In this document: in pieces, positions 1 through 35,717 of the stretch
Layout of the letters: each line of letters begins with the position of its first letter
How positions within the stretch are numbered: the first letter of the stretch is position 1
IMG/VR virus record: IMGVR_UViG_3300012942_000089
Span: 1 to 35,717 of that record
Length of the DNA stretch: 35,717 nucleotides
Direction: 5' to 3' (one strand)
From: a virus
Taxonomy: Duplodnaviria; Caudoviricetes
Made by a program: the position numbers and the translations under genes
Notes under the pieces: model-generated
Databases searched by the model: none
Told to the model about the DNA's origin: nothing
Seen by the model: only the letters and a program-made list of their open reading frames with translations

Positions 1-232
1 ACGAATAATAAAAGCCTCATCCAACGAAAACTCCATTATCGCCGATTTTTTCTCTGGCTCCGGAACCACTGCAGCCGTCGCGGAAAAATTAGGCCGCCGC
101 TGGATCGCCACCGACCTCGGCAAGCCCGCCTGCATGATCACACGCAAACGCCTCATCGACCAAGACGCGAAACCATTTTTGTATCAGGAGATGATAAATG
201 AACCAAACTATTTCCCCCATCACCGAAATTAA
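1..232 (+). CDS. C-terminal part of an N6A/N4C DNA methyltransferase (beta class, type III Mod-like); 5' end outside window
   Basis: Not in the ORF track. Frame starting at nt 2 reads [62 protein letters not shown]..., containing SAM-binding motif I (DFFxGSGTT); stop TAA at 230-232. Confidence 0.88.
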
Positions 233-482
233 AAACCAATTTCCGAACGCATTCTATTTCACACCCGAAATGATCGGCGTGGCGTTGGATATAAAAATTC
301 ATGTCGTGCGCTATTATTGCCGCCGGCTTTTCCCGACACACGACGGCTATTATAGATTTTTTCTCGAAGCCGGAAAACACGATTTATCCTTTGACGATAT
401 GTTGAATGTGATACGGATGATTCACCAATCGAAGCGGCAATCAAGGGCGCGAAACAAAAGCGCGAAAAGCAGCTTAATGTAA
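198..482 (+). CDS. Small protein, possible MerR-like/winged HTH DNA-binding protein
   Basis: AGGAG RBS at 186-190; [23 protein letters not shown] resembles a MerR-type HTH; basic C-terminus; lies just upstream of the lysis cassette. Confidence 0.5.
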
Positions 483-558
483 ATTCTTTCTACGTTTTTT
501 ATATATTTCTCGCATCCACTTTCCACCTGTGCGCAAAATAACAGCAGGAAGGTGTACT

Positions 559-1191
559 ATGGAGAATATCCTCTCAATTGTTTTTACGGCGATCATTGTG
601 CCGTTTTTGACGGCGGTTTTTAACCGCGAGAATTGGAACGGCAAATTGAAGTTCGGTATTGCGGTGCTGGTGTCGATTGTTTTCGGCGCTATTCAGCAGA
701 CGGCAGCCATCAAACTGGGATGGGCGTCACAGGACGGCAACGCCATCCTGGCTGCTATTGCTTTGGTTTTTAGTGGCGGGCAAGCCTTCTTTCAGGCGTT
801 TCCGAATACTATCGCCAGCGTGGAGAAAAATGTCAACGGCGTTCCCGCGCCGGCGGCGAATATCGGCGATCTGATCGACGAAGCCATCAGCGCCGCCACG
901 CCGTTGATCGTCAGCGAGATCGAGAAGAAGTTCGGCAATGCCGTTTCAGCGGCAACAGTTCCATCCGTGGCGGGAATTCCCGGCGCGGTTCCAAGCGAAC
1001 CGCAGGCGCAATTGGGCGGGCCAACGGTTCCTGATAACCCCGTGGCAGCTACAACTTACGACGCACCGCCCGCACCGACGATCACGCCCGCGCCATCCGT
1101 GCAGGCGCAAGTGGCGGCGGTAACACAAGCCGTTGCCTCTGGAACTTCCGTTGAAAAGGTGGTGGATACTTATGCTCCCGTGGCAGGTTGA
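559..1191 (+). CDS. Holin-like membrane protein with long Pro/Ala/Val-rich tail
   Basis: AGGAAGG RBS before ATG 559; about 3 hydrophobic segments in the first 85 aa; immediately upstream of the endolysin. Confidence 0.7.
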   Translation: MENILSIVFTAIIVPFLTAVFNRENWNGKLKFGIAVLVSIVFGAIQQTAAIKLGWASQDGNAILAAIALVFSGGQAFFQAFPNTIASVEKNVNGVPAPAANIGDLIDEAISAATPLIVSEIEKKFGNAVSAATVPSVAGIPGAVPSEPQAQLGGPTVPDNPVAATTYDAPPAPTITPAPSVQAQVAAVTQAVASGTSVEKVVDTYAPVAG

Positions 1192-1909
1192 TTTAACGAA
1201 GTTTGATGACAGATTTAAGGCACTCCTTGGCGTCAAATACAAGCTGGGCGCGAAAGATCCATATTTAGGCGCGCCGTCTTCGCAGATCGAATACCTGGAT
1301 TGCAGCGGTTTCACCCGTGATGAGATTTATAGCGCGGCTGGCGTTGTTATTCCTGATGGCTCCTATATCCAGCGTGAATACTTTGAAAAAGTACTTTCAC
1401 CTGTTCCTTATGGCCCGGCGCAAAATGATCTATTGATCTTCTTTCTGACCGCAGGAGTGAACGGCGTAGGAAGCGTGGGGCATGTGGGATTTGCCCGCAA
1501 CGGCGTCACCTACGAATGCTACGGCGGCCATGGTGTGGGATCACGTCCGTGGAATACGCCGGTATTGAAGGATCATGTCCACAAAGCATTTAGATTGCCT
1601 TTCAAAACCGCCGTCAAAGGCTATTCGCTTTTCGCGTCTGATGAACACCTGATGAAAGTACTTCCCGTCTACGACGGTCACGCCTACGTGGCGGCGCGCA
1701 CGTGGGCGGACTGGTTCAAACAGCAAGTTGCCTGGGATGCGCCAAAAGTACTTTTGAACGGCAACCCGCTCGACGGCGACGTGAAGCTGATCCCGGAAAA
1801 CGGGCGCAACGTCGCCTACATCCCGTTCACCACGGCGGCCGCCTTCACTGGCGTCAGCTACGTGGTGGATAACGCAAAGCATGAAATCCGGCTCAAGCCA
1901 GGTATGTGA
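1172..1909 (+). CDS. NlpC/P60 (C40) endolysin with C-terminal copper-amine-oxidase-N-like domain
   Basis: LDCSGF catalytic Cys and GHVG His motif; C-terminal ..AYVAAR..VAWD..AYIPF..VDNAKHEIRL pattern. Start 1172 (GGTGG RBS) preferred over 1133. Confidence 0.85.
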   Translation: MLPWQVDLTKFDDRFKALLGVKYKLGAKDPYLGAPSSQIEYLDCSGFTRDEIYSAAGVVIPDGSYIQREYFEKVLSPVPYGPAQNDLLIFFLTAGVNGVGSVGHVGFARNGVTYECYGGHGVGSRPWNTPVLKDHVHKAFRLPFKTAVKGYSLFASDEHLMKVLPVYDGHAYVAARTWADWFKQQVAWDAPKVLLNGNPLDGDVKLIPENGRNVAYIPFTTAAAFTGVSYVVDNAKHEIRLKPGM

Positions 1910-2442
1910 TCATGCGTTTCCTTATTGAAATATTGACACTCGCGATGTTATTTCTAATCTTCATCGCGTTGTGTTTCGATATTAATTTACATTTTCGTAA
2001 TGGAGAAAGTCTTATGTCAGTATTAGACCAAACAGCCGAGTTGCAGGAAGCAACTACCGAACTCACATCCGTCATCGCGGATGAAAAAGCGCAAGTGGCG
2101 CAAGCTATCAGTACGCTCAACGACAAGGTGTCCGACTTGGAAGCCGCCGCGCCGCCAGAAGTGGATTTGTCGCCGGAGATCGCCGCGGTGCGCAACGCTG
2201 CCGATGCAGTCCGCGCCATTTACGAGCCGCCGGCAACTGATGATAGCGCGCCGGCAGACGACGCAAGCACACCTGTTCCGGTCACCGCTGACCCTGTGGC
2301 CGATGATACGGATACCACCGCGCAAGCCGATTCTGGCAATAGTGCACCGACGGACGATTTAGAAACCGCCGATCCCACCGCTCCGGATACTCCGGAATCT
2401 CCCGCCACACCGGACGAACCGGACACGGGATTAGACGGGTAA
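1906..2442 (+). CDS. Lysis-cassette protein: N-terminal TM helix, coiled coil, acidic Pro/Asp/Thr tail (alternative start 2014)
   Basis: GTGA overlap with endolysin stop; hydrophobic N-terminus; second GGAG-ATG start at 2014. Confidence 0.6.
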   Translation: MIMRFLIEILTLAMLFLIFIALCFDINLHFRNGESLMSVLDQTAELQEATTELTSVIADEKAQVAQAISTLNDKVSDLEAAAPPEVDLSPEIAAVRNAADAVRAIYEPPATDDSAPADDASTPVPVTADPVADDTDTTAQADSGNSAPTDDLETADPTAPDTPESPATPDEPDTGLDG

Positions 2443-2466
2443 GTACTTCCTCCGAAAGTACTTTTG

Positions 2467-2502
2467 ACGGGCGCGCGTTCACTTATGGCGCGCGCCCGTT
2501 TT
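2467..2502 (+). terminator. Probable intrinsic terminator after the lysis genes
   Basis: 11-bp stem ACGGGCGCGCG (2467-2477) / CGCGCGCCCGT (2489-2499) followed by a short T run. Confidence 0.6.
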
Positions 2503-2517
2503 GTAAGAAAAGAAATT

Positions 2518-2601
2518 ATGGACCCGTTATTTCGATTCCTGACCGCGCTCACAATCTTCCTTTTTGTCGCCTATTTTGTCGGTAAAGAGGTAGTGTCATG
2601 A
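2518..2601 (+). CDS. 27-aa single-TM microprotein MDPLFRFLTALTIFLFVAYFVGKEVVS
   Basis: Below ORF-track cutoff; hydrophobic core; its TGA overlaps the next ATG (ATGA 2598-2601). Confidence 0.55.
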   Translation: MDPLFRFLTALTIFLFVAYFVGKEVVS

Positions 2602-2852
2602 CCACAAAAGTACTTTCAATGAAAATCAAATTGCCCGCGCACCGCGAAAATGCGCTTGACGACAAATTACTGAATGCGCCAGGCGAAGAATACTTTCCCG
2701 CGTATCTCAAAGAGCACCGGCCTAATCTGATAGATGACGGAGTATTCACCGGCGAATTGGCGGCAGATGATTTTGTCTCTGAAAGAACGGCGCGCTATTC
2801 CAATGTGCGACGGCGTAAGCAAAGCAAGCTAAAAAGGGCGGTGAGGGCGTGA
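2598..2852 (+). CDS. Hypothetical protein (84 aa, basic C-terminus)
   Basis: GAGG RBS; overlaps with neighbours at both ends. Confidence 0.6.
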   Translation: MTTKVLSMKIKLPAHRENALDDKLLNAPGEEYFPAYLKEHRPNLIDDGVFTGELAADDFVSERTARYSNVRRRKQSKLKRAVRA

Positions 2853-3187
2853 CTATCTGGGATGGTTTGTCGATATTTGGTTCATTATTGTCACTTGTTT
2901 TAGGTGGCTTATTAGCGGAGTGGAAAAGTGACATGGCCGCCATGCGCGACGAAATCAAAGAGCTCCGCGAAGAATGTAGAAAAAACGAAGCGCGCATCGA
3001 TGCTTATCAAAAAAACGAATATTTGACGAACCGCAAATTAGATCGCGTTATTGATTATTGTCGGATGCAAACACGTGAAATGCGGGACGTTTTGAGCATC
3101 AACAAAAAGGGGCAGGTACTTGCCCCGGAACACATTGAAAAACTGGAATCTTTGCCGACGATTGATGATGTTTTGAAGGAATTTTGA
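2849..3187 (+). CDS. Membrane-anchored coiled-coil protein (second holin/spanin-like candidate)
   Basis: N-terminal hydrophobic helix followed by a heptad-like charged region; GTGA coupling. Confidence 0.6.
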   Translation: MTIWDGLSIFGSLLSLVLGGLLAEWKSDMAAMRDEIKELREECRKNEARIDAYQKNEYLTNRKLDRVIDYCRMQTREMRDVLSINKKGQVLAPEHIEKLESLPTIDDVLKEF

Positions 3188-3188
3188 A

Positions 3189-3638
3189 ATGGCTAAAGAA
3201 ACTAACAAAATCGGCAAATTCCATTTTGATATAAACATCCCGGCGGAAGTATTACCAGCAATCAAAAAAGTACTTTTGCCGCTGGATTGGATGTTACCTG
3301 GCTGGGCGCAACATTGCTTTATCCATTATTGTATTGATGATGAGGACGGCCACACGGCCAGCGCTGATGTTAGTTATGAATATCGCTTTATTCACGTCAA
3401 TCTGTATCCGCAGTGGCTAACACTGGATGAGGAATACAGAATTGAAACTTTGGTTCACGAACTAATTCATTCCATGACGATGATTTTGTTTTCATATACA
3501 GAGCAAACCGTGCAGGCGCTTACTAAAGATCAAGAATTGTTAAAAGAAGCAATTTTAGAGGAAATGAAAAACCGGCATGAATCCATGACGCAGGATTTGA
3601 CGTGGGTTATCCGAGGTTTGATGAAGCAACATGGCTAA
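3189..3638 (+). CDS. HExxH zinc metallopeptidase-like protein
   Basis: ETLVHELIHS motif plus a downstream HE; AAGGA RBS. Confidence 0.7.
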   Translation: MAKETNKIGKFHFDINIPAEVLPAIKKVLLPLDWMLPGWAQHCFIHYCIDDEDGHTASADVSYEYRFIHVNLYPQWLTLDEEYRIETLVHELIHSMTMILFSYTEQTVQALTKDQELLKEAILEEMKNRHESMTQDLTWVIRGLMKQHG

Positions 3639-4233
3639 AACAGTAGCATCCGAACTCGCAAAATTATTAGAAGCCCCAGCACTGGATAAACAGTCGTTGG
3701 AGTTTGACGCGCCGCAACTTTGCGCTGTGACGGGCGAAACAATTACGGCTGGTTATCGCATCAAAGATGCCACAACATCCGCCACGAATGAGTTCATGGA
3801 CTTATTCCATGGAACGCCTGATGGATACATCAGTGAGGATGTGGCGCGATTGATGAAAGTCCAGCGCATCGGCAATGTGGCTATTCACAACGACATATTA
3901 CATCGTCCGATGATCTCTAACGAAAGCGCCAAGGATCAAGGCCGCGCGTGCTGGAGTGAATTAGTTGGCGATGAAGAATCCGGCGTCCTCCTGACGCAAA
4001 CTTTGAAGCATAAAATGGATGTTGCGGGATTAGGCAAATATACAAAAGGAGTGAAAGTCTCATTTGACACGAATTATGAAAAAGCCAGAACAAAGCTGGT
4101 GAACATTAAGGGCATATCGAGCAAAGCGAGTATGTGTCCTGTGATCATGGAAGGACACAGCACGGCAATTCAATTCGCGTGGGATGTGGGGATTGGTAAT
4201 TGCACCGGTTGCGGGTTTGGGGCGTTGAGGTAA
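3631..4233 (+). CDS. Chimeric Cas-derived protein: possible Csf1-like N-terminus fused to a Cas6 C-terminal half
   Basis: Ends in ..CPVIMEG..IQFAWDVGIGNCTGCGFGALR, an exact GhGxxxxxGhG Cas6 glycine loop at the C-terminus. N-terminal CAVTGETITAGY..WSELV resembles type IV Csf1 from recall (less certain). Confidence 0.7.
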   Translation: MAKTVASELAKLLEAPALDKQSLEFDAPQLCAVTGETITAGYRIKDATTSATNEFMDLFHGTPDGYISEDVARLMKVQRIGNVAIHNDILHRPMISNESAKDQGRACWSELVGDEESGVLLTQTLKHKMDVAGLGKYTKGVKVSFDTNYEKARTKLVNIKGISSKASMCPVIMEGHSTAIQFAWDVGIGNCTGCGFGALR

Positions 4234-4898
4234 TGAGTAAAGCAGAGCGCGCAGCGGTCGAAGATAACCAGGATTTAAAAATTTCACGTCCTTACCCGCC
4301 AAAGCAATTACTTGTGACATTGCCGGAGATTGAATTTCTGCCCGCGCCGGAAATTACGACCTGGATACGCGAAGTTTTACTAAACCCAGAAAGTCCTTTA
4401 TTCAACGAAGACCATAATCATTTGAATGAAGCAAAAATTGGCTGTCTGTGGACGAGCCAATATTATGCGAAGCATCAGCGCGAAGTGATGGGGCTGTGCG
4501 AAGTGCCGAACATCCAGGGCAATGCCTGGTTGAAGGGCAGGATGGAACAGCAGCTTGTCGGGTGGTTCGGGGACGTGCCGGACTTTGTTTTGACGTTCTA
4601 TGCGCCGTTCGCGAATGCTATTACGAACGCGGAGTGGTGCCGATTGGTGGAGCATGAGGTTTACCATTGTGGCCAGCAGTTAGATGATTACGGAATGCCG
4701 AAATTCACCAAGGAAGGCGCGCCTAAATTCGGGATTCGCGGGCATGATGTTGAAGAGTTTGTTGGTGTTGTCCGGCGCTACGGTCTGGGCGCGTGCCATG
4801 CCGGAGTGAGAGAATTTGTCGAGACGGCGAGCCAAGCGCCGGAGATAGCGGAGATTGATATTGCCAGCATGTGCGGGACGTGCTTAGCGAAAATTTAG
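4233..4898 (+). CDS. Putative phage metallopeptidase
   Basis: LVEHEVYHCGQ and GHDVEEFVGVVRRYG motifs typical of the phage metallopeptidase often found before terminase; TAATG coupling at 4231-4235. Confidence 0.85.
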   Translation: MSKAERAAVEDNQDLKISRPYPPKQLLVTLPEIEFLPAPEITTWIREVLLNPESPLFNEDHNHLNEAKIGCLWTSQYYAKHQREVMGLCEVPNIQGNAWLKGRMEQQLVGWFGDVPDFVLTFYAPFANAITNAEWCRLVEHEVYHCGQQLDDYGMPKFTKEGAPKFGIRGHDVEEFVGVVRRYGLGACHAGVREFVETASQAPEIAEIDIASMCGTCLAKI

Positions 4899-4920
4899 TT
4901 TTATTTAGTTTTACAAATGC

Positions 4921-5382
4921 ATGAGTGCCAAGGGTCTGAAGGATGAACAAAAATGCTATATTGTGCAAGCACTTGCGCGGTTTGTGTCGCCTTCGGAAGT
5001 TGCGGCGGGTGTAAAACAGGAATATGGCATTGAAGTTTCGATGCAGGCTTTGCAGGTTTATGACCCCACTACTGTAGCGGGGAGGCGCCTAGGCGAGAAA
5101 TACAGCCAGTTATTCAAAGAGACTCGCACGAAGTATTTGGCTGACACAAGTAGCATCGGCATTGCGCAACAAGCGTTCCGTTTAAACAAGCTGCATGAAA
5201 TGGCGATGAATGCTTTGAGCCGAAAGAATTACCAACAGGCGGCGCAATTTATGGAGCAGGCGGCAAAAGAAGTGGGCGGAGCGTATACGAACCGACGAGG
5301 TCACACCAGCAGCGACGGCAGCATGACGCCAACAGCAATACAAATAATTCCTTATGTTAAGCCAGATAGCGATACCGCCTAA
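4921..5382 (+). CDS. terS: Terminase small subunit (DUF2280-like)
   Basis: IVQALA.F..PSEVA..VK.EYG, YDPT, A....EQAAKEVGGAYTNRR pattern; directly upstream of TerL. Confidence 0.85.
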   Translation: MSAKGLKDEQKCYIVQALARFVSPSEVAAGVKQEYGIEVSMQALQVYDPTTVAGRRLGEKYSQLFKETRTKYLADTSSIGIAQQAFRLNKLHEMAMNALSRKNYQQAAQFMEQAAKEVGGAYTNRRGHTSSDGSMTPTAIQIIPYVKPDSDTA

Positions 5383-6604
5383 ATTAGTTCCGGTCTTTGA
5401 TTTTTCAAAGCACTATCGGTATCGTGGCGCTAAAGGAGGTCGCGGGAGCGCTAAGACACGCACATTCGCAAAGATGGCGGCAGTGCGGGCGTGGCAGCTT
5501 TCTATGTGCAAAATGAGCGGCGTTATCCTGTGCGGCCGTGAGTTTATGAACTCGCTGGAAGATTCCAGCATGGCGGAAGTTAAAGCGGCGATAGAAAGTG
5601 AATCGTGGCTGCGTGAACAATACGACATTGGTGAAAAGTACATCCGTACTAAGAATCGGCGTATAGAGTTTGTCTTCGCGGGATTACGGCATAATTTGGA
5701 TAGTATTAAATCCAAGTCACGGATTTTAATAGCGTGGATTGACGAAGCGGAAGCGGTGAGCGAAACGGCGTGGATAAAGCTATTGCCTACTGTGCGTGAG
5801 GAAGGTTCGGAAATTTGGATAACGTGGAACCCGGAGAAAGATGGTTCACCGACTGACAATAGGTTCGTGAAACATCCTCCGGCTAATTCGAATATCGTAG
5901 AGATGAACTATCACGACAATCCTTACTTTCCGGCAACGCTGGAGCAGCAGCGCCAGGACGACCAGAAGCGGATGGATGAAGGTACATACCGATGGACTTG
6001 GGAAGGCGATTATCGCAAAGAAAGTGAAGCTCAAATATTCGCGGGTTGCTATGAAGTGGCAGAGTTTGAGCCAGCGGAAGACTGGACGCTTGTTCAAGGT
6101 TTAGACTGGGGCTTCGCGAACGATCCCACAGCGGCGGGCAGAAGTTACGTGTGGGATAACAAGCTATTCATTAGCCACGAAGCCGTGAAAGTCGGTTTGG
6201 AATTGGACGACACGCCGAAGTTCATCATGGATAGAATCCCGGACTTTGAAAAATGGGAAACGCGGGCAGATTGCGCCAGGCCGGAAAGTATTAGGTATGT
6301 GAATAGACACGGTTTGGCGCGCGTGAGAGCTTGCAAAAAGTGGCCCGGCAGCGTGGAAGATGGGATCGCTCATATCAAAAGCTACGACCGCATTTTTATC
6401 CACCCGCGTTGCGTGGAAACAAAAAAGGAATTCGGATTGTATAGCTATAAGGTAGATCGGCTGAGCGGCGATATAAAGCCTATTCCGGAGGATGCTTATA
6501 ATCATTGCATAGATCAGCTTAGGTATGGGTTGCAGCCGATGGTGAGAATGAGAGAGCAAACCACGCCACAATCCACACGCACTCAAAAGAGGTATTTTAA
6601 CTAA
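5354..6604 (+). CDS. terL: Terminase large subunit, PBSX-like family
   Basis: GGRGSAKT Walker A, WIDEAE Walker B, TWNP, GLDWGF and NHCIDQLRY nuclease motifs. Confidence 0.96.
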   Translation: MLSQIAIPPKLVPVFDFSKHYRYRGAKGGRGSAKTRTFAKMAAVRAWQLSMCKMSGVILCGREFMNSLEDSSMAEVKAAIESESWLREQYDIGEKYIRTKNRRIEFVFAGLRHNLDSIKSKSRILIAWIDEAEAVSETAWIKLLPTVREEGSEIWITWNPEKDGSPTDNRFVKHPPANSNIVEMNYHDNPYFPATLEQQRQDDQKRMDEGTYRWTWEGDYRKESEAQIFAGCYEVAEFEPAEDWTLVQGLDWGFANDPTAAGRSYVWDNKLFISHEAVKVGLELDDTPKFIMDRIPDFEKWETRADCARPESIRYVNRHGLARVRACKKWPGSVEDGIAHIKSYDRIFIHPRCVETKKEFGLYSYKVDRLSGDIKPIPEDAYNHCIDQLRYGLQPMVRMREQTTPQSTRTQKRYFN

Positions 6605-8244
6605 TGGCAATTACAATTCAATCTACCAATAAGGCAAAGGAACTTCTGCAATCAATCGACGGCAAGCGTTTACCCTTGATGAAGGTTATCCGTGAGTACC
6701 AGCGGGGCGATCATTGGCAGAAAGCCACTGGCTGGGGCGGCCCTCCATTGCCAGAAGACGGGATCACTTCCGTGCAAGCGAAGGAGGATCAGACGCCTAT
6801 CCCTGTAATTGATAAGGCTATTGAGCGCTACGTTACCGGCATGATTGGAGATGAGCCGGCTTTTGAGGTGACTCTTGTTCGCGAGGTGACAGATGAATCC
6901 CCCGCGACACCTGAAGAACTGGCGGAAATGGCAGAGTTTAATGAGGTGCTCACGCATTTTTGGGATGGTAGGGGCGTTTTGGAAAAGGTGCAGGATGCGC
7001 TGGAAAATCTTTGTAGCGGACGTGGGACATTACGACCGTTCATTCCTCCGGAATCGCCCATTATTACAGATGCAAAACGAGTAAGTACTCTCACTGAGGC
7101 GATGGATTACATCCATTTGGAAGCGCCGTCGTGGGAGCAATGCGGAGTATTTACGGACGTGCGCTCAATGCGGGAGATTGGTATCTATCTTTATGACGAA
7201 CAATATATCGACAGCGATGGCGCAACTCGCTATAAACCGCGAGTAGAGATCACGGAATTAGACGACAATAAAAATACTCTATTCCGCGTTATTGAAGGCG
7301 GGCAGTCAACAGAAGATCAAACGTATGATTGCAATGGCAATATTTGGGTATTCCAGGCAATTGATGACAAGCCACTTATTCGGGAACCTCAACGCAAATT
7401 GCAAAGAGCGATTGATTTTCTTAACACGATTATTCCCAAGAATGCTACCTATGCCGGTTTTCGGGAGAGGCATTTTATCAATGTAAAGCAGCCCATGGAT
7501 GAGAATGGGAAACTTGCCGATCCACAGATGGGACCAACGACGGTTAATTTTTGGCAACCGACAGTGACTACGGATTCCGAAGGCAATCAGAAAGCAGCGC
7601 CAGCGACTCTGATTTTAAGTGAGCCTGTTAATAGCCAGCCGATCCGAGATGATATTACGCACATGATTTACATGTTCCTAAAATCTGTTCACCAGGATGA
7701 TGAAATGATGAATGGCGATGCCGTTGCGAGTGCTGTGAGCCGCGTTCAAGCGCGAGCAGGATTCGCAAATTCGCTACTGCGCAACAAACCAAAAGTCGAA
7801 CGAATGTTGCGCGATATGTTGATGACAGTTCTTTGTCTGGCGTGTGAGTTGTCCGGCGAAAAGGGAAAGCTGCAAAAACTTAAAACGGATTATCGTATTC
7901 GCGTGGACGTAAAGCCCAATAGCGGGCCGCTTTCACCCGAAGAGGAGTTGGCAGTTGTTTCATTTTACGAGAAAGGCGTTATTTCGCGTGAAACTGCACA
8001 GGTGATGCTGGGCGTTGAAGATGTGGAAGGCGAAGCTCAAAAGCTACGCGAAGAACAGGAAACTTCACAAATATATCTGCAAAACCAAGCTACGATTATG
8101 CAGACCGTGGCGGTCGCTGGCGCTCATTTGGAGAACGCAGCCATTTTCGCAGGCGTTGATAAGGAAGAAGCCAAGAAGTTAGGGCAAGGGGATTTTGTAG
8201 GAGGCGAAGATGACAACACAAACAACGAGAGCGGAGCCGGTTAA
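6604..8244 (+). CDS. Portal protein
   Basis: 546 aa directly after TerL (TAATG coupling); C-terminal GVISRETA..LG..D..E pattern of SPP1-like portals. Confidence 0.8.
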   Translation: MAITIQSTNKAKELLQSIDGKRLPLMKVIREYQRGDHWQKATGWGGPPLPEDGITSVQAKEDQTPIPVIDKAIERYVTGMIGDEPAFEVTLVREVTDESPATPEELAEMAEFNEVLTHFWDGRGVLEKVQDALENLCSGRGTLRPFIPPESPIITDAKRVSTLTEAMDYIHLEAPSWEQCGVFTDVRSMREIGIYLYDEQYIDSDGATRYKPRVEITELDDNKNTLFRVIEGGQSTEDQTYDCNGNIWVFQAIDDKPLIREPQRKLQRAIDFLNTIIPKNATYAGFRERHFINVKQPMDENGKLADPQMGPTTVNFWQPTVTTDSEGNQKAAPATLILSEPVNSQPIRDDITHMIYMFLKSVHQDDEMMNGDAVASAVSRVQARAGFANSLLRNKPKVERMLRDMLMTVLCLACELSGEKGKLQKLKTDYRIRVDVKPNSGPLSPEEELAVVSFYEKGVISRETAQVMLGVEDVEGEAQKLREEQETSQIYLQNQATIMQTVAVAGAHLENAAIFAGVDKEEAKKLGQGDFVGGEDDNTNNESGAG

Positions 8245-8422
8245 GCCGCGCGGCAAAGCAATCAAATGGACTGACGAGGACATAGACAGAATGGTCGCGG
8301 AAGATACTTCCGATGCAGGAATCGAACAAGCTCAAGCTGATTGGAATGAAAAAGCGCCGAAGGATTATAAAAGTCTTTTGGATGCAGAACCTATAAGCAA
8401 TGGCACTACTCCAAAAAAGTAA
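8210..8422 (+). CDS. Hypothetical protein (70 aa)
   Basis: GGAGG RBS; fills the gap between portal and minor head gene. Confidence 0.6.
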   Translation: MTTQTTRAEPVKPRGKAIKWTDEDIDRMVAEDTSDAGIEQAQADWNEKAPKDYKSLLDAEPISNGTTPKK

Positions 8423-9053
8423 AATAACGCCTGATTTTCGTTGGAATCCAGCCTTGCGCGGCGGTCGTTACATTGGCCCGAACGGACGTATAGTCTCGCC
8501 TCTTAGGGTGCGCGAGGTTATTGATGATTACATTGAAAAACAGGCCGATGTAGCCCGCAATCTGGCGGCGCAACTAAGCAACAGAGAAATTACAATTGCC
8601 GAATGGCAAAAGGCGATGCACAAGGTTGTCGCAAATACCATCAACGCCAATATCGCAGCTGAGAAAGGCGGCTGGGCGCAGATGGATGCTAAGGCGCGAG
8701 GGACGGCGGCTCAGTTGATAAAACAGCAATTGGGCGGTCTTAAAAAATGGGAATCGCGCGGTTTACGTGGCTTTGCCGAAGACCTGGAAAGCGGCAAGCA
8801 AAAAATGGACGGATCATTTATCAACCGCGCTTTGATGTATGTAAATTCAGGGAGGGTAAGTTATGAATCAGTGCGGCGCGATGACATGAAAGAGCGCGGC
8901 ATGACAGAAGAGAAAAACATTCGTCATGTCACGGATAGTTGCAAAGGGTGTTTAGAGGCCACAACCGCAGGATGGCAGCCTATCGGGACATTGCCCATGA
9001 TCGGTGATCGGGATTGCGTAATGAACGATAAGTGTTCTTTTGATTATCGCTAA
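8400..9053 (+). CDS. Minor head morphogenesis protein (Mu gpF/SPP1 gp7-like)
   Basis: Position after portal; C-terminal CxxC..GW.PIGTLP.IG...C....KC Cys pattern. Confidence 0.7.
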   Translation: MALLQKSKITPDFRWNPALRGGRYIGPNGRIVSPLRVREVIDDYIEKQADVARNLAAQLSNREITIAEWQKAMHKVVANTINANIAAEKGGWAQMDAKARGTAAQLIKQQLGGLKKWESRGLRGFAEDLESGKQKMDGSFINRALMYVNSGRVSYESVRRDDMKERGMTEEKNIRHVTDSCKGCLEATTAGWQPIGTLPMIGDRDCVMNDKCSFDYR

Positions 9054-9072
9054 TAGTAACGATAAATCAGTG

Positions 9073-9101
9073 TTGACAAATTTTCAGTAAAGGATTAAAA
9101 T
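9073..9101 (+). promoter_or_regulatory. Sigma70-like promoter sequence
   Basis: TTGACA (9073-9078), 17 nt, TAAAAT (9096-9101); overlaps the scaffold RBS. Confidence 0.5.
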
Positions 9102-9102
9102 C

Positions 9103-9870
9103 ATGTTCAGTCACATCTTCAGTCGTACCTACAGTCGTTTTACCCCAGTCGTATTTTTTGAAGCCGATGGCGTTCCCGCCGGAGGCGCAAGCCCACAGTC
9201 GGAAGATAAACCGTCGAACCCCACTAAAGCCGAAATTGAAAGCGTTGTTCAAAAGACGATCCAAAACGTGTTGAATTCGCAGCGTGTCGCAGGTGATACC
9301 AGCGCAGCTCTTGAAGTTCTTGCAGCAAAAGCGCTCAAGGAAGAAAAGCGCGCCAAAGACGCCGAGGCGAAGATCGGAACTATTCCCGAAGATGTCAAAG
9401 CAAAACTGGACGCCTTTGAAGCTCTTGGGACAGTCGAAGACATAACCAAGCGTCTTGAGAACGCTACAACACTGGAAGCCGAAAAGGCGCAACGCGAACT
9501 CACTGATGGATTCCGCAAAGCCGCGCAAGTGGCAGGCTATGACGCCGATGCGCTTTTGGAAGTCATTGGGCAGATTCCAAAATCTGTTATCGAGACCATC
9601 AAAAAAGATGGTAAGGATATTCAGATTGCAAAAGTACTTTCAGGTGATGATGACAAAGACGGCAAGTCTTTTGAGGAATCTATGAAAGAACGCTTCCCGA
9701 AAATCCATGACAGTTTGAAAGCGGACAATAAACATCGAGTGCAAGCGCCGGTAATGGGAGTGGGGAGCGGAACATCGCAGGTTAGCCAGGCGGATGCTTT
9801 CATAGCCCGAATTGAAAAACAGAAGGCGGAAAAGCGCAATCCTTTGATGCCGGTAGTGGATGCAAAATAA
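9103..9870 (+). CDS. Capsid scaffolding protein
   Basis: Charged, helical/coiled-coil, FFEADG..AGG N-terminus; lies upstream of the capsid genes. Confidence 0.7.
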   Translation: MFSHIFSRTYSRFTPVVFFEADGVPAGGASPQSEDKPSNPTKAEIESVVQKTIQNVLNSQRVAGDTSAALEVLAAKALKEEKRAKDAEAKIGTIPEDVKAKLDAFEALGTVEDITKRLENATTLEAEKAQRELTDGFRKAAQVAGYDADALLEVIGQIPKSVIETIKKDGKDIQIAKVLSGDDDKDGKSFEESMKERFPKIHDSLKADNKHRVQAPVMGVGSGTSQVSQADAFIARIEKQKAEKRNPLMPVVDAK

Positions 9871-9900
9871 AGTAGCGCGATAGCGCAAGGAGTATTTATT

Positions 9901-10533
9901 ATGGGATGGACTGATAATACAACCATCAACGCGCCGGGCGCAGTTGTAGACCCGGCTAGCATTATGATGAACAGCGGTCGTCAGGTGGACTTCACAAACA
10001 CGCCTGACAGCTATAAAGGCGCTGACGGCAACAAACTGATCCCGGCTTTCACTGTTGTTAGCCAACTGGCAAGCGGTAAAGTGATTCCGCGAGTAGGCAA
10101 TGAATTGACTGTCACCGTCGCGGTTGCCTCCAACGTTGCCACGGCCACAAAGACCGCTCACGGTCTTGCGGCAGGGCAACAGGTTTATATCAGCGGCGCG
10201 AATCTTTCGTATGTGAATGGTATTAAAACCATTGCCACTGTGCCGACTGCTGATACGTTTACTTTCGCAGCCACCGGCAGCGATGCAACGGCTACAGGGA
10301 CGATCAAGGCAGGTATTGTGGCGTGCGGGATGCTTGTTTCCAATGCTGTTGAAAACAGTAAGAGCGATTCTGTTTCAGGGTATGGCATTATCGTTGGCGG
10401 AAATCTTTATGAGAACCTGTTGCCCGATGCGACCGGCACACCGGCGGTTCTCTCCGATGAGATTAAAACCGAGTTGGCCAACGCGGGGACAGGGTTCTAT
10501 TTCGAACAATACGGAGATTCCCGAACCTCTTAA
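9901..10533 (+). CDS. Head decoration/cement protein with inserted beta domain
   Basis: Between scaffold and MCP; K.IPA.TVV...GKV.P and GML motifs flank a TAHGL..GQ.VYISGA..NG..T...TFTF insert. Confidence 0.6.
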   Translation: MGWTDNTTINAPGAVVDPASIMMNSGRQVDFTNTPDSYKGADGNKLIPAFTVVSQLASGKVIPRVGNELTVTVAVASNVATATKTAHGLAAGQQVYISGANLSYVNGIKTIATVPTADTFTFAATGSDATATGTIKAGIVACGMLVSNAVENSKSDSVSGYGIIVGGNLYENLLPDATGTPAVLSDEIKTELANAGTGFYFEQYGDSRTS

Positions 10534-10568
10534 TTTAATGCCATTTTGGCAAAGGAGTAACATAAAAG

Positions 10569-11690
10569 ATGGATATTAACTTTAATGCTGTATTGGCCGA
10601 TTTGGAGCCGGGTTCTTTGCTGAATCTGATGTCTGCGGCGCGCAACGATCCCGATTACTTTTTCACTACGTTGTTGCCAGAACGCAATATGCCCGATTAC
10701 AACGCGGAATTGGGAAATATGACGGTGCGTTCCACGATGGCCGGATTGGTGGGCATGGATTCGCCGTTCCCGCCCGGCGGTATTGTGCAAGCGCGAACCT
10801 TCAATGAAAAGGTGGCGAAGATTGCTATCTCCATCGGCATGAATGAAGAGACGCTGCGCACTATTCAAAAATTTGTGCGTGAATACATCTTGCAAAACAA
10901 TGGGGCAGGTGCACCGGCTCCCACTGACTTCTTGACCGGCGAAGCATTGAACTTCTTTAATAAAGTTGTGGTGCAGGGCATCAAGGACACCCGCGAATGG
11001 TTGCGAGGCCAGGCGCTACTTGGCGAGATAGATTGGACATTCAATAACAAAACGTTATCCGTGGATTACGGATTCCCCAGTGCCAACATTTTGACATCGC
11101 GGTCGGGGACGTCGGCTTATAACGGATCGGCATCCAGTTTCTGGACGGACGTGAAGGCAATGCGCAAAGCACTGCGGACATCCACGAACATCATCTTTTT
11201 GTGCCATCCAGACATGGCAGAGGCGATTGTGGATAATCCTGTGAATAGCGTGAATGTTGTAGCCCAAACCGTCAATTCACGGACAATACAAAAAGTTGTT
11301 GGTGATAACCGTGTCCCCACGGGCGATGCGCGGGACAAACTCACCCTTATCACCTATGGGTTAGAAGGCGAAGTTTTGGATCCCTCTGATGTTTCCGTGA
11401 CGGTGACAAAAGAGTTCCAGAAAGATAACAAACTACTTGCAATCGGCAATGGCAACAACCGTGCTTATCGCGTCGGTCAAGGTTCATCCGAAGATCCCAT
11501 CAATGATCTGGAATTGGGCTACACGCATCTTGCGCCAACAATAGAGGGCAATGGCGCGATGGGCGACTGGGGCCGAATGTTTACCCCAGAAGCCCGTCCA
11601 ATGCAGTTGCAAGGCGAAGGCGTTTCTAACTGTTTGCCGGTCATTGAGCGTTACAATGCGGTTGTTGTCGGTACTTCCACAATCTCTTAA
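10569..11690 (+). CDS. Major capsid protein (lambda gpE-like family)
   Basis: 373 aa; EWLRGQAL.G.I....N...VDYG.P pattern and C-terminal LPVI; AAGGAG RBS. Confidence 0.85.
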   Translation: MDINFNAVLADLEPGSLLNLMSAARNDPDYFFTTLLPERNMPDYNAELGNMTVRSTMAGLVGMDSPFPPGGIVQARTFNEKVAKIAISIGMNEETLRTIQKFVREYILQNNGAGAPAPTDFLTGEALNFFNKVVVQGIKDTREWLRGQALLGEIDWTFNNKTLSVDYGFPSANILTSRSGTSAYNGSASSFWTDVKAMRKALRTSTNIIFLCHPDMAEAIVDNPVNSVNVVAQTVNSRTIQKVVGDNRVPTGDARDKLTLITYGLEGEVLDPSDVSVTVTKEFQKDNKLLAIGNGNNRAYRVGQGSSEDPINDLELGYTHLAPTIEGNGAMGDWGRMFTPEARPMQLQGEGVSNCLPVIERYNAVVVGTSTIS

Positions 11691-11695
11691 CCATT

Positions 11696-12205
11696 ATGAC
11701 AGTCACCGCCGAAAGGCTTTGTCAGCAATCAAACCTTGAGCCGACTGATCTGGACGAATCTATTGTCAGTCCTGACGATGATGAGTCCGGTCAGTTGGCG
11801 GCGATGGAGGCATGGGTAGAGGAAAACGTATTGCCTATTGCCGATGGCGAAGTGTCCGTTCCATTGTTAAAAGCGACTGGCTTCGACACAGTGGATGATT
11901 TTATCGATCAACGATTCTCGTCCGTTTCAGATGATGTAAGAACCGGCTGGAAGGAAAAGGGGAATGCGTTGTATGATGGCGCTGTGATTAGTTACGGGCG
12001 CAGCGAAATCAATAAATGCATCAACTCCACTTCTGATGAATACGATAAGGATTCAGATCAGGATCGCATCCAGGGCAATCAGCGTTTGCAAAAGCTGGTT
12101 GAATGGGCTACTACGTTAATTGAGACACAGGGTCAGGGCGACGCCTCTCAAGAGGTCACTTTAAACAATTCCAGTTCGGCGCAAGTCAAGGCGGTGTGGT
12201 CATAA
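11696..12205 (+). CDS. Putative head-tail adaptor
   Basis: Synteny after MCP only. Confidence 0.5.
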   Translation: MTVTAERLCQQSNLEPTDLDESIVSPDDDESGQLAAMEAWVEENVLPIADGEVSVPLLKATGFDTVDDFIDQRFSSVSDDVRTGWKEKGNALYDGAVISYGRSEINKCINSTSDEYDKDSDQDRIQGNQRLQKLVEWATTLIETQGQGDASQEVTLNNSSSAQVKAVWS

Positions 12206-12627
12206 TGGCAACATTCAGAACAACGCCTGGCGGATCGCAAATCGGACGTATTTCAGATCGCTATGAGCGGCGCGCGAAGAGTGTTGGACGCGAGAGCGCA
12301 AGGCATCGCGGACGCATGGCGAAGATTCTCAAAAAAGGATTGGAAGATGCTACGCAGGAACAGCTTTATGATCGCACTACATTAAAAGTGACACGGGATA
12401 TGTTCAACAGTATCCGCGCAAGATTTTTAGGTAATGTAGTGCAGGTTGGCTATTTCTTTGGCCGTGGCGCACGACATGCAAAATACCGCCTCAACATGAT
12501 TGGTCGTTCAAAACAAGATGGTCACGTGTTGGACATGCAACCATCGGTATATATCAAAAAACATTGTGACCGCGATATAAAGCGTTCTGAACGCGAGTCG
12601 ATGCGGGCTATCAGGGAGACAAAATAA
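12205..12627 (+). CDS. Putative neck/tail-completion protein (basic)
   Basis: TAATG coupling; Arg/Lys-rich, T..MFNSI pattern like HK97 gp10-type proteins; synteny. Confidence 0.5.
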   Translation: MATFRTTPGGSQIGRISDRYERRAKSVGRESARHRGRMAKILKKGLEDATQEQLYDRTTLKVTRDMFNSIRARFLGNVVQVGYFFGRGARHAKYRLNMIGRSKQDGHVLDMQPSVYIKKHCDRDIKRSERESMRAIRETK

Positions 12628-13104
12628 ATGCCTTGGCCAATTGGCACTGACGCAACCGACAATCTGAAAACTGTTTTTGAAACGTGGTTGCGTGGGCGTC
12701 TCACTGCATCGCCTTACAAACAGCGTCTGCCGCGCAGGCATATTGTTGTTGGCGTTCCCAATAGCAGCAAGAAAATTTCCGGGTCAATAAAAGTACTTTT
12801 ATACACCGGAAAGGATGACGAACCGCCTTATGAGTTCAATTCAGAAAGCGGCTACACGATGGAGGAAACGCACCGCATTACCATTGACGTTCAGTCCGAC
12901 GAACGCGGCGCGAAAGCCAACGAGGATGCGTTGGTTGCGTCCATTATTCGGCAAATAATGCAATCCCCTACGGAACGCGCAGGGTTGATTGCATTAGGTG
13001 TATATAACGTAAAAGAATCTGCTGACGAGTTGGAGATTGATGGTGTGGATTTCAAACGTCCCATCAATTTTACATGTTCAACAGATACGCTAATTTCAAA
13101 TTAA
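12628..13104 (+). CDS. Putative tail terminator
   Basis: Synteny and size; GGAG RBS. Confidence 0.45.
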   Translation: MPWPIGTDATDNLKTVFETWLRGRLTASPYKQRLPRRHIVVGVPNSSKKISGSIKVLLYTGKDDEPPYEFNSESGYTMEETHRITIDVQSDERGAKANEDALVASIIRQIMQSPTERAGLIALGVYNVKESADELEIDGVDFKRPINFTCSTDTLISN

Positions 13105-13117
13105 GAGAGGTTTTAAA

Positions 13118-13573
13118 ATGCCACAGTATGCAAATGATGTTTTAGCTAGAGTAAATGGGCTGCTCAACATTGGCGGCGATTTGGTCAAGTTTACCGGCGT
13201 CGCGCAAGGCGGCGGCGATTTAGTTGCTTACGATTCAATGCCGGTAGGTGGCCCGCCGTCTGCCAATTATTATCAGGACGTGCGAGCGCCAGTCACAATT
13301 GATTTGACGTGTCCTATTCCCGGCGAAGATGCCACGGCATGGAACACGTTTTTAGATCGATTCATGGCTGATAGTTCTGGATTGAGCGTTGGCGCAAAGA
13401 AGTTTGATGTTGTGGCCTCTCCCTCAACAAGCGGTCAAATGATGTTGATTGGCTTGAATGATATGATCGGCCGCCAATTCACGGTAAGTTCGCGGCCAAA
13501 GATCAATACGCAATATCAGCAGAATGCGGAATTGTCCGTGACGCTCACCGAAAGTGGAAGCACAAGCGAATAA
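13118..13573 (+). CDS. Putative major tail (tube) protein
   Basis: GAGG RBS, beta-rich 151 aa, position in tail module. Confidence 0.45.
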   Translation: MPQYANDVLARVNGLLNIGGDLVKFTGVAQGGGDLVAYDSMPVGGPPSANYYQDVRAPVTIDLTCPIPGEDATAWNTFLDRFMADSSGLSVGAKKFDVVASPSTSGQMMLIGLNDMIGRQFTVSSRPKINTQYQQNAELSVTLTESGSTSE

Positions 13574-13597
13574 AAGTACTTTTAAGGAGAAAACTTA

Positions 13598-14002
13598 ATG
13601 CCTAAAACATTAAACGTTTCACTGAACATTTCCGGTGAGGCTGTGAATGTGGCGATCAAAACCACGGCCGTAAATAACGCATTGCGGCGTTATGAGTTGC
13701 CAACAACAGAATTCGCTGCGTCCGCCGCCAATAAAGAAGTATTGGCTCCAATTGATATTAGCGCCGCGTCGTTGGTGATGATTGTCCCGACAACGGAAGT
13801 GACGCTAAAAACCAACAGTAGCTCGGAAGCAACCGACACCAAAACGTTGGCCGCCGGACAGGGGATTATCTGGTGGGACGGCTGCGGTTTTGATTTAAGT
13901 GATTACTTTAGCGCCGACATCACGGCGATGTATTTCACCAATAATGACGAAGCAAACGCCGGTTCTGTTTCTATTGTAATTTTGGACGACGCAACTCTGT
14001 AA
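13598..14002 (+). CDS. Virion structural protein (beta-rich)
   Basis: AAGGAG RBS; tail-module position. Confidence 0.5.
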   Translation: MPKTLNVSLNISGEAVNVAIKTTAVNNALRRYELPTTEFAASAANKEVLAPIDISAASLVMIVPTTEVTLKTNSSSEATDTKTLAAGQGIIWWDGCGFDLSDYFSADITAMYFTNNDEANAGSVSIVILDDATL

Positions 14003-14011
14003 AAGGAATCT

Positions 14012-14719
14012 ATGAGTATTAAAACATTAGTAAATCCCACGCCGGACGGAGAATCCGGCGTGGTGTCATCGTTATCTGACATCAAGGCGCGCCTGGCAAA
14101 ACGCCGGGAGCGCGACTTGTCCAAGCTCCCCACGCATTATCATGAAGCGTTGGGTACAATTCATATCGGGTTTTTGCCCGCTGATGGATACCATGCCATC
14201 GAAGCCGCTGACATGCGGCGTGAGGAATTCGGCATTGGCACGGATCACCAGTGGCCGGATGAGGATATTAAGAAGTTTCAGGATAACAAGCGCGATCGTG
14301 CCTATTTGAAATATGGCGTGATCACCGGCGACAATCAGCGGCTGGATAATGACGTGGTGGAATTATTATTATCTGGCGATTTCGGCGCGGAAAACCGCAA
14401 ATTGATAAACGCTATTCAAAAGCAAAATCCGCCGCGCGAAAACCTTGTCGATGAGCTGCGCGTGTCTCATGCGTTCAATCGCATGACATGCATCCTTTTC
14501 CGCATTTTGGAGCGCGCCGGGTGTTTGGAAAAAGTACGTGATTTCCTTTTGGCTGATCCTGAAAGCGTAGAAGCAAAAATACTTGCCGAAGATTTGGGCA
14601 AATGGGAAGCAACGTTGCCAGCATGGGAAGTCTATTTGGAAGCCGAAGATGCTGCCAAGCATTATGGCATTGGTGTTTATGACCGCCTAAAAATTGAAGC
14701 CGCTGATCAAGCCGAATAA
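14012..14719 (+). CDS. Putative tail assembly chaperone
   Basis: Immediately upstream of tape measure gene; charged and helical. Confidence 0.55.
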   Translation: MSIKTLVNPTPDGESGVVSSLSDIKARLAKRRERDLSKLPTHYHEALGTIHIGFLPADGYHAIEAADMRREEFGIGTDHQWPDEDIKKFQDNKRDRAYLKYGVITGDNQRLDNDVVELLLSGDFGAENRKLINAIQKQNPPRENLVDELRVSHAFNRMTCILFRILERAGCLEKVRDFLLADPESVEAKILAEDLGKWEATLPAWEVYLEAEDAAKHYGIGVYDRLKIEAADQAE

Positions 14720-14721
14720 TC

Positions 14722-16941
14722 ATGGGGAATACCACAGTCGACAACATGGTTTTGCAGTTCATCACACGGGGAGAAAATGCTTTCAAAAGTACTATCTCCA
14801 GCGTTGGCAGGTCTATTGGCACGCTTGAAAACCGTATGACTGCATTAGGCACAGCCGGTAATGTCGTCGCTGCTGTTGGTGGCTACAAAGTACTTTCCTT
14901 CATCAAACAACTTGGCAATGAATCATTGAATGCCGTCGGCATGATGGATCAGTCAGAGAAAGCGATGGGCGCGTTATTGCATAACCAAGCGCTTGGAATT
15001 AAAACGGTTAATGAGGCGTTGCAATATTCACGTAATACTCCGTTCTCTTTCCAGAATGTAACACATGAAGAGCAGACACTCGAAGCAATGGGGTTTGCTG
15101 CAAAAGATTTAATGCCGACCATGAAGGCTCTGGGTAATGTTGTTAGTTCAGTTGGTGGCGGCGATGCACAGTTTGCGCGAATTTCATATCGATTAGGTGA
15201 AATCCGCGCGCAGGGCAAAGCGTATGCGCGTGACTTGATGGATTTGGGGCGCAACGGTATTAATTATCGCGAGATCATGGAAGCCGGTTTAGGCCATGCG
15301 GTTACCAAAGACCAACTCACCGAAATGGATGGTGAGAAGTTTGTAGAGGCTTTCATCAAAGGCGTTCAAATCAAGTTTGGCGGCGTGATGGATAAAATGA
15401 TGGACACCATCCCCGGTCAGCTTCACAAACTCGAAAATTCCAAAATGATCTTGAAGATCGACATGGGCAAAGCCTTTTCCGGTTCTTACATGAAAGGATT
15501 ACAAATGGAAAGTGCCCTTGTCGATAAGCTGGATTATTTTGTGAAGCATCATCCGCGCATTACCGCAGGATTGGAAGCCACTGCGGGCGTAGGAGCGCTT
15601 GGGCTTACTGGTGTGGCGGGAGCGACTGGTTTGGCGATGGCTTATAACCAGATCACAACAGCCGTCGGCAAAGCCTCCGCCGCAAAACGCGTTCTTACTG
15701 ATGTAACAAAATTGGACACTGCCGCCGAAGGCGCGAAAGCCATAGTCGCTGGTAGAGAAGGCAACGCGATTGGCGATGTTGGAACTGTTGTGGAGGATGC
15801 GATCAAATCAAAGAAAGGATTATCGCTTGCGACAAAAGAGGCTGGGGGCTATTCTGCGATGCTGGCCGCAGAAACTGAGAAGATAGCAAGCAGATTTGGA
15901 TTATCAAGCGCCGCCGGGATGAAAAACGCAGAGCAACTTGCAAAGCAAAGCCTGGCAGCACGCGGCATCACAGCCGAAATGGAAACATTGGCACCGGCAG
16001 CGGAAACGGCAGCAATAAAATTGAGTAAATTAGATCGAATAAAGAACCTGTTGGGACGTTCAATATCCCCCGCGATGTCGGAAATTCCTCAATTGCAAAA
16101 ACAGATGTTTGACCCAATGGGCTTTTATACAAAAAGCAATGGAGTTTTAGCGACGCGCCGTCAGATATTTCCGACACAAGCTATTAATCGTCGTATTATG
16201 GCGGCGGCTAGTGAAGGTGAGTTCACATCCAACGGTTTTAATATGCTGGGCGGCGAAGCAATTACTTATGGTGGCGCAGGGGTGGCCGGCGCTCTTGGAA
16301 TCGGTGCAGGGGTTTCTGCTTACAATAACTGGGAAAAAGCAGGGGATACGACCGGCGCAGCGGCGGCAAAAGCTACTGTTACTGGTGTTGGCGCTGGATT
16401 AGTTTCTTTGTTTGTGCCTGGCGGTGCGGTTATGGTCGCCGCGACGGAAGGGCTGGCATTTGCTATTAACAAAGCCTATAACGAGCCAATGGAAAATAAA
16501 GCCGTTAGCGATAATCCGCTTGGCGACACTCCGGCTACGCAAGGCATGACCTCTGCGCAAAAAGCCGCTTTTTATGCCAATAAGGCAAAGCATGAACATG
16601 ATGGCTTCTTGGATTGGGCATCCCCAGGTGTTAATGCCACAAACGAAGATAGGCGAAAAGAAGATTTGCGGCAGTCACAGTTATTTGCACAGCAAGACCG
16701 TCACGACAAAGCTCACGCAAAACTGAAAAAGGACGCTGCTGATAAAGCCGCCGCCGAGGCAAAAGCCGCCAAGGATCAGCGAGCAAACGATATTTATAAC
16801 ACAATCAACGGCGGCGCAGCGTTTTATGGCGGTTCTCAAGGCCGCAACGGCGCGTGGACAATAACGATCCCGCAAAGCGCCGCTGACAAGTCACACAACA
16901 AATTAAAAGCCAATAACAATATGACGCCGAATTTTTTGTAG
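14722..16941 (+). CDS. Tape measure protein
   Basis: TPFS..AMGF...DLMPTMKALGN..GGG..LGEIRAQGK tape-measure domain; Ala/Gly-rich helical body. Confidence 0.9.
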   Translation: MGNTTVDNMVLQFITRGENAFKSTISSVGRSIGTLENRMTALGTAGNVVAAVGGYKVLSFIKQLGNESLNAVGMMDQSEKAMGALLHNQALGIKTVNEALQYSRNTPFSFQNVTHEEQTLEAMGFAAKDLMPTMKALGNVVSSVGGGDAQFARISYRLGEIRAQGKAYARDLMDLGRNGINYREIMEAGLGHAVTKDQLTEMDGEKFVEAFIKGVQIKFGGVMDKMMDTIPGQLHKLENSKMILKIDMGKAFSGSYMKGLQMESALVDKLDYFVKHHPRITAGLEATAGVGALGLTGVAGATGLAMAYNQITTAVGKASAAKRVLTDVTKLDTAAEGAKAIVAGREGNAIGDVGTVVEDAIKSKKGLSLATKEAGGYSAMLAAETEKIASRFGLSSAAGMKNAEQLAKQSLAARGITAEMETLAPAAETAAIKLSKLDRIKNLLGRSISPAMSEIPQLQKQMFDPMGFYTKSNGVLATRRQIFPTQAINRRIMAAASEGEFTSNGFNMLGGEAITYGGAGVAGALGIGAGVSAYNNWEKAGDTTGAAAAKATVTGVGAGLVSLFVPGGAVMVAATEGLAFAINKAYNEPMENKAVSDNPLGDTPATQGMTSAQKAAFYANKAKHEHDGFLDWASPGVNATNEDRRKEDLRQSQLFAQQDRHDKAHAKLKKDAADKAAAEAKAAKDQRANDIYNTINGGAAFYGGSQGRNGAWTITIPQSAADKSHNKLKANNNMTPNFL

Positions 16942-16950
16942 GAGGGAAAG

Positions 16951-17997
16951 ATGCCAACATTCACAGACTGGAAATCGGATAAGAGCGATGGTACTTTACC
17001 CAATACGGAAGATGCGGGCATTTTTCAGTATCGGCATTTTATCCACTGGGAAACGGTGCAAAGCTGGGGCGCTGGAATAGGTAGAAAAGGAACTGGCACA
17101 TGGACGATTCAAATCAAAGACCCGTCTGGTATTGTGATATTTGAGCAAACGGTGCAAATATCAGTGTCAGTTCTCTTTTTTGGGTTCGTGATTACATGGT
17201 TTTATTACGAAGATGAAGATGTATACACAACAACGATTGTCGATGGCCAACAGATCACCGCTGACAATCCTGTTTCTACTTATTTAGTAGGTGCCGAAGA
17301 AGGAGATATGATACCAGGCGGTGATACTGTTTCCGGAGACATTATAGATGCTTTCTATGAATCGGCTGTTTATAAAATGTCTGTTCCGGTCGGTTCAACG
17401 TTCCATGTTATTGACGACCGCTGGGGCTTGGGAGTGCAAACGCGCCCGGATTGGCAATGGCGATTTGGCGACGGATCAGACTTTCAAATTGACAGTACTT
17501 TTGATAGTTTCGGATTCCTTAATAGCGTGACATCATACAAAGGTACTTCCGATTTATTGTGCCAACGCAGTTTGCCGAATCATACAACACGCGAACAACT
17601 GGCCATTTTATCCGGCAGTGATCCAGTGATGGCAGTTTTGCGTAATGGAAAAACGCTGCTGATAAAAAAAGATTCTAATGATTTTGGGATGCATGAAAGC
17701 CTAGACGCGATGATGTCATTTCAGAAGCGGGATGATGAATTACTGCAAGGAAGTGTGACTATGCCTCATTTAGTAGCGTTACGCGGCGGCGGATATTTAC
17801 AGCTTGCCAAAAGCGCGGGAGAGTTCAAATATATTCGGGTGGGGCCGGATGGCGCAAAAACTAATGGCGCTATCAATGACGCGGCTGGCTACAAGGAATT
17901 ATCCGCCGCACAGGCCGATAACGGGGTTATTACGTTAATCAACGAAACCGGCGCACCGGTGGCAAGCAGCGCTGATGATGGGGTGAGTTTTCAATAG
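16951..17997 (+). CDS. Tail-associated hypothetical protein
   Basis: GGAGG RBS; first gene after TMP. Confidence 0.65.
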   Translation: MPTFTDWKSDKSDGTLPNTEDAGIFQYRHFIHWETVQSWGAGIGRKGTGTWTIQIKDPSGIVIFEQTVQISVSVLFFGFVITWFYYEDEDVYTTTIVDGQQITADNPVSTYLVGAEEGDMIPGGDTVSGDIIDAFYESAVYKMSVPVGSTFHVIDDRWGLGVQTRPDWQWRFGDGSDFQIDSTFDSFGFLNSVTSYKGTSDLLCQRSLPNHTTREQLAILSGSDPVMAVLRNGKTLLIKKDSNDFGMHESLDAMMSFQKRDDELLQGSVTMPHLVALRGGGYLQLAKSAGEFKYIRVGPDGAKTNGAINDAAGYKELSAAQADNGVITLINETGAPVASSADDGVSFQ

Positions 17998-18062
17998 CAA
18001 CAACGCCGCGATATTTTCCAAAACTAAAATTATATAATCGCACTCGCGCCGCGCACCGCGCG

Positions 18063-20555
18063 TTGTTGCATGATGTTGTCACATCTGATTTGATGGGCAG
18101 CACTGTTTTGGCACCGGCGAAGCGTAGCAATATCATATTCACCAAGCTGGATGAGAACAAAACAATCGCCACACTGGATTATAAAATCAAATGGGTGGAC
18201 GCTGGTGTAAATCAGTGGATGCGCGTCCCTAACGGTCAGGAAACTCTATACCGCGAAAATGCGATTGCATTATTAAATACAGAACTTGCCACTGAAAATG
18301 CCAAGAACCCGCCCGATCCAAGTATTGTAGATAGCATCACCACATCGATAAAACAATTATCGGAAGGCGGCAGCGGTTACTTAAGCGATGCGTGGGGGTC
18401 GATGGATTTGGACCCCGGTACGCTGGGTGTGTTCTGGCGGCTGGCTGCACCCAATGTTCCCGTCACACTAAAAAGTACTTTTGACATCGAAAAAAATCGG
18501 TCTATTTCATTCCGCTTGCAACGGGGGTTGGAGCCAGAAGGACAGGGGGATGATTTTTCATTCACCATAGAAATAGGTAATGGAGACACGCTATATGCAA
18601 TCGTGATGTCCAACGACGGCAACAACAGCAACTTCATTCACTATCGTAACATGAAGCCGAAGGCGCGCCAGGCATTATTGGATCAACGCGATGCCTTGCT
18701 GGATTTTGGGCGCATTACCCCGGCAGAACAAAAGGAAATTGACACCCTCACAGAGCAGATCAAAGCTGCAAAAGCAGCGAACGAAAATGGCGAGGCGGTG
18801 ACAGCAGCAGAGGTGGAGATCAAACGGATTAAAGACAAAAAGATTCTTCCGTCGCAACAGGCACAAATAGATGACATTGAAAACCAACTTTACATCGAAC
18901 AGAAACCATTCCATTTACAAGAGGATGCCCAAAGCCTATTAGGAAAACCGGTTGATATTACAATCCATTTTTTGCGCGCTGGATATGTGATTATCAAAAG
19001 CAACGAAAGTACTTTTGTCTATGAAAACAAGCGGCTCACTGGCTGGCGTCCAGCGGGGTATCACGACGGCTTACCGGATCGTTCGCAGATTGTCATCAAA
19101 AGCACTGGCGGCCAATTCGCTCTTGTGTATGGACATCCTGAACGTAAACCAACCGGCGTACTTTTAACGCAGCCATTCGATGTTGATTTTGCGCCTACTG
19201 ATGCTGATTTAGATATTGACGCGGACGCCGATGATGACGGCGAAGGTTGTTCTATTGAATATGCGGTGAAGCAATACAAGCCCGCTAAAAGTACTTCGAT
19301 GGGCGCGGTGACAAACGCGCAGTATCAAATACAAGTCACTTTCACCAGCGACGGCAAATACACGCCGGAATTGTTTAATGCGCAATTGCACATCGCGCCG
19401 CCGCAGCCTGATGTGTTGGATTTGATTTGGGATTCACAAGTACAAGGCAAAAACACGGCGGCTAATAGCGGGAACTGGATTCAGGATTTTCTGTTAACCG
19501 ACGACGCGCGCCGGACGCGGCAGGTGACGGCACACGTTGATAACTCATTTAACAAATGCCAATTACCGGTCAGCCTCGGCGGTCTTGCGGTGGACGCTGT
19601 ATTACGTGATACGCGCGAAGATGTGGACGTTCCGATACTCACGCATGGCTGTATCGTAAATGGATTCCAGGGAGACAAAGTAGGGTTTGGTGATACTGCC
19701 AAAATTGGCAGCCGTGGCGGCGCGGTGATGACGTGTATCGGCGTAGAAGGATTTTTGGATCGTGAGATCGACGCCAAGATTCGAGGCGATGGAAAGTTTC
19801 CCAATGATTACTTGCGCGAGCTATGCCGCGATGCCGGGTTACTGGAAGAAGAATATGCCGGAATCCCGCCGGGCGATATTGGACTTCCAGTTATTGAGAG
19901 GTCAGTTCCAGGAGAGCCGCCAGCAGTGCAACCTGACGACGACGCAAAGTATTGGGAATTTATGAACTCATTTGCGCAAGGGCATTGCTTGAATTGGTTA
20001 TTATTCTCAGACGGAACACAGCTTCGATTGGAAGCGCCAATGAGCCGCGATAAGACAGAGCACAACTATCAGTTGCCGCCGGATGTTGCTGTGTCGGATA
20101 AGCACTGTTTACGCAGGAATATTTCGTATGTGCAATCGTTAAACGGTTTTGTGACTTCCGTCACAGCGGTGGGAGCCAAAGACCCGCTTACCGGAAAACG
20201 GTTAATGCACACGGAAAGCATTCCGCAGGCCAACGACAAGCGGTTTCTGAATACGGTGTTTTATGTTGGCAAGGAAATGAAAGAAGTTCTGCCTTACGAT
20301 GATTCACTGACCGACATGAAGTCCGTTATTCTCAGAGCGCGAAACCGCTTGCAAATATCCACACTGACGCCGAACGGTTTATCTTCCTGGCTTGCTAATG
20401 TGGACATTGATTTTGATGCGGATTTAAGAGCTGGCGATGTGCGGAAATTATTCAGCAAAAAGATCGTTGTGGATAATGTGCAGTTTGGCTCGTTGAACGC
20501 AGGCGATGGTGAGAGTATGCAGGCGCAATTTCAATTAGTAGAGGACTGGGAATAA
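18063..20555 (+). CDS. Large tail tip/hub-like protein (start uncertain, frame open from 17979)
   Basis: At least 830 aa in tail module; C-terminal region (LRELC.DAG, SVTAVG, DLRAGD) resembles hub proteins. Confidence 0.6.
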   Translation: MLHDVVTSDLMGSTVLAPAKRSNIIFTKLDENKTIATLDYKIKWVDAGVNQWMRVPNGQETLYRENAIALLNTELATENAKNPPDPSIVDSITTSIKQLSEGGSGYLSDAWGSMDLDPGTLGVFWRLAAPNVPVTLKSTFDIEKNRSISFRLQRGLEPEGQGDDFSFTIEIGNGDTLYAIVMSNDGNNSNFIHYRNMKPKARQALLDQRDALLDFGRITPAEQKEIDTLTEQIKAAKAANENGEAVTAAEVEIKRIKDKKILPSQQAQIDDIENQLYIEQKPFHLQEDAQSLLGKPVDITIHFLRAGYVIIKSNESTFVYENKRLTGWRPAGYHDGLPDRSQIVIKSTGGQFALVYGHPERKPTGVLLTQPFDVDFAPTDADLDIDADADDDGEGCSIEYAVKQYKPAKSTSMGAVTNAQYQIQVTFTSDGKYTPELFNAQLHIAPPQPDVLDLIWDSQVQGKNTAANSGNWIQDFLLTDDARRTRQVTAHVDNSFNKCQLPVSLGGLAVDAVLRDTREDVDVPILTHGCIVNGFQGDKVGFGDTAKIGSRGGAVMTCIGVEGFLDREIDAKIRGDGKFPNDYLRELCRDAGLLEEEYAGIPPGDIGLPVIERSVPGEPPAVQPDDDAKYWEFMNSFAQGHCLNWLLFSDGTQLRLEAPMSRDKTEHNYQLPPDVAVSDKHCLRRNISYVQSLNGFVTSVTAVGAKDPLTGKRLMHTESIPQANDKRFLNTVFYVGKEMKEVLPYDDSLTDMKSVILRARNRLQISTLTPNGLSSWLANVDIDFDADLRAGDVRKLFSKKIVVDNVQFGSLNAGDGESMQAQFQLVEDWE

Positions 20556-20785
20556 TGTTAAATGAACACGATTTACAATTAAAGGAAGCTATCCGGCAAA
20601 GCCGCGCGACGTCGCAAGGCGCGCGCATGAACGCGGGAGCGGCCACGCCCACAAGCCAAGTCAGTAGCACTTTGCAAGATGCCGATGGAACACCGCGAAG
20701 ATTGTGGATTCCCGGCGTCGATCCTTTTAATGCTGATGGATATTATTTCGGCGATAATCCGCTGGACGTAGGAGAGTTACGATAA
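20555..20785 (+). CDS. Hypothetical tail-module protein (76 aa)
   Basis: TAATG coupling on both sides. Confidence 0.65.
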   Translation: MLNEHDLQLKEAIRQSRATSQGARMNAGAATPTSQVSSTLQDADGTPRRLWIPGVDPFNADGYYFGDNPLDVGELR

Positions 20786-21663
20786 TGGCAATAGCAAACG
20801 GCACTTTACCAAGGTTAGACAGTTCGCCTTATGATAATCCAGCGAACTTTGTAGCGACGTGGGATGCTGCGATGGATTTAATTGAAGCCAATTTAGGCGG
20901 CGGTTCCGGCACTGATGCAAACGCGCTGTGGTTTTATAAAACCGGTCGTACTATCACATCGCCGCTTCCTACAGTTGCGCCGTCGCCCGCGCTGGGTGTT
21001 TATTTGCCGGAAGGCTTCCAGTGGTTTCAGGATGGCGTGATGATTACGTTGGATGAGGATACGTTTGTTGGCGATTTGCCCGCCAACTTTGACGGTTACG
21101 CAGTGCTGAAAGCAACCGCCGATGGTGATAATTGGATTTGGATCATTGAGAGTACTTCCGAAGATAAAAGTACTTTTGTTGGCGGTGTTGGTGTTATCGG
21201 TCACGTCATCACAGACGCCAGCGGGCTTACTTCCATTGGAACGGAAGTAGCCGACGCGGATATTGTATTTGACATGCCGTCTATTGCAGCGCTGTTGGGC
21301 GGCGCAAACAGCGGCGGTTCCGCAATCACCATGTTGGCGCAATTGATTTACAATAGCGCAGATCCACGAAATGCCGTGACGGTAATTGAAGAAAAACTGG
21401 CAGCAATCCTTGTGCAAGCTTTAGCAGCTGCAGCAACCGGCGGCATTATCCCGTCCACTACGGAAACGGATACGATCTGGACGTGGTTACTTAATCAACG
21501 GAACATCACCGGTAATGCCACGCCTAGCTTGCTGGCGCTGCAATTGGGATCGGGAGCGCAGCCTGGATTGTATGGAACTTTAAGTTCACCGGAAACGGAA
21601 CAATTCGATGAAGGCGGCACGCTGACGGATATTCCATCTGAAAGGGATTACGATTCACGATGA
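20785..21663 (+). CDS. Tail-module structural protein
   Basis: GGAG RBS; coupled to neighbours. Confidence 0.65.
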   Translation: MAIANGTLPRLDSSPYDNPANFVATWDAAMDLIEANLGGGSGTDANALWFYKTGRTITSPLPTVAPSPALGVYLPEGFQWFQDGVMITLDEDTFVGDLPANFDGYAVLKATADGDNWIWIIESTSEDKSTFVGGVGVIGHVITDASGLTSIGTEVADADIVFDMPSIAALLGGANSGGSAITMLAQLIYNSADPRNAVTVIEEKLAAILVQALAAAATGGIIPSTTETDTIWTWLLNQRNITGNATPSLLALQLGSGAQPGLYGTLSSPETEQFDEGGTLTDIPSERDYDSR

Positions 21664-23810
21664 GCTATCAAACTCACGGGGCGTTTAATGAAACGCTATT
21701 AGCATTATTCACCGCGTCGGATGGGTATATTTCTTCGCAAATGAAACCATGCTGCGGATGGCGTGATTCGTCAGGCGTAGTTCGTGTCGGAACTTGGCTA
21801 GGCAACTGGCCGGCGGTGGAACGTGCCTGGGCATGGAATACCTGGGGAAAATGGGCGGGAGCGCCGCCTATTCTCTATCAGGCGGAATCATTATCCATTG
21901 TCGGCGCCGATGTTATTCGCGAAGGTAACGACGATGTATTTCACATTGATTCCGGCGCCGCGTTCTCAATAGATTGGTTCAAGCAGATTGTTACGTCATT
22001 AACCGGTGAACGGGATGGAAGGAATGCTGATGTTTCGATCTACAATTGCACTGACGGAAGCATTGTTCGTTCGGTATCATCGCCCACTGTGCCTTTGGCT
22101 CAAGAGCCTTTGCCAGACGGTTCTTATGTGATTTACGTAGAGTATGACGGCGTTCACGAGGGGCTGCGATTGCCGCCAGGCTATTATCGTGATCCGCAAT
22201 ATGACTATACCACTACTGATAGTCGATTATCACATTTTAATCCGGTGGTTTTTGTGGGGGAAATTCCCGCAGACCCAATGAATCCCTTGAATATTCAGCG
22301 GATGCAATTGATCGCTAATAATACACAACAGGATAATCCTGATTATGTAGCGTATGTAACTTACGAGGCGGCGCAAAATGGTGAAGGCTCTGCGATTAAA
22401 TTGCAAGTCGGTTCAGGCTCTTGGGCTATCAGTGAAAGTACTTTTGTCACACCATCACGCGCATTGCACGAATTGGATTTTGATACTTCAGCCACGTTGC
22501 CGGAAGGTGAGTCACCATCCTCATTAGTCCCGGTTTACTTTGATCCATTGGCACATGTCATCAGCTTTGCGCTACACACAAGCGAGGATGGCATCTGGGG
22601 TGGAAAAGTACTTTTAGGCGGCGCGCGTTTTACGGCCAATGGCCCAACACCTGCGCTATGGCAATGGAATGCTGACGGCACTGCAACATTATTGGGTGTA
22701 GCGCAAGAGTCTTGCAAAGACATTTGTGAGCAGGCATTAGCCACCGGGCTCGTCACGGGATTACAGGAATTGCAAGACGGTTCTGTTATCATGTTGACAT
22801 TGTGCAGTCGTCATATTTACGACGCAACTGGATTCTTGCCCGAAGATCGTTTACCGCGGTATCCCGTTTTTAGTGACGGTGAACCCGGTGGACGATGCTT
22901 AACGACCGCGGGCGATGGGATAGGGACACGGGTTATTCAGAACGCTGAGGCGCTAGACAAGCAGCCAGACCCGTTGACACCTTCTTTCTATGACGTTGGA
23001 GTGGATATTCAAGGTGATAAGTTAGTTTATTTCCCAGGCACATTATGCCATTTAGATGGTTCACTGTGGCGGCATCGCGGTCGCTCCTTTGGTGTGCGTT
23101 GTGATGGCGATCCCACTGATGATAAATCGATTGAGCAGATCACGTATTATGATGGGATTTGGAATAAAGCAGCAGCTCCGTGGAATCCGACGCTACTTGT
23201 ATTGCAGCGTGGTGCTTCGGTGAATGGAATAAACCTCACTTTTGGATGGGAACCTTCCAGCGAGACGGCGCAAGTCGTGCGCGATGACGGCAACGCGATA
23301 AAAGTACTTTCCTCCAATTATCGTGTGCGTGGTGGGACGGTGACAAATAATTCGGAATCTCCGAACTTGCAAAGTTACATCATGCCAGCGCAAAAAGTCA
23401 TTCCTGCCGACGGTGACACACCTCAACATCTGCAAACTGGTTGGGCGCTCATTGAAATGGACGGTAATACAACAGCGGTCGTAAACCCTCCGACTGCTCC
23501 TGCTGATGGCCGCAAGTATCGCGTATTAACATTGCCTGCTTATAACCCCATCTATGGTGTGCAAATCCGCGATATGATGAGCGGAAAGTACTTTGAGTCA
23601 GCTAATGCCGATTCTGAGGAAAAAGAAGTGGGCATATGGTTGCGTGTGGATTCCACAGCCGATTTAGATGATTGGGATTCCTTCATTTGGCGGCCACTAC
23701 TCACACAGCCGTTTGTATTGCCCGTGGCGGCTTTAACCAAAGTGGAAATGTTGATTATTTCAAAACCGGATTTTGCTCCGGAACAATTGCCGGGATGGGG
23801 GGCGTTATGA
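21660..23810 (+). CDS. Large tail-module protein (716 aa, beta-rich)
   Basis: ATGA coupling on both sides; long ORF. Confidence 0.7.
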   Translation: MSYQTHGAFNETLLALFTASDGYISSQMKPCCGWRDSSGVVRVGTWLGNWPAVERAWAWNTWGKWAGAPPILYQAESLSIVGADVIREGNDDVFHIDSGAAFSIDWFKQIVTSLTGERDGRNADVSIYNCTDGSIVRSVSSPTVPLAQEPLPDGSYVIYVEYDGVHEGLRLPPGYYRDPQYDYTTTDSRLSHFNPVVFVGEIPADPMNPLNIQRMQLIANNTQQDNPDYVAYVTYEAAQNGEGSAIKLQVGSGSWAISESTFVTPSRALHELDFDTSATLPEGESPSSLVPVYFDPLAHVISFALHTSEDGIWGGKVLLGGARFTANGPTPALWQWNADGTATLLGVAQESCKDICEQALATGLVTGLQELQDGSVIMLTLCSRHIYDATGFLPEDRLPRYPVFSDGEPGGRCLTTAGDGIGTRVIQNAEALDKQPDPLTPSFYDVGVDIQGDKLVYFPGTLCHLDGSLWRHRGRSFGVRCDGDPTDDKSIEQITYYDGIWNKAAAPWNPTLLVLQRGASVNGINLTFGWEPSSETAQVVRDDGNAIKVLSSNYRVRGGTVTNNSESPNLQSYIMPAQKVIPADGDTPQHLQTGWALIEMDGNTTAVVNPPTAPADGRKYRVLTLPAYNPIYGVQIRDMMSGKYFESANADSEEKEVGIWLRVDSTADLDDWDSFIWRPLLTQPFVLPVAALTKVEMLIISKPDFAPEQLPGWGAL

Positions 23811-24877
23811 AGACATGTATTAAATGCGGTTTTAGCTGCGCAAATGGATGTTTATTTGTAACAGTAAACGGCAAGTTGCTTTGCAAGAAATGCGCTGGCG
23901 CAGCGCAAAGGGAAGTACTGGCTGAAATTAACTATACACAGAAAGAATTGGAGCAAAAGGCTATTGAAAAGTGGCAGAATTTAAAGCCGGGCGGCACTGT
24001 CATTGTTAATAATTACGCATCGCTCAAACACGCTATGCGACGTTATGCTGATGCGAATAATTTAGCTATTCAAACGTTGCCAGATAACAAAGCGATGTTC
24101 CAAAAGTCGCTTCGCCCAACGAAATACGGACAAATTGCAGTGCAGAATCATGCTCACGGAATAGGCGATTCGATTACAGCCTTCTACGCCTGTTGTGGCA
24201 TTGCTGACGCGGGTTTTGAAGTGCATTTTTACGATGTTCATACCGACTGGCTGGCGCGCGCATTTTACCCGAACGTGTTTATCCATGACGCCGCTTTTGT
24301 TCCCGTGCCTGACAATGCTATTGATTTGAATGTCCGTTACAACGAACAAATACAACAAAGCTCATGCAGGAAACAGTGGTATTGCGACAATTTTAAATTA
24401 GCAAAAGGGATCAGTGAATTTGATGTTTTGCCGGTTGCACCTGATGTTAATTTGGATATTCGCAATAAGCGAAACGGACAGGATTACGTGGTGATTGCGC
24501 CGTGTTCCAATGATTCCGCACGGTTTTGGGATAAGTCAAAATGGGCGGAGGTTGCAGGTCTATTAAAAGAAAAGGGACTGAGTTGTGTAGCAATCGGTAA
24601 TTCAGATCAAGCTGATTTGATGGCGGATATTTTTAAGCCATGCGGGAATGTGGATCACCTGCACAACGCTTCGCCTGATGAGATAGCAAACTTGATGTTG
24701 CAAAGCCGTGGATTTATTGGTTTGGATTCCGGCATGACGCATTATGCTGGGTTATTGGGTATTAACGCTGTGGGTATTTCTGTGCAGTTCCCGACGTCGT
24801 TGCTGTGGGGGATGACAAGCATCAATGGCTATCGCGCTGATGTGACGGCGATGGAAATTGTGGAGGCTATTTTATGA
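23807..24877 (+). CDS. Glycosyltransferase family 9 (heptosyltransferase-like) with N-terminal Zn-ribbon
   Basis: GIGD, VVIAP......R.W...W, and FIGLDSGMTHYA..LG motifs of GT9; CxxC..CxxC N-terminus; ATGA overlap gives start 23807. Confidence 0.85.
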   Translation: MKTCIKCGFSCANGCLFVTVNGKLLCKKCAGAAQREVLAEINYTQKELEQKAIEKWQNLKPGGTVIVNNYASLKHAMRRYADANNLAIQTLPDNKAMFQKSLRPTKYGQIAVQNHAHGIGDSITAFYACCGIADAGFEVHFYDVHTDWLARAFYPNVFIHDAAFVPVPDNAIDLNVRYNEQIQQSSCRKQWYCDNFKLAKGISEFDVLPVAPDVNLDIRNKRNGQDYVVIAPCSNDSARFWDKSKWAEVAGLLKEKGLSCVAIGNSDQADLMADIFKPCGNVDHLHNASPDEIANLMLQSRGFIGLDSGMTHYAGLLGINAVGISVQFPTSLLWGMTSINGYRADVTAMEIVEAIL

Positions 24878-24878
24878 A

Positions 24879-25034
24879 TCATTTAATTTTTAACCGGCGC
24901 GCTTCCTTGCGGATGAGCGTTTCTACGATAGCGGTTTGTGAGATGCCGCCTTCCTGGGCGAGGAGTGCCAGCAAACGCCGCGCTTCTTCCGTCAGGCGGA
25001 AGTTTTTGAATTTCTTATCTGTCACACTTGACAT
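24879..25034 (-). CDS. Ribbon-helix-helix (CopG/Arc-like) repressor (start 25034 ATG or 25025 GTG)
   Basis: KKFKNFRLTEEARRLLALLAQEGGISQTAIVETLIRKEA is a typical RHH pattern. Confidence 0.8.
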   Translation of the reverse strand: MSSVTDKKFKNFRLTEEARRLLALLAQEGGISQTAIVETLIRKEARRLKIK

Positions 25035-25061
25035 TGTATCGCAATTGTGTATACAATACAA
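25028..25061. promoter_or_regulatory. Overlapping divergent promoters with palindromic operator
   Basis: Plus: TTGACA 25028-33, 18 nt, TACAAT 25052-57. Minus: TTGTAT 25061-56, 17 nt, TACAAT 25038-33. Inverted repeat ATTGTAT (25033-39)/ATACAAT (25051-57). Confidence 0.7.
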
Positions 25062-25063
25062 GC

Positions 25064-28000
25064 ATGCAACGCCAACACCCGCTGGCTGCGTTGCTCGTAT
25101 TAACAATTATCGCTATCGGGGGCTGGGCTTACGTAACGCAGCCAGCCAACAAGCCCGCTCCCGCCAAAACTCAAACCGTCCCCAAAGCGCCATCAGCACT
25201 GCTGACGGATATGGAATCACAGGATCAAAGGGATGCTGCCAAAGCGCATCAGATGCCGTCGAAAATTCTTGCCGCCAAAATTGCCAAACAACTGAAAAAG
25301 CAGGGGGGCAACGATATGAGCGTTAAGATTAAACCAGGACAAAGTGCTGTTGTGAGGGTTGCATTTGTTGCAAATGCTCCAATGAGCACAATTGACCCCG
25401 ATCCATCTGATACTTATATAGTTCCATCAGCAGGATATTCTGGTAGCGCAGATGCAGGTAACGTAAATGGATCTACAACCGGAGGCGGTTGGCAAGCTGC
25501 TTGGACATCTATCAATGAAGGAGCAGGTGGAAGTGTAGATGTATTAATTAAAGTGCCTGAGAATGCAAGTGCTGGCGATTTTACCATAACACTTAATTCA
25601 TTAAATACTATCACTGAGGGAGAAACTCCTACTACAAAAAATGTTGACGTTTATCAAGTTGATTTCCAAGTCACCGGCCCTTTAACTGGCAGCGTAAACG
25701 TAAGCCAAGTCAGCGCAGCTGCAAATAAGGCGTGTGTTGATTTAAAAGCAGACACAGTCACCGATCAAAAGGTGACGTCCGCAGTCATTGACTGGGGCGA
25801 CGGTAATTCAACAACGGTTTCACCAACACCGAACGATCAACATTATATCGGCAGCGAATGTCACAACTACGGCGCGCCGGGCGAATATACGATCAGCGTC
25901 ACTTATAACGATGATGATTCCAATACGTTGACAGTTACTACCACTGCGAAAGTTGGATGTGTTTTAGCTTCTGGAATCTTTGTTCAATGCGATCCTTCTC
26001 GAATAGTGGAAAGCCCGCCTGATTCTGGGATTTATCTGCATTATTATAATGTATCGTTGGGCGCTTTAAGCGCACCTTCTGATTCAACGATATTTTGGAC
26101 GTGGAATCTACCAGATAATGCAACTGTCGTCGATGGCTCTTCGGATACCGGCGCTTTCGGCATCGGGAGCGCTGGAGCTAATTGGCCAAAAACTGTATTT
26201 CAGGTTCCCACACCCAGCCCGGATTGCAGCGGTGATTATGGAGGAATTGGTCTCACTGTCGGTTTAGGCGCACCGGCAGGAGCATCGTATAGCGGTTGCT
26301 CGGTTGACCTCGCTGATGATTCTGTTGATCACATTGCTGATGTTGAATGGCTTCCAGATGCAGGAGAGATAACTTGGATATTGCCTGATGGCAGTACTAT
26401 CACAGAAGAACAATATCTTGCCAGCCAATATTATTATTACGCCACATCTCCAACCGACGAAATACCTGTCCCAACGGGTTGTTTGCTGGACAGTTCGCAC
26501 CTCAACGTAGATTACCCTTCATTACCCGCTGGCTATGATGCCAGTGTGGACGTGCAGCAACAACACAATGATTTATCGTGGCGTGATGTGGGCACGATCA
26601 CCGCCACCGGTTCTGTCACAATTGACGCTGCTCAACCACAAATATTTCGCTTCGTGGCTTACAAAGGCGACACGGCGGTTTACTCGTTGGCCATTACGAT
26701 CAACGAAGAATGCAGCGAGGGGGAAGGATGCCCTGATGGATACCATGATGACGGCACGGGCAATTGCCTCAATGATGACGACGGCGCGACGGCGTGCGCC
26801 ACAGGCTATCACTGGAGCGGCACAGCCTGCATCTTCAATACTCCGGAAAGCGCTATTCCTGCACCCGATGGCTGTGTGAATTCCGTTGCTGATGACGGCA
26901 CGGCAACGCTGGTATTTCAGCCGCTGACTGGTGTCCCCAGCGACATCACAAGCGCTGTATTACAGCACTGGAACGGTGTGTCTTACGATGACGTCAAAAC
27001 GCTCACGCTGATCGAAGCTGCGACGATATTTATTTATAATCTCAATCCTGCAACGATATTGCAATTTCGCTGGAAACTTCCCACGAATGACGCAGGGTTC
27101 CAGTATTTGAGCGACGCTTTCACCTTCACGCAAAGCTGCTGCGATAGTGGCGGTGGTGAATTAACACCAGATGCACCGGATGCGCCGACCGTCGTTAAAT
27201 CGTGCGCCGATGGCACTGTGACGGTTTCAGTGGTATTGCCGGACGGCGCGACAAGCATTGAGATTGCCCGCGACGATGCGCCGGATACAATGATTGCACC
27301 TTTAACCGCCAGCGGTGATTTTGTGGATTCCAGTGTCGCGGATTTCGGCACTTACAAATATCGTGCGCGCGCAAAGAATTTATTCCCTTCTGACTGGAGT
27401 GACTGGAGCGATAAAGTCACCTTTGAGAGTTCATCGCTCACTTTTACTTGGCTTTCCCCCGCCGCCGATTACGAAGCGCACGGAAATGTACTTTTAAAGT
27501 TCAGTGTTTCAGGAACGGTAACAGATTTAGCTTTATACGTTGGCGGCAAGCTGATAACACCAGCCCTAACAACCAAAGGCGGCGGGATTTATACGCTATC
27601 CTATGACACGCGCCGCGCTGTGCAGGGCGATGCCACAATTGAGATACGTGGCACCGGTTCAGATGGTTGCCCGGCCCGCGCGTCCCTTGACGTGACGTTC
27701 GACAACACCCGAAGCGATGGAATTTTATACAGAAAGTTTCTCACGCGAGATGTGGGGGACGGATTCCAAACCAACCGCCTTGCGGCTAATGTCGTGATCG
27801 GCGAACTGGATGATGATCCTACAGCGAGATTCTGGGGGCAGATAGCCATAGCCGACGGAACGGTGGATGCTCAAATAGCAGACGACACAAGCGCCACAGA
27901 CGCGCAGGCGGCATTCGATCTGATGCAGCCGTTCCCGTTAAACACAGTTAAACCAATTCCGGCTTTGGGCGGCAATCCGGGTGGCACTATTTTGGGCAAC

Positions 28001-29080
28001 GCGCAAACAATCATTGCGCCAAAGCAAAGACACCGCGTGTTTATCCGCCAGGAACGGCAGGAATGGTTTTTAGGCTATGACACGGGAAGCGCCACGATTC
28101 CTAAAATCCGGGAGGTGGAAGCGGGAAAGTACTTTATCTTTTCACAAACCCCGGACAAGGCGTTTGTATTCCAAAATGATGCGTTAACTTTGGACGTGGA
28201 CTTTGAAACGACCGAAGACGCCAGCGACGTGACCGACGCGGCGATGGTGGGGAAAAAAACCTACTTCCTCAATGATGGAATGCTGATAGTTTATGTTTCC
28301 GGCAATCGCACGTTGGAATTTACGATCCGGCGCGAGGAACGTACAGCGCAATTCATTGAGGGCGTGGGGAATTCGCTTTACGCAATCCTGGTGGATGAAG
28401 ATTTGGAAACAGCCCAGACACTTTGCGTCTCACTGACCGGCGATGCGGCGATGGATCAATGGACACTGGATGACGTGGCCACGCTCGTTTGGTGCAGCGG
28501 CAATACTTCCACGAACTTGTTTATCGCGTGCGGCAAAAAACTGTATTTGAGCGTTGGCGGAGCGACGCCGGTATTGGTGGGAACATTCGATAGCAATATC
28601 ACTGCGATTTGCGAATCGGCCGTTGGGCTGGCTGACGGCAGCGTAAAAGTACTTTTGAACGCACAATTGGGGACATGGGCGAACGCGGTAGAAAGCGGCG
28701 CGCGGTCGATTTCCGCATTGGCGAATTGGTATGGCTCGTTGGAGTTCATCAACCTGATGTGGGGCAACGCCGACGAGGCAACATTATACGGGCAGGGTAA
28801 TGATCATGCTTATGATGTGCATCGCGTATTACCTGCAATCGGTGATGTGACGCCGACCGGCATTACCGCATTAGGACGCTATTTTGTGCCTACGGAAGGA
28901 TCACAACCCAATCCCAATAACGGCTATCAGGCGGGCGATGAGCGTATTCTTGTCGGGACCGCTGGGGGGTTGTTGCTCACACTGATGGTGGCGCGCAAAA
29001 CTAACGCCAGCGCGTGGGCATTCACCACCATCGACAGCATTAACTGCGCGGAAATTCCCGGCGCGGTTCCGGCCACATAA
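25064..29080 (+). CDS. Large multidomain adhesin/tail protein: N-terminal TM, PKD, Cys-rich, FN3/Ig-like and probable beta-propeller domains
   Basis: IDWGDG..HNY..PGEYTISVT (PKD); CPDGYH..GNC/CATGYHW...AC; PDAP..FVD......YKYRARA..SDWS (FN3); hydrophobic LAALLVLTIIAIGGWAYV. Confidence 0.8.
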   Translation: MQRQHPLAALLVLTIIAIGGWAYVTQPANKPAPAKTQTVPKAPSALLTDMESQDQRDAAKAHQMPSKILAAKIAKQLKKQGGNDMSVKIKPGQSAVVRVAFVANAPMSTIDPDPSDTYIVPSAGYSGSADAGNVNGSTTGGGWQAAWTSINEGAGGSVDVLIKVPENASAGDFTITLNSLNTITEGETPTTKNVDVYQVDFQVTGPLTGSVNVSQVSAAANKACVDLKADTVTDQKVTSAVIDWGDGNSTTVSPTPNDQHYIGSECHNYGAPGEYTISVTYNDDDSNTLTVTTTAKVGCVLASGIFVQCDPSRIVESPPDSGIYLHYYNVSLGALSAPSDSTIFWTWNLPDNATVVDGSSDTGAFGIGSAGANWPKTVFQVPTPSPDCSGDYGGIGLTVGLGAPAGASYSGCSVDLADDSVDHIADVEWLPDAGEITWILPDGSTITEEQYLASQYYYYATSPTDEIPVPTGCLLDSSHLNVDYPSLPAGYDASVDVQQQHNDLSWRDVGTITATGSVTIDAAQPQIFRFVAYKGDTAVYSLAITINEECSEGEGCPDGYHDDGTGNCLNDDDGATACATGYHWSGTACIFNTPESAIPAPDGCVNSVADDGTATLVFQPLTGVPSDITSAVLQHWNGVSYDDVKTLTLIEAATIFIYNLNPATILQFRWKLPTNDAGFQYLSDAFTFTQSCCDSGGGELTPDAPDAPTVVKSCADGTVTVSVVLPDGATSIEIARDDAPDTMIAPLTASGDFVDSSVADFGTYKYRARAKNLFPSDWSDWSDKVTFESSSLTFTWLSPAADYEAHGNVLLKFSVSGTVTDLALYVGGKLITPALTTKGGGIYTLSYDTRRAVQGDATIEIRGTGSDGCPARASLDVTFDNTRSDGILYRKFLTRDVGDGFQTNRLAANVVIGELDDDPTARFWGQIAIADGTVDAQIADDTSATDAQAAFDLMQPFPLNTVKPIPALGGNPGGTILGNAQTIIAPKQRHRVFIRQERQEWFLGYDTGSATIPKIREVEAGKYFIFSQTPDKAFVFQNDALTLDVDFETTEDASDVTDAAMVGKKTYFLNDGMLIVYVSGNRTLEFTIRREERTAQFIEGVGNSLYAILVDEDLETAQTLCVSLTGDAAMDQWTLDDVATLVWCSGNTSTNLFIACGKKLYLSVGGATPVLVGTFDSNITAICESAVGLADGSVKVLLNAQLGTWANAVESGARSISALANWYGSLEFINLMWGNADEATLYGQGNDHAYDVHRVLPAIGDVTPTGITALGRYFVPTEGSQPNPNNGYQAGDERILVGTAGGLLLTLMVARKTNASAWAFTTIDSINCAEIPGAVPAT

Positions 29081-29106
29081 CTAACAGTTATACTTAAGAG
29101 GTATCT

Positions 29107-30294
29107 ATGAGGACATATTATAGGCAAAATGATCAATTTCCCACAATCAGCGTTTTAGTTTCAGCTGATGATTTCGTCGCCGGGCAAACGTGGCGCGGCG
29201 TATTGCCATTACTGGGCATGACGTTCGACAACCGCACGACGCAAAACGCGTATATTTCTGCTGTGATCGCAGCGGCATTTGGCGGCGAGGATTTGCCGAA
29301 CGGCGTTACTTGTCGTTTATTAGCCGATACAGCAGCGGCAGATTATGCAGAAGGTTTTGATCCACGCCAAACGCCATTGGGAGCTGTTTCATTTGAGCTG
29401 GCATTTGATAATGATTTCGCGGGAATGACGGATGTGCCGTTGATTTTTATGGTGGCGGGATTAGCCACGGACGCGCCCGCGGATGCTGATATTACATTAC
29501 CAACAATCACGACGAACACCACGGCAATCACACTGAAAGATTACCAGGGCGGCGATTTGCCGCATGGGTTCTATTCAGAAGTTGTTCCCGAACTGAGCGA
29601 CGGTAAAAGCGCTTACCAGATCGCCGTGGATAATGGCTTTGAGGGTGATGAAACCGCGTGGCTGGCTTCTCTAAAAGGAGAAACTGGAGATACTGGACCC
29701 GCCGGGGCAGCAGGCGCGAATGGGACTGATGGCGCGCCTGGAGACGACGGTGTGGGTGTTCCCGTCGGCGGCACAACAGGGCAGGTTTTAGCGAAAATCG
29801 ACGGCACTGATTACAATACGGAATGGGTTGATCCCCCTGCGGGCGGAGGTGGTGATTCAGGACTGGAATTGGGTGAAACATCCAGCACAGCTTATCGCGG
29901 GGATCGTGGCAAAACTGCTTACGATCATTCACAGCTTACCAGCGGCAATCCGCATAACGTTACAAAAAGTGACGTTGGGCTTTCAAATGTCACAAATACC
30001 GCGCAATTGACAACAGACCAATTAGATACCGACGATACGCTTTCTGCAGATAGCGATTCAAAAATCCCTTCGCAGAAGGCAGTTAAAGCATACGTGGACG
30101 CGAACGGAGGCGACGGAAGTGGCGTATTCACCGCTATAGCCTCTCAAGCCGAAGCCGAAGCTGGAACCGATAACACCAAAGGCATGACGCCGTTGCGGAC
30201 TGCGCAGGCTATTGCAGCGCTTGGGACAGATGGCAATGGCAGTTCAGTAGCACTCGATGCGCAAACCGCAATTTTTGCACAAGTATTTAATTAA
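29107..30294 (+). CDS. Collagen-repeat tail fibre protein
   Basis: (Gxy)n GETGDTGPAGAAGANGTDGAPGDDG; fibre motifs GKSAYQIAV.NGF.G....WLASLKG, NPHNVTKSDVGLSNV, SQKAVKAYVD, ASQAEAEAGTDNTKGMTPLRT. Confidence 0.88.
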   Translation: MRTYYRQNDQFPTISVLVSADDFVAGQTWRGVLPLLGMTFDNRTTQNAYISAVIAAAFGGEDLPNGVTCRLLADTAAADYAEGFDPRQTPLGAVSFELAFDNDFAGMTDVPLIFMVAGLATDAPADADITLPTITTNTTAITLKDYQGGDLPHGFYSEVVPELSDGKSAYQIAVDNGFEGDETAWLASLKGETGDTGPAGAAGANGTDGAPGDDGVGVPVGGTTGQVLAKIDGTDYNTEWVDPPAGGGGDSGLELGETSSTAYRGDRGKTAYDHSQLTSGNPHNVTKSDVGLSNVTNTAQLTTDQLDTDDTLSADSDSKIPSQKAVKAYVDANGGDGSGVFTAIASQAEAEAGTDNTKGMTPLRTAQAIAALGTDGNGSSVALDAQTAIFAQVFN

Positions 30295-30306
30295 AGAGGT
30301 TTTATT

Positions 30307-30663
30307 ATGGCAGCAGGCGCGATTTCAAAAGTACTTTTATCTGGTGGAACGAATGGGCGTAATGTTAAGATCGCCGCGACAAGTTCACCAGGCACAACAA
30401 TTCACACAGCTGATGCAAGCGCTTACGATGAGGTTTGGTTATGGGCGTGTAACACTAGCAGCTCAGATGTTTTGTTGACAGTTCAGTTAGGCGGAACAAG
30501 TTCGCCTGACGATGACATTGTACTAGTAATTCCCGCGCAAAGCGGTTATTTCTTGGTGGTTCCAGGGCTGCCTTTGACTGGATCAGTAGTGGTCAAAGCA
30601 TTTGCGGCTACGGCAAACGTTATCAATATAAATGGGTATGTAAATCGAATTACAATGAGTTAA
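30307..30663 (+). CDS. Small virion/fibre-associated beta-sandwich protein
   Basis: GAGG RBS; DEVWLWACN motif; follows the fibre gene. Confidence 0.65.
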   Translation: MAAGAISKVLLSGGTNGRNVKIAATSSPGTTIHTADASAYDEVWLWACNTSSSDVLLTVQLGGTSSPDDDIVLVIPAQSGYFLVVPGLPLTGSVVVKAFAATANVININGYVNRITMS

Positions 30664-30666
30664 ATT

Positions 30667-31485
30667 ATGGCAACTACACCGAATATTTCAGCGCCTTTTA
30701 TATGTTCAGCTTCGCGTAACAGGCGTGATTTGATGATCCAACGTTATCAAAAATTACCACTGCCAGCGTATAAACCGGCAGAGGGTGCAGCGATAAACGG
30801 AGCTTCGATCTCAAGCGGATTAGTATTATCTTGCCTCTTCAACGAAGGAACAGGAACATCAATTGCTGATAATACCTCTTCGCCGCTCATTGGAACTCTG
30901 AGCGCCGGTTCGATCTGGGGAACTGATGACACCTATACCAATGTACTGAATTTCGACGGCAGCGCTTATGGGGCTATCCCTCATGACTCTAAGATCAGTA
31001 TCGAAACATACACAATCTCATTAGCGTTTAAAACTACATCAACAACAAATTATGGAGTTTTAGTCGATAAATCATCATCTACTAAATCGACTTACAAAAT
31101 GTTTTTTGGATATCCATCTGCAGGTAATCTTACATTCGATGTTTACGATGGATCGAACGACGCTCTTTACACAGCTGATTCAACGTATAACGACGATGAT
31201 TGGCACAAGTTGATTTTTTCACGCGAGCAAGGCGGCGACATGAATATCTATGTTGATGGAGTGCTGCAAGGTCAAGGTGACGACACGACGACATTGGGCG
31301 CTACGGTGAATACCGAAGACTTAGTAATAGCGAGAGAAGCGGGGACAGGACGGCGATACACCGGATCATTCGCTTATTTGAACATGTGGAACCGCGTCCT
31401 TTCCGGCGCGCCCGGAAGCGTAGGGAGTACGGCCACCGGCGAAATAGCCGCGATCACAGCAGATGAGTTTTTGATGTATCGGTAA
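30667..31485 (+). CDS. LamG/concanavalin A-like lectin domain protein (receptor-binding candidate)
   Basis: FNEGTGT...D, LNFDG, NDDDWH, IYVDGVL, WNRVLS motifs. Confidence 0.85.
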   Translation: MATTPNISAPFICSASRNRRDLMIQRYQKLPLPAYKPAEGAAINGASISSGLVLSCLFNEGTGTSIADNTSSPLIGTLSAGSIWGTDDTYTNVLNFDGSAYGAIPHDSKISIETYTISLAFKTTSTTNYGVLVDKSSSTKSTYKMFFGYPSAGNLTFDVYDGSNDALYTADSTYNDDDWHKLIFSREQGGDMNIYVDGVLQGQGDDTTTLGATVNTEDLVIAREAGTGRRYTGSFAYLNMWNRVLSGAPGSVGSTATGEIAAITADEFLMYR

Positions 31486-31539
31486 AAGTACTTTTGGAGG
31501 GCGCGCCGCATATCTTGGAGGACGTGACGGCGCGCTGAT

Positions 31540-31626
31540 GAAAAAGAAGTTCGCTGTTACGAACGCTTTTATTGTAGCACAGATTTGAGGGGAATAAGAC
31601 CATATTGCCAGCATCGGTAATATGGT
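31540..31626. terminator. Hairpins between convergent operons (probable bidirectional termination)
   Basis: AAAAG-AA-GTTCG..CGAAC-G-CTTTT (about 31541-31570) and ACCATATTGCC..GGTAATATGGT (31599-31626). Confidence 0.5.
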
Positions 31627-31643
31627 TTCATTCTAATTTAGAG

Positions 31644-31871
31644 CTAAGACAGAACGTTTCCTTCATTGTCTTCATCTAAAACTACCATCATATTCTCAAT
31701 CTCCTCTTTTGTGCCAACACTTAACACGGATTGTAATACCCGGGGATAATCATGCCGCTCATAATGAGTTACCAAACCTTCGCCAAAAGTGTCTAACACA
31801 ACATAAATCTCCCCATCGGGTTTGAACCTGAAGCGCGTTCCAAGTGGCAATTCTTTAAATCTTTTAATCAT
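31644..31871 (-). CDS. Hypothetical protein (75 aa)
   Basis: GGAG RBS; ATGA overlap with upstream gene. Confidence 0.7.
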   Translation of the reverse strand: MIKRFKELPLGTRFRFKPDGEIYVVLDTFGEGLVTHYERHDYPRVLQSVLSVGTKEEIENMMVVLDEDNEGNVLS

Positions 31872-32110
31872 GGATTTTCCACATCTCCAAAAGTCAGTCG
31901 CCCTTCCTCAAGCAACAACTGAAAATAATAATCCGATTCTATTTGATAGCTCCATCGTTGCTGACGCTGGCTCCACGTCTTAAACACAATGTATTCATCA
32001 TCAACCACCGCGCGGATATGCACGATGCGGTTATTGATGTTGTTTTCGTTATAAAATATGCGAAGTTTTTTGCCTGGCTGGAGCAGGTCTTTTAGTGAGT
32101 TATCCGCCAT
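31868..32110 (-). CDS. Hypothetical protein (80 aa, MADNSL...)
   Basis: GGAG RBS before ATG 32110; the longer start in the track overlaps the HTH gene. Confidence 0.7.
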   Translation of the reverse strand: MADNSLKDLLQPGKKLRIFYNENNINNRIVHIRAVVDDEYIVFKTWSQRQQRWSYQIESDYYFQLLLEEGRLTFGDVENP

Positions 32111-32130
32111 TTTTCCACATCTCCAAAAGT
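31875..32130. repeat. 20-bp direct repeat TTTTCCACATCTCCAAAAGT at 31875-31894 and 32111-32130
   Basis: Exact match read directly; contains the minus-strand RBS of two consecutive genes. Confidence 0.9.
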
Positions 32131-32285
32131 ACTTTTTGATACGGCTTAATCGGCACCGTCGTGCCTGATTTCCAGCGCCAAACTTGCATTTGGGTGACGC
32201 CAATTTCTTCTGCTAAGGCACGCTGGGATTTGTTTTTTAGGAGGTCGGTTAGGATGGCCGACCAGTCGTTTTCTTGGTTTATCAT
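32100..32285 (-). CDS. Cro/XRE-type HTH protein (Aca-like position)
   Basis: SQRALAEEIGVTQMQVWRWKSG...P HTH motif; TAATG-coupled to the AcrVA2-like gene. Confidence 0.85.
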   Translation of the reverse strand: MINQENDWSAILTDLLKNKSQRALAEEIGVTQMQVWRWKSGTTVPIKPYQKVLLEMWKNGG

Positions 32286-33397
32286 TATTTCACCTTATGT
32301 AATACAGGATCAACAGCATCCCAATTATCAGCATTCACTAATCCAGGTGGTATCCATTTCACGATACGCACAGCCCTTTCAGGATTCTTTCTGATGCCCT
32401 CACCTGTTAAATATGTGTTCCAGTGTGCGCGCCGGATATGCGCGGCTTTTTTGTTGCTACCGCCTGCTCCTTGTCCACCGCCTTCTTTTTGCATCGCCAA
32501 CGCGCCCCGGATTGCAGCGCCGACGCGGTATCCTGTTTCCCACACTACTTCACTGCTGGCGGGAATAAACGTATTATTTCCGCGCTTTTTGAGATACACC
32601 GGCTCTGGATACATTGGCTTATCGCGCTTCCTGTTTTGTAAATCACGGTTGGCACAACACAAATAAGTTACCAATGATACGATGGGCGCTGCCATGCGGT
32701 GGGCTATTTCTTCTAATTTATCTGCTGGCATTTCATCACTTTTAAGATATGATTCCATGATCCCTAATAGTGAAGCGCCCTCTTTTAGATTGATCGGGAC
32801 CGGGGTTAAAAAATCTTCGCCCTTGCTGGTAGCGTCCAGTGTGATGAGAAGACAATGCTGGAATACTTGGTCGCCGTTAGGCGCTATTTGTTCTGGTTGG
32901 AGTTGTGCGAAAAATCCGTGGACATAAAACACGTCGCTGTCATCAGGAAATTCCAGCGGTTCCCCATCCACCGATGTTTCAACGTAAACACACCATTCCG
33001 GCAGATGCTCCAACACCTGCACCGGCAGCACGTCCTCGGCTTTTGTGGAGTTGACGATATAGTCAAATGTTGTAGGGTCGAAACGATAAACGCCCTTTCC
33101 CAGGCTCCAGGCCATGACGGCAAAGGCGTTTATAAAATTTGTGTATTCCTCATTCGTTTTGATTTTACGCCCCGCTAACTGGTCAACCGCCAGCGTTGCC
33201 AGTGGGAACGGCATGAAACACCACAAAGGCCAAAGCACGCCATCGACCATCGTTTTATCATCAAAATCTGGATCATTGGCACGTGCGTCCAACACGGAAT
33301 ACACAGCTTCAAATTCCGCTCGATATTGTTCTTTGATGTAGTAACACCATTGAACCGGGCGAGAGAAGTTTGATTCCAGTTTCATTCGCTTCGACAC
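32285..33397 (-). CDS. acrVA2: AcrVA2/FinQ-family protein (alternative start 33385)
   Basis: Ordered family motifs AW...GVYRFD, LPEWCVYVE, GFFA, YLC, G.RVG..IR, HIRRAHW..Y..G.G, KW.PP..VN, recognised from recall of AcrVA2. Confidence 0.78.
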   Translation of the reverse strand: MSKRMKLESNFSRPVQWCYYIKEQYRAEFEAVYSVLDARANDPDFDDKTMVDGVLWPLWCFMPFPLATLAVDQLAGRKIKTNEEYTNFINAFAVMAWSLGKGVYRFDPTTFDYIVNSTKAEDVLPVQVLEHLPEWCVYVETSVDGEPLEFPDDSDVFYVHGFFAQLQPEQIAPNGDQVFQHCLLITLDATSKGEDFLTPVPINLKEGASLLGIMESYLKSDEMPADKLEEIAHRMAAPIVSLVTYLCCANRDLQNRKRDKPMYPEPVYLKKRGNNTFIPASSEVVWETGYRVGAAIRGALAMQKEGGGQGAGGSNKKAAHIRRAHWNTYLTGEGIRKNPERAVRIVKWIPPGLVNADNWDAVDPVLHKVK

Positions 33398-33846
33398 ACC
33401 ACCCCAAGTTTTTTTAACCCCTCCGCATCAGGCTCAATCCCTTGCCCCTTCTCAGACGCCGCCCAGAACCTCTCCGCCACGTCCAGGACTGCCCATTTCG
33501 CCGCCACGGAAAGAGCTTCAAAGCGTTTAATCAGCTCTTTTCCTTGTTCTACAGATAATCCCTTTTGCGCCGCGGCATTATTCAGATTGGTGTTATCGAC
33601 AATGTTCACACCGATATGCTGGATGTATTCCATGTCTACTAAGACGCCATTGAAGCTATCTAATATCACCTGCCACTCCGCCTCGCTAAAAACGTTTTCC
33701 AGCGCGCGGGTTTCGATTGCCAGAATCCCAAAGGCGCGCTCCGCCTGCGCGCGGATGACCGCACCTAGCGGGACATCTGGATTTGCGCGCGATTCCGCTT
33801 GTTTTTGTAATTCAGTTGCAAGATAAAGAGATGTACGTATTGGCAT
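33382..33846 (-). CDS. Hypothetical protein, possible N-terminal RHH-like regulator
   Basis: AAAGGA RBS before ATG 33846 (MPIRTSLYL...); FSEAEW..I.D..NG and AVLDVAERFW motifs. Confidence 0.7.
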   Translation of the reverse strand: MPIRTSLYLATELQKQAESRANPDVPLGAVIRAQAERAFGILAIETRALENVFSEAEWQVILDSFNGVLVDMEYIQHIGVNIVDNTNLNNAAAQKGLSVEQGKELIKRFEALSVAAKWAVLDVAERFWAASEKGQGIEPDAEGLKKLGVVCRSE

Positions 33847-33905
33847 TACAAAATTCCTTTTCGCGTGGTATTGTATGCGCGCCCCACGGTTGATTGAAAG
33901 TACTT

Positions 33906-34202
33906 TTAGATTTGCTCCAGACTCCAAAAAAAGTCAACTGTATCCTGTGTAATTTCTATCATACAGTTTGTCATCTGATCGATTTTAGATTGGGTTAACT
34001 CCTCTTCTCCAATATCGTTTGATGAACCGTCACCGCTGTTATAAAAGTACTTTCCGTCTTTTTGGGTGACTTCGATCCAACGCCCCTCATCTCCATCATA
34101 ATAAAACGTGACGGCGTCTCCGTTTCCCATGACATCCAAAACGTCCTGGAAGTCCACAATTCCCTTGTTGTCCTCAACCAGCTCTAACTTGAATTCACTC
34201 AT
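33906..34202 (-). CDS. Small acidic protein (98 aa), first gene of leftward operon; Acr-like properties
   Basis: GGAGA RBS before ATG 34202; very Asp/Glu-rich. Confidence 0.75.
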   Translation of the reverse strand: MSEFKLELVEDNKGIVDFQDVLDVMGNGDAVTFYYDGDEGRWIEVTQKDGKYFYNSGDGSSNDIGEEELTQSKIDQMTNCMIEITQDTVDFFWSLEQI

Positions 34203-34300
34203 CTGACTCTCCAAAAAATAAAAATTTGTAAACTTAACTGTGACTCTCCAGAGTCCAGGTCAGCCCTCGTCCGGCTGGCCTGTTTTTGCTTACGTAGATT

Positions 34301-34331
34301 ATTTTACCGCATTGTGTTCATTTGTGAATAC
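34301..34331 (-). promoter_or_regulatory. Candidate promoter and operator of leftward operon
   Basis: Minus strand TTCACA (34328-23), 16 nt, TAAAAT (34306-01); imperfect inverted repeat GTGTTCA-N4-TGAATAC (34314-34331) over the -35; AT-rich upstream. Confidence 0.5.
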
Positions 34332-34453
34332 CTTATTTAATAATTACATTTATTAGTAGAAGTGAAATAATTAACCATCATTTACAACTCAAAATGTCGC
34401 AAAAATGAGCGGCAAGTGGTTTTGTGTCTTGGGTTTGGGGGACAAAAGTACTT

Positions 34454-35494
34454 TTAACGCTTCAAAATCCCTGCCAGGGGGCTACTCGCACGGTGCTGGT
34501 TCTCTAAATCGGCGCTTGCCAGTTTCGCGTACGTTTGAACCATTTCCAGCTTTTCATGTCCCAACATCAATTGTAAAGCCAGCAAATTGCCTCCACGTCG
34601 CAAAAACTCAATAGCAAAAGTGTGGCGACAGGTATGAGGTGAAACGCGGACGTCGGTAATTCCCGTCATCGTTTCCAAGCGCTCAAAAAATTGCAAGAGG
34701 CCGGATCGCGTAAGAGGTTTCCGGCTTCCACGCAAGCCGCGATTTCCGGTGAAAAGAAAATCGTCTGGTTTCACATCATCGTCTCGCAAATGCCGCCAAA
34801 TGGCGCGTGTGGCGTCAGTGTCAAAAGGCACGGTTCGCACTTTATCGCCTTTCCCGCGCACAGTCACATTACCTAAATTTTTATTCATTGTCAGATCGCG
34901 CAAACGTATTCCGCAAAGCTCGCTGGCGCGGATTCCGGTGTCAATCATGAGCGACACAATAGCAACGTCGCGGGCGGGCGCTGTGGTGCGCCTGGCGGCG
35001 TCAAGGAGTAGCAAAACGTGGTCTGGTGTGAACGGGCGGACGTTGGGTTTTTTGGGCTTTGGAACGGTAATTCCCTCGACCGGTGAATCTGCCAGGATAC
35101 CTTCGTTGACGAGCCAACGGAAATAGGTTCGCAGATTGATGAAATATACTTCCACAGCACGGACAGAAAGTTGCTTACTGCGACGTGGGTTTCCCCAACG
35201 ACCGGCGGGCAAATTATGAGAATTGGTCAAATACCCAATATAGGCTTTGATGTCGTAGGGAGTTATTTCGGTTTTACTGGTTTCGTTGAGCCACCAAATA
35301 AACCGCTCCAACGCTAAAGTCTTAATCTCAATCGTGCGCGGGGACATGCGATTATACTCCGCGTCAACAATCCAGTCTTTGACGTGATATATAACTTTTT
35401 GTGTTGTGACAGTACTTTCTGGTGCGATACGTTGACCAGCAACGAGGCGAAACGGCTGCCTCTGATTCTTCCAAACAGGCGGTGTAACTTGCAT
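34454..35494 (-). CDS. int: Tyrosine recombinase / phage integrase
   Basis: TGIRASEL (R), GKGDK (K), HTCRH (HxxR), LGH and Y catalytic residues; SAM-like N domain; GGAG RBS supports ATG 35494. Confidence 0.93.
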   Translation of the reverse strand: MQVTPPVWKNQRQPFRLVAGQRIAPESTVTTQKVIYHVKDWIVDAEYNRMSPRTIEIKTLALERFIWWLNETSKTEITPYDIKAYIGYLTNSHNLPAGRWGNPRRSKQLSVRAVEVYFINLRTYFRWLVNEGILADSPVEGITVPKPKKPNVRPFTPDHVLLLLDAARRTTAPARDVAIVSLMIDTGIRASELCGIRLRDLTMNKNLGNVTVRGKGDKVRTVPFDTDATRAIWRHLRDDDVKPDDFLFTGNRGLRGSRKPLTRSGLLQFFERLETMTGITDVRVSPHTCRHTFAIEFLRRGGNLLALQLMLGHEKLEMVQTYAKLASADLENQHRASSPLAGILKR

Positions 35495-35549
35495 TTTAAT
35501 CTCCAAAAGTGTGTATTTGAAGATCAAACGCCCCAAGCGTAAATGCAAT

Positions 35550-35593
35550 AAACCCTTATACAGCACGGCTACAGTCTTATATAGTAAGGGTTT
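35550..35593. repeat. Inverted repeat between tRNA 3' end and integrase
   Basis: AAACCCTTA (35550-58) / TAAGGGTTT (35585-93). Confidence 0.6.
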
Positions 35594-35596
35594 TAA

Positions 35597-35670
<74 letters not shown>

Positions 35671-35685
35671 TAACTGCGGGATTAT

Positions 35686-35694
35686 ATTATACCA
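35686..35694 (-). promoter_or_regulatory. Extended -10 promoter (TGnTATAAT) of tRNA-Pro
   Basis: Minus strand TGGTATAAT about 15 nt upstream of the tRNA. Confidence 0.65.
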
Positions 35695-35717
35695 GTTGCA
35701 CTTGCGGTGCACCATCG

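Follow-up and report, generated by a model that had tools for sequence, protein, structure and literature searches.

The prophage and its repeated palindrome

The window, by which we mean the whole 35,717-nucleotide stretch of DNA analyzed, is a prophage integrated at tRNA-Pro, and its att core is likely the 3′ ~49 bases of that gene (35595-35643). It contains genes for an NlpC/P60 protein, a tape-measure protein and a tyrosine integrase, and 24 exact copies of the palindrome AAAGTACTTT that span 1388-34454 (exact word count). The features are listed below with the tripeptide that each in-gene copy encodes; "12-mer" marks the full AAAAGTACTTTT form.

1388..1397, copy, KVL, within NlpC/P60 gene 1172-1909
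1655..1664, one-mismatch copy, GTAC core unbroken
1745..1754, full 12-mer copy, KVL, within NlpC/P60 gene
2455..2464, intergenic copy, 8-mer nearby at 2441
2607..2616, copy, KVL, within ORF 2598-2852
3267..3276, 12-mer copy, KVL, within ORF 3189-3638
9631..9640, copy, KVL, within ORF 9103-9870
12790..12799, 12-mer copy, KVL, within ORF 12628-13104
13573..13582, 12-mer copy, overlaps stop codon of 13118-13573
14786..14795, one-mismatch copy, within tape-measure gene
14887..14896, copy, KVL, within tape-measure gene 14722-16941
17492..17501, one-mismatch copy
18472..18481, 12-mer copy, STF, within ORF 18063-20555
19006..19015, copy, STF, within ORF 18063-20555
19288..19297, one-mismatch copy
21167..21176, 12-mer copy, STF, within ORF 20785-21663
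22435..22444, copy, STF, within ORF 21660-23810
22605..22614, 12-mer copy, KVL, within ORF 21660-23810
23301..23310, copy, KVL, within ORF 21660-23810
23585..23594, copy, KYF, within ORF 21660-23810
28126..28135, copy, KYF, within ORF 25061-29080
28646..28655, 12-mer copy, KVL, within ORF 25061-29080
30328..30337, 12-mer copy, KVL, within ORF 30307-30663
31485..31494, 12-mer copy, overlaps stop codon of 30667-31485
32126..32135, 12-mer copy, upstream of ORF 31868-32113/32203 (minus strand), or inside it if the start is TTG
33897..33906, copy, adjoins stop codon of 33906-34202 (minus strand)
34044..34053, copy, KYF, within ORF 33906-34202 (minus strand)
34445..34454, 12-mer copy, adjoins integrase stop codon
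34454..35494, minus strand, tyrosine integrase, best named relatives in Abditibacteriaceae/Armatimonadota at 41-44% identity
35409..35418, one-mismatch copy, within integrase gene
35597..35670, minus strand, tRNA-Pro(TGG), with a high-depth branch point over its 3′ ~49 bases (35595-35643)

Twelve of the 24 copies have the full 12-mer form and 21 match RAAAGTACTTTY; these counts, and the minimum of 24 exact copies, reproduce those of an earlier note made from the sequence alone. Its near-copies at 1655, 17492, 19288 and 35409 do carry one mismatch, those at 2441 and 21151 are just an 8-mer and a 6-mer, and 14786 (also one mismatch), 4390 and 27485 were missed. Dinucleotide shuffles of the window contain a mean of 0.01 AAAGTACTTT (largest 1, n=100). 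By our own 40 gene calls, 18 copies are wholly intragenic (KVL 11, STF 4, KYF 3), and shuffling synonymous codons leaves a mean of 0.24 such copies (maximum 3, n=2000). The enrichment thus persists under both nulls, and protein sequence does not explain the motif, as the earlier note held. That note counted 19 in-gene copies with 12 read as KVL; its STF and KYF tallies stand, KVL falls to 11, and the 19th copy, at 32126, needs a TTG start.

Minus-strand genes hold just one of the 18 in-gene copies, and four of the six copies not wholly within genes adjoin or overlap stop codons. All 12 KVL tripeptides in the phage proteome are encoded with AGTACT, and KVL occurs 12 times vs 3.0 expected (the reversed LVK occurs once), so the motif shaped the phage proteins and not the reverse. 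Spacing of the motif in the phage is random, with a largest gap of 6.4 kb between 10-mers. A single contig of run X1, the sole run with the window, matches 28000-35624 without differences; this run is possibly the source of the window and is not independent. Other assemblies share the word, and an assembly artefact is excluded because independent assemblies hold it.

The host of the prophage is probably a member of the Abditibacteriaceae, because the best named relatives of the integrase are found there, and host-like contigs point the same way. The window's own dialect is present in 7 of 80 metagenome loci at 1.42/kb (GC 48.6% vs 48.8%). The seven host-like contigs hold housekeeping genes, and their ArgH shares 67-73% identity with three ingroup genomes vs 54% with another class. 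Motif density in the prophage is about half that of the host-like DNA (24 in 35.7 kb vs 87 in 61.4 kb, p=0.0008); for comparison, HP1 has 17 USS in 32.4 kb. The viral contig collection contains no close relatives of the phage capsid or integrase. Paired-motif scans of viral contigs returned 45, 10 and 9 loci, with L040 (found twice) as the sole carrier, and a scan for the TCGA dialect returned six loci with one weak candidate (L423).

A motif family in Abditibacteria genomes

The palindrome is a genome-wide signature of the host lineage and one dialect of an Abditibacteriales family of GTAC-centred palindromes. The survey covered 401 genomes of this phylum, 31 of them in the class, and a wider genome contig scan took in 120 of ~780 stretches (10 of 64 parts). 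Seven of the 31 class genomes carry a GTAC-centred palindrome at ~1,400-4,700 copies each. Six have AGTACT at 0.75-1.2/kb, including G001 (1987 AAAGTACTTT vs 1 control) and G048 (4150 AGTACT); the seventh, G021, has 1378 GTAC-N14-GTAC vs 51 control. The arms differ by species (TCGA, GCAA, CAAA, CG, or a 26-bp form), as is likewise described for DUS dialects in the available text of PMC3630211. Regardless of dialect, all carriers and both phages fall at 0.75-1.7 AGTACT/kb. The earlier note had left open whether this DNA-level signal is host-wide or phage-specific; the bacterial contigs are filled with it, which supports the host-wide, HIP/DUS-like branch and adds a family of dialects.

AGTACT is nearly absent from fourteen sister genomes. 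AGTACT and the methyltransferase described below are both missing from at least 16 genomes outside the class. Four AGTACT-free genomes outside the class were set apart as general avoidance, because several 4-bp palindromes are missing from them at once. The motif is absent from the two 16S genes examined. Island-like contigs mix several dialects.

Origin and spacing of sites

Among the alignment parts listed, codon alignments of rpoB and the methyltransferase gene have sites created in place by point substitution, with no indels at sites. New sites are synonymous where the protein is conserved and change amino acids where it is variable. Aligned sites retain the core in 8 of 12 and 7 of 8 cases vs 27-28% of background 6-mers. 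A site needs both arms and an intact core: G048 has 350 perfect sites and 110 that are one off, just five of the latter in GTAC, and two-armed sites number 350 vs 41 one-armed. We dropped a hairpin or template-switch origin because arm-to-arm covariation is near independence.

Sites in G048, the best-sampled genome, are evenly spread, with a gap CV of 0.65 vs 0.97±0.04 and 14-26 AGTACT per 20 kb across 24 chromosome blocks; gaps under 200 bp are depleted (6.7% vs 19.6%). Even spacing is clear in G048 alone (G001 p=0.03, host-like contigs p=0.07) and is not significant in G117, G126 and the phages. The available portion of PMC7811141 expects even spacing from uptake drive.

An orphan methyltransferase and candidate readers

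All seven carriers encode an orphan N6/N4 methyltransferase that, among the 401 phylum genomes, is restricted to the class. Fifteen of the 24 non-carriers also have it (2 broken), most of them almost GTAC-free, so the enzyme is not sufficient for the motif. GTAC is scarce in loci with the methyltransferase (o/e 0.34, 36 of 42 under 0.6; comparison 0.85, 6 of 74). From this correlation with GTAC usage, the GTAC core may be the target of the enzyme. Its target-recognition region and its closest solved relative both point to M.RsrI, whose recognition site we take to be GAATTC; GAATTC usage does not track the methyltransferase. Homologues from phages and plasmids, at 28-36% identity, say nothing about specificity. 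An AlphaFold model was left out (mean pLDDT 69, poor recognition region). In the carriers the gene has no conserved neighbour and no accompanying nuclease. PF02086 and PF00145, the Dam-like and C5 orphan methyltransferases of HIP1 type, are each found in only one of five carriers.

No reader was found among the candidate genes examined in carriers. ComEC is present in 7/7 carriers and ComEA in 6/7, and they fail to separate carriers from non-carriers because 30/31 and 29/31 class genomes encode them. MutS was found in 5/5 carriers, MutH (PF02976) in 0/5 (control positive in E. coli) and ComP (PF16732) in 0/5 (control silent everywhere); R.PabI (PF09522) was found in 0/31 class genomes (control silent). 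None of these six was seen to track the motif, ComP and R.PabI under silent controls. HARE-HTH-Mrr was rejected as a partner; it is orthologous in only three genomes, GTAC-free ones.

Proposed explanation and alternatives

We consider the chances evenly balanced that the palindrome is a HIP1/DUS-like label of self-DNA, favoured in natural transformation and acquired passively by the prophage. The orphan methyltransferase would methylate the GTAC core, and a reader, probably dimeric, would bind the core and both arms and bias uptake or recombination, which could drive copies up to ~1/kb. A resident prophage would gain sites passively, a shift in the reader's arm preference would give a new dialect, and islands moving between species would gather several. 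Lineages losing the reader would lose sites, then GTAC itself under the cost of methylated GTAC. To our knowledge, the known uptake sequences are directional, not palindromic.

A more specific form, possible but doubtful, is a species password: a mobile methyltransferase would mark GTAC order-wide, a fast-evolving dimeric reader would set the arms, and mobile DNA would collect passwords together with the methylase. Lineages without the reader would have erased all GTAC, which may now serve them to mark non-self DNA.

Host-wide abundance, species-specific arms, site creation in place, conservation, the sparser prophage and mixed-dialect islands speak for a self-label. Counting against it are the lack of a reader among the candidates, the uninformative competence genes, the directional form of known uptake sequences, a methyltransferase that is not sufficient, a recognition region nearest M.RsrI, AGTACT loss without the enzyme outside the class, even spacing that is clear in one genome, and a phage host that is itself only probable. 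A methyl-directed repair ratchet (Elhai model) also predicts most of the same patterns. Under it a MutH analogue would nick opposite methylated GTAC with the right arms, site-creating mutations would be fixed to saturation at ~1/kb, and any DNA replicating in the host, including phage, would gain sites. The shared density of carriers and phages is the level given by this model in the available text of PMC4390886, short gaps are depleted, near-misses sit in the arms, and MutS and the orphan methyltransferase are present throughout. We still rate the ratchet as rather unlikely: MutH was found in none of the five carriers, a two-armed specificity of 12-26 bp is long for strand discrimination, one-armed intermediates are rare, and motif density in the prophage is half the host-like value although the same machinery replicates it.

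Mobile DNA bears on a password of another kind, in which a cytoplasmic defence or Chi-like recombination machine spares DNA if the species' methylated palindrome lies within a few kb. Phages and islands would then imitate it, and islands of broad range would bear several passwords and their own methylase. Two unrelated phages do have the window's dialect, and three island-like contigs encode a methyltransferase copy of their own and hold 37 AGTACT in 8.7 kb, of which 30 have two arms that belong to a known dialect vs ~29% by chance; fast dialect turnover would suit an arms race. It is nonetheless unlikely, given sparser and randomly spaced phage sites with a 6.4-kb gap, 20-kb stretches without sites in carrier assemblies (G001:C11 and G117:C3, possibly mis-binned), and no nuclease alongside the methyltransferase. 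A chromosome-organising protein with a binding site in every kb, an idea put forward for HIP1 and its periodicity (argued in the available part of PMC5861425), would account for dyad symmetry, the need for both arms and even spacing. This does not fit with copies in the thousands that show no regional bias, nor does it predict that close sister lineages lose the motif completely or that islands mix dialects, and we hold it very unlikely. A phage operator, stoperator or packaging signal, the phage-specific branch of the earlier note, is largely refuted, as are footprints of inserting elements (REP/MITE), and both are extremely improbable. Bacterial contigs with housekeeping genes carry the word more densely than the phage does. 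The 26-bp dialects do look like the short form plus a 14-bp insert, with GTAC duplicated, but in rpoB and the methyltransferase gene the sites are without indels.

Comparison with known systems

The family is an independent case beside the three established ~1/kb groups (DUS, USS, HIP1), and HIP1's origin is still debated after 30 years. A natural experiment is built in, since near relatives differ in dialect, lack one, or have erased the core. Phages and islands record the hosts they passed through, and in a poorly cultured group the dialect links phages, plasmids and contigs to their host species. No known system is known to have this sequence, as the earlier note supposed; our literature searches found no report of the palindrome family, and a 2011 prokaryote-wide HIP1 survey, outside their coverage, might list iterated palindromes.

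In the available text on cyanobacterial HIP1 and alternate HIPs (PMC4390886; PMC5861425; PMC13756078; 10.1101/2024.09.10.611283), these too are conserved palindromes at ~1/kb, within genes and in all frames, with near-misses at outer positions, a link to an orphan methyltransferase and a mechanism debated between transformation, repair and nucleoid roles. The accessible part of 10.1101/2024.09.10.611283 reports that HIP1 raises transformation, an effect that depends on methylation. By the same partial accounts the present family differs in phylum, in its AT-rich GTAC-core sequence of 10-26 bp (HIP1 6-8), and in a beta-class N6/N4 enzyme where HIP1 has Dam-like and C5 enzymes. It also has a fixed core with species-specific arms, and sister lineages purged that core. 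The HIP1 word GCGATCGC is not over-represented (none in the window, one in 61 kb of host-like contigs, one in 480 kb of G048 and 11 in 144 kb of G001).

The DUS of Neisseriaceae and the USS of Pasteurellaceae, as far as the available text of PMC3630211, PMC7811141, PMC6776037 and PMC7371117 describes them, share a density of ~1/kb, an even spread, species dialects round a shared core, scarcity in recent DNA and rRNA, gathering by temperate phages, and mobile elements with several dialects. Pasteurellaceae prophages gather USS and some are bilingual (available part of PMC6776037). Unlike these, the present sites are self-complementary, two-armed and non-directional with an apparent methylase link, ComP was not found (control silent), and an uptake bias would be only presumptive here. 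Known DUS/USS words number 0 in the window and host-like contigs.

The nucleoid sites SlmA-SBS, Noc-NBS, matS and parS likewise have a dyad of 12-16 bp, and SBS, in the word given by the earlier note, shares GAGTACTC with two dialects. Sites of SlmA, Noc and MatP have regional bias and tens of copies per chromosome; the motif here has thousands without such bias. The suggested SlmA/Noc/matS analogy therefore fails on copy number (4150 AGTACT in G048) and distribution (14-26 per 20 kb), and exact SBS and matS are absent from the 738 kb examined. Jumbo enterobacterial phages have the AGTACT core at 2-3/kb in five loci, but they have no long arms, are lytic and belong with another phylum, and the likeness is to the 6-bp core alone.

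The motif in the prophage

The window contains 24 exact copies of AAAGTACTTT, 12 of them as the full 12-mer and 21 of the 24 fitting RAAAGTACTTTY, the same counts that the earlier note gave from the sequence alone; dinucleotide shuffles of the window contain 0.01 copies. Eighteen copies lie entirely within the 40 genes called and are read as KVL (11), STF (4), and KYF (3). The three readings are those of the earlier note, which had counted 19 in-gene copies with KVL 12 times. When synonymous codons of the window genes are shuffled, 0.24 in-gene copies are found (maximum 3 in 2000 shuffles); the enrichment persists under both codon- and dinucleotide-aware nulls. The KVL tripeptide occurs 12 times in the window, where 3.0 would be expected, and is encoded through AGTACT every time. 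A second word, GGCGCGCC, is scattered in the window (8 occurrences versus 2.1 expected), and three of these lie directly beside a motif copy.

The window represents a temperate phage and encodes lysis, head, tail, and integrase functions. At its end is a tRNA-Pro(TGG), the 3′ part of which is a high-depth branch point and likely the att core. The best named relatives of the integrase are from Abditibacteriaceae and Armatimonadota. Three other features were recorded:

3631-4233, + strand: ORF whose C-terminus weakly matches Cas6 (PF01881, E 6e-7; TIGR01877 under the cut-off)
23807-24877, + strand: Family 9 glycosyltransferase-like gene within the tail module
32285-33397, - strand: phrog_6160 protein with an HIRRAHW motif

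The Cas6-like ORF sits among the genes preceding terminase. With its HIRRAHW motif, the phrog_6160 protein may resemble the AcrVA2/FinQ family.

A host-wide signature

The palindrome signal is real and host-wide. A genome scan with paired motifs gave two matches to a record titled Abditibacteriota bacterium (genome G001), which contains 1987 copies versus 1 of the control word; a Capsulimonadaceae genome contains 6 of each. Genome-wide enrichment, one of the outcomes that the earlier note envisaged for the host chromosome, is found in G001, and no other genome among 401 from the phylum exceeds 46 copies. Another phage, L040, which is unrelated to the window, contains 15 copies within 17 kb.

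Metagenomes were scanned with an orphan methyltransferase (see below) as query, giving 80 of 206 loci; the form of the motif present in the window occurs in seven of these 80, at 1.42/kb over 61 kb. Their GC content is 48.6% (48.8% in the window), and the two longest encode dapF, argH, purM, and DUF1559 genes. Their ArgH is 67-73% identical to that of the motif-bearing genomes G001, G048, and G117, and 54% identical to that of another class. In the methyltransferase tree, for which 46 of 47 rows were retained, six of the seven loci form one clade with a support of 100. We infer that these host-like contigs represent the lineage of the phage's host. Motif density in the window phage is about half that of the host-like contigs (p=0.0008).

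Dialects across genomes

Seven of the 31 class genomes are carriers, with species-specific arms (dialects). In six of them, sampled over 5-150 kb each, the over-represented palindrome reads TCGAGTACTCGA in G048, G162, and G253, GCAAGTACTTGC in G117, CAAAGTACTTTG in G001, and CGAGTACTCG in G126. These six have 2813-4733 AGTACT genome-wide (0.75-1.2/kb); 14 of the 31 have 1-33, eight have 48-285, and three outgroup genomes have 441-1094. The seventh carrier, G021, has a 26-bp dyad, two GTAC separated by 14 bases with GAATTC in the middle (1378 versus 51 for the control). Locus L352 has the same 26-bp architecture with different arms, and additional dialects were seen in metagenome loci. Carriers are interspersed among non-carriers in a quickly built RpoB tree (29 rows). 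Among the 401 phylum genomes, read by eye, no further genome exceeds about 0.35 AGTACT/kb. Several REP-like hairpin repeat families common to G048, G162, and G253 are also present (L319 13450-13660, 4985-5095, 10015-10155, and 15025-15112).

Sampled sequence of six low-count genomes contains a single GTAC versus 161 expected. Samples of two GTAC-free genomes, G085 and G135 (L240, L241, L244), show enrichment of a repeated word built around CAGCCACG, which is not a palindrome and may represent a REP, an array, or a replacement signal. Outside the class, three or fewer AGTACT and no methyltransferase are found in at least 16 Armatimonadota genomes (e.g., G010, G026, G040, G138, G174, G183), and in four of these that were examined (loci L545-L568) several 4-bp palindromes are almost wholly absent together. 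G354 (L544, L552, L556, L563, L567) has 1221 AGTACT versus 211 for the control and almost no GATC, GGCC, or AGCT; fixed arms around AGTACT were not found in 17 kb of it.

An orphan methyltransferase

The five carriers tested have in common an orphan beta-class N6/N4 methyltransferase (DPPY, ~255 aa, 66-80% identity). A homologue is encoded by Abditibacterium utsteinense (P0139). The gene is found in 22 of the 31 class genomes, including all 7 carriers and 15 of the 24 non-carriers (broken in 2 of the 15), and is absent outside the class among the 401 phylum genomes at E<=1e-55. After exclusion of 20 motif-bearing loci and 18 under 5 kb, 42 of the 80 metagenome loci were analyzed. GTAC is their rarest 4-mer (o/e 0.34, with 36/42 under 0.6), versus o/e 0.85 and 6/74 under 0.6 in control loci, in which the motif used for scanning was masked; many of the 42 fall in one clade and are not independent.

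The closest solved relative, recognition region included, is M.RsrI, followed by MboIIA and M.BceJIV. The RsrI site is GAATTC, which does not follow the methyltransferase (0.86-0.87 versus 0.66) yet forms the centre of the long dialects. Given the kinship with M.RsrI and the AGTACT-poor genomes without the enzyme, GTAC is rated only as the likely target. The PDB identity and GTWWAC come from PMC11380664.

In three nearly GTAC-free genomes (L298:2276-3070, - strand; L296; L300) a HARE-HTH-Mrr nuclease is encoded immediately upstream of the methyltransferase, and the two could be a methylate-then-cut pair. The methyltransferase of G153 (L282) clusters with those of carriers and RpoB places this genome among the GTAC-free ones, suggesting acquisition of the gene by transfer.

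Origin, retention, and spacing of sites

Aligned by codon, and over the stretches inspected, rpoB, comEC, and the methyltransferase gene have sites at lineage-specific positions. These were created by substitution, synonymously where the sequence is conserved and with a change of amino acid where it varies; sites within the gapped loops of comEC are uninformative. When G048 is compared with G162 and with G253 (76-77% identity), the core is seen to be retained at 8/12 and 7/8 alignable sites, of 24, against a background of 27-28% for all 6-mers, but the numbers are small and the alignment is possibly anchored by motifs.

In 480 kb of G048 there are 350 perfect sites and 110 one-off sites, only 5 of the latter being off in GTAC. 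Sites with two perfect arms outnumber those with one by 350 to 41 in G048, 66 to 5 in G117, and 57 to 4 in the host-like contigs, and no arm-to-arm covariation was found beyond the consensus. The need for both arms, together with the lack of covariation, suggests that the sequence is read by a dimer rather than folded as a hairpin.

In 24 blocks spread around the G048 chromosome there are 14-26 sites for every 20 kb, and the gap CV is 0.65 versus 0.97±0.04. Even spacing is weaker in G001 (p=0.03) and not significant in the host-like contigs (p=0.07), G117, G126, or the phages. Two 16S genes contain no sites.

Mobile DNA

Chromosome cores each have a single dialect. Metal-efflux and helicase islands of G117, G230, and G126 have several together, including exact halves of 26-bp forms. 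Three contigs that encode a methyltransferase copy of their own, along with a TolC-like gene and a YdjM gene, have 37 AGTACT in 8.7 kb; by a loose classification, each arm of 30 of the 37 matches a known dialect, versus ~29% by chance, and half of these 30 are hybrids. Five large viral contigs (L334, L336, L571, L573, L574; 94-378 kb) have 41-61 AGTACT per 20 kb versus 9-16 for the control, with no fixed long arms in the two examined for them.

Possible function

In behaviour the motif is akin to HIP1 and DUS, yet it belongs to neither. In open full-text literature we found no description of AAAGTACTTT, with none of the matches listed being relevant. Open full texts likewise yielded nothing on Abditibacterium palindromes or on an Armatimonad GTAC methylation motif. 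Among the matches listed, highly iterated palindromes appear in a cyanobacterial context, and there is no description of Abditibacteri repeat motifs or AGTACT over-representation, nor a matching one of GTAC orphan methyltransferases or GTAC avoidance.

On the reading we favour, the motif would be a self mark driven by biased uptake or recombination. We give this about an even chance, because the reader was not found among the candidates examined and nearly all genomes of the class have competence genes. Such a drive would yield dialects, even spacing, slow gain by prophages, and polyglot islands. There are precedents: even USS spacing is an outcome of drive (PMC7811141), Pasteurellaceae prophages are USS-rich and some bilingual (PMC6776037), DUS dialects include dyad pairs (PMC3630211), ICEs are marked by dialect (PMC7371117), and HIP1 gives a methylation-dependent gain (10.1101/2024.09.10.611283; PMC13756078). 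Phage HP1 has 17 USS in 32.4 kb. Elhai's repair ratchet forecasts the same ceiling of 1/kb (PMC4390886), but MutH was not found, and we consider the ratchet rather unlikely. That the motif is a missing-self password seems improbable. Site-free 20-kb stretches in two carrier assemblies count against a strict requirement for the motif. A nucleoid role, comparable to that in PMC5861425, appears the least probable of these.

Some competence and mismatch-repair genes are damaged: G097 has truncated copies of comEA and comEC, G274 has a split comEC, and in G117 mutS extends over two frames, possibly through a sequencing frameshift.

Follow-up and report, generated by a model that had tools for sequence, protein, structure and literature searches.

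What is a protein that begins as a Csf1 and ends as a Cas6 doing beside the packaging genes of a tailed phage? The question was raised by a reading of the sequence alone, which pointed to an open reading frame at 3631..4233 (plus strand) of the 35,717-nt stretch of viral DNA analyzed here (hereafter, the window) and offered two answers: the scar of a deleted type IV operon, or a Cas-derived protein repurposed as an anti-CRISPR or an RNA decoy. We find that the ORF is a true Csf1–Cas6 chimera, both parents of which could be identified. As to its origin, the scar of a phage type IV-B operon is the most likely reading, ahead of a new anti-CRISPR.

The chimera (P0001, 200 aa, ATG to TAA) reads through 200 codons with 0 internal stops. 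Its first 8 nt also belong to the upstream ORF (3189-3638), and a TAATG is common to its stop and to the ATG of the downstream metallopeptidase gene (4233), bearing out the initial description of an in-frame ORF coupled on both sides. These overlaps sit exactly at the native csf1 start and the native cas6 stop. Residues 1-112 (3631..3966, plus strand) belong to a type IV Csf1 (Cas8-like) of a phage IV-B clade, while residues 113-200 (3967..4233, plus strand) correspond to the last 40% of a Cas6 of type I-B (PGING-type). The junction, first placed near 3964-3970, maps to 3964..3972 on the plus strand (GTT GGC GAT, encoding V112-G113-D114): by alignment A4, with which the HMM limits agree, the parents switch between V112 (3964-3966) and G113-D114 (3967-3972), G113 fitting either parent and being assignable to neither. 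A 7,300-base contig from another assembly pipeline, which is a second assembly rather than a second sample and possibly stems from the same sample as the window, spans 980-8279 with no difference, gap or joint over the junction, at a depth (26.9) equal to that elsewhere on the phage. Three sources list the protein, which forms a one-member cluster and is found on one contig of 43,975 bp.

Residues 1-112 alone gave 0 matches to Pfam, NCBIfam, PADLOC Cas or PHROG models, and profile scans with the N-half and with its relative P0002 yielded no Csf1 match (one of eight family members did, at E 0.006). A PDB sequence search with alignment A1 also returned nothing, nor did the ESM Atlas (best 0.76). 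The Csf1 identity rests on fold and gene context. The N-terminal part is 61% identical to P0002 (247 aa) over 136 columns, corresponding to the first 129 residues (70% in alignment A4), and the AlphaFold model of P0002 (pLDDT 88, pTM 0.84) matched the type IV-A Csf1 chains 7xg1_A and 8rc3_G with Foldseek E values of 3.5e-4 and 7.3e-4 (next row, E 1.9). The same two chains gave VIA Z scores of 11.1 and 10.6 (next, 2.9), with rmsd values of 4.4 and 4.1 over ~200 aligned residues. The front half had thus been correctly recognized as Csf1-like; among its relatives, the PADLOC model Csf1_0_IV also finds matches (best E 1.2e-6).

The Csf1 part covers positions 3-116 of the 249 in the family HMM and stops ~15-20 residues before the family motif T.xKKRLW. 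Both this motif and the GFSK motif are absent, and the chimera is without the central sheet and the C-terminal helical part of a full-length Csf1. Relatives of P0002 number 195 at 50% clustering, of which the best 150 were examined. Within the family, P0156 and P0158 are whole Csf3–Csf1 fusions, and P0021 and about 8 other Csf1 proteins (300-330 aa) carry an N-terminal extension of ~65 aa, which in P0021 is HTH/WYL-like.

The assignment of the back half to Cas6 held up in direct profile searches. Residues 113-199 matched Pfam Cas_Cas6_C (PF01881) above the cut-off (E 6.1e-7), and residues 112-199 matched the PADLOC Cas6b model PDLC02101 at E 2.7e-33, over profile positions 132-217 of 218; TIGR01877 scored 32.5 on residues 112-200, against a cut-off of 58.65. 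The glycine-rich loop spotted at the outset is there (GIGNCTGCGFG), together with a β-hairpin. The Cas6 part is 74% identical to P0003 over the last 92 columns and groups with P0003/P0004 in the tree (support 99/97). It begins at residue ~134 of the 221 of an intact Cas6, residues 1-133 being missing. The protein had been described as retaining only the second RAMP half: the first RAMP domain is indeed gone, but the second is itself incomplete, lacking its first strand and hairpin. The missing stretch includes the strand FKVASPV, which we take to be the opening strand of the second RAMP domain. A fold search with the model of the chimera returned only weak Cas6 rows (E 1.9-2.3).

Three residues, Tyr18, His27 and His36, are invariant in 8 Cas6 relatives (alignment A7), and all lie in the part that the chimera has lost. 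In the Cas6 proteins studied, the catalytic His and Tyr fall within the first ~50 residues (PMC3945376). We infer that Tyr18, His27 and His36 would be the catalytic residues of this family, and the chimera, having lost them with the first RAMP domain, is predicted to be unable to cut repeat RNA.

The nearest Cas6 relative with a gene context, 62% identical to the C-terminal part, comes from an Armatimonadota genome (G050), where its gene heads an operon of the PGING I-B kind (cas6, cas5, cas8, cas7, cas3, cas4, cas1). The same sequencing run as the window contains a 708-base contig, at depth 4, that matches 4168-4229 with 9 differences in 62 bases; its loose end reads like P0003, and its likeness to the window stops at the cas6 stop codon. 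Searching viral contigs with the Cas6 alignment produced two loci (L072 and L073, on contigs of 237 and 277 kb) whose Cas6 is 40-41% identical and which have no csf gene, and a plasmid search found just 3 ordinary cas6 genes. In L072 and L073, the cas6, of the same family, is followed by cas5- and cas3-like genes, and the operon of L073 looks cut short. Three I-B loci of Armatimonadota share a related gene of ~200 aa on the opposite strand right after cas6 (L036:10606-11226, L037:10996-11658 and L038:10717-11286, all on the minus strand).

Neither half of the chimera has decayed, as far as sequence comparison can tell, which fits a recent deletion and, equally, purifying selection. The chimera differs at 1 of 26 conserved Cas6 columns and at 2 of 20 conserved Csf1 columns, and intact members do so at least as often; eight relative-rate tests, of low power, were all nonsignificant (p 0.23-1.0); and its terminal branch, at 0.20, does not exceed the branches leading to P0003 (0.25) and P0004 (0.32). 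An intact frame does not require a protein function: a third of all deletions preserve the frame, and one that shifted it at this place would likely be polar on the packaging genes.

The AlphaFold model of the chimera is of lower quality (pLDDT 72, pTM 0.51), the low pTM being partly built in, as a split alignment carries no information for AlphaFold that would link one half to the other. Residues 81-110 have pLDDT values of 57-63, versus 86-94 for the like stretch of intact P0002, and residues 189-200 fall below 50. The glycine-rich loop and last strand score below 50, and the loop is predicted to be unpacked; the only intact control modeled was P0002. With such low values at 81-110 and at the loop and last strand, the cut hardly resembles a clean boundary between domains in these models.

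The window is a temperate tailed phage. Its genes run in the order NlpC/P60, chimera, metallopeptidase, DUF2280, large terminase, portal, capsid, tape measure and tail genes, with an integrase and a tRNA-Pro(TGG) at the right end. The upstream neighbor of the chimera (3189..3638, plus strand) encodes 149 aa with a HELIH motif and has a weak SprT-like match below the cut-off (E 0.009); downstream lie a putative phage metallopeptidase (4233..4898, plus strand; PF18894, E 9.4e-30) and, by Pfam, a DUF2280 gene (likely the small terminase), the large terminase and the portal (4921..8244, plus strand). The temperate character and a likely prophage edge are indicated by the tyrosine integrase (34454-35566) next to the tRNA-Pro (35597-35670), both within 34454..35670 on the minus strand. 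Positions 1-232 lie inside a DNA methyltransferase gene, and since the window starts there, the early region is missing. As the protein is also on record on the 43,975-bp contig, ~8 kb of phage lie beyond the window searched.

In agreement with the sequence-only reading, neither an array nor other cas genes accompany the chimera: the six frames of the 35,717-nt window contain no csf2, cas11, csf3, cysH-like gene or second cas6, and there is no 20-nt repeat pair spaced 45-94 nt. An Rfam scan of the window found only a tRNA, and a promoter and terminator scan stayed at chance level. As in type IV-B, then, the locus is array-less and on a mobile element (terminase, portal, capsid, integrase). The immediate surroundings are the weakly SprT-like gene, the metallopeptidase and the packaging genes, with no acr gene or regulator recognized beside the chimera.

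Two observations concern the phage at large. The palindrome AAAGTACTTT occurs at 24 sites between 1388 and 34454 of the window, in and between genes, where an order-3 Markov model expects 0.1, and AAAAGTACTTTT occurs at 12 sites; neither the chimera nor any other locus counted has the palindrome, and it is not enriched in 201 Armatimonadota genomes (at most 2 sites). It resembles a highly iterated palindrome, or else a protein-binding site used across the whole phage. The same run also contains short contigs (depth 3-5, ~81-87% identity) from a related phage, which line up along 204-18705 of the window and whose depth is the same as that of the P0003-like cas6 contig.

The relatives of the Csf1 part disclose what kind of locus its parent came from. 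In 17 of 17 distinct loci (duplicates merged), csf1 is followed by a gene for a ~470-aa Cas11–Csf2 fusion, after which usually come a CysH-like gene and csf3. This is the layout of array-less type IV-B, a mobile module described as comprising Csf1, Cas11, Csf2, Csf3 and a CysH-like protein (PMC8175902, PMC7038947). The phage-borne clade with the Cas11–Csf2 fusion includes L001, L002, L003, L004, L005, L058, L063, L064 and L067-L070; L002 has a DNA methyltransferase-like gene in the usual cysH-like position. Sequence continues past csf3 in 12 distinct loci, and in one of them (L009) the next gene is a cas6, by a glycine-loop motif filter that could miss divergent cas6 genes. This locus (L009:1122-7575) holds csf1, cas11-csf2, 1.8 kb of other genes, cysH-like, csf3 and cas6, the terminal gene matching PADLOC Cas6 at E 7.6e-21. 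Its Cas6 belongs to a different group from that of the chimera, as would be expected if type IV systems gained Cas6 repeatedly and independently; one survey reports that IV-B lacks Cas6 save for 12 instances and that type IV acquired Cas6 several times (PMC7038947).

Other modules in the family are broken as well. P0067 (344 aa), a single-copy chimera, fuses Csf1 residues 1-~116 to a nearly whole Csf3, with a break in Csf1 within about two codons of the window junction, and P0145 breaks Csf1 about 7 residues earlier; both are single records known as protein, in which an assembly or frameshift error is possible. P0145 and P0114 are truncated Csf1 proteins, L067 has a split csf2, and L071 consists of fragments only. 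The Csf1 alignment gave 1 match in 401 Armatimonadota genomes, in the genome of its own origin, and P0003 was absent from 5 genomes with csf loci.

Independent copies of the fusion, which had been proposed as a check on function, did not turn up beyond the window's own. A search of 5.8 billion clusters gave 11 matches, namely the query, P0002 (front) and nine Cas6 proteins, with no other two-part protein; a second search of the 5.8 billion, restricted to 110-350 aa, gave 14 matches, again with no other two-part protein. When a Cas6 HMM was run over 157 Csf1-family proteins, only the window's own carried a Cas6. A metagenome motif scan returned 10 loci, made up of 8 chance matches, the window's own contig and L014, which has an intact csf1 followed by csf2 and no fusion. 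In viral scans, neither the N-half nor P0002 recovered a locus; the glycine-loop DNA pattern recovered none either, and an annotated phage set had no match to P0002. The terminase relatives (18 loci, 39-67%) had no other tested gene in common with the window, and no sister phage was reached. "Single copy" is nonetheless a weak statement because the family is thinly sampled: all eight proteins looked up form one-member clusters.

Taken together, it is probable that the chimera is the scar of a recent, in-frame deletion of ~3.8 kb within a phage operon of type IV-B plus cas6, a size obtained as the sum of the gene lengths in L001. Phages of this clade carry the array-less module csf1, cas11-csf2, cysH-like and csf3, as seen in the relatives. 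The ancestor would have gained a type I-B cas6 as its last gene, a layout seen once, in L009, and a single deletion would then have joined csf1 codon 112 to cas6 codon ~134. The junction may have been kept because it was in frame, with translation running on from the upstream gene to a stop that overlaps the next start, so that the metallopeptidase, terminase and portal downstream would have been spared a polar effect. The product presumably neither cuts RNA, the first RAMP domain with Tyr18, His27 and His36 being gone, nor could it act as a large subunit, given the loss of the Csf1 central sheet and C-terminal helices. In favoring the first of the two answers originally offered, we rely on the lack of a second copy, on the csf1…cas6 layout in L009 and on the other broken modules in the family. 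The parent would be a module of type IV-B (cas11-csf2, cysH-like), not a type IV-A csf1-csf2-csf3-cas6 operon, and the Cas6 is of the I-B lineage. Against a scar, a direct parent combining the same Csf1 clade and the same Cas6 clade in one operon was not found among the 12 loci, neither half shows decay, and a break site shared by P0067 and the window would seldom arise by chance alone.

Other origins have to be weighed against the deletion scar. The phage csf1 might have recombined in one step with a host type I-B cas6, a host fragment taking the place of the 3′ end of the IV-B module, with no csf…cas6 operon ever involved and a nonfunctional relic as the outcome. We deem this unlikely, even though the Cas6 family does occur in complete type I-B operons (as in G050, at 62% to the C-terminal part), the run does hold the 708-base contig (depth 4) with its P0003-like loose end, and 11 of the 12 IV-B loci show no cas6. 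The resemblance to that contig extends no further than the cas6 stop, which overlaps the next phage gene, so that a random fragment would rarely end there; P0003, at 74% protein identity, is a relative and not the donor; and L009 shows whole cas6 genes joining module ends. A mere assembly artifact, with contigs of different organisms joined at 3964-3972, is very improbable. It is true that all the records may derive from one sample and that the same run contains a related phage (depth 3-5) along with a full-type cas6 relative (depth 4), but the 7,300-base contig crosses the site unchanged at the depth of the phage (26.9), three sources list the protein, the junction has no repeat, and the two genes, which belong to one kind of operon, are joined in frame.

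Also quite improbable is an exapted inhibitor: a chimera produced alongside the late gene products that would work as a defective Cas subunit or as a decoy for RNA. The open frame is coupled at both ends and free of decay, the Cas6 part is of a type I-B lineage that a host could use, P0067 carries the same Csf1 N-part on another RAMP protein, and Cas-derived inhibitors exist, one of them resembling only the last 90 residues of Cas8b (bioRxiv 10.1101/2023.06.24.545427). In a mode of action that we consider a long shot, the Cas6 tail would dock onto type I-B repeat RNA or Cascade, where the N-part of Csf1 would act as a block. The N-terminal part of Cas8 contributes to PAM reading in type IV-A (PMC11519345), and retention of that part in the chimera leaves room for a dominant-negative effect. 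It is just as doubtful that we are looking at an anti-CRISPR caught at birth, in which IV-B deletions repeatedly put the Csf1 N-part, cut at one site, on a RAMP protein (Cas6 in the chimera, Csf3 in P0067), the product then being kept as a poison of the host I-B Cascade or a mask of its repeat RNA. The anti-CRISPR or decoy idea of the sequence-only reading accordingly keeps in its favor that neither half has decayed, but it is countered by the single copy, by a place among lysis and packaging genes with no anti-defense locus, acr gene or regulator recognized there, and by an incomplete second RAMP domain with a glycine-rich loop predicted to be unpacked. Moreover, AcrIB3 and AcrIB4 are each represented by a separate clade, of 45 and 49 homologues (bioRxiv 10.1101/2023.06.24.545427), whereas none was found for the chimera.

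If the chimera is a deletion scar, this phage probably descends from one that carried a type IV-B module of a rare kind, equipped with a type I-B Cas6. Such an ancestor would hint at the loading of host CRISPR RNAs by some array-less IV-B complexes, a point of relevance to the question of the role of IV-B; and the orphan viral cas genes listed as anti-CRISPR candidates would then include fresh deletion products. In the literature searched, neither a Csf1–Cas6 fusion nor a Cas6-derived inhibitor is described, although a list of 358 orphan viral cas genes may include the chimera (bioRxiv 10.1101/2023.06.24.545427). Should the chimera instead turn out to counteract type I-B immunity, it would capture the moment at which cas genes give rise to an inhibitor in a single step. 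It would then be the first inhibitor derived from Cas6 and the first two-parent Cas chimera among inhibitors, and it would show a route from viral cas genes to inhibitors. There is a report of one Cas6 that dampens a I-B system (PMC12102369).

Among known systems, the type IV-B module is the one from which the N-terminal part derives, through a Csf1 that in relatives belongs to an array-less mobile module with csf2, csf3, cas11 and a cysH-like gene; viral IV-B modules also occur in archaea (PMC10848311). The window differs in holding half of a csf1 only, without csf2, cas11, csf3 or the cysH-like gene, and the clade of the chimera differs from typical type IV-B in that cas11 is fused to csf2, a cas6 being a rare exception. 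The C-terminal 87 residues, with the glycine-rich loop, are those of a type I-B (PGING-type) Cas6, sharing 74% identity with P0003 and 62% with the Cas6 from a complete I-B operon, but the first RAMP domain and the first strand of the second are missing, as are an array and Cascade genes. Like AcrIB3 (Cas5-like) and AcrIB4 (similar to the C-terminal part of Cas8b), the chimera is orphan, phage-borne, Cas-derived and partly truncated. Those inhibitors, however, have dozens of homologues in their own clades and a tested activity, while the chimera, of a thinly sampled lineage, has no clade of homologues of its own outside CRISPR loci, is known from one sequence and has two parents, to which it remains 61-74% identical. 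Finally, the type IV-E Csf3–Csf1 fusion (PMC7038947), like P0156 and P0158, likewise unites a Csf1 and a RAMP protein in one chain; there, two whole proteins are joined, Csf3 first, in working operons, whereas the chimera joins two cut halves, with Csf1 first.

What the first reader, a model, noticed from the sequence alone, without database searches (positions are those of the whole stretch)
31644..34331. acr-aca-like anti-defence operon containing an AcrVA2/FinQ homologue
Seen: six leftward genes next to the integrase: 98-aa acidic protein, 154-aa possible regulator, AcrVA2-like protein, coupled HTH, and two 75-80-aa unknowns. Known: AcrVA2 lowers Cas12a by co-translational mRNA destruction, its relative FinQ inhibits F transfer, and acr genes cluster with HTH aca genes. 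The motif here is AHIRRAHWN rather than the PHIRRGHWH I recall. Inference: the target may not be Cas12a, and the small neighbours are guilt-by-association candidates for new anti-defence proteins.
Basis: partly seen in the sequence, partly recalled or inferred. Interest (0 to 1): 0.75.

Follow-up and report, generated by a model that had tools for sequence, protein, structure and literature searches.

The report
AcrVA2-like gene under AcrIE10-like repressor
A soil prophage carries a six-gene block with distant relatives of two known anti-CRISPR proteins, AcrVA2 and AcrIE10, a pairing that recurs in unrelated phages; it is likely a self-repressed counter-defence operon that would silence an unknown host gene by destroying its mRNA.

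Summary
The six leftward genes are real; the last five overlap by 1-11 bases. The 366-aa gene belongs to the AcrVA2/FinQ family by sequence (E 1.7e-13 to PDB 7CI1) and by fold, and keeps all five residues shown to matter. The pairing recurs: 9 of 68 AcrVA2-carrying viral records have this family, always beside AcrVA2. It is not obligate: 1 of 8 family hits in 1,203 genomes has AcrVA2 next to it. The odd motif says little about the target, because AHxRxAHW is a common variant. The HTH gene is not shown to be an Aca. The three small genes have no anti-defence evidence beyond position. The host was not identified, so Cas12a presence is untested. This scan found the same pairing once on other DNA (e1-8995246), and AcrVA2-like and AcrIE10-like genes many times. 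Verdict: new variant of a known kind, function untested.

The parts
33906..34202 (-). 98-aa acidic orphan (pI 4.05), first gene of the block; candidate cargo by position only
   Evidence: no homologue but itself among 3 candidates; no usable Atlas feature hit; no PDB hit under E 0.4
33382..33846 (-). 154-aa AcrIE10-family protein: predicted N-terminal ribbon-helix-helix plus helical domain; likely repressor of the block
   Evidence: profile vs PDB E 2.9e-8 to 9.5e-8 over nearly all of AcrIE10; model pLDDT 96.7; Z 9.6, rmsd 2.8, 112 aligned, next hit Z 4.6; Foldseek top four rows AcrIE10, prob 0.99-1.00, E 0.07-0.38
32285..33385 (-). 366-aa AcrVA2/FinQ-family protein with W93, D103, H316, R318, H321 (AcrVA2 W79, D89, H286, R288, H291)
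32100..32285 (-). 61-aa Cro/XRE-like HTH, overlapping the AcrVA2-like stop by 1 nt; possible second regulator
   Evidence: Pfam YdaS E 3.8e-5 and HTH_3 E 5e-4, both below curated cut-offs; PHROG repressors E 2e-6; no PDB match at E 0.5
31868..32110 (-). 80-aa unknown phage protein, flanked by an exact 20-bp direct repeat
   Evidence: 3 viral relatives at 38-42% identity, none with AcrVA2- or AcrIE10-like genes in the loci held; phrog_38256 E 0.003
31644..31871 (-). 75-aa unknown, last gene
   Evidence: no significant match
34301..34328 (-). sigma-70-like promoter candidate (10 of 12 consensus bases)
   Evidence: 10 sites found against 5.9 +/- 2.8 in shuffles, so not significant by itself
34204..34255 (.). 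14-bp inverted repeat with 2-nt spacer (34242-34255) and a 10-bp direct repeat whose second copy covers the first ribosome-binding site; candidate operator or leader hairpin
   Evidence: such an inverted repeat arises in 7.1% of 1,000 shuffles, so only a lead
34256..34282 (.). GC-rich hairpin in the predicted leader; also reads as a plus-strand terminator
   Evidence: leader folds with z -2.2, 5 of 200 shuffles as stable
31549..31633 (.). terminator-like hairpins between the block and the convergent tail genes
31875..32130 (.). exact 20-bp direct repeat (31875-31894 and 32111-32130) over the ribosome-binding sites of the last two genes
34454..35494 (-). tyrosine integrase, upstream and co-oriented (context)
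   Evidence: Pfam PF00589 E 5.5e-33
35597..35670 (-). tRNA-Pro(TGG), likely attachment site (context)

Best explanation
The block carries an AcrVA2/FinQ-family gene overlapping an AcrIE10-family gene and is likely a self-repressed counter-defence operon of a temperate phage, whose AcrVA2-like protein would silence a host defence gene that is probably not cas12a. SHOWN here: operon-like gene packing, membership of both proteins in their families by sequence and predicted fold, retention of the five tested AcrVA2 residues, and recurrent adjacency of the two families in unrelated elements. INFERRED from the published relatives: (1) the promoter in front of the 98-aa gene fires on phage entry; (2) the AcrVA2-like protein binds the emerging N-terminal peptide of one target on the ribosome and triggers loss of that mRNA; (3) the 154-aa protein dimerises through its RHH part, binds the promoter region and shuts the operon down in the lysogen; (4) its helical domain may sense a protein ligand, as AcrIE10 senses Cas7, but the essential Cas7-contact glutamate is Asn here, so the ligand may differ. 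The acidic first gene and the two last genes are exchangeable cargo of unknown activity. My odds: both family assignments about 0.97, conflict-related operon 0.8, 154-aa protein acts as repressor 0.65, target not Cas12a 0.8.
For: AcrVA2 family: phmmer E 1.7e-13 to 7CI1; Foldseek E 2.9e-16, the only 3 matches at E<=0.001 are AcrVA2 chains; tblastn to annotated FinQ E 1e-8; 103 of 103 homologues carry PF26125. W79, D89, H286, R288, H291, whose mutation weakens AcrVA2, all align to identical residues. AcrIE10 family. AcrIE10 is a proven RHH autorepressor, and its partner is the main inhibitor in its operon. Linkage: 9 of 68 dereplicated AcrVA2-carrying viral records have an AcrIE10-family gene when whole records are searched; all 9 lie within 3 kb of the AcrVA2 match and 8 within 500 bp, against about 1.3 expected within 1 kb. 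The paired label needs 8 changes on a 68-row tree, at least 4 forced by well-supported branches; paired AcrVA2 proteins are 26-47% identical apart from one pair at 69%. Background is low: 8 hits in 1,203 genomes of three phyla, one of them about 30 nt from an AcrVA2-family match.
Against: No activity, expression or binding was measured. Identity to both characterised proteins is only about 18-25%. AcrIE10 E78, essential for Cas7 binding, aligns to N81; E is in only 51 of 132 family members. Foldseek E-values for the 154-aa model are weak (0.07-0.38), and Z 9.6 is within the range a helical bundle can reach by chance, though it stands well above the next hit. No operator overlapping -10/-35 was found; the one inverted repeat is downstream and not significant. 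59 of 68 AcrVA2 records lack the AcrIE10 family (many are fragments), and 7 of 8 genome hits of that family lack AcrVA2 within about 1.5 kb, so the link may reflect shared accessory regions and not a functional pair. One family member sits right behind a BREX pglZ-brxL operon and FinQ acts on plasmid transfer, so the family is not always anti-defence.
Confidence: 0.55

Rival explanations
1. The operon is a weapon against rival mobile elements, not against host immunity: the AcrVA2-like protein would work like FinQ and silence a transfer or infection gene of a competing plasmid or phage in the lysogen.
For: FinQ lowers F transfer-gene mRNA, and homologues mostly occur without Cas12a. The protein is about equally distant from FinQ (25%) and from the Moraxella phage homologue (25%). 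Position between tail genes and integrase fits a lysogen-expressed accessory block. 552 of 626 plasmid records with a match are conjugative, mostly enterobacterial FinQ.
Against: It overlaps a relative of a proven acr-operon repressor. The finQ region and the other three annotated loci fetched show no AcrIE10-family gene.
Confidence: 0.2
2. The 61-aa HTH is the real Aca repressor, and the 154-aa protein acts mainly as a Cas7-binding anti-CRISPR against a type I system.
For: Small HTH genes coupled to acr genes are the classical Aca layout. AcrIE10 contacts Q56, N63 and R116 align to Q59, N66 and R126. One related locus has the order AcrIE10-like, HTH, AcrVA2-like (L013). The leader has a stable hairpin like the RNA sites of Aca1/Aca2.
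Against: No match of the HTH to any solved Aca at E 0.5. Only 3 of 68 AcrVA2 loci showed a Pfam HTH, and 1 an RHH, among the 137 flanking ORFs scanned. E78 is not kept.
Confidence: 0.15
3. The 366-aa protein is a functional AcrVA2 orthologue that inhibits Cas12a of its host.
For: All five functional residues are kept, including W79, which may take part in Cas12a binding. AcrVA2 acts on divergent Cas12a orthologues.
Against: The sequence match to 7CI1 starts only at residue 92, and AcrVA2 and FinQ diverge near the N-terminus. E98 of the second, dispensable Cas12a site aligns to Lys. Most homologues lie in genomes without Cas12a. Host unknown.
Confidence: 0.1

Closest known systems
AcrVA2 of Moraxella bovoculi prophage (PDB 7CI1/7CI2; bioRxiv 10.1101/2022.11.29.518452)
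   Same: Same family and fold; W79, D89, H286, R288, H291 kept; prophage location. A Moraxella phage homologue also lies next to attL.
   Different: About 19% identity in the structural alignment; N-terminal 91 residues do not align by sequence; H293 equivalent is Asn; neighbours are an AcrIE10-like gene and unknowns, not acrVA1; target unknown.
[quoted passage not shown]
   Same: Same family (tblastn E 1e-8; 25% over 295 aa).
   Different: Phage, not plasmid; no closer to FinQ than to AcrVA2; has an RHH neighbour.
AcrIE10 and the acrIE9.2-acrIE10 operon of Klebsiella plasmids (PDB 8JI9, 9M71, 9M7T, 9UER; PMC13530269, PMC11317147)
   Same: Same two-part protein along its whole length; encoded inside the operon it would control, next to another Acr-family gene.
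   Different: 17-18% identity; about 28 extra C-terminal residues; E78 is Asn; DNA-reading strand differs (R4-T-S6 against R7-N-P-S10); partner is AcrVA2-like, not AcrIE9; phage, not plasmid.
Aca14 and HTH Aca proteins (bioRxiv 10.64898/2026.07.27.740549)
   Same: RHH or HTH regulators inside anti-defence operons.
   Different: Aca14 is a 66-aa stand-alone RHH found with AcrIF23, AcrIF6 and AcrVA3; the main text never names AcrVA2. The 154-aa protein has the extra AcrIE10 helical domain.

Membership tests
AcrVA2/FinQ family | Sequence homology to AcrVA2 and FinQ | tested here: met
   E 1.7e-13 to 7CI1; E 1e-8 to annotated FinQ; phrog_6160 E 2e-34
AcrVA2/FinQ family | AcrVA2 fold | tested here: met
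   model pLDDT 89.5; Foldseek E 2.9e-16, TM 0.54-0.69, rmsd 6.2-6.6
AcrVA2/FinQ family | W79, D89, H286, R288, H291 equivalents | tested here: met
   W93, D103, H316, R318, H321
AcrVA2 proper (Cas12a inhibitor) | Binds the Cas12a LSKT N-terminus and lowers cas12a mRNA | not testable with these tools
   needs an assay; host genome not available
AcrIE10 family | Full-length homology: N-terminal RHH plus helical Acr domain | tested here: met
   profile E 2.9e-8, positions 5-123 of 147 against residues 18-127 of 8ji9_D; Z 9.6, rmsd 2.8, 112 aligned
AcrIE10 family | E78, essential for Cas7 binding | tested here: not met
   aligns to N81; E in 51 of 132 family members. Lowers 'is a Cas7-binding Acr', not 'works like the AcrIE10 repressor'
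AcrIE10 family | Inverted repeat with 2-bp spacer over the promoter | tested here: inconclusive
   one 6+2+6 repeat about 45 nt downstream of the predicted -10; 7.1% of shuffles give one
AcrIE10 family | Autorepression and Cas7 binding | not testable with these tools
   needs reporter, EMSA and pull-down
HTH Aca repressor (61-aa gene) | HTH domain inside an acr operon | tested here: met
   weak HTH hits below curated cut-offs; 1-nt overlap with the AcrVA2-like gene
HTH Aca repressor (61-aa gene) | Homology to a described Aca family, or recurrence beside AcrVA2 homologues | tested here: inconclusive
   no PDB hit at E 0.5; no clear homologue beside AcrVA2 in the viral loci (best E 0.006 about 4 kb away); no Aca profile library was searched

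The most novel reading that the evidence does not exclude
AcrIE10-like plus AcrVA2-like genes form a recurring sensor-and-silencer module: the RHH protein senses a subunit of a host defence complex (Cas7 of a type I system or another ligand), releases the promoter, and the AcrVA2-like protein then destroys the mRNA of that same system during translation. That would extend nascent-peptide-guided mRNA destruction beyond Cas12a, name a target class for a family of about 1,800 orphans, and make a family of some 2,500 unnamed clusters a new marker for anti-defence operons.
Probability: 0.17. Interest if true: 0.8.

Novelty: new variant of a known kind. Interest (0 to 1): 0.5.

Why it matters
The targets of almost all AcrVA2/FinQ-family proteins are unknown, and the family is the only described bacterial case of mRNA destruction guided by a nascent peptide. 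A recurring AcrIE10-like neighbour gives a concrete test: type I CRISPR or whatever ligand its helical domain binds. It also shows AcrIE10 to be one member of a large family (2,498 clusters at 50% identity) that Pfam, PHROGs and NCBIfam do not name, usable as a marker to mine anti-defence cargo outside Enterobacterales. Each part is known, nothing is tested, and this scan has met the same pairing once before.

Tried and rejected
So Cas12a, other defence systems and self-targeting spacers could not be inventoried. Complex prediction of the AcrVA2-like with the 154-aa protein gave no verdict (score 0.01). No RNA holder was listed. The palindrome AAAGTACTTT as an Aca operator was rejected: 24 copies lie across the whole window, 19 inside genes. 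The motif change as a target clue was rejected. PF26125 is not in the local Pfam copy, and Pfam and NCBIfam gave no hit for the 366-aa protein; the label 'AcrVA2-like' for PF26125 comes from earlier findings, not from a library call. Rfam found only the tRNA, so no known RNA family or CRISPR-repeat match at gathering score. PADLOC gave nothing for five of the six genes and only weak hits (E>=0.007) for the HTH. A reciprocal viral scan with the deep AcrIE10-family alignment could not run; shallow ones returned only two records, one with AcrVA2 (L013) and one without (L118). tblastn with one family member found 0 of 50,697 phage and 3 of 72,556 plasmid records; it is insensitive and those 3 were not checked for AcrVA2. 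The careful tree did not finish; quick and FastTree trees were used, and the window's row is a long branch with no supported placement.
Full report
Setting. The window is one viral record of 35,717 bases. It reads left to right as lysis-like genes, terminase, portal, capsid, tape measure and tail fibres on the plus strand, then the six-gene block and a tyrosine integrase on the minus strand, then tRNA-Pro(TGG). The only run that holds it is labelled soil metagenome. The block therefore sits in the accessory position between tail genes and the attachment site of a temperate phage (inference).

Observation. All six ORFs are as described. After a 251-nt gap behind the integrase come the 98-aa gene, a 59-nt gap, and five genes that overlap by 4, 1, 11 and 4 nt. 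A sigma-70-like site lies at 34301-34328 and terminator-like hairpins at 31549-31633; promoter-like sites are not in excess over shuffles. One transcript is inferred, not shown. No minus-strand terminator was called between the integrase and the block, so read-through from the integrase is possible.

The 366-aa gene. phmmer matches AcrVA2 (7CI1) at E 1.7e-13 over residues 92-356 of the 370-aa reading. A model from 72 sequences has pLDDT 89.5, and its only three Foldseek matches at E<=0.001 are AcrVA2 chains. tblastn finds annotated FinQ at E 1e-8 and a phage gene annotated AcrVA2 at E 5e-11. In bioRxiv 10.1101/2022.11.29.518452 (parts 1-2 of 4 read: abstract, results, discussion) W79A and D89A weaken AcrVA2 and H286A, R288A and H291A diminish it; all five align to identical residues here. 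The same paper says homologues are typically found without Cas12a and that AcrVA2 and FinQ diverge near the N-terminus. A 2026 editorial (PMC13728456, passages) adds that AcrVA2 binds ribosomes through its C-terminal part and recruits a cellular enzyme.

The motif. In the 72-row alignment the G position is Ala in 72 of 72; among 78 viral homologues at least 17 start the motif with Ala; only the final Asn is unique. The motif is the shared silencing part, so it says little about the target. A changed target is still likely, because identity to the Moraxella phage homologue and to FinQ is about 25% each.

The 154-aa gene. It has no Pfam, PHROG, NCBIfam or PADLOC hit. Four relatives at 55-64% gave a weak profile hit to AcrIE10 (E 0.014). 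A 7-sequence profile found 2,498 clusters at E<=0.001. A 132-row alignment (126 of the 150 listed hits plus five earlier proteins and the query) matches AcrIE10 along nearly its whole length at E 2.9e-8 to 9.5e-8. The model (pLDDT 96.7) aligns to 8JI9_D with Z 9.6, rmsd 2.8 over 112 residues, next best Z 4.6 among 48,161 chains; Foldseek ranks four AcrIE10 chains first with probability 0.99-1.00 but E 0.07-0.38. PMC13530269 (abstract and sections 6-9 and 13 read) shows that AcrIE10 represses its own operon through an N-terminal RHH bound to an inverted repeat with a 2-bp spacer, is released by Cas7, and is the weaker inhibitor in its operon. PMC11317147 (passages) lists the Cas7 contacts and finds E78 essential. 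Here Q56, N63 and R116 are kept, E68 is Asp, and E78 is Asn. So the repressor role carries over better than the Cas7 role.

Is the pairing more than one accident? A profile scan gave 79 viral loci with AcrVA2 relatives, the best 80 of 151 matches. Removing 11 near-copies at 90% left 68. Whole-record searches found the AcrIE10 family in 9 of 68. All nine lie within 3 kb of the AcrVA2 match, eight within 500 bp, six upstream and three downstream; about 1.3 would fall within 1 kb by uniform placement. The chance that all nine fall in the held windows is 4e-6 under that model, which ignores that accessory genes cluster. On a FastTree of 68 rows (L163, 11 near-copies and the named references left out; the window added) the paired label needs 8 changes, at least 4 forced by supported branches, and is no more clustered than shuffles (51 of 500 as low). 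In the other direction, 1,203 genomes sampled from three phyla gave 2, 6 and 0 AcrIE10-family hits; 1 of these 8 has an AcrVA2-family match about 30 nt downstream. The link is thus recurrent but loose: the RHH family looks like a general regulator of such cassettes, with AcrVA2-like genes as one frequent cargo.

The HTH and the small genes. The 61-aa HTH scores below Pfam cut-offs and matches no solved structure. Among 137 ORFs flanking AcrVA2 in the 68 loci, 3 were HTH and 1 RHH by Pfam at E<=0.001; the ORF picking was mechanical and some loci lacked a candidate on one side. The 98-aa protein has no detectable relative. The 80-aa protein has three viral relatives without either Acr family nearby. 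The 75-aa protein was checked only against family libraries, the PDB and the fetched loci, without result. An exact 20-bp repeat covers the ribosome-binding sites of the last two genes, as if a cassette had been added by recombination (inference).

Operator. The intergenic region holds one 6+2+6 inverted repeat (34242-34255), whose half-site recurs over the first ribosome-binding site. The 2-nt spacer fits AcrIE10, but the site is downstream of the predicted promoter and 7.1% of shuffles contain such a repeat. The five nearby AAAGTACTTT palindromes are part of a window-wide excess and are not an operator.

Mechanism and rivals are given in their sections. Nothing here was assayed, and the host, its Cas content and expression are unknown.

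Novelty. One paper in the library holds both 'AcrIE10' and 'AcrVA2': the review PMC13131331, of which I saw the AcrVA2 passages, none linking the two. The Aca survey (10.64898/2026.07.27.740549; parts 1-2 of 7 and passages) does not name AcrVA2. The census 10.1101/2025.05.07.652737 (passages) links AcrIE10 to AcrIE9 in Enterobacterales. PMC10846135 (passages) reports another untested phage AcrVA2 homologue. No supplements were opened; those of the three preprints are closed and could list such pairs. The journal version of the AcrVA2 paper was not seen. Within this scan, 101 findings mention AcrVA2, 13 AcrIE10 and 1 both; I reached the AcrIE10 assignment before those look-ups.

Verdict. A real operon-like block with two known anti-CRISPR families in an arrangement not found in the papers searched; new variant of a known kind; interest 0.5.

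Noticed in passing
window, 24 sites from 1388 to 34445: The 10-bp palindrome AAAGTACTTT occurs 24 times against about 0.04 expected (AGTACT 34 against about 3), while most other palindromes are depleted. 19 copies lie in genes, in all three frames (12/4/3). A second phage fragment, L254, with no detectable protein match to the window, has 14 copies in 15 kb. A paired-motif scan of GTDB gave 96 stretches; the five genomes checked had 6-29 copies each, far below this density. It resembles cyanobacterial HIP1 (recalled); this scan noted an AGTACT excess in jumbo phages. None of 10 listed papers addressed it by title or abstract start. Worth its own follow-up.
   Followed up: partly
window 3631-4233 (+): 200-aa ORF whose C-terminal 88 residues match the C-terminal half of Cas6b (PADLOC E 2.7e-33, Pfam Cas6_C above cut-off). 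The N-terminal half is unmatched and recalls a type IV Csf1/Cas8 N-terminus (from memory, untested). Possibly an in-frame remnant of a phage-borne cas operon or a Cas-derived decoy.
   Followed up: partly
window 1-229 (+): C-terminal stub of an adenine-type DNA methyltransferase, cut by the window start (E 2e-9); could bear on the palindrome excess.
   Followed up: partly
L263:565-4041: An AcrVA2-family gene lies directly behind pglZ-brxL of a BREX system on a Thioflavicoccus plasmid, a defence and not an anti-defence setting.
   Followed up: no
L163:4559-7370: Two convergent AcrVA2-family matches in one viral locus.
   Followed up: no
L118:5980-8093: An AcrIE10-family gene overlaps a 570-aa ORF that looks TnpB-like by its C-terminal cysteine motifs (by eye); no AcrVA2 in that record.
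   Followed up: no
window 23672-24877 (+): Glycosyltransferase family 9 domain among the tail genes (E 4e-10).
   Followed up: no
window 5354-6604 (+): Terminase is 60-62% identical to terminases of 40-50% GC phages that lack the palindrome, a sign of module exchange.
   Followed up: partly
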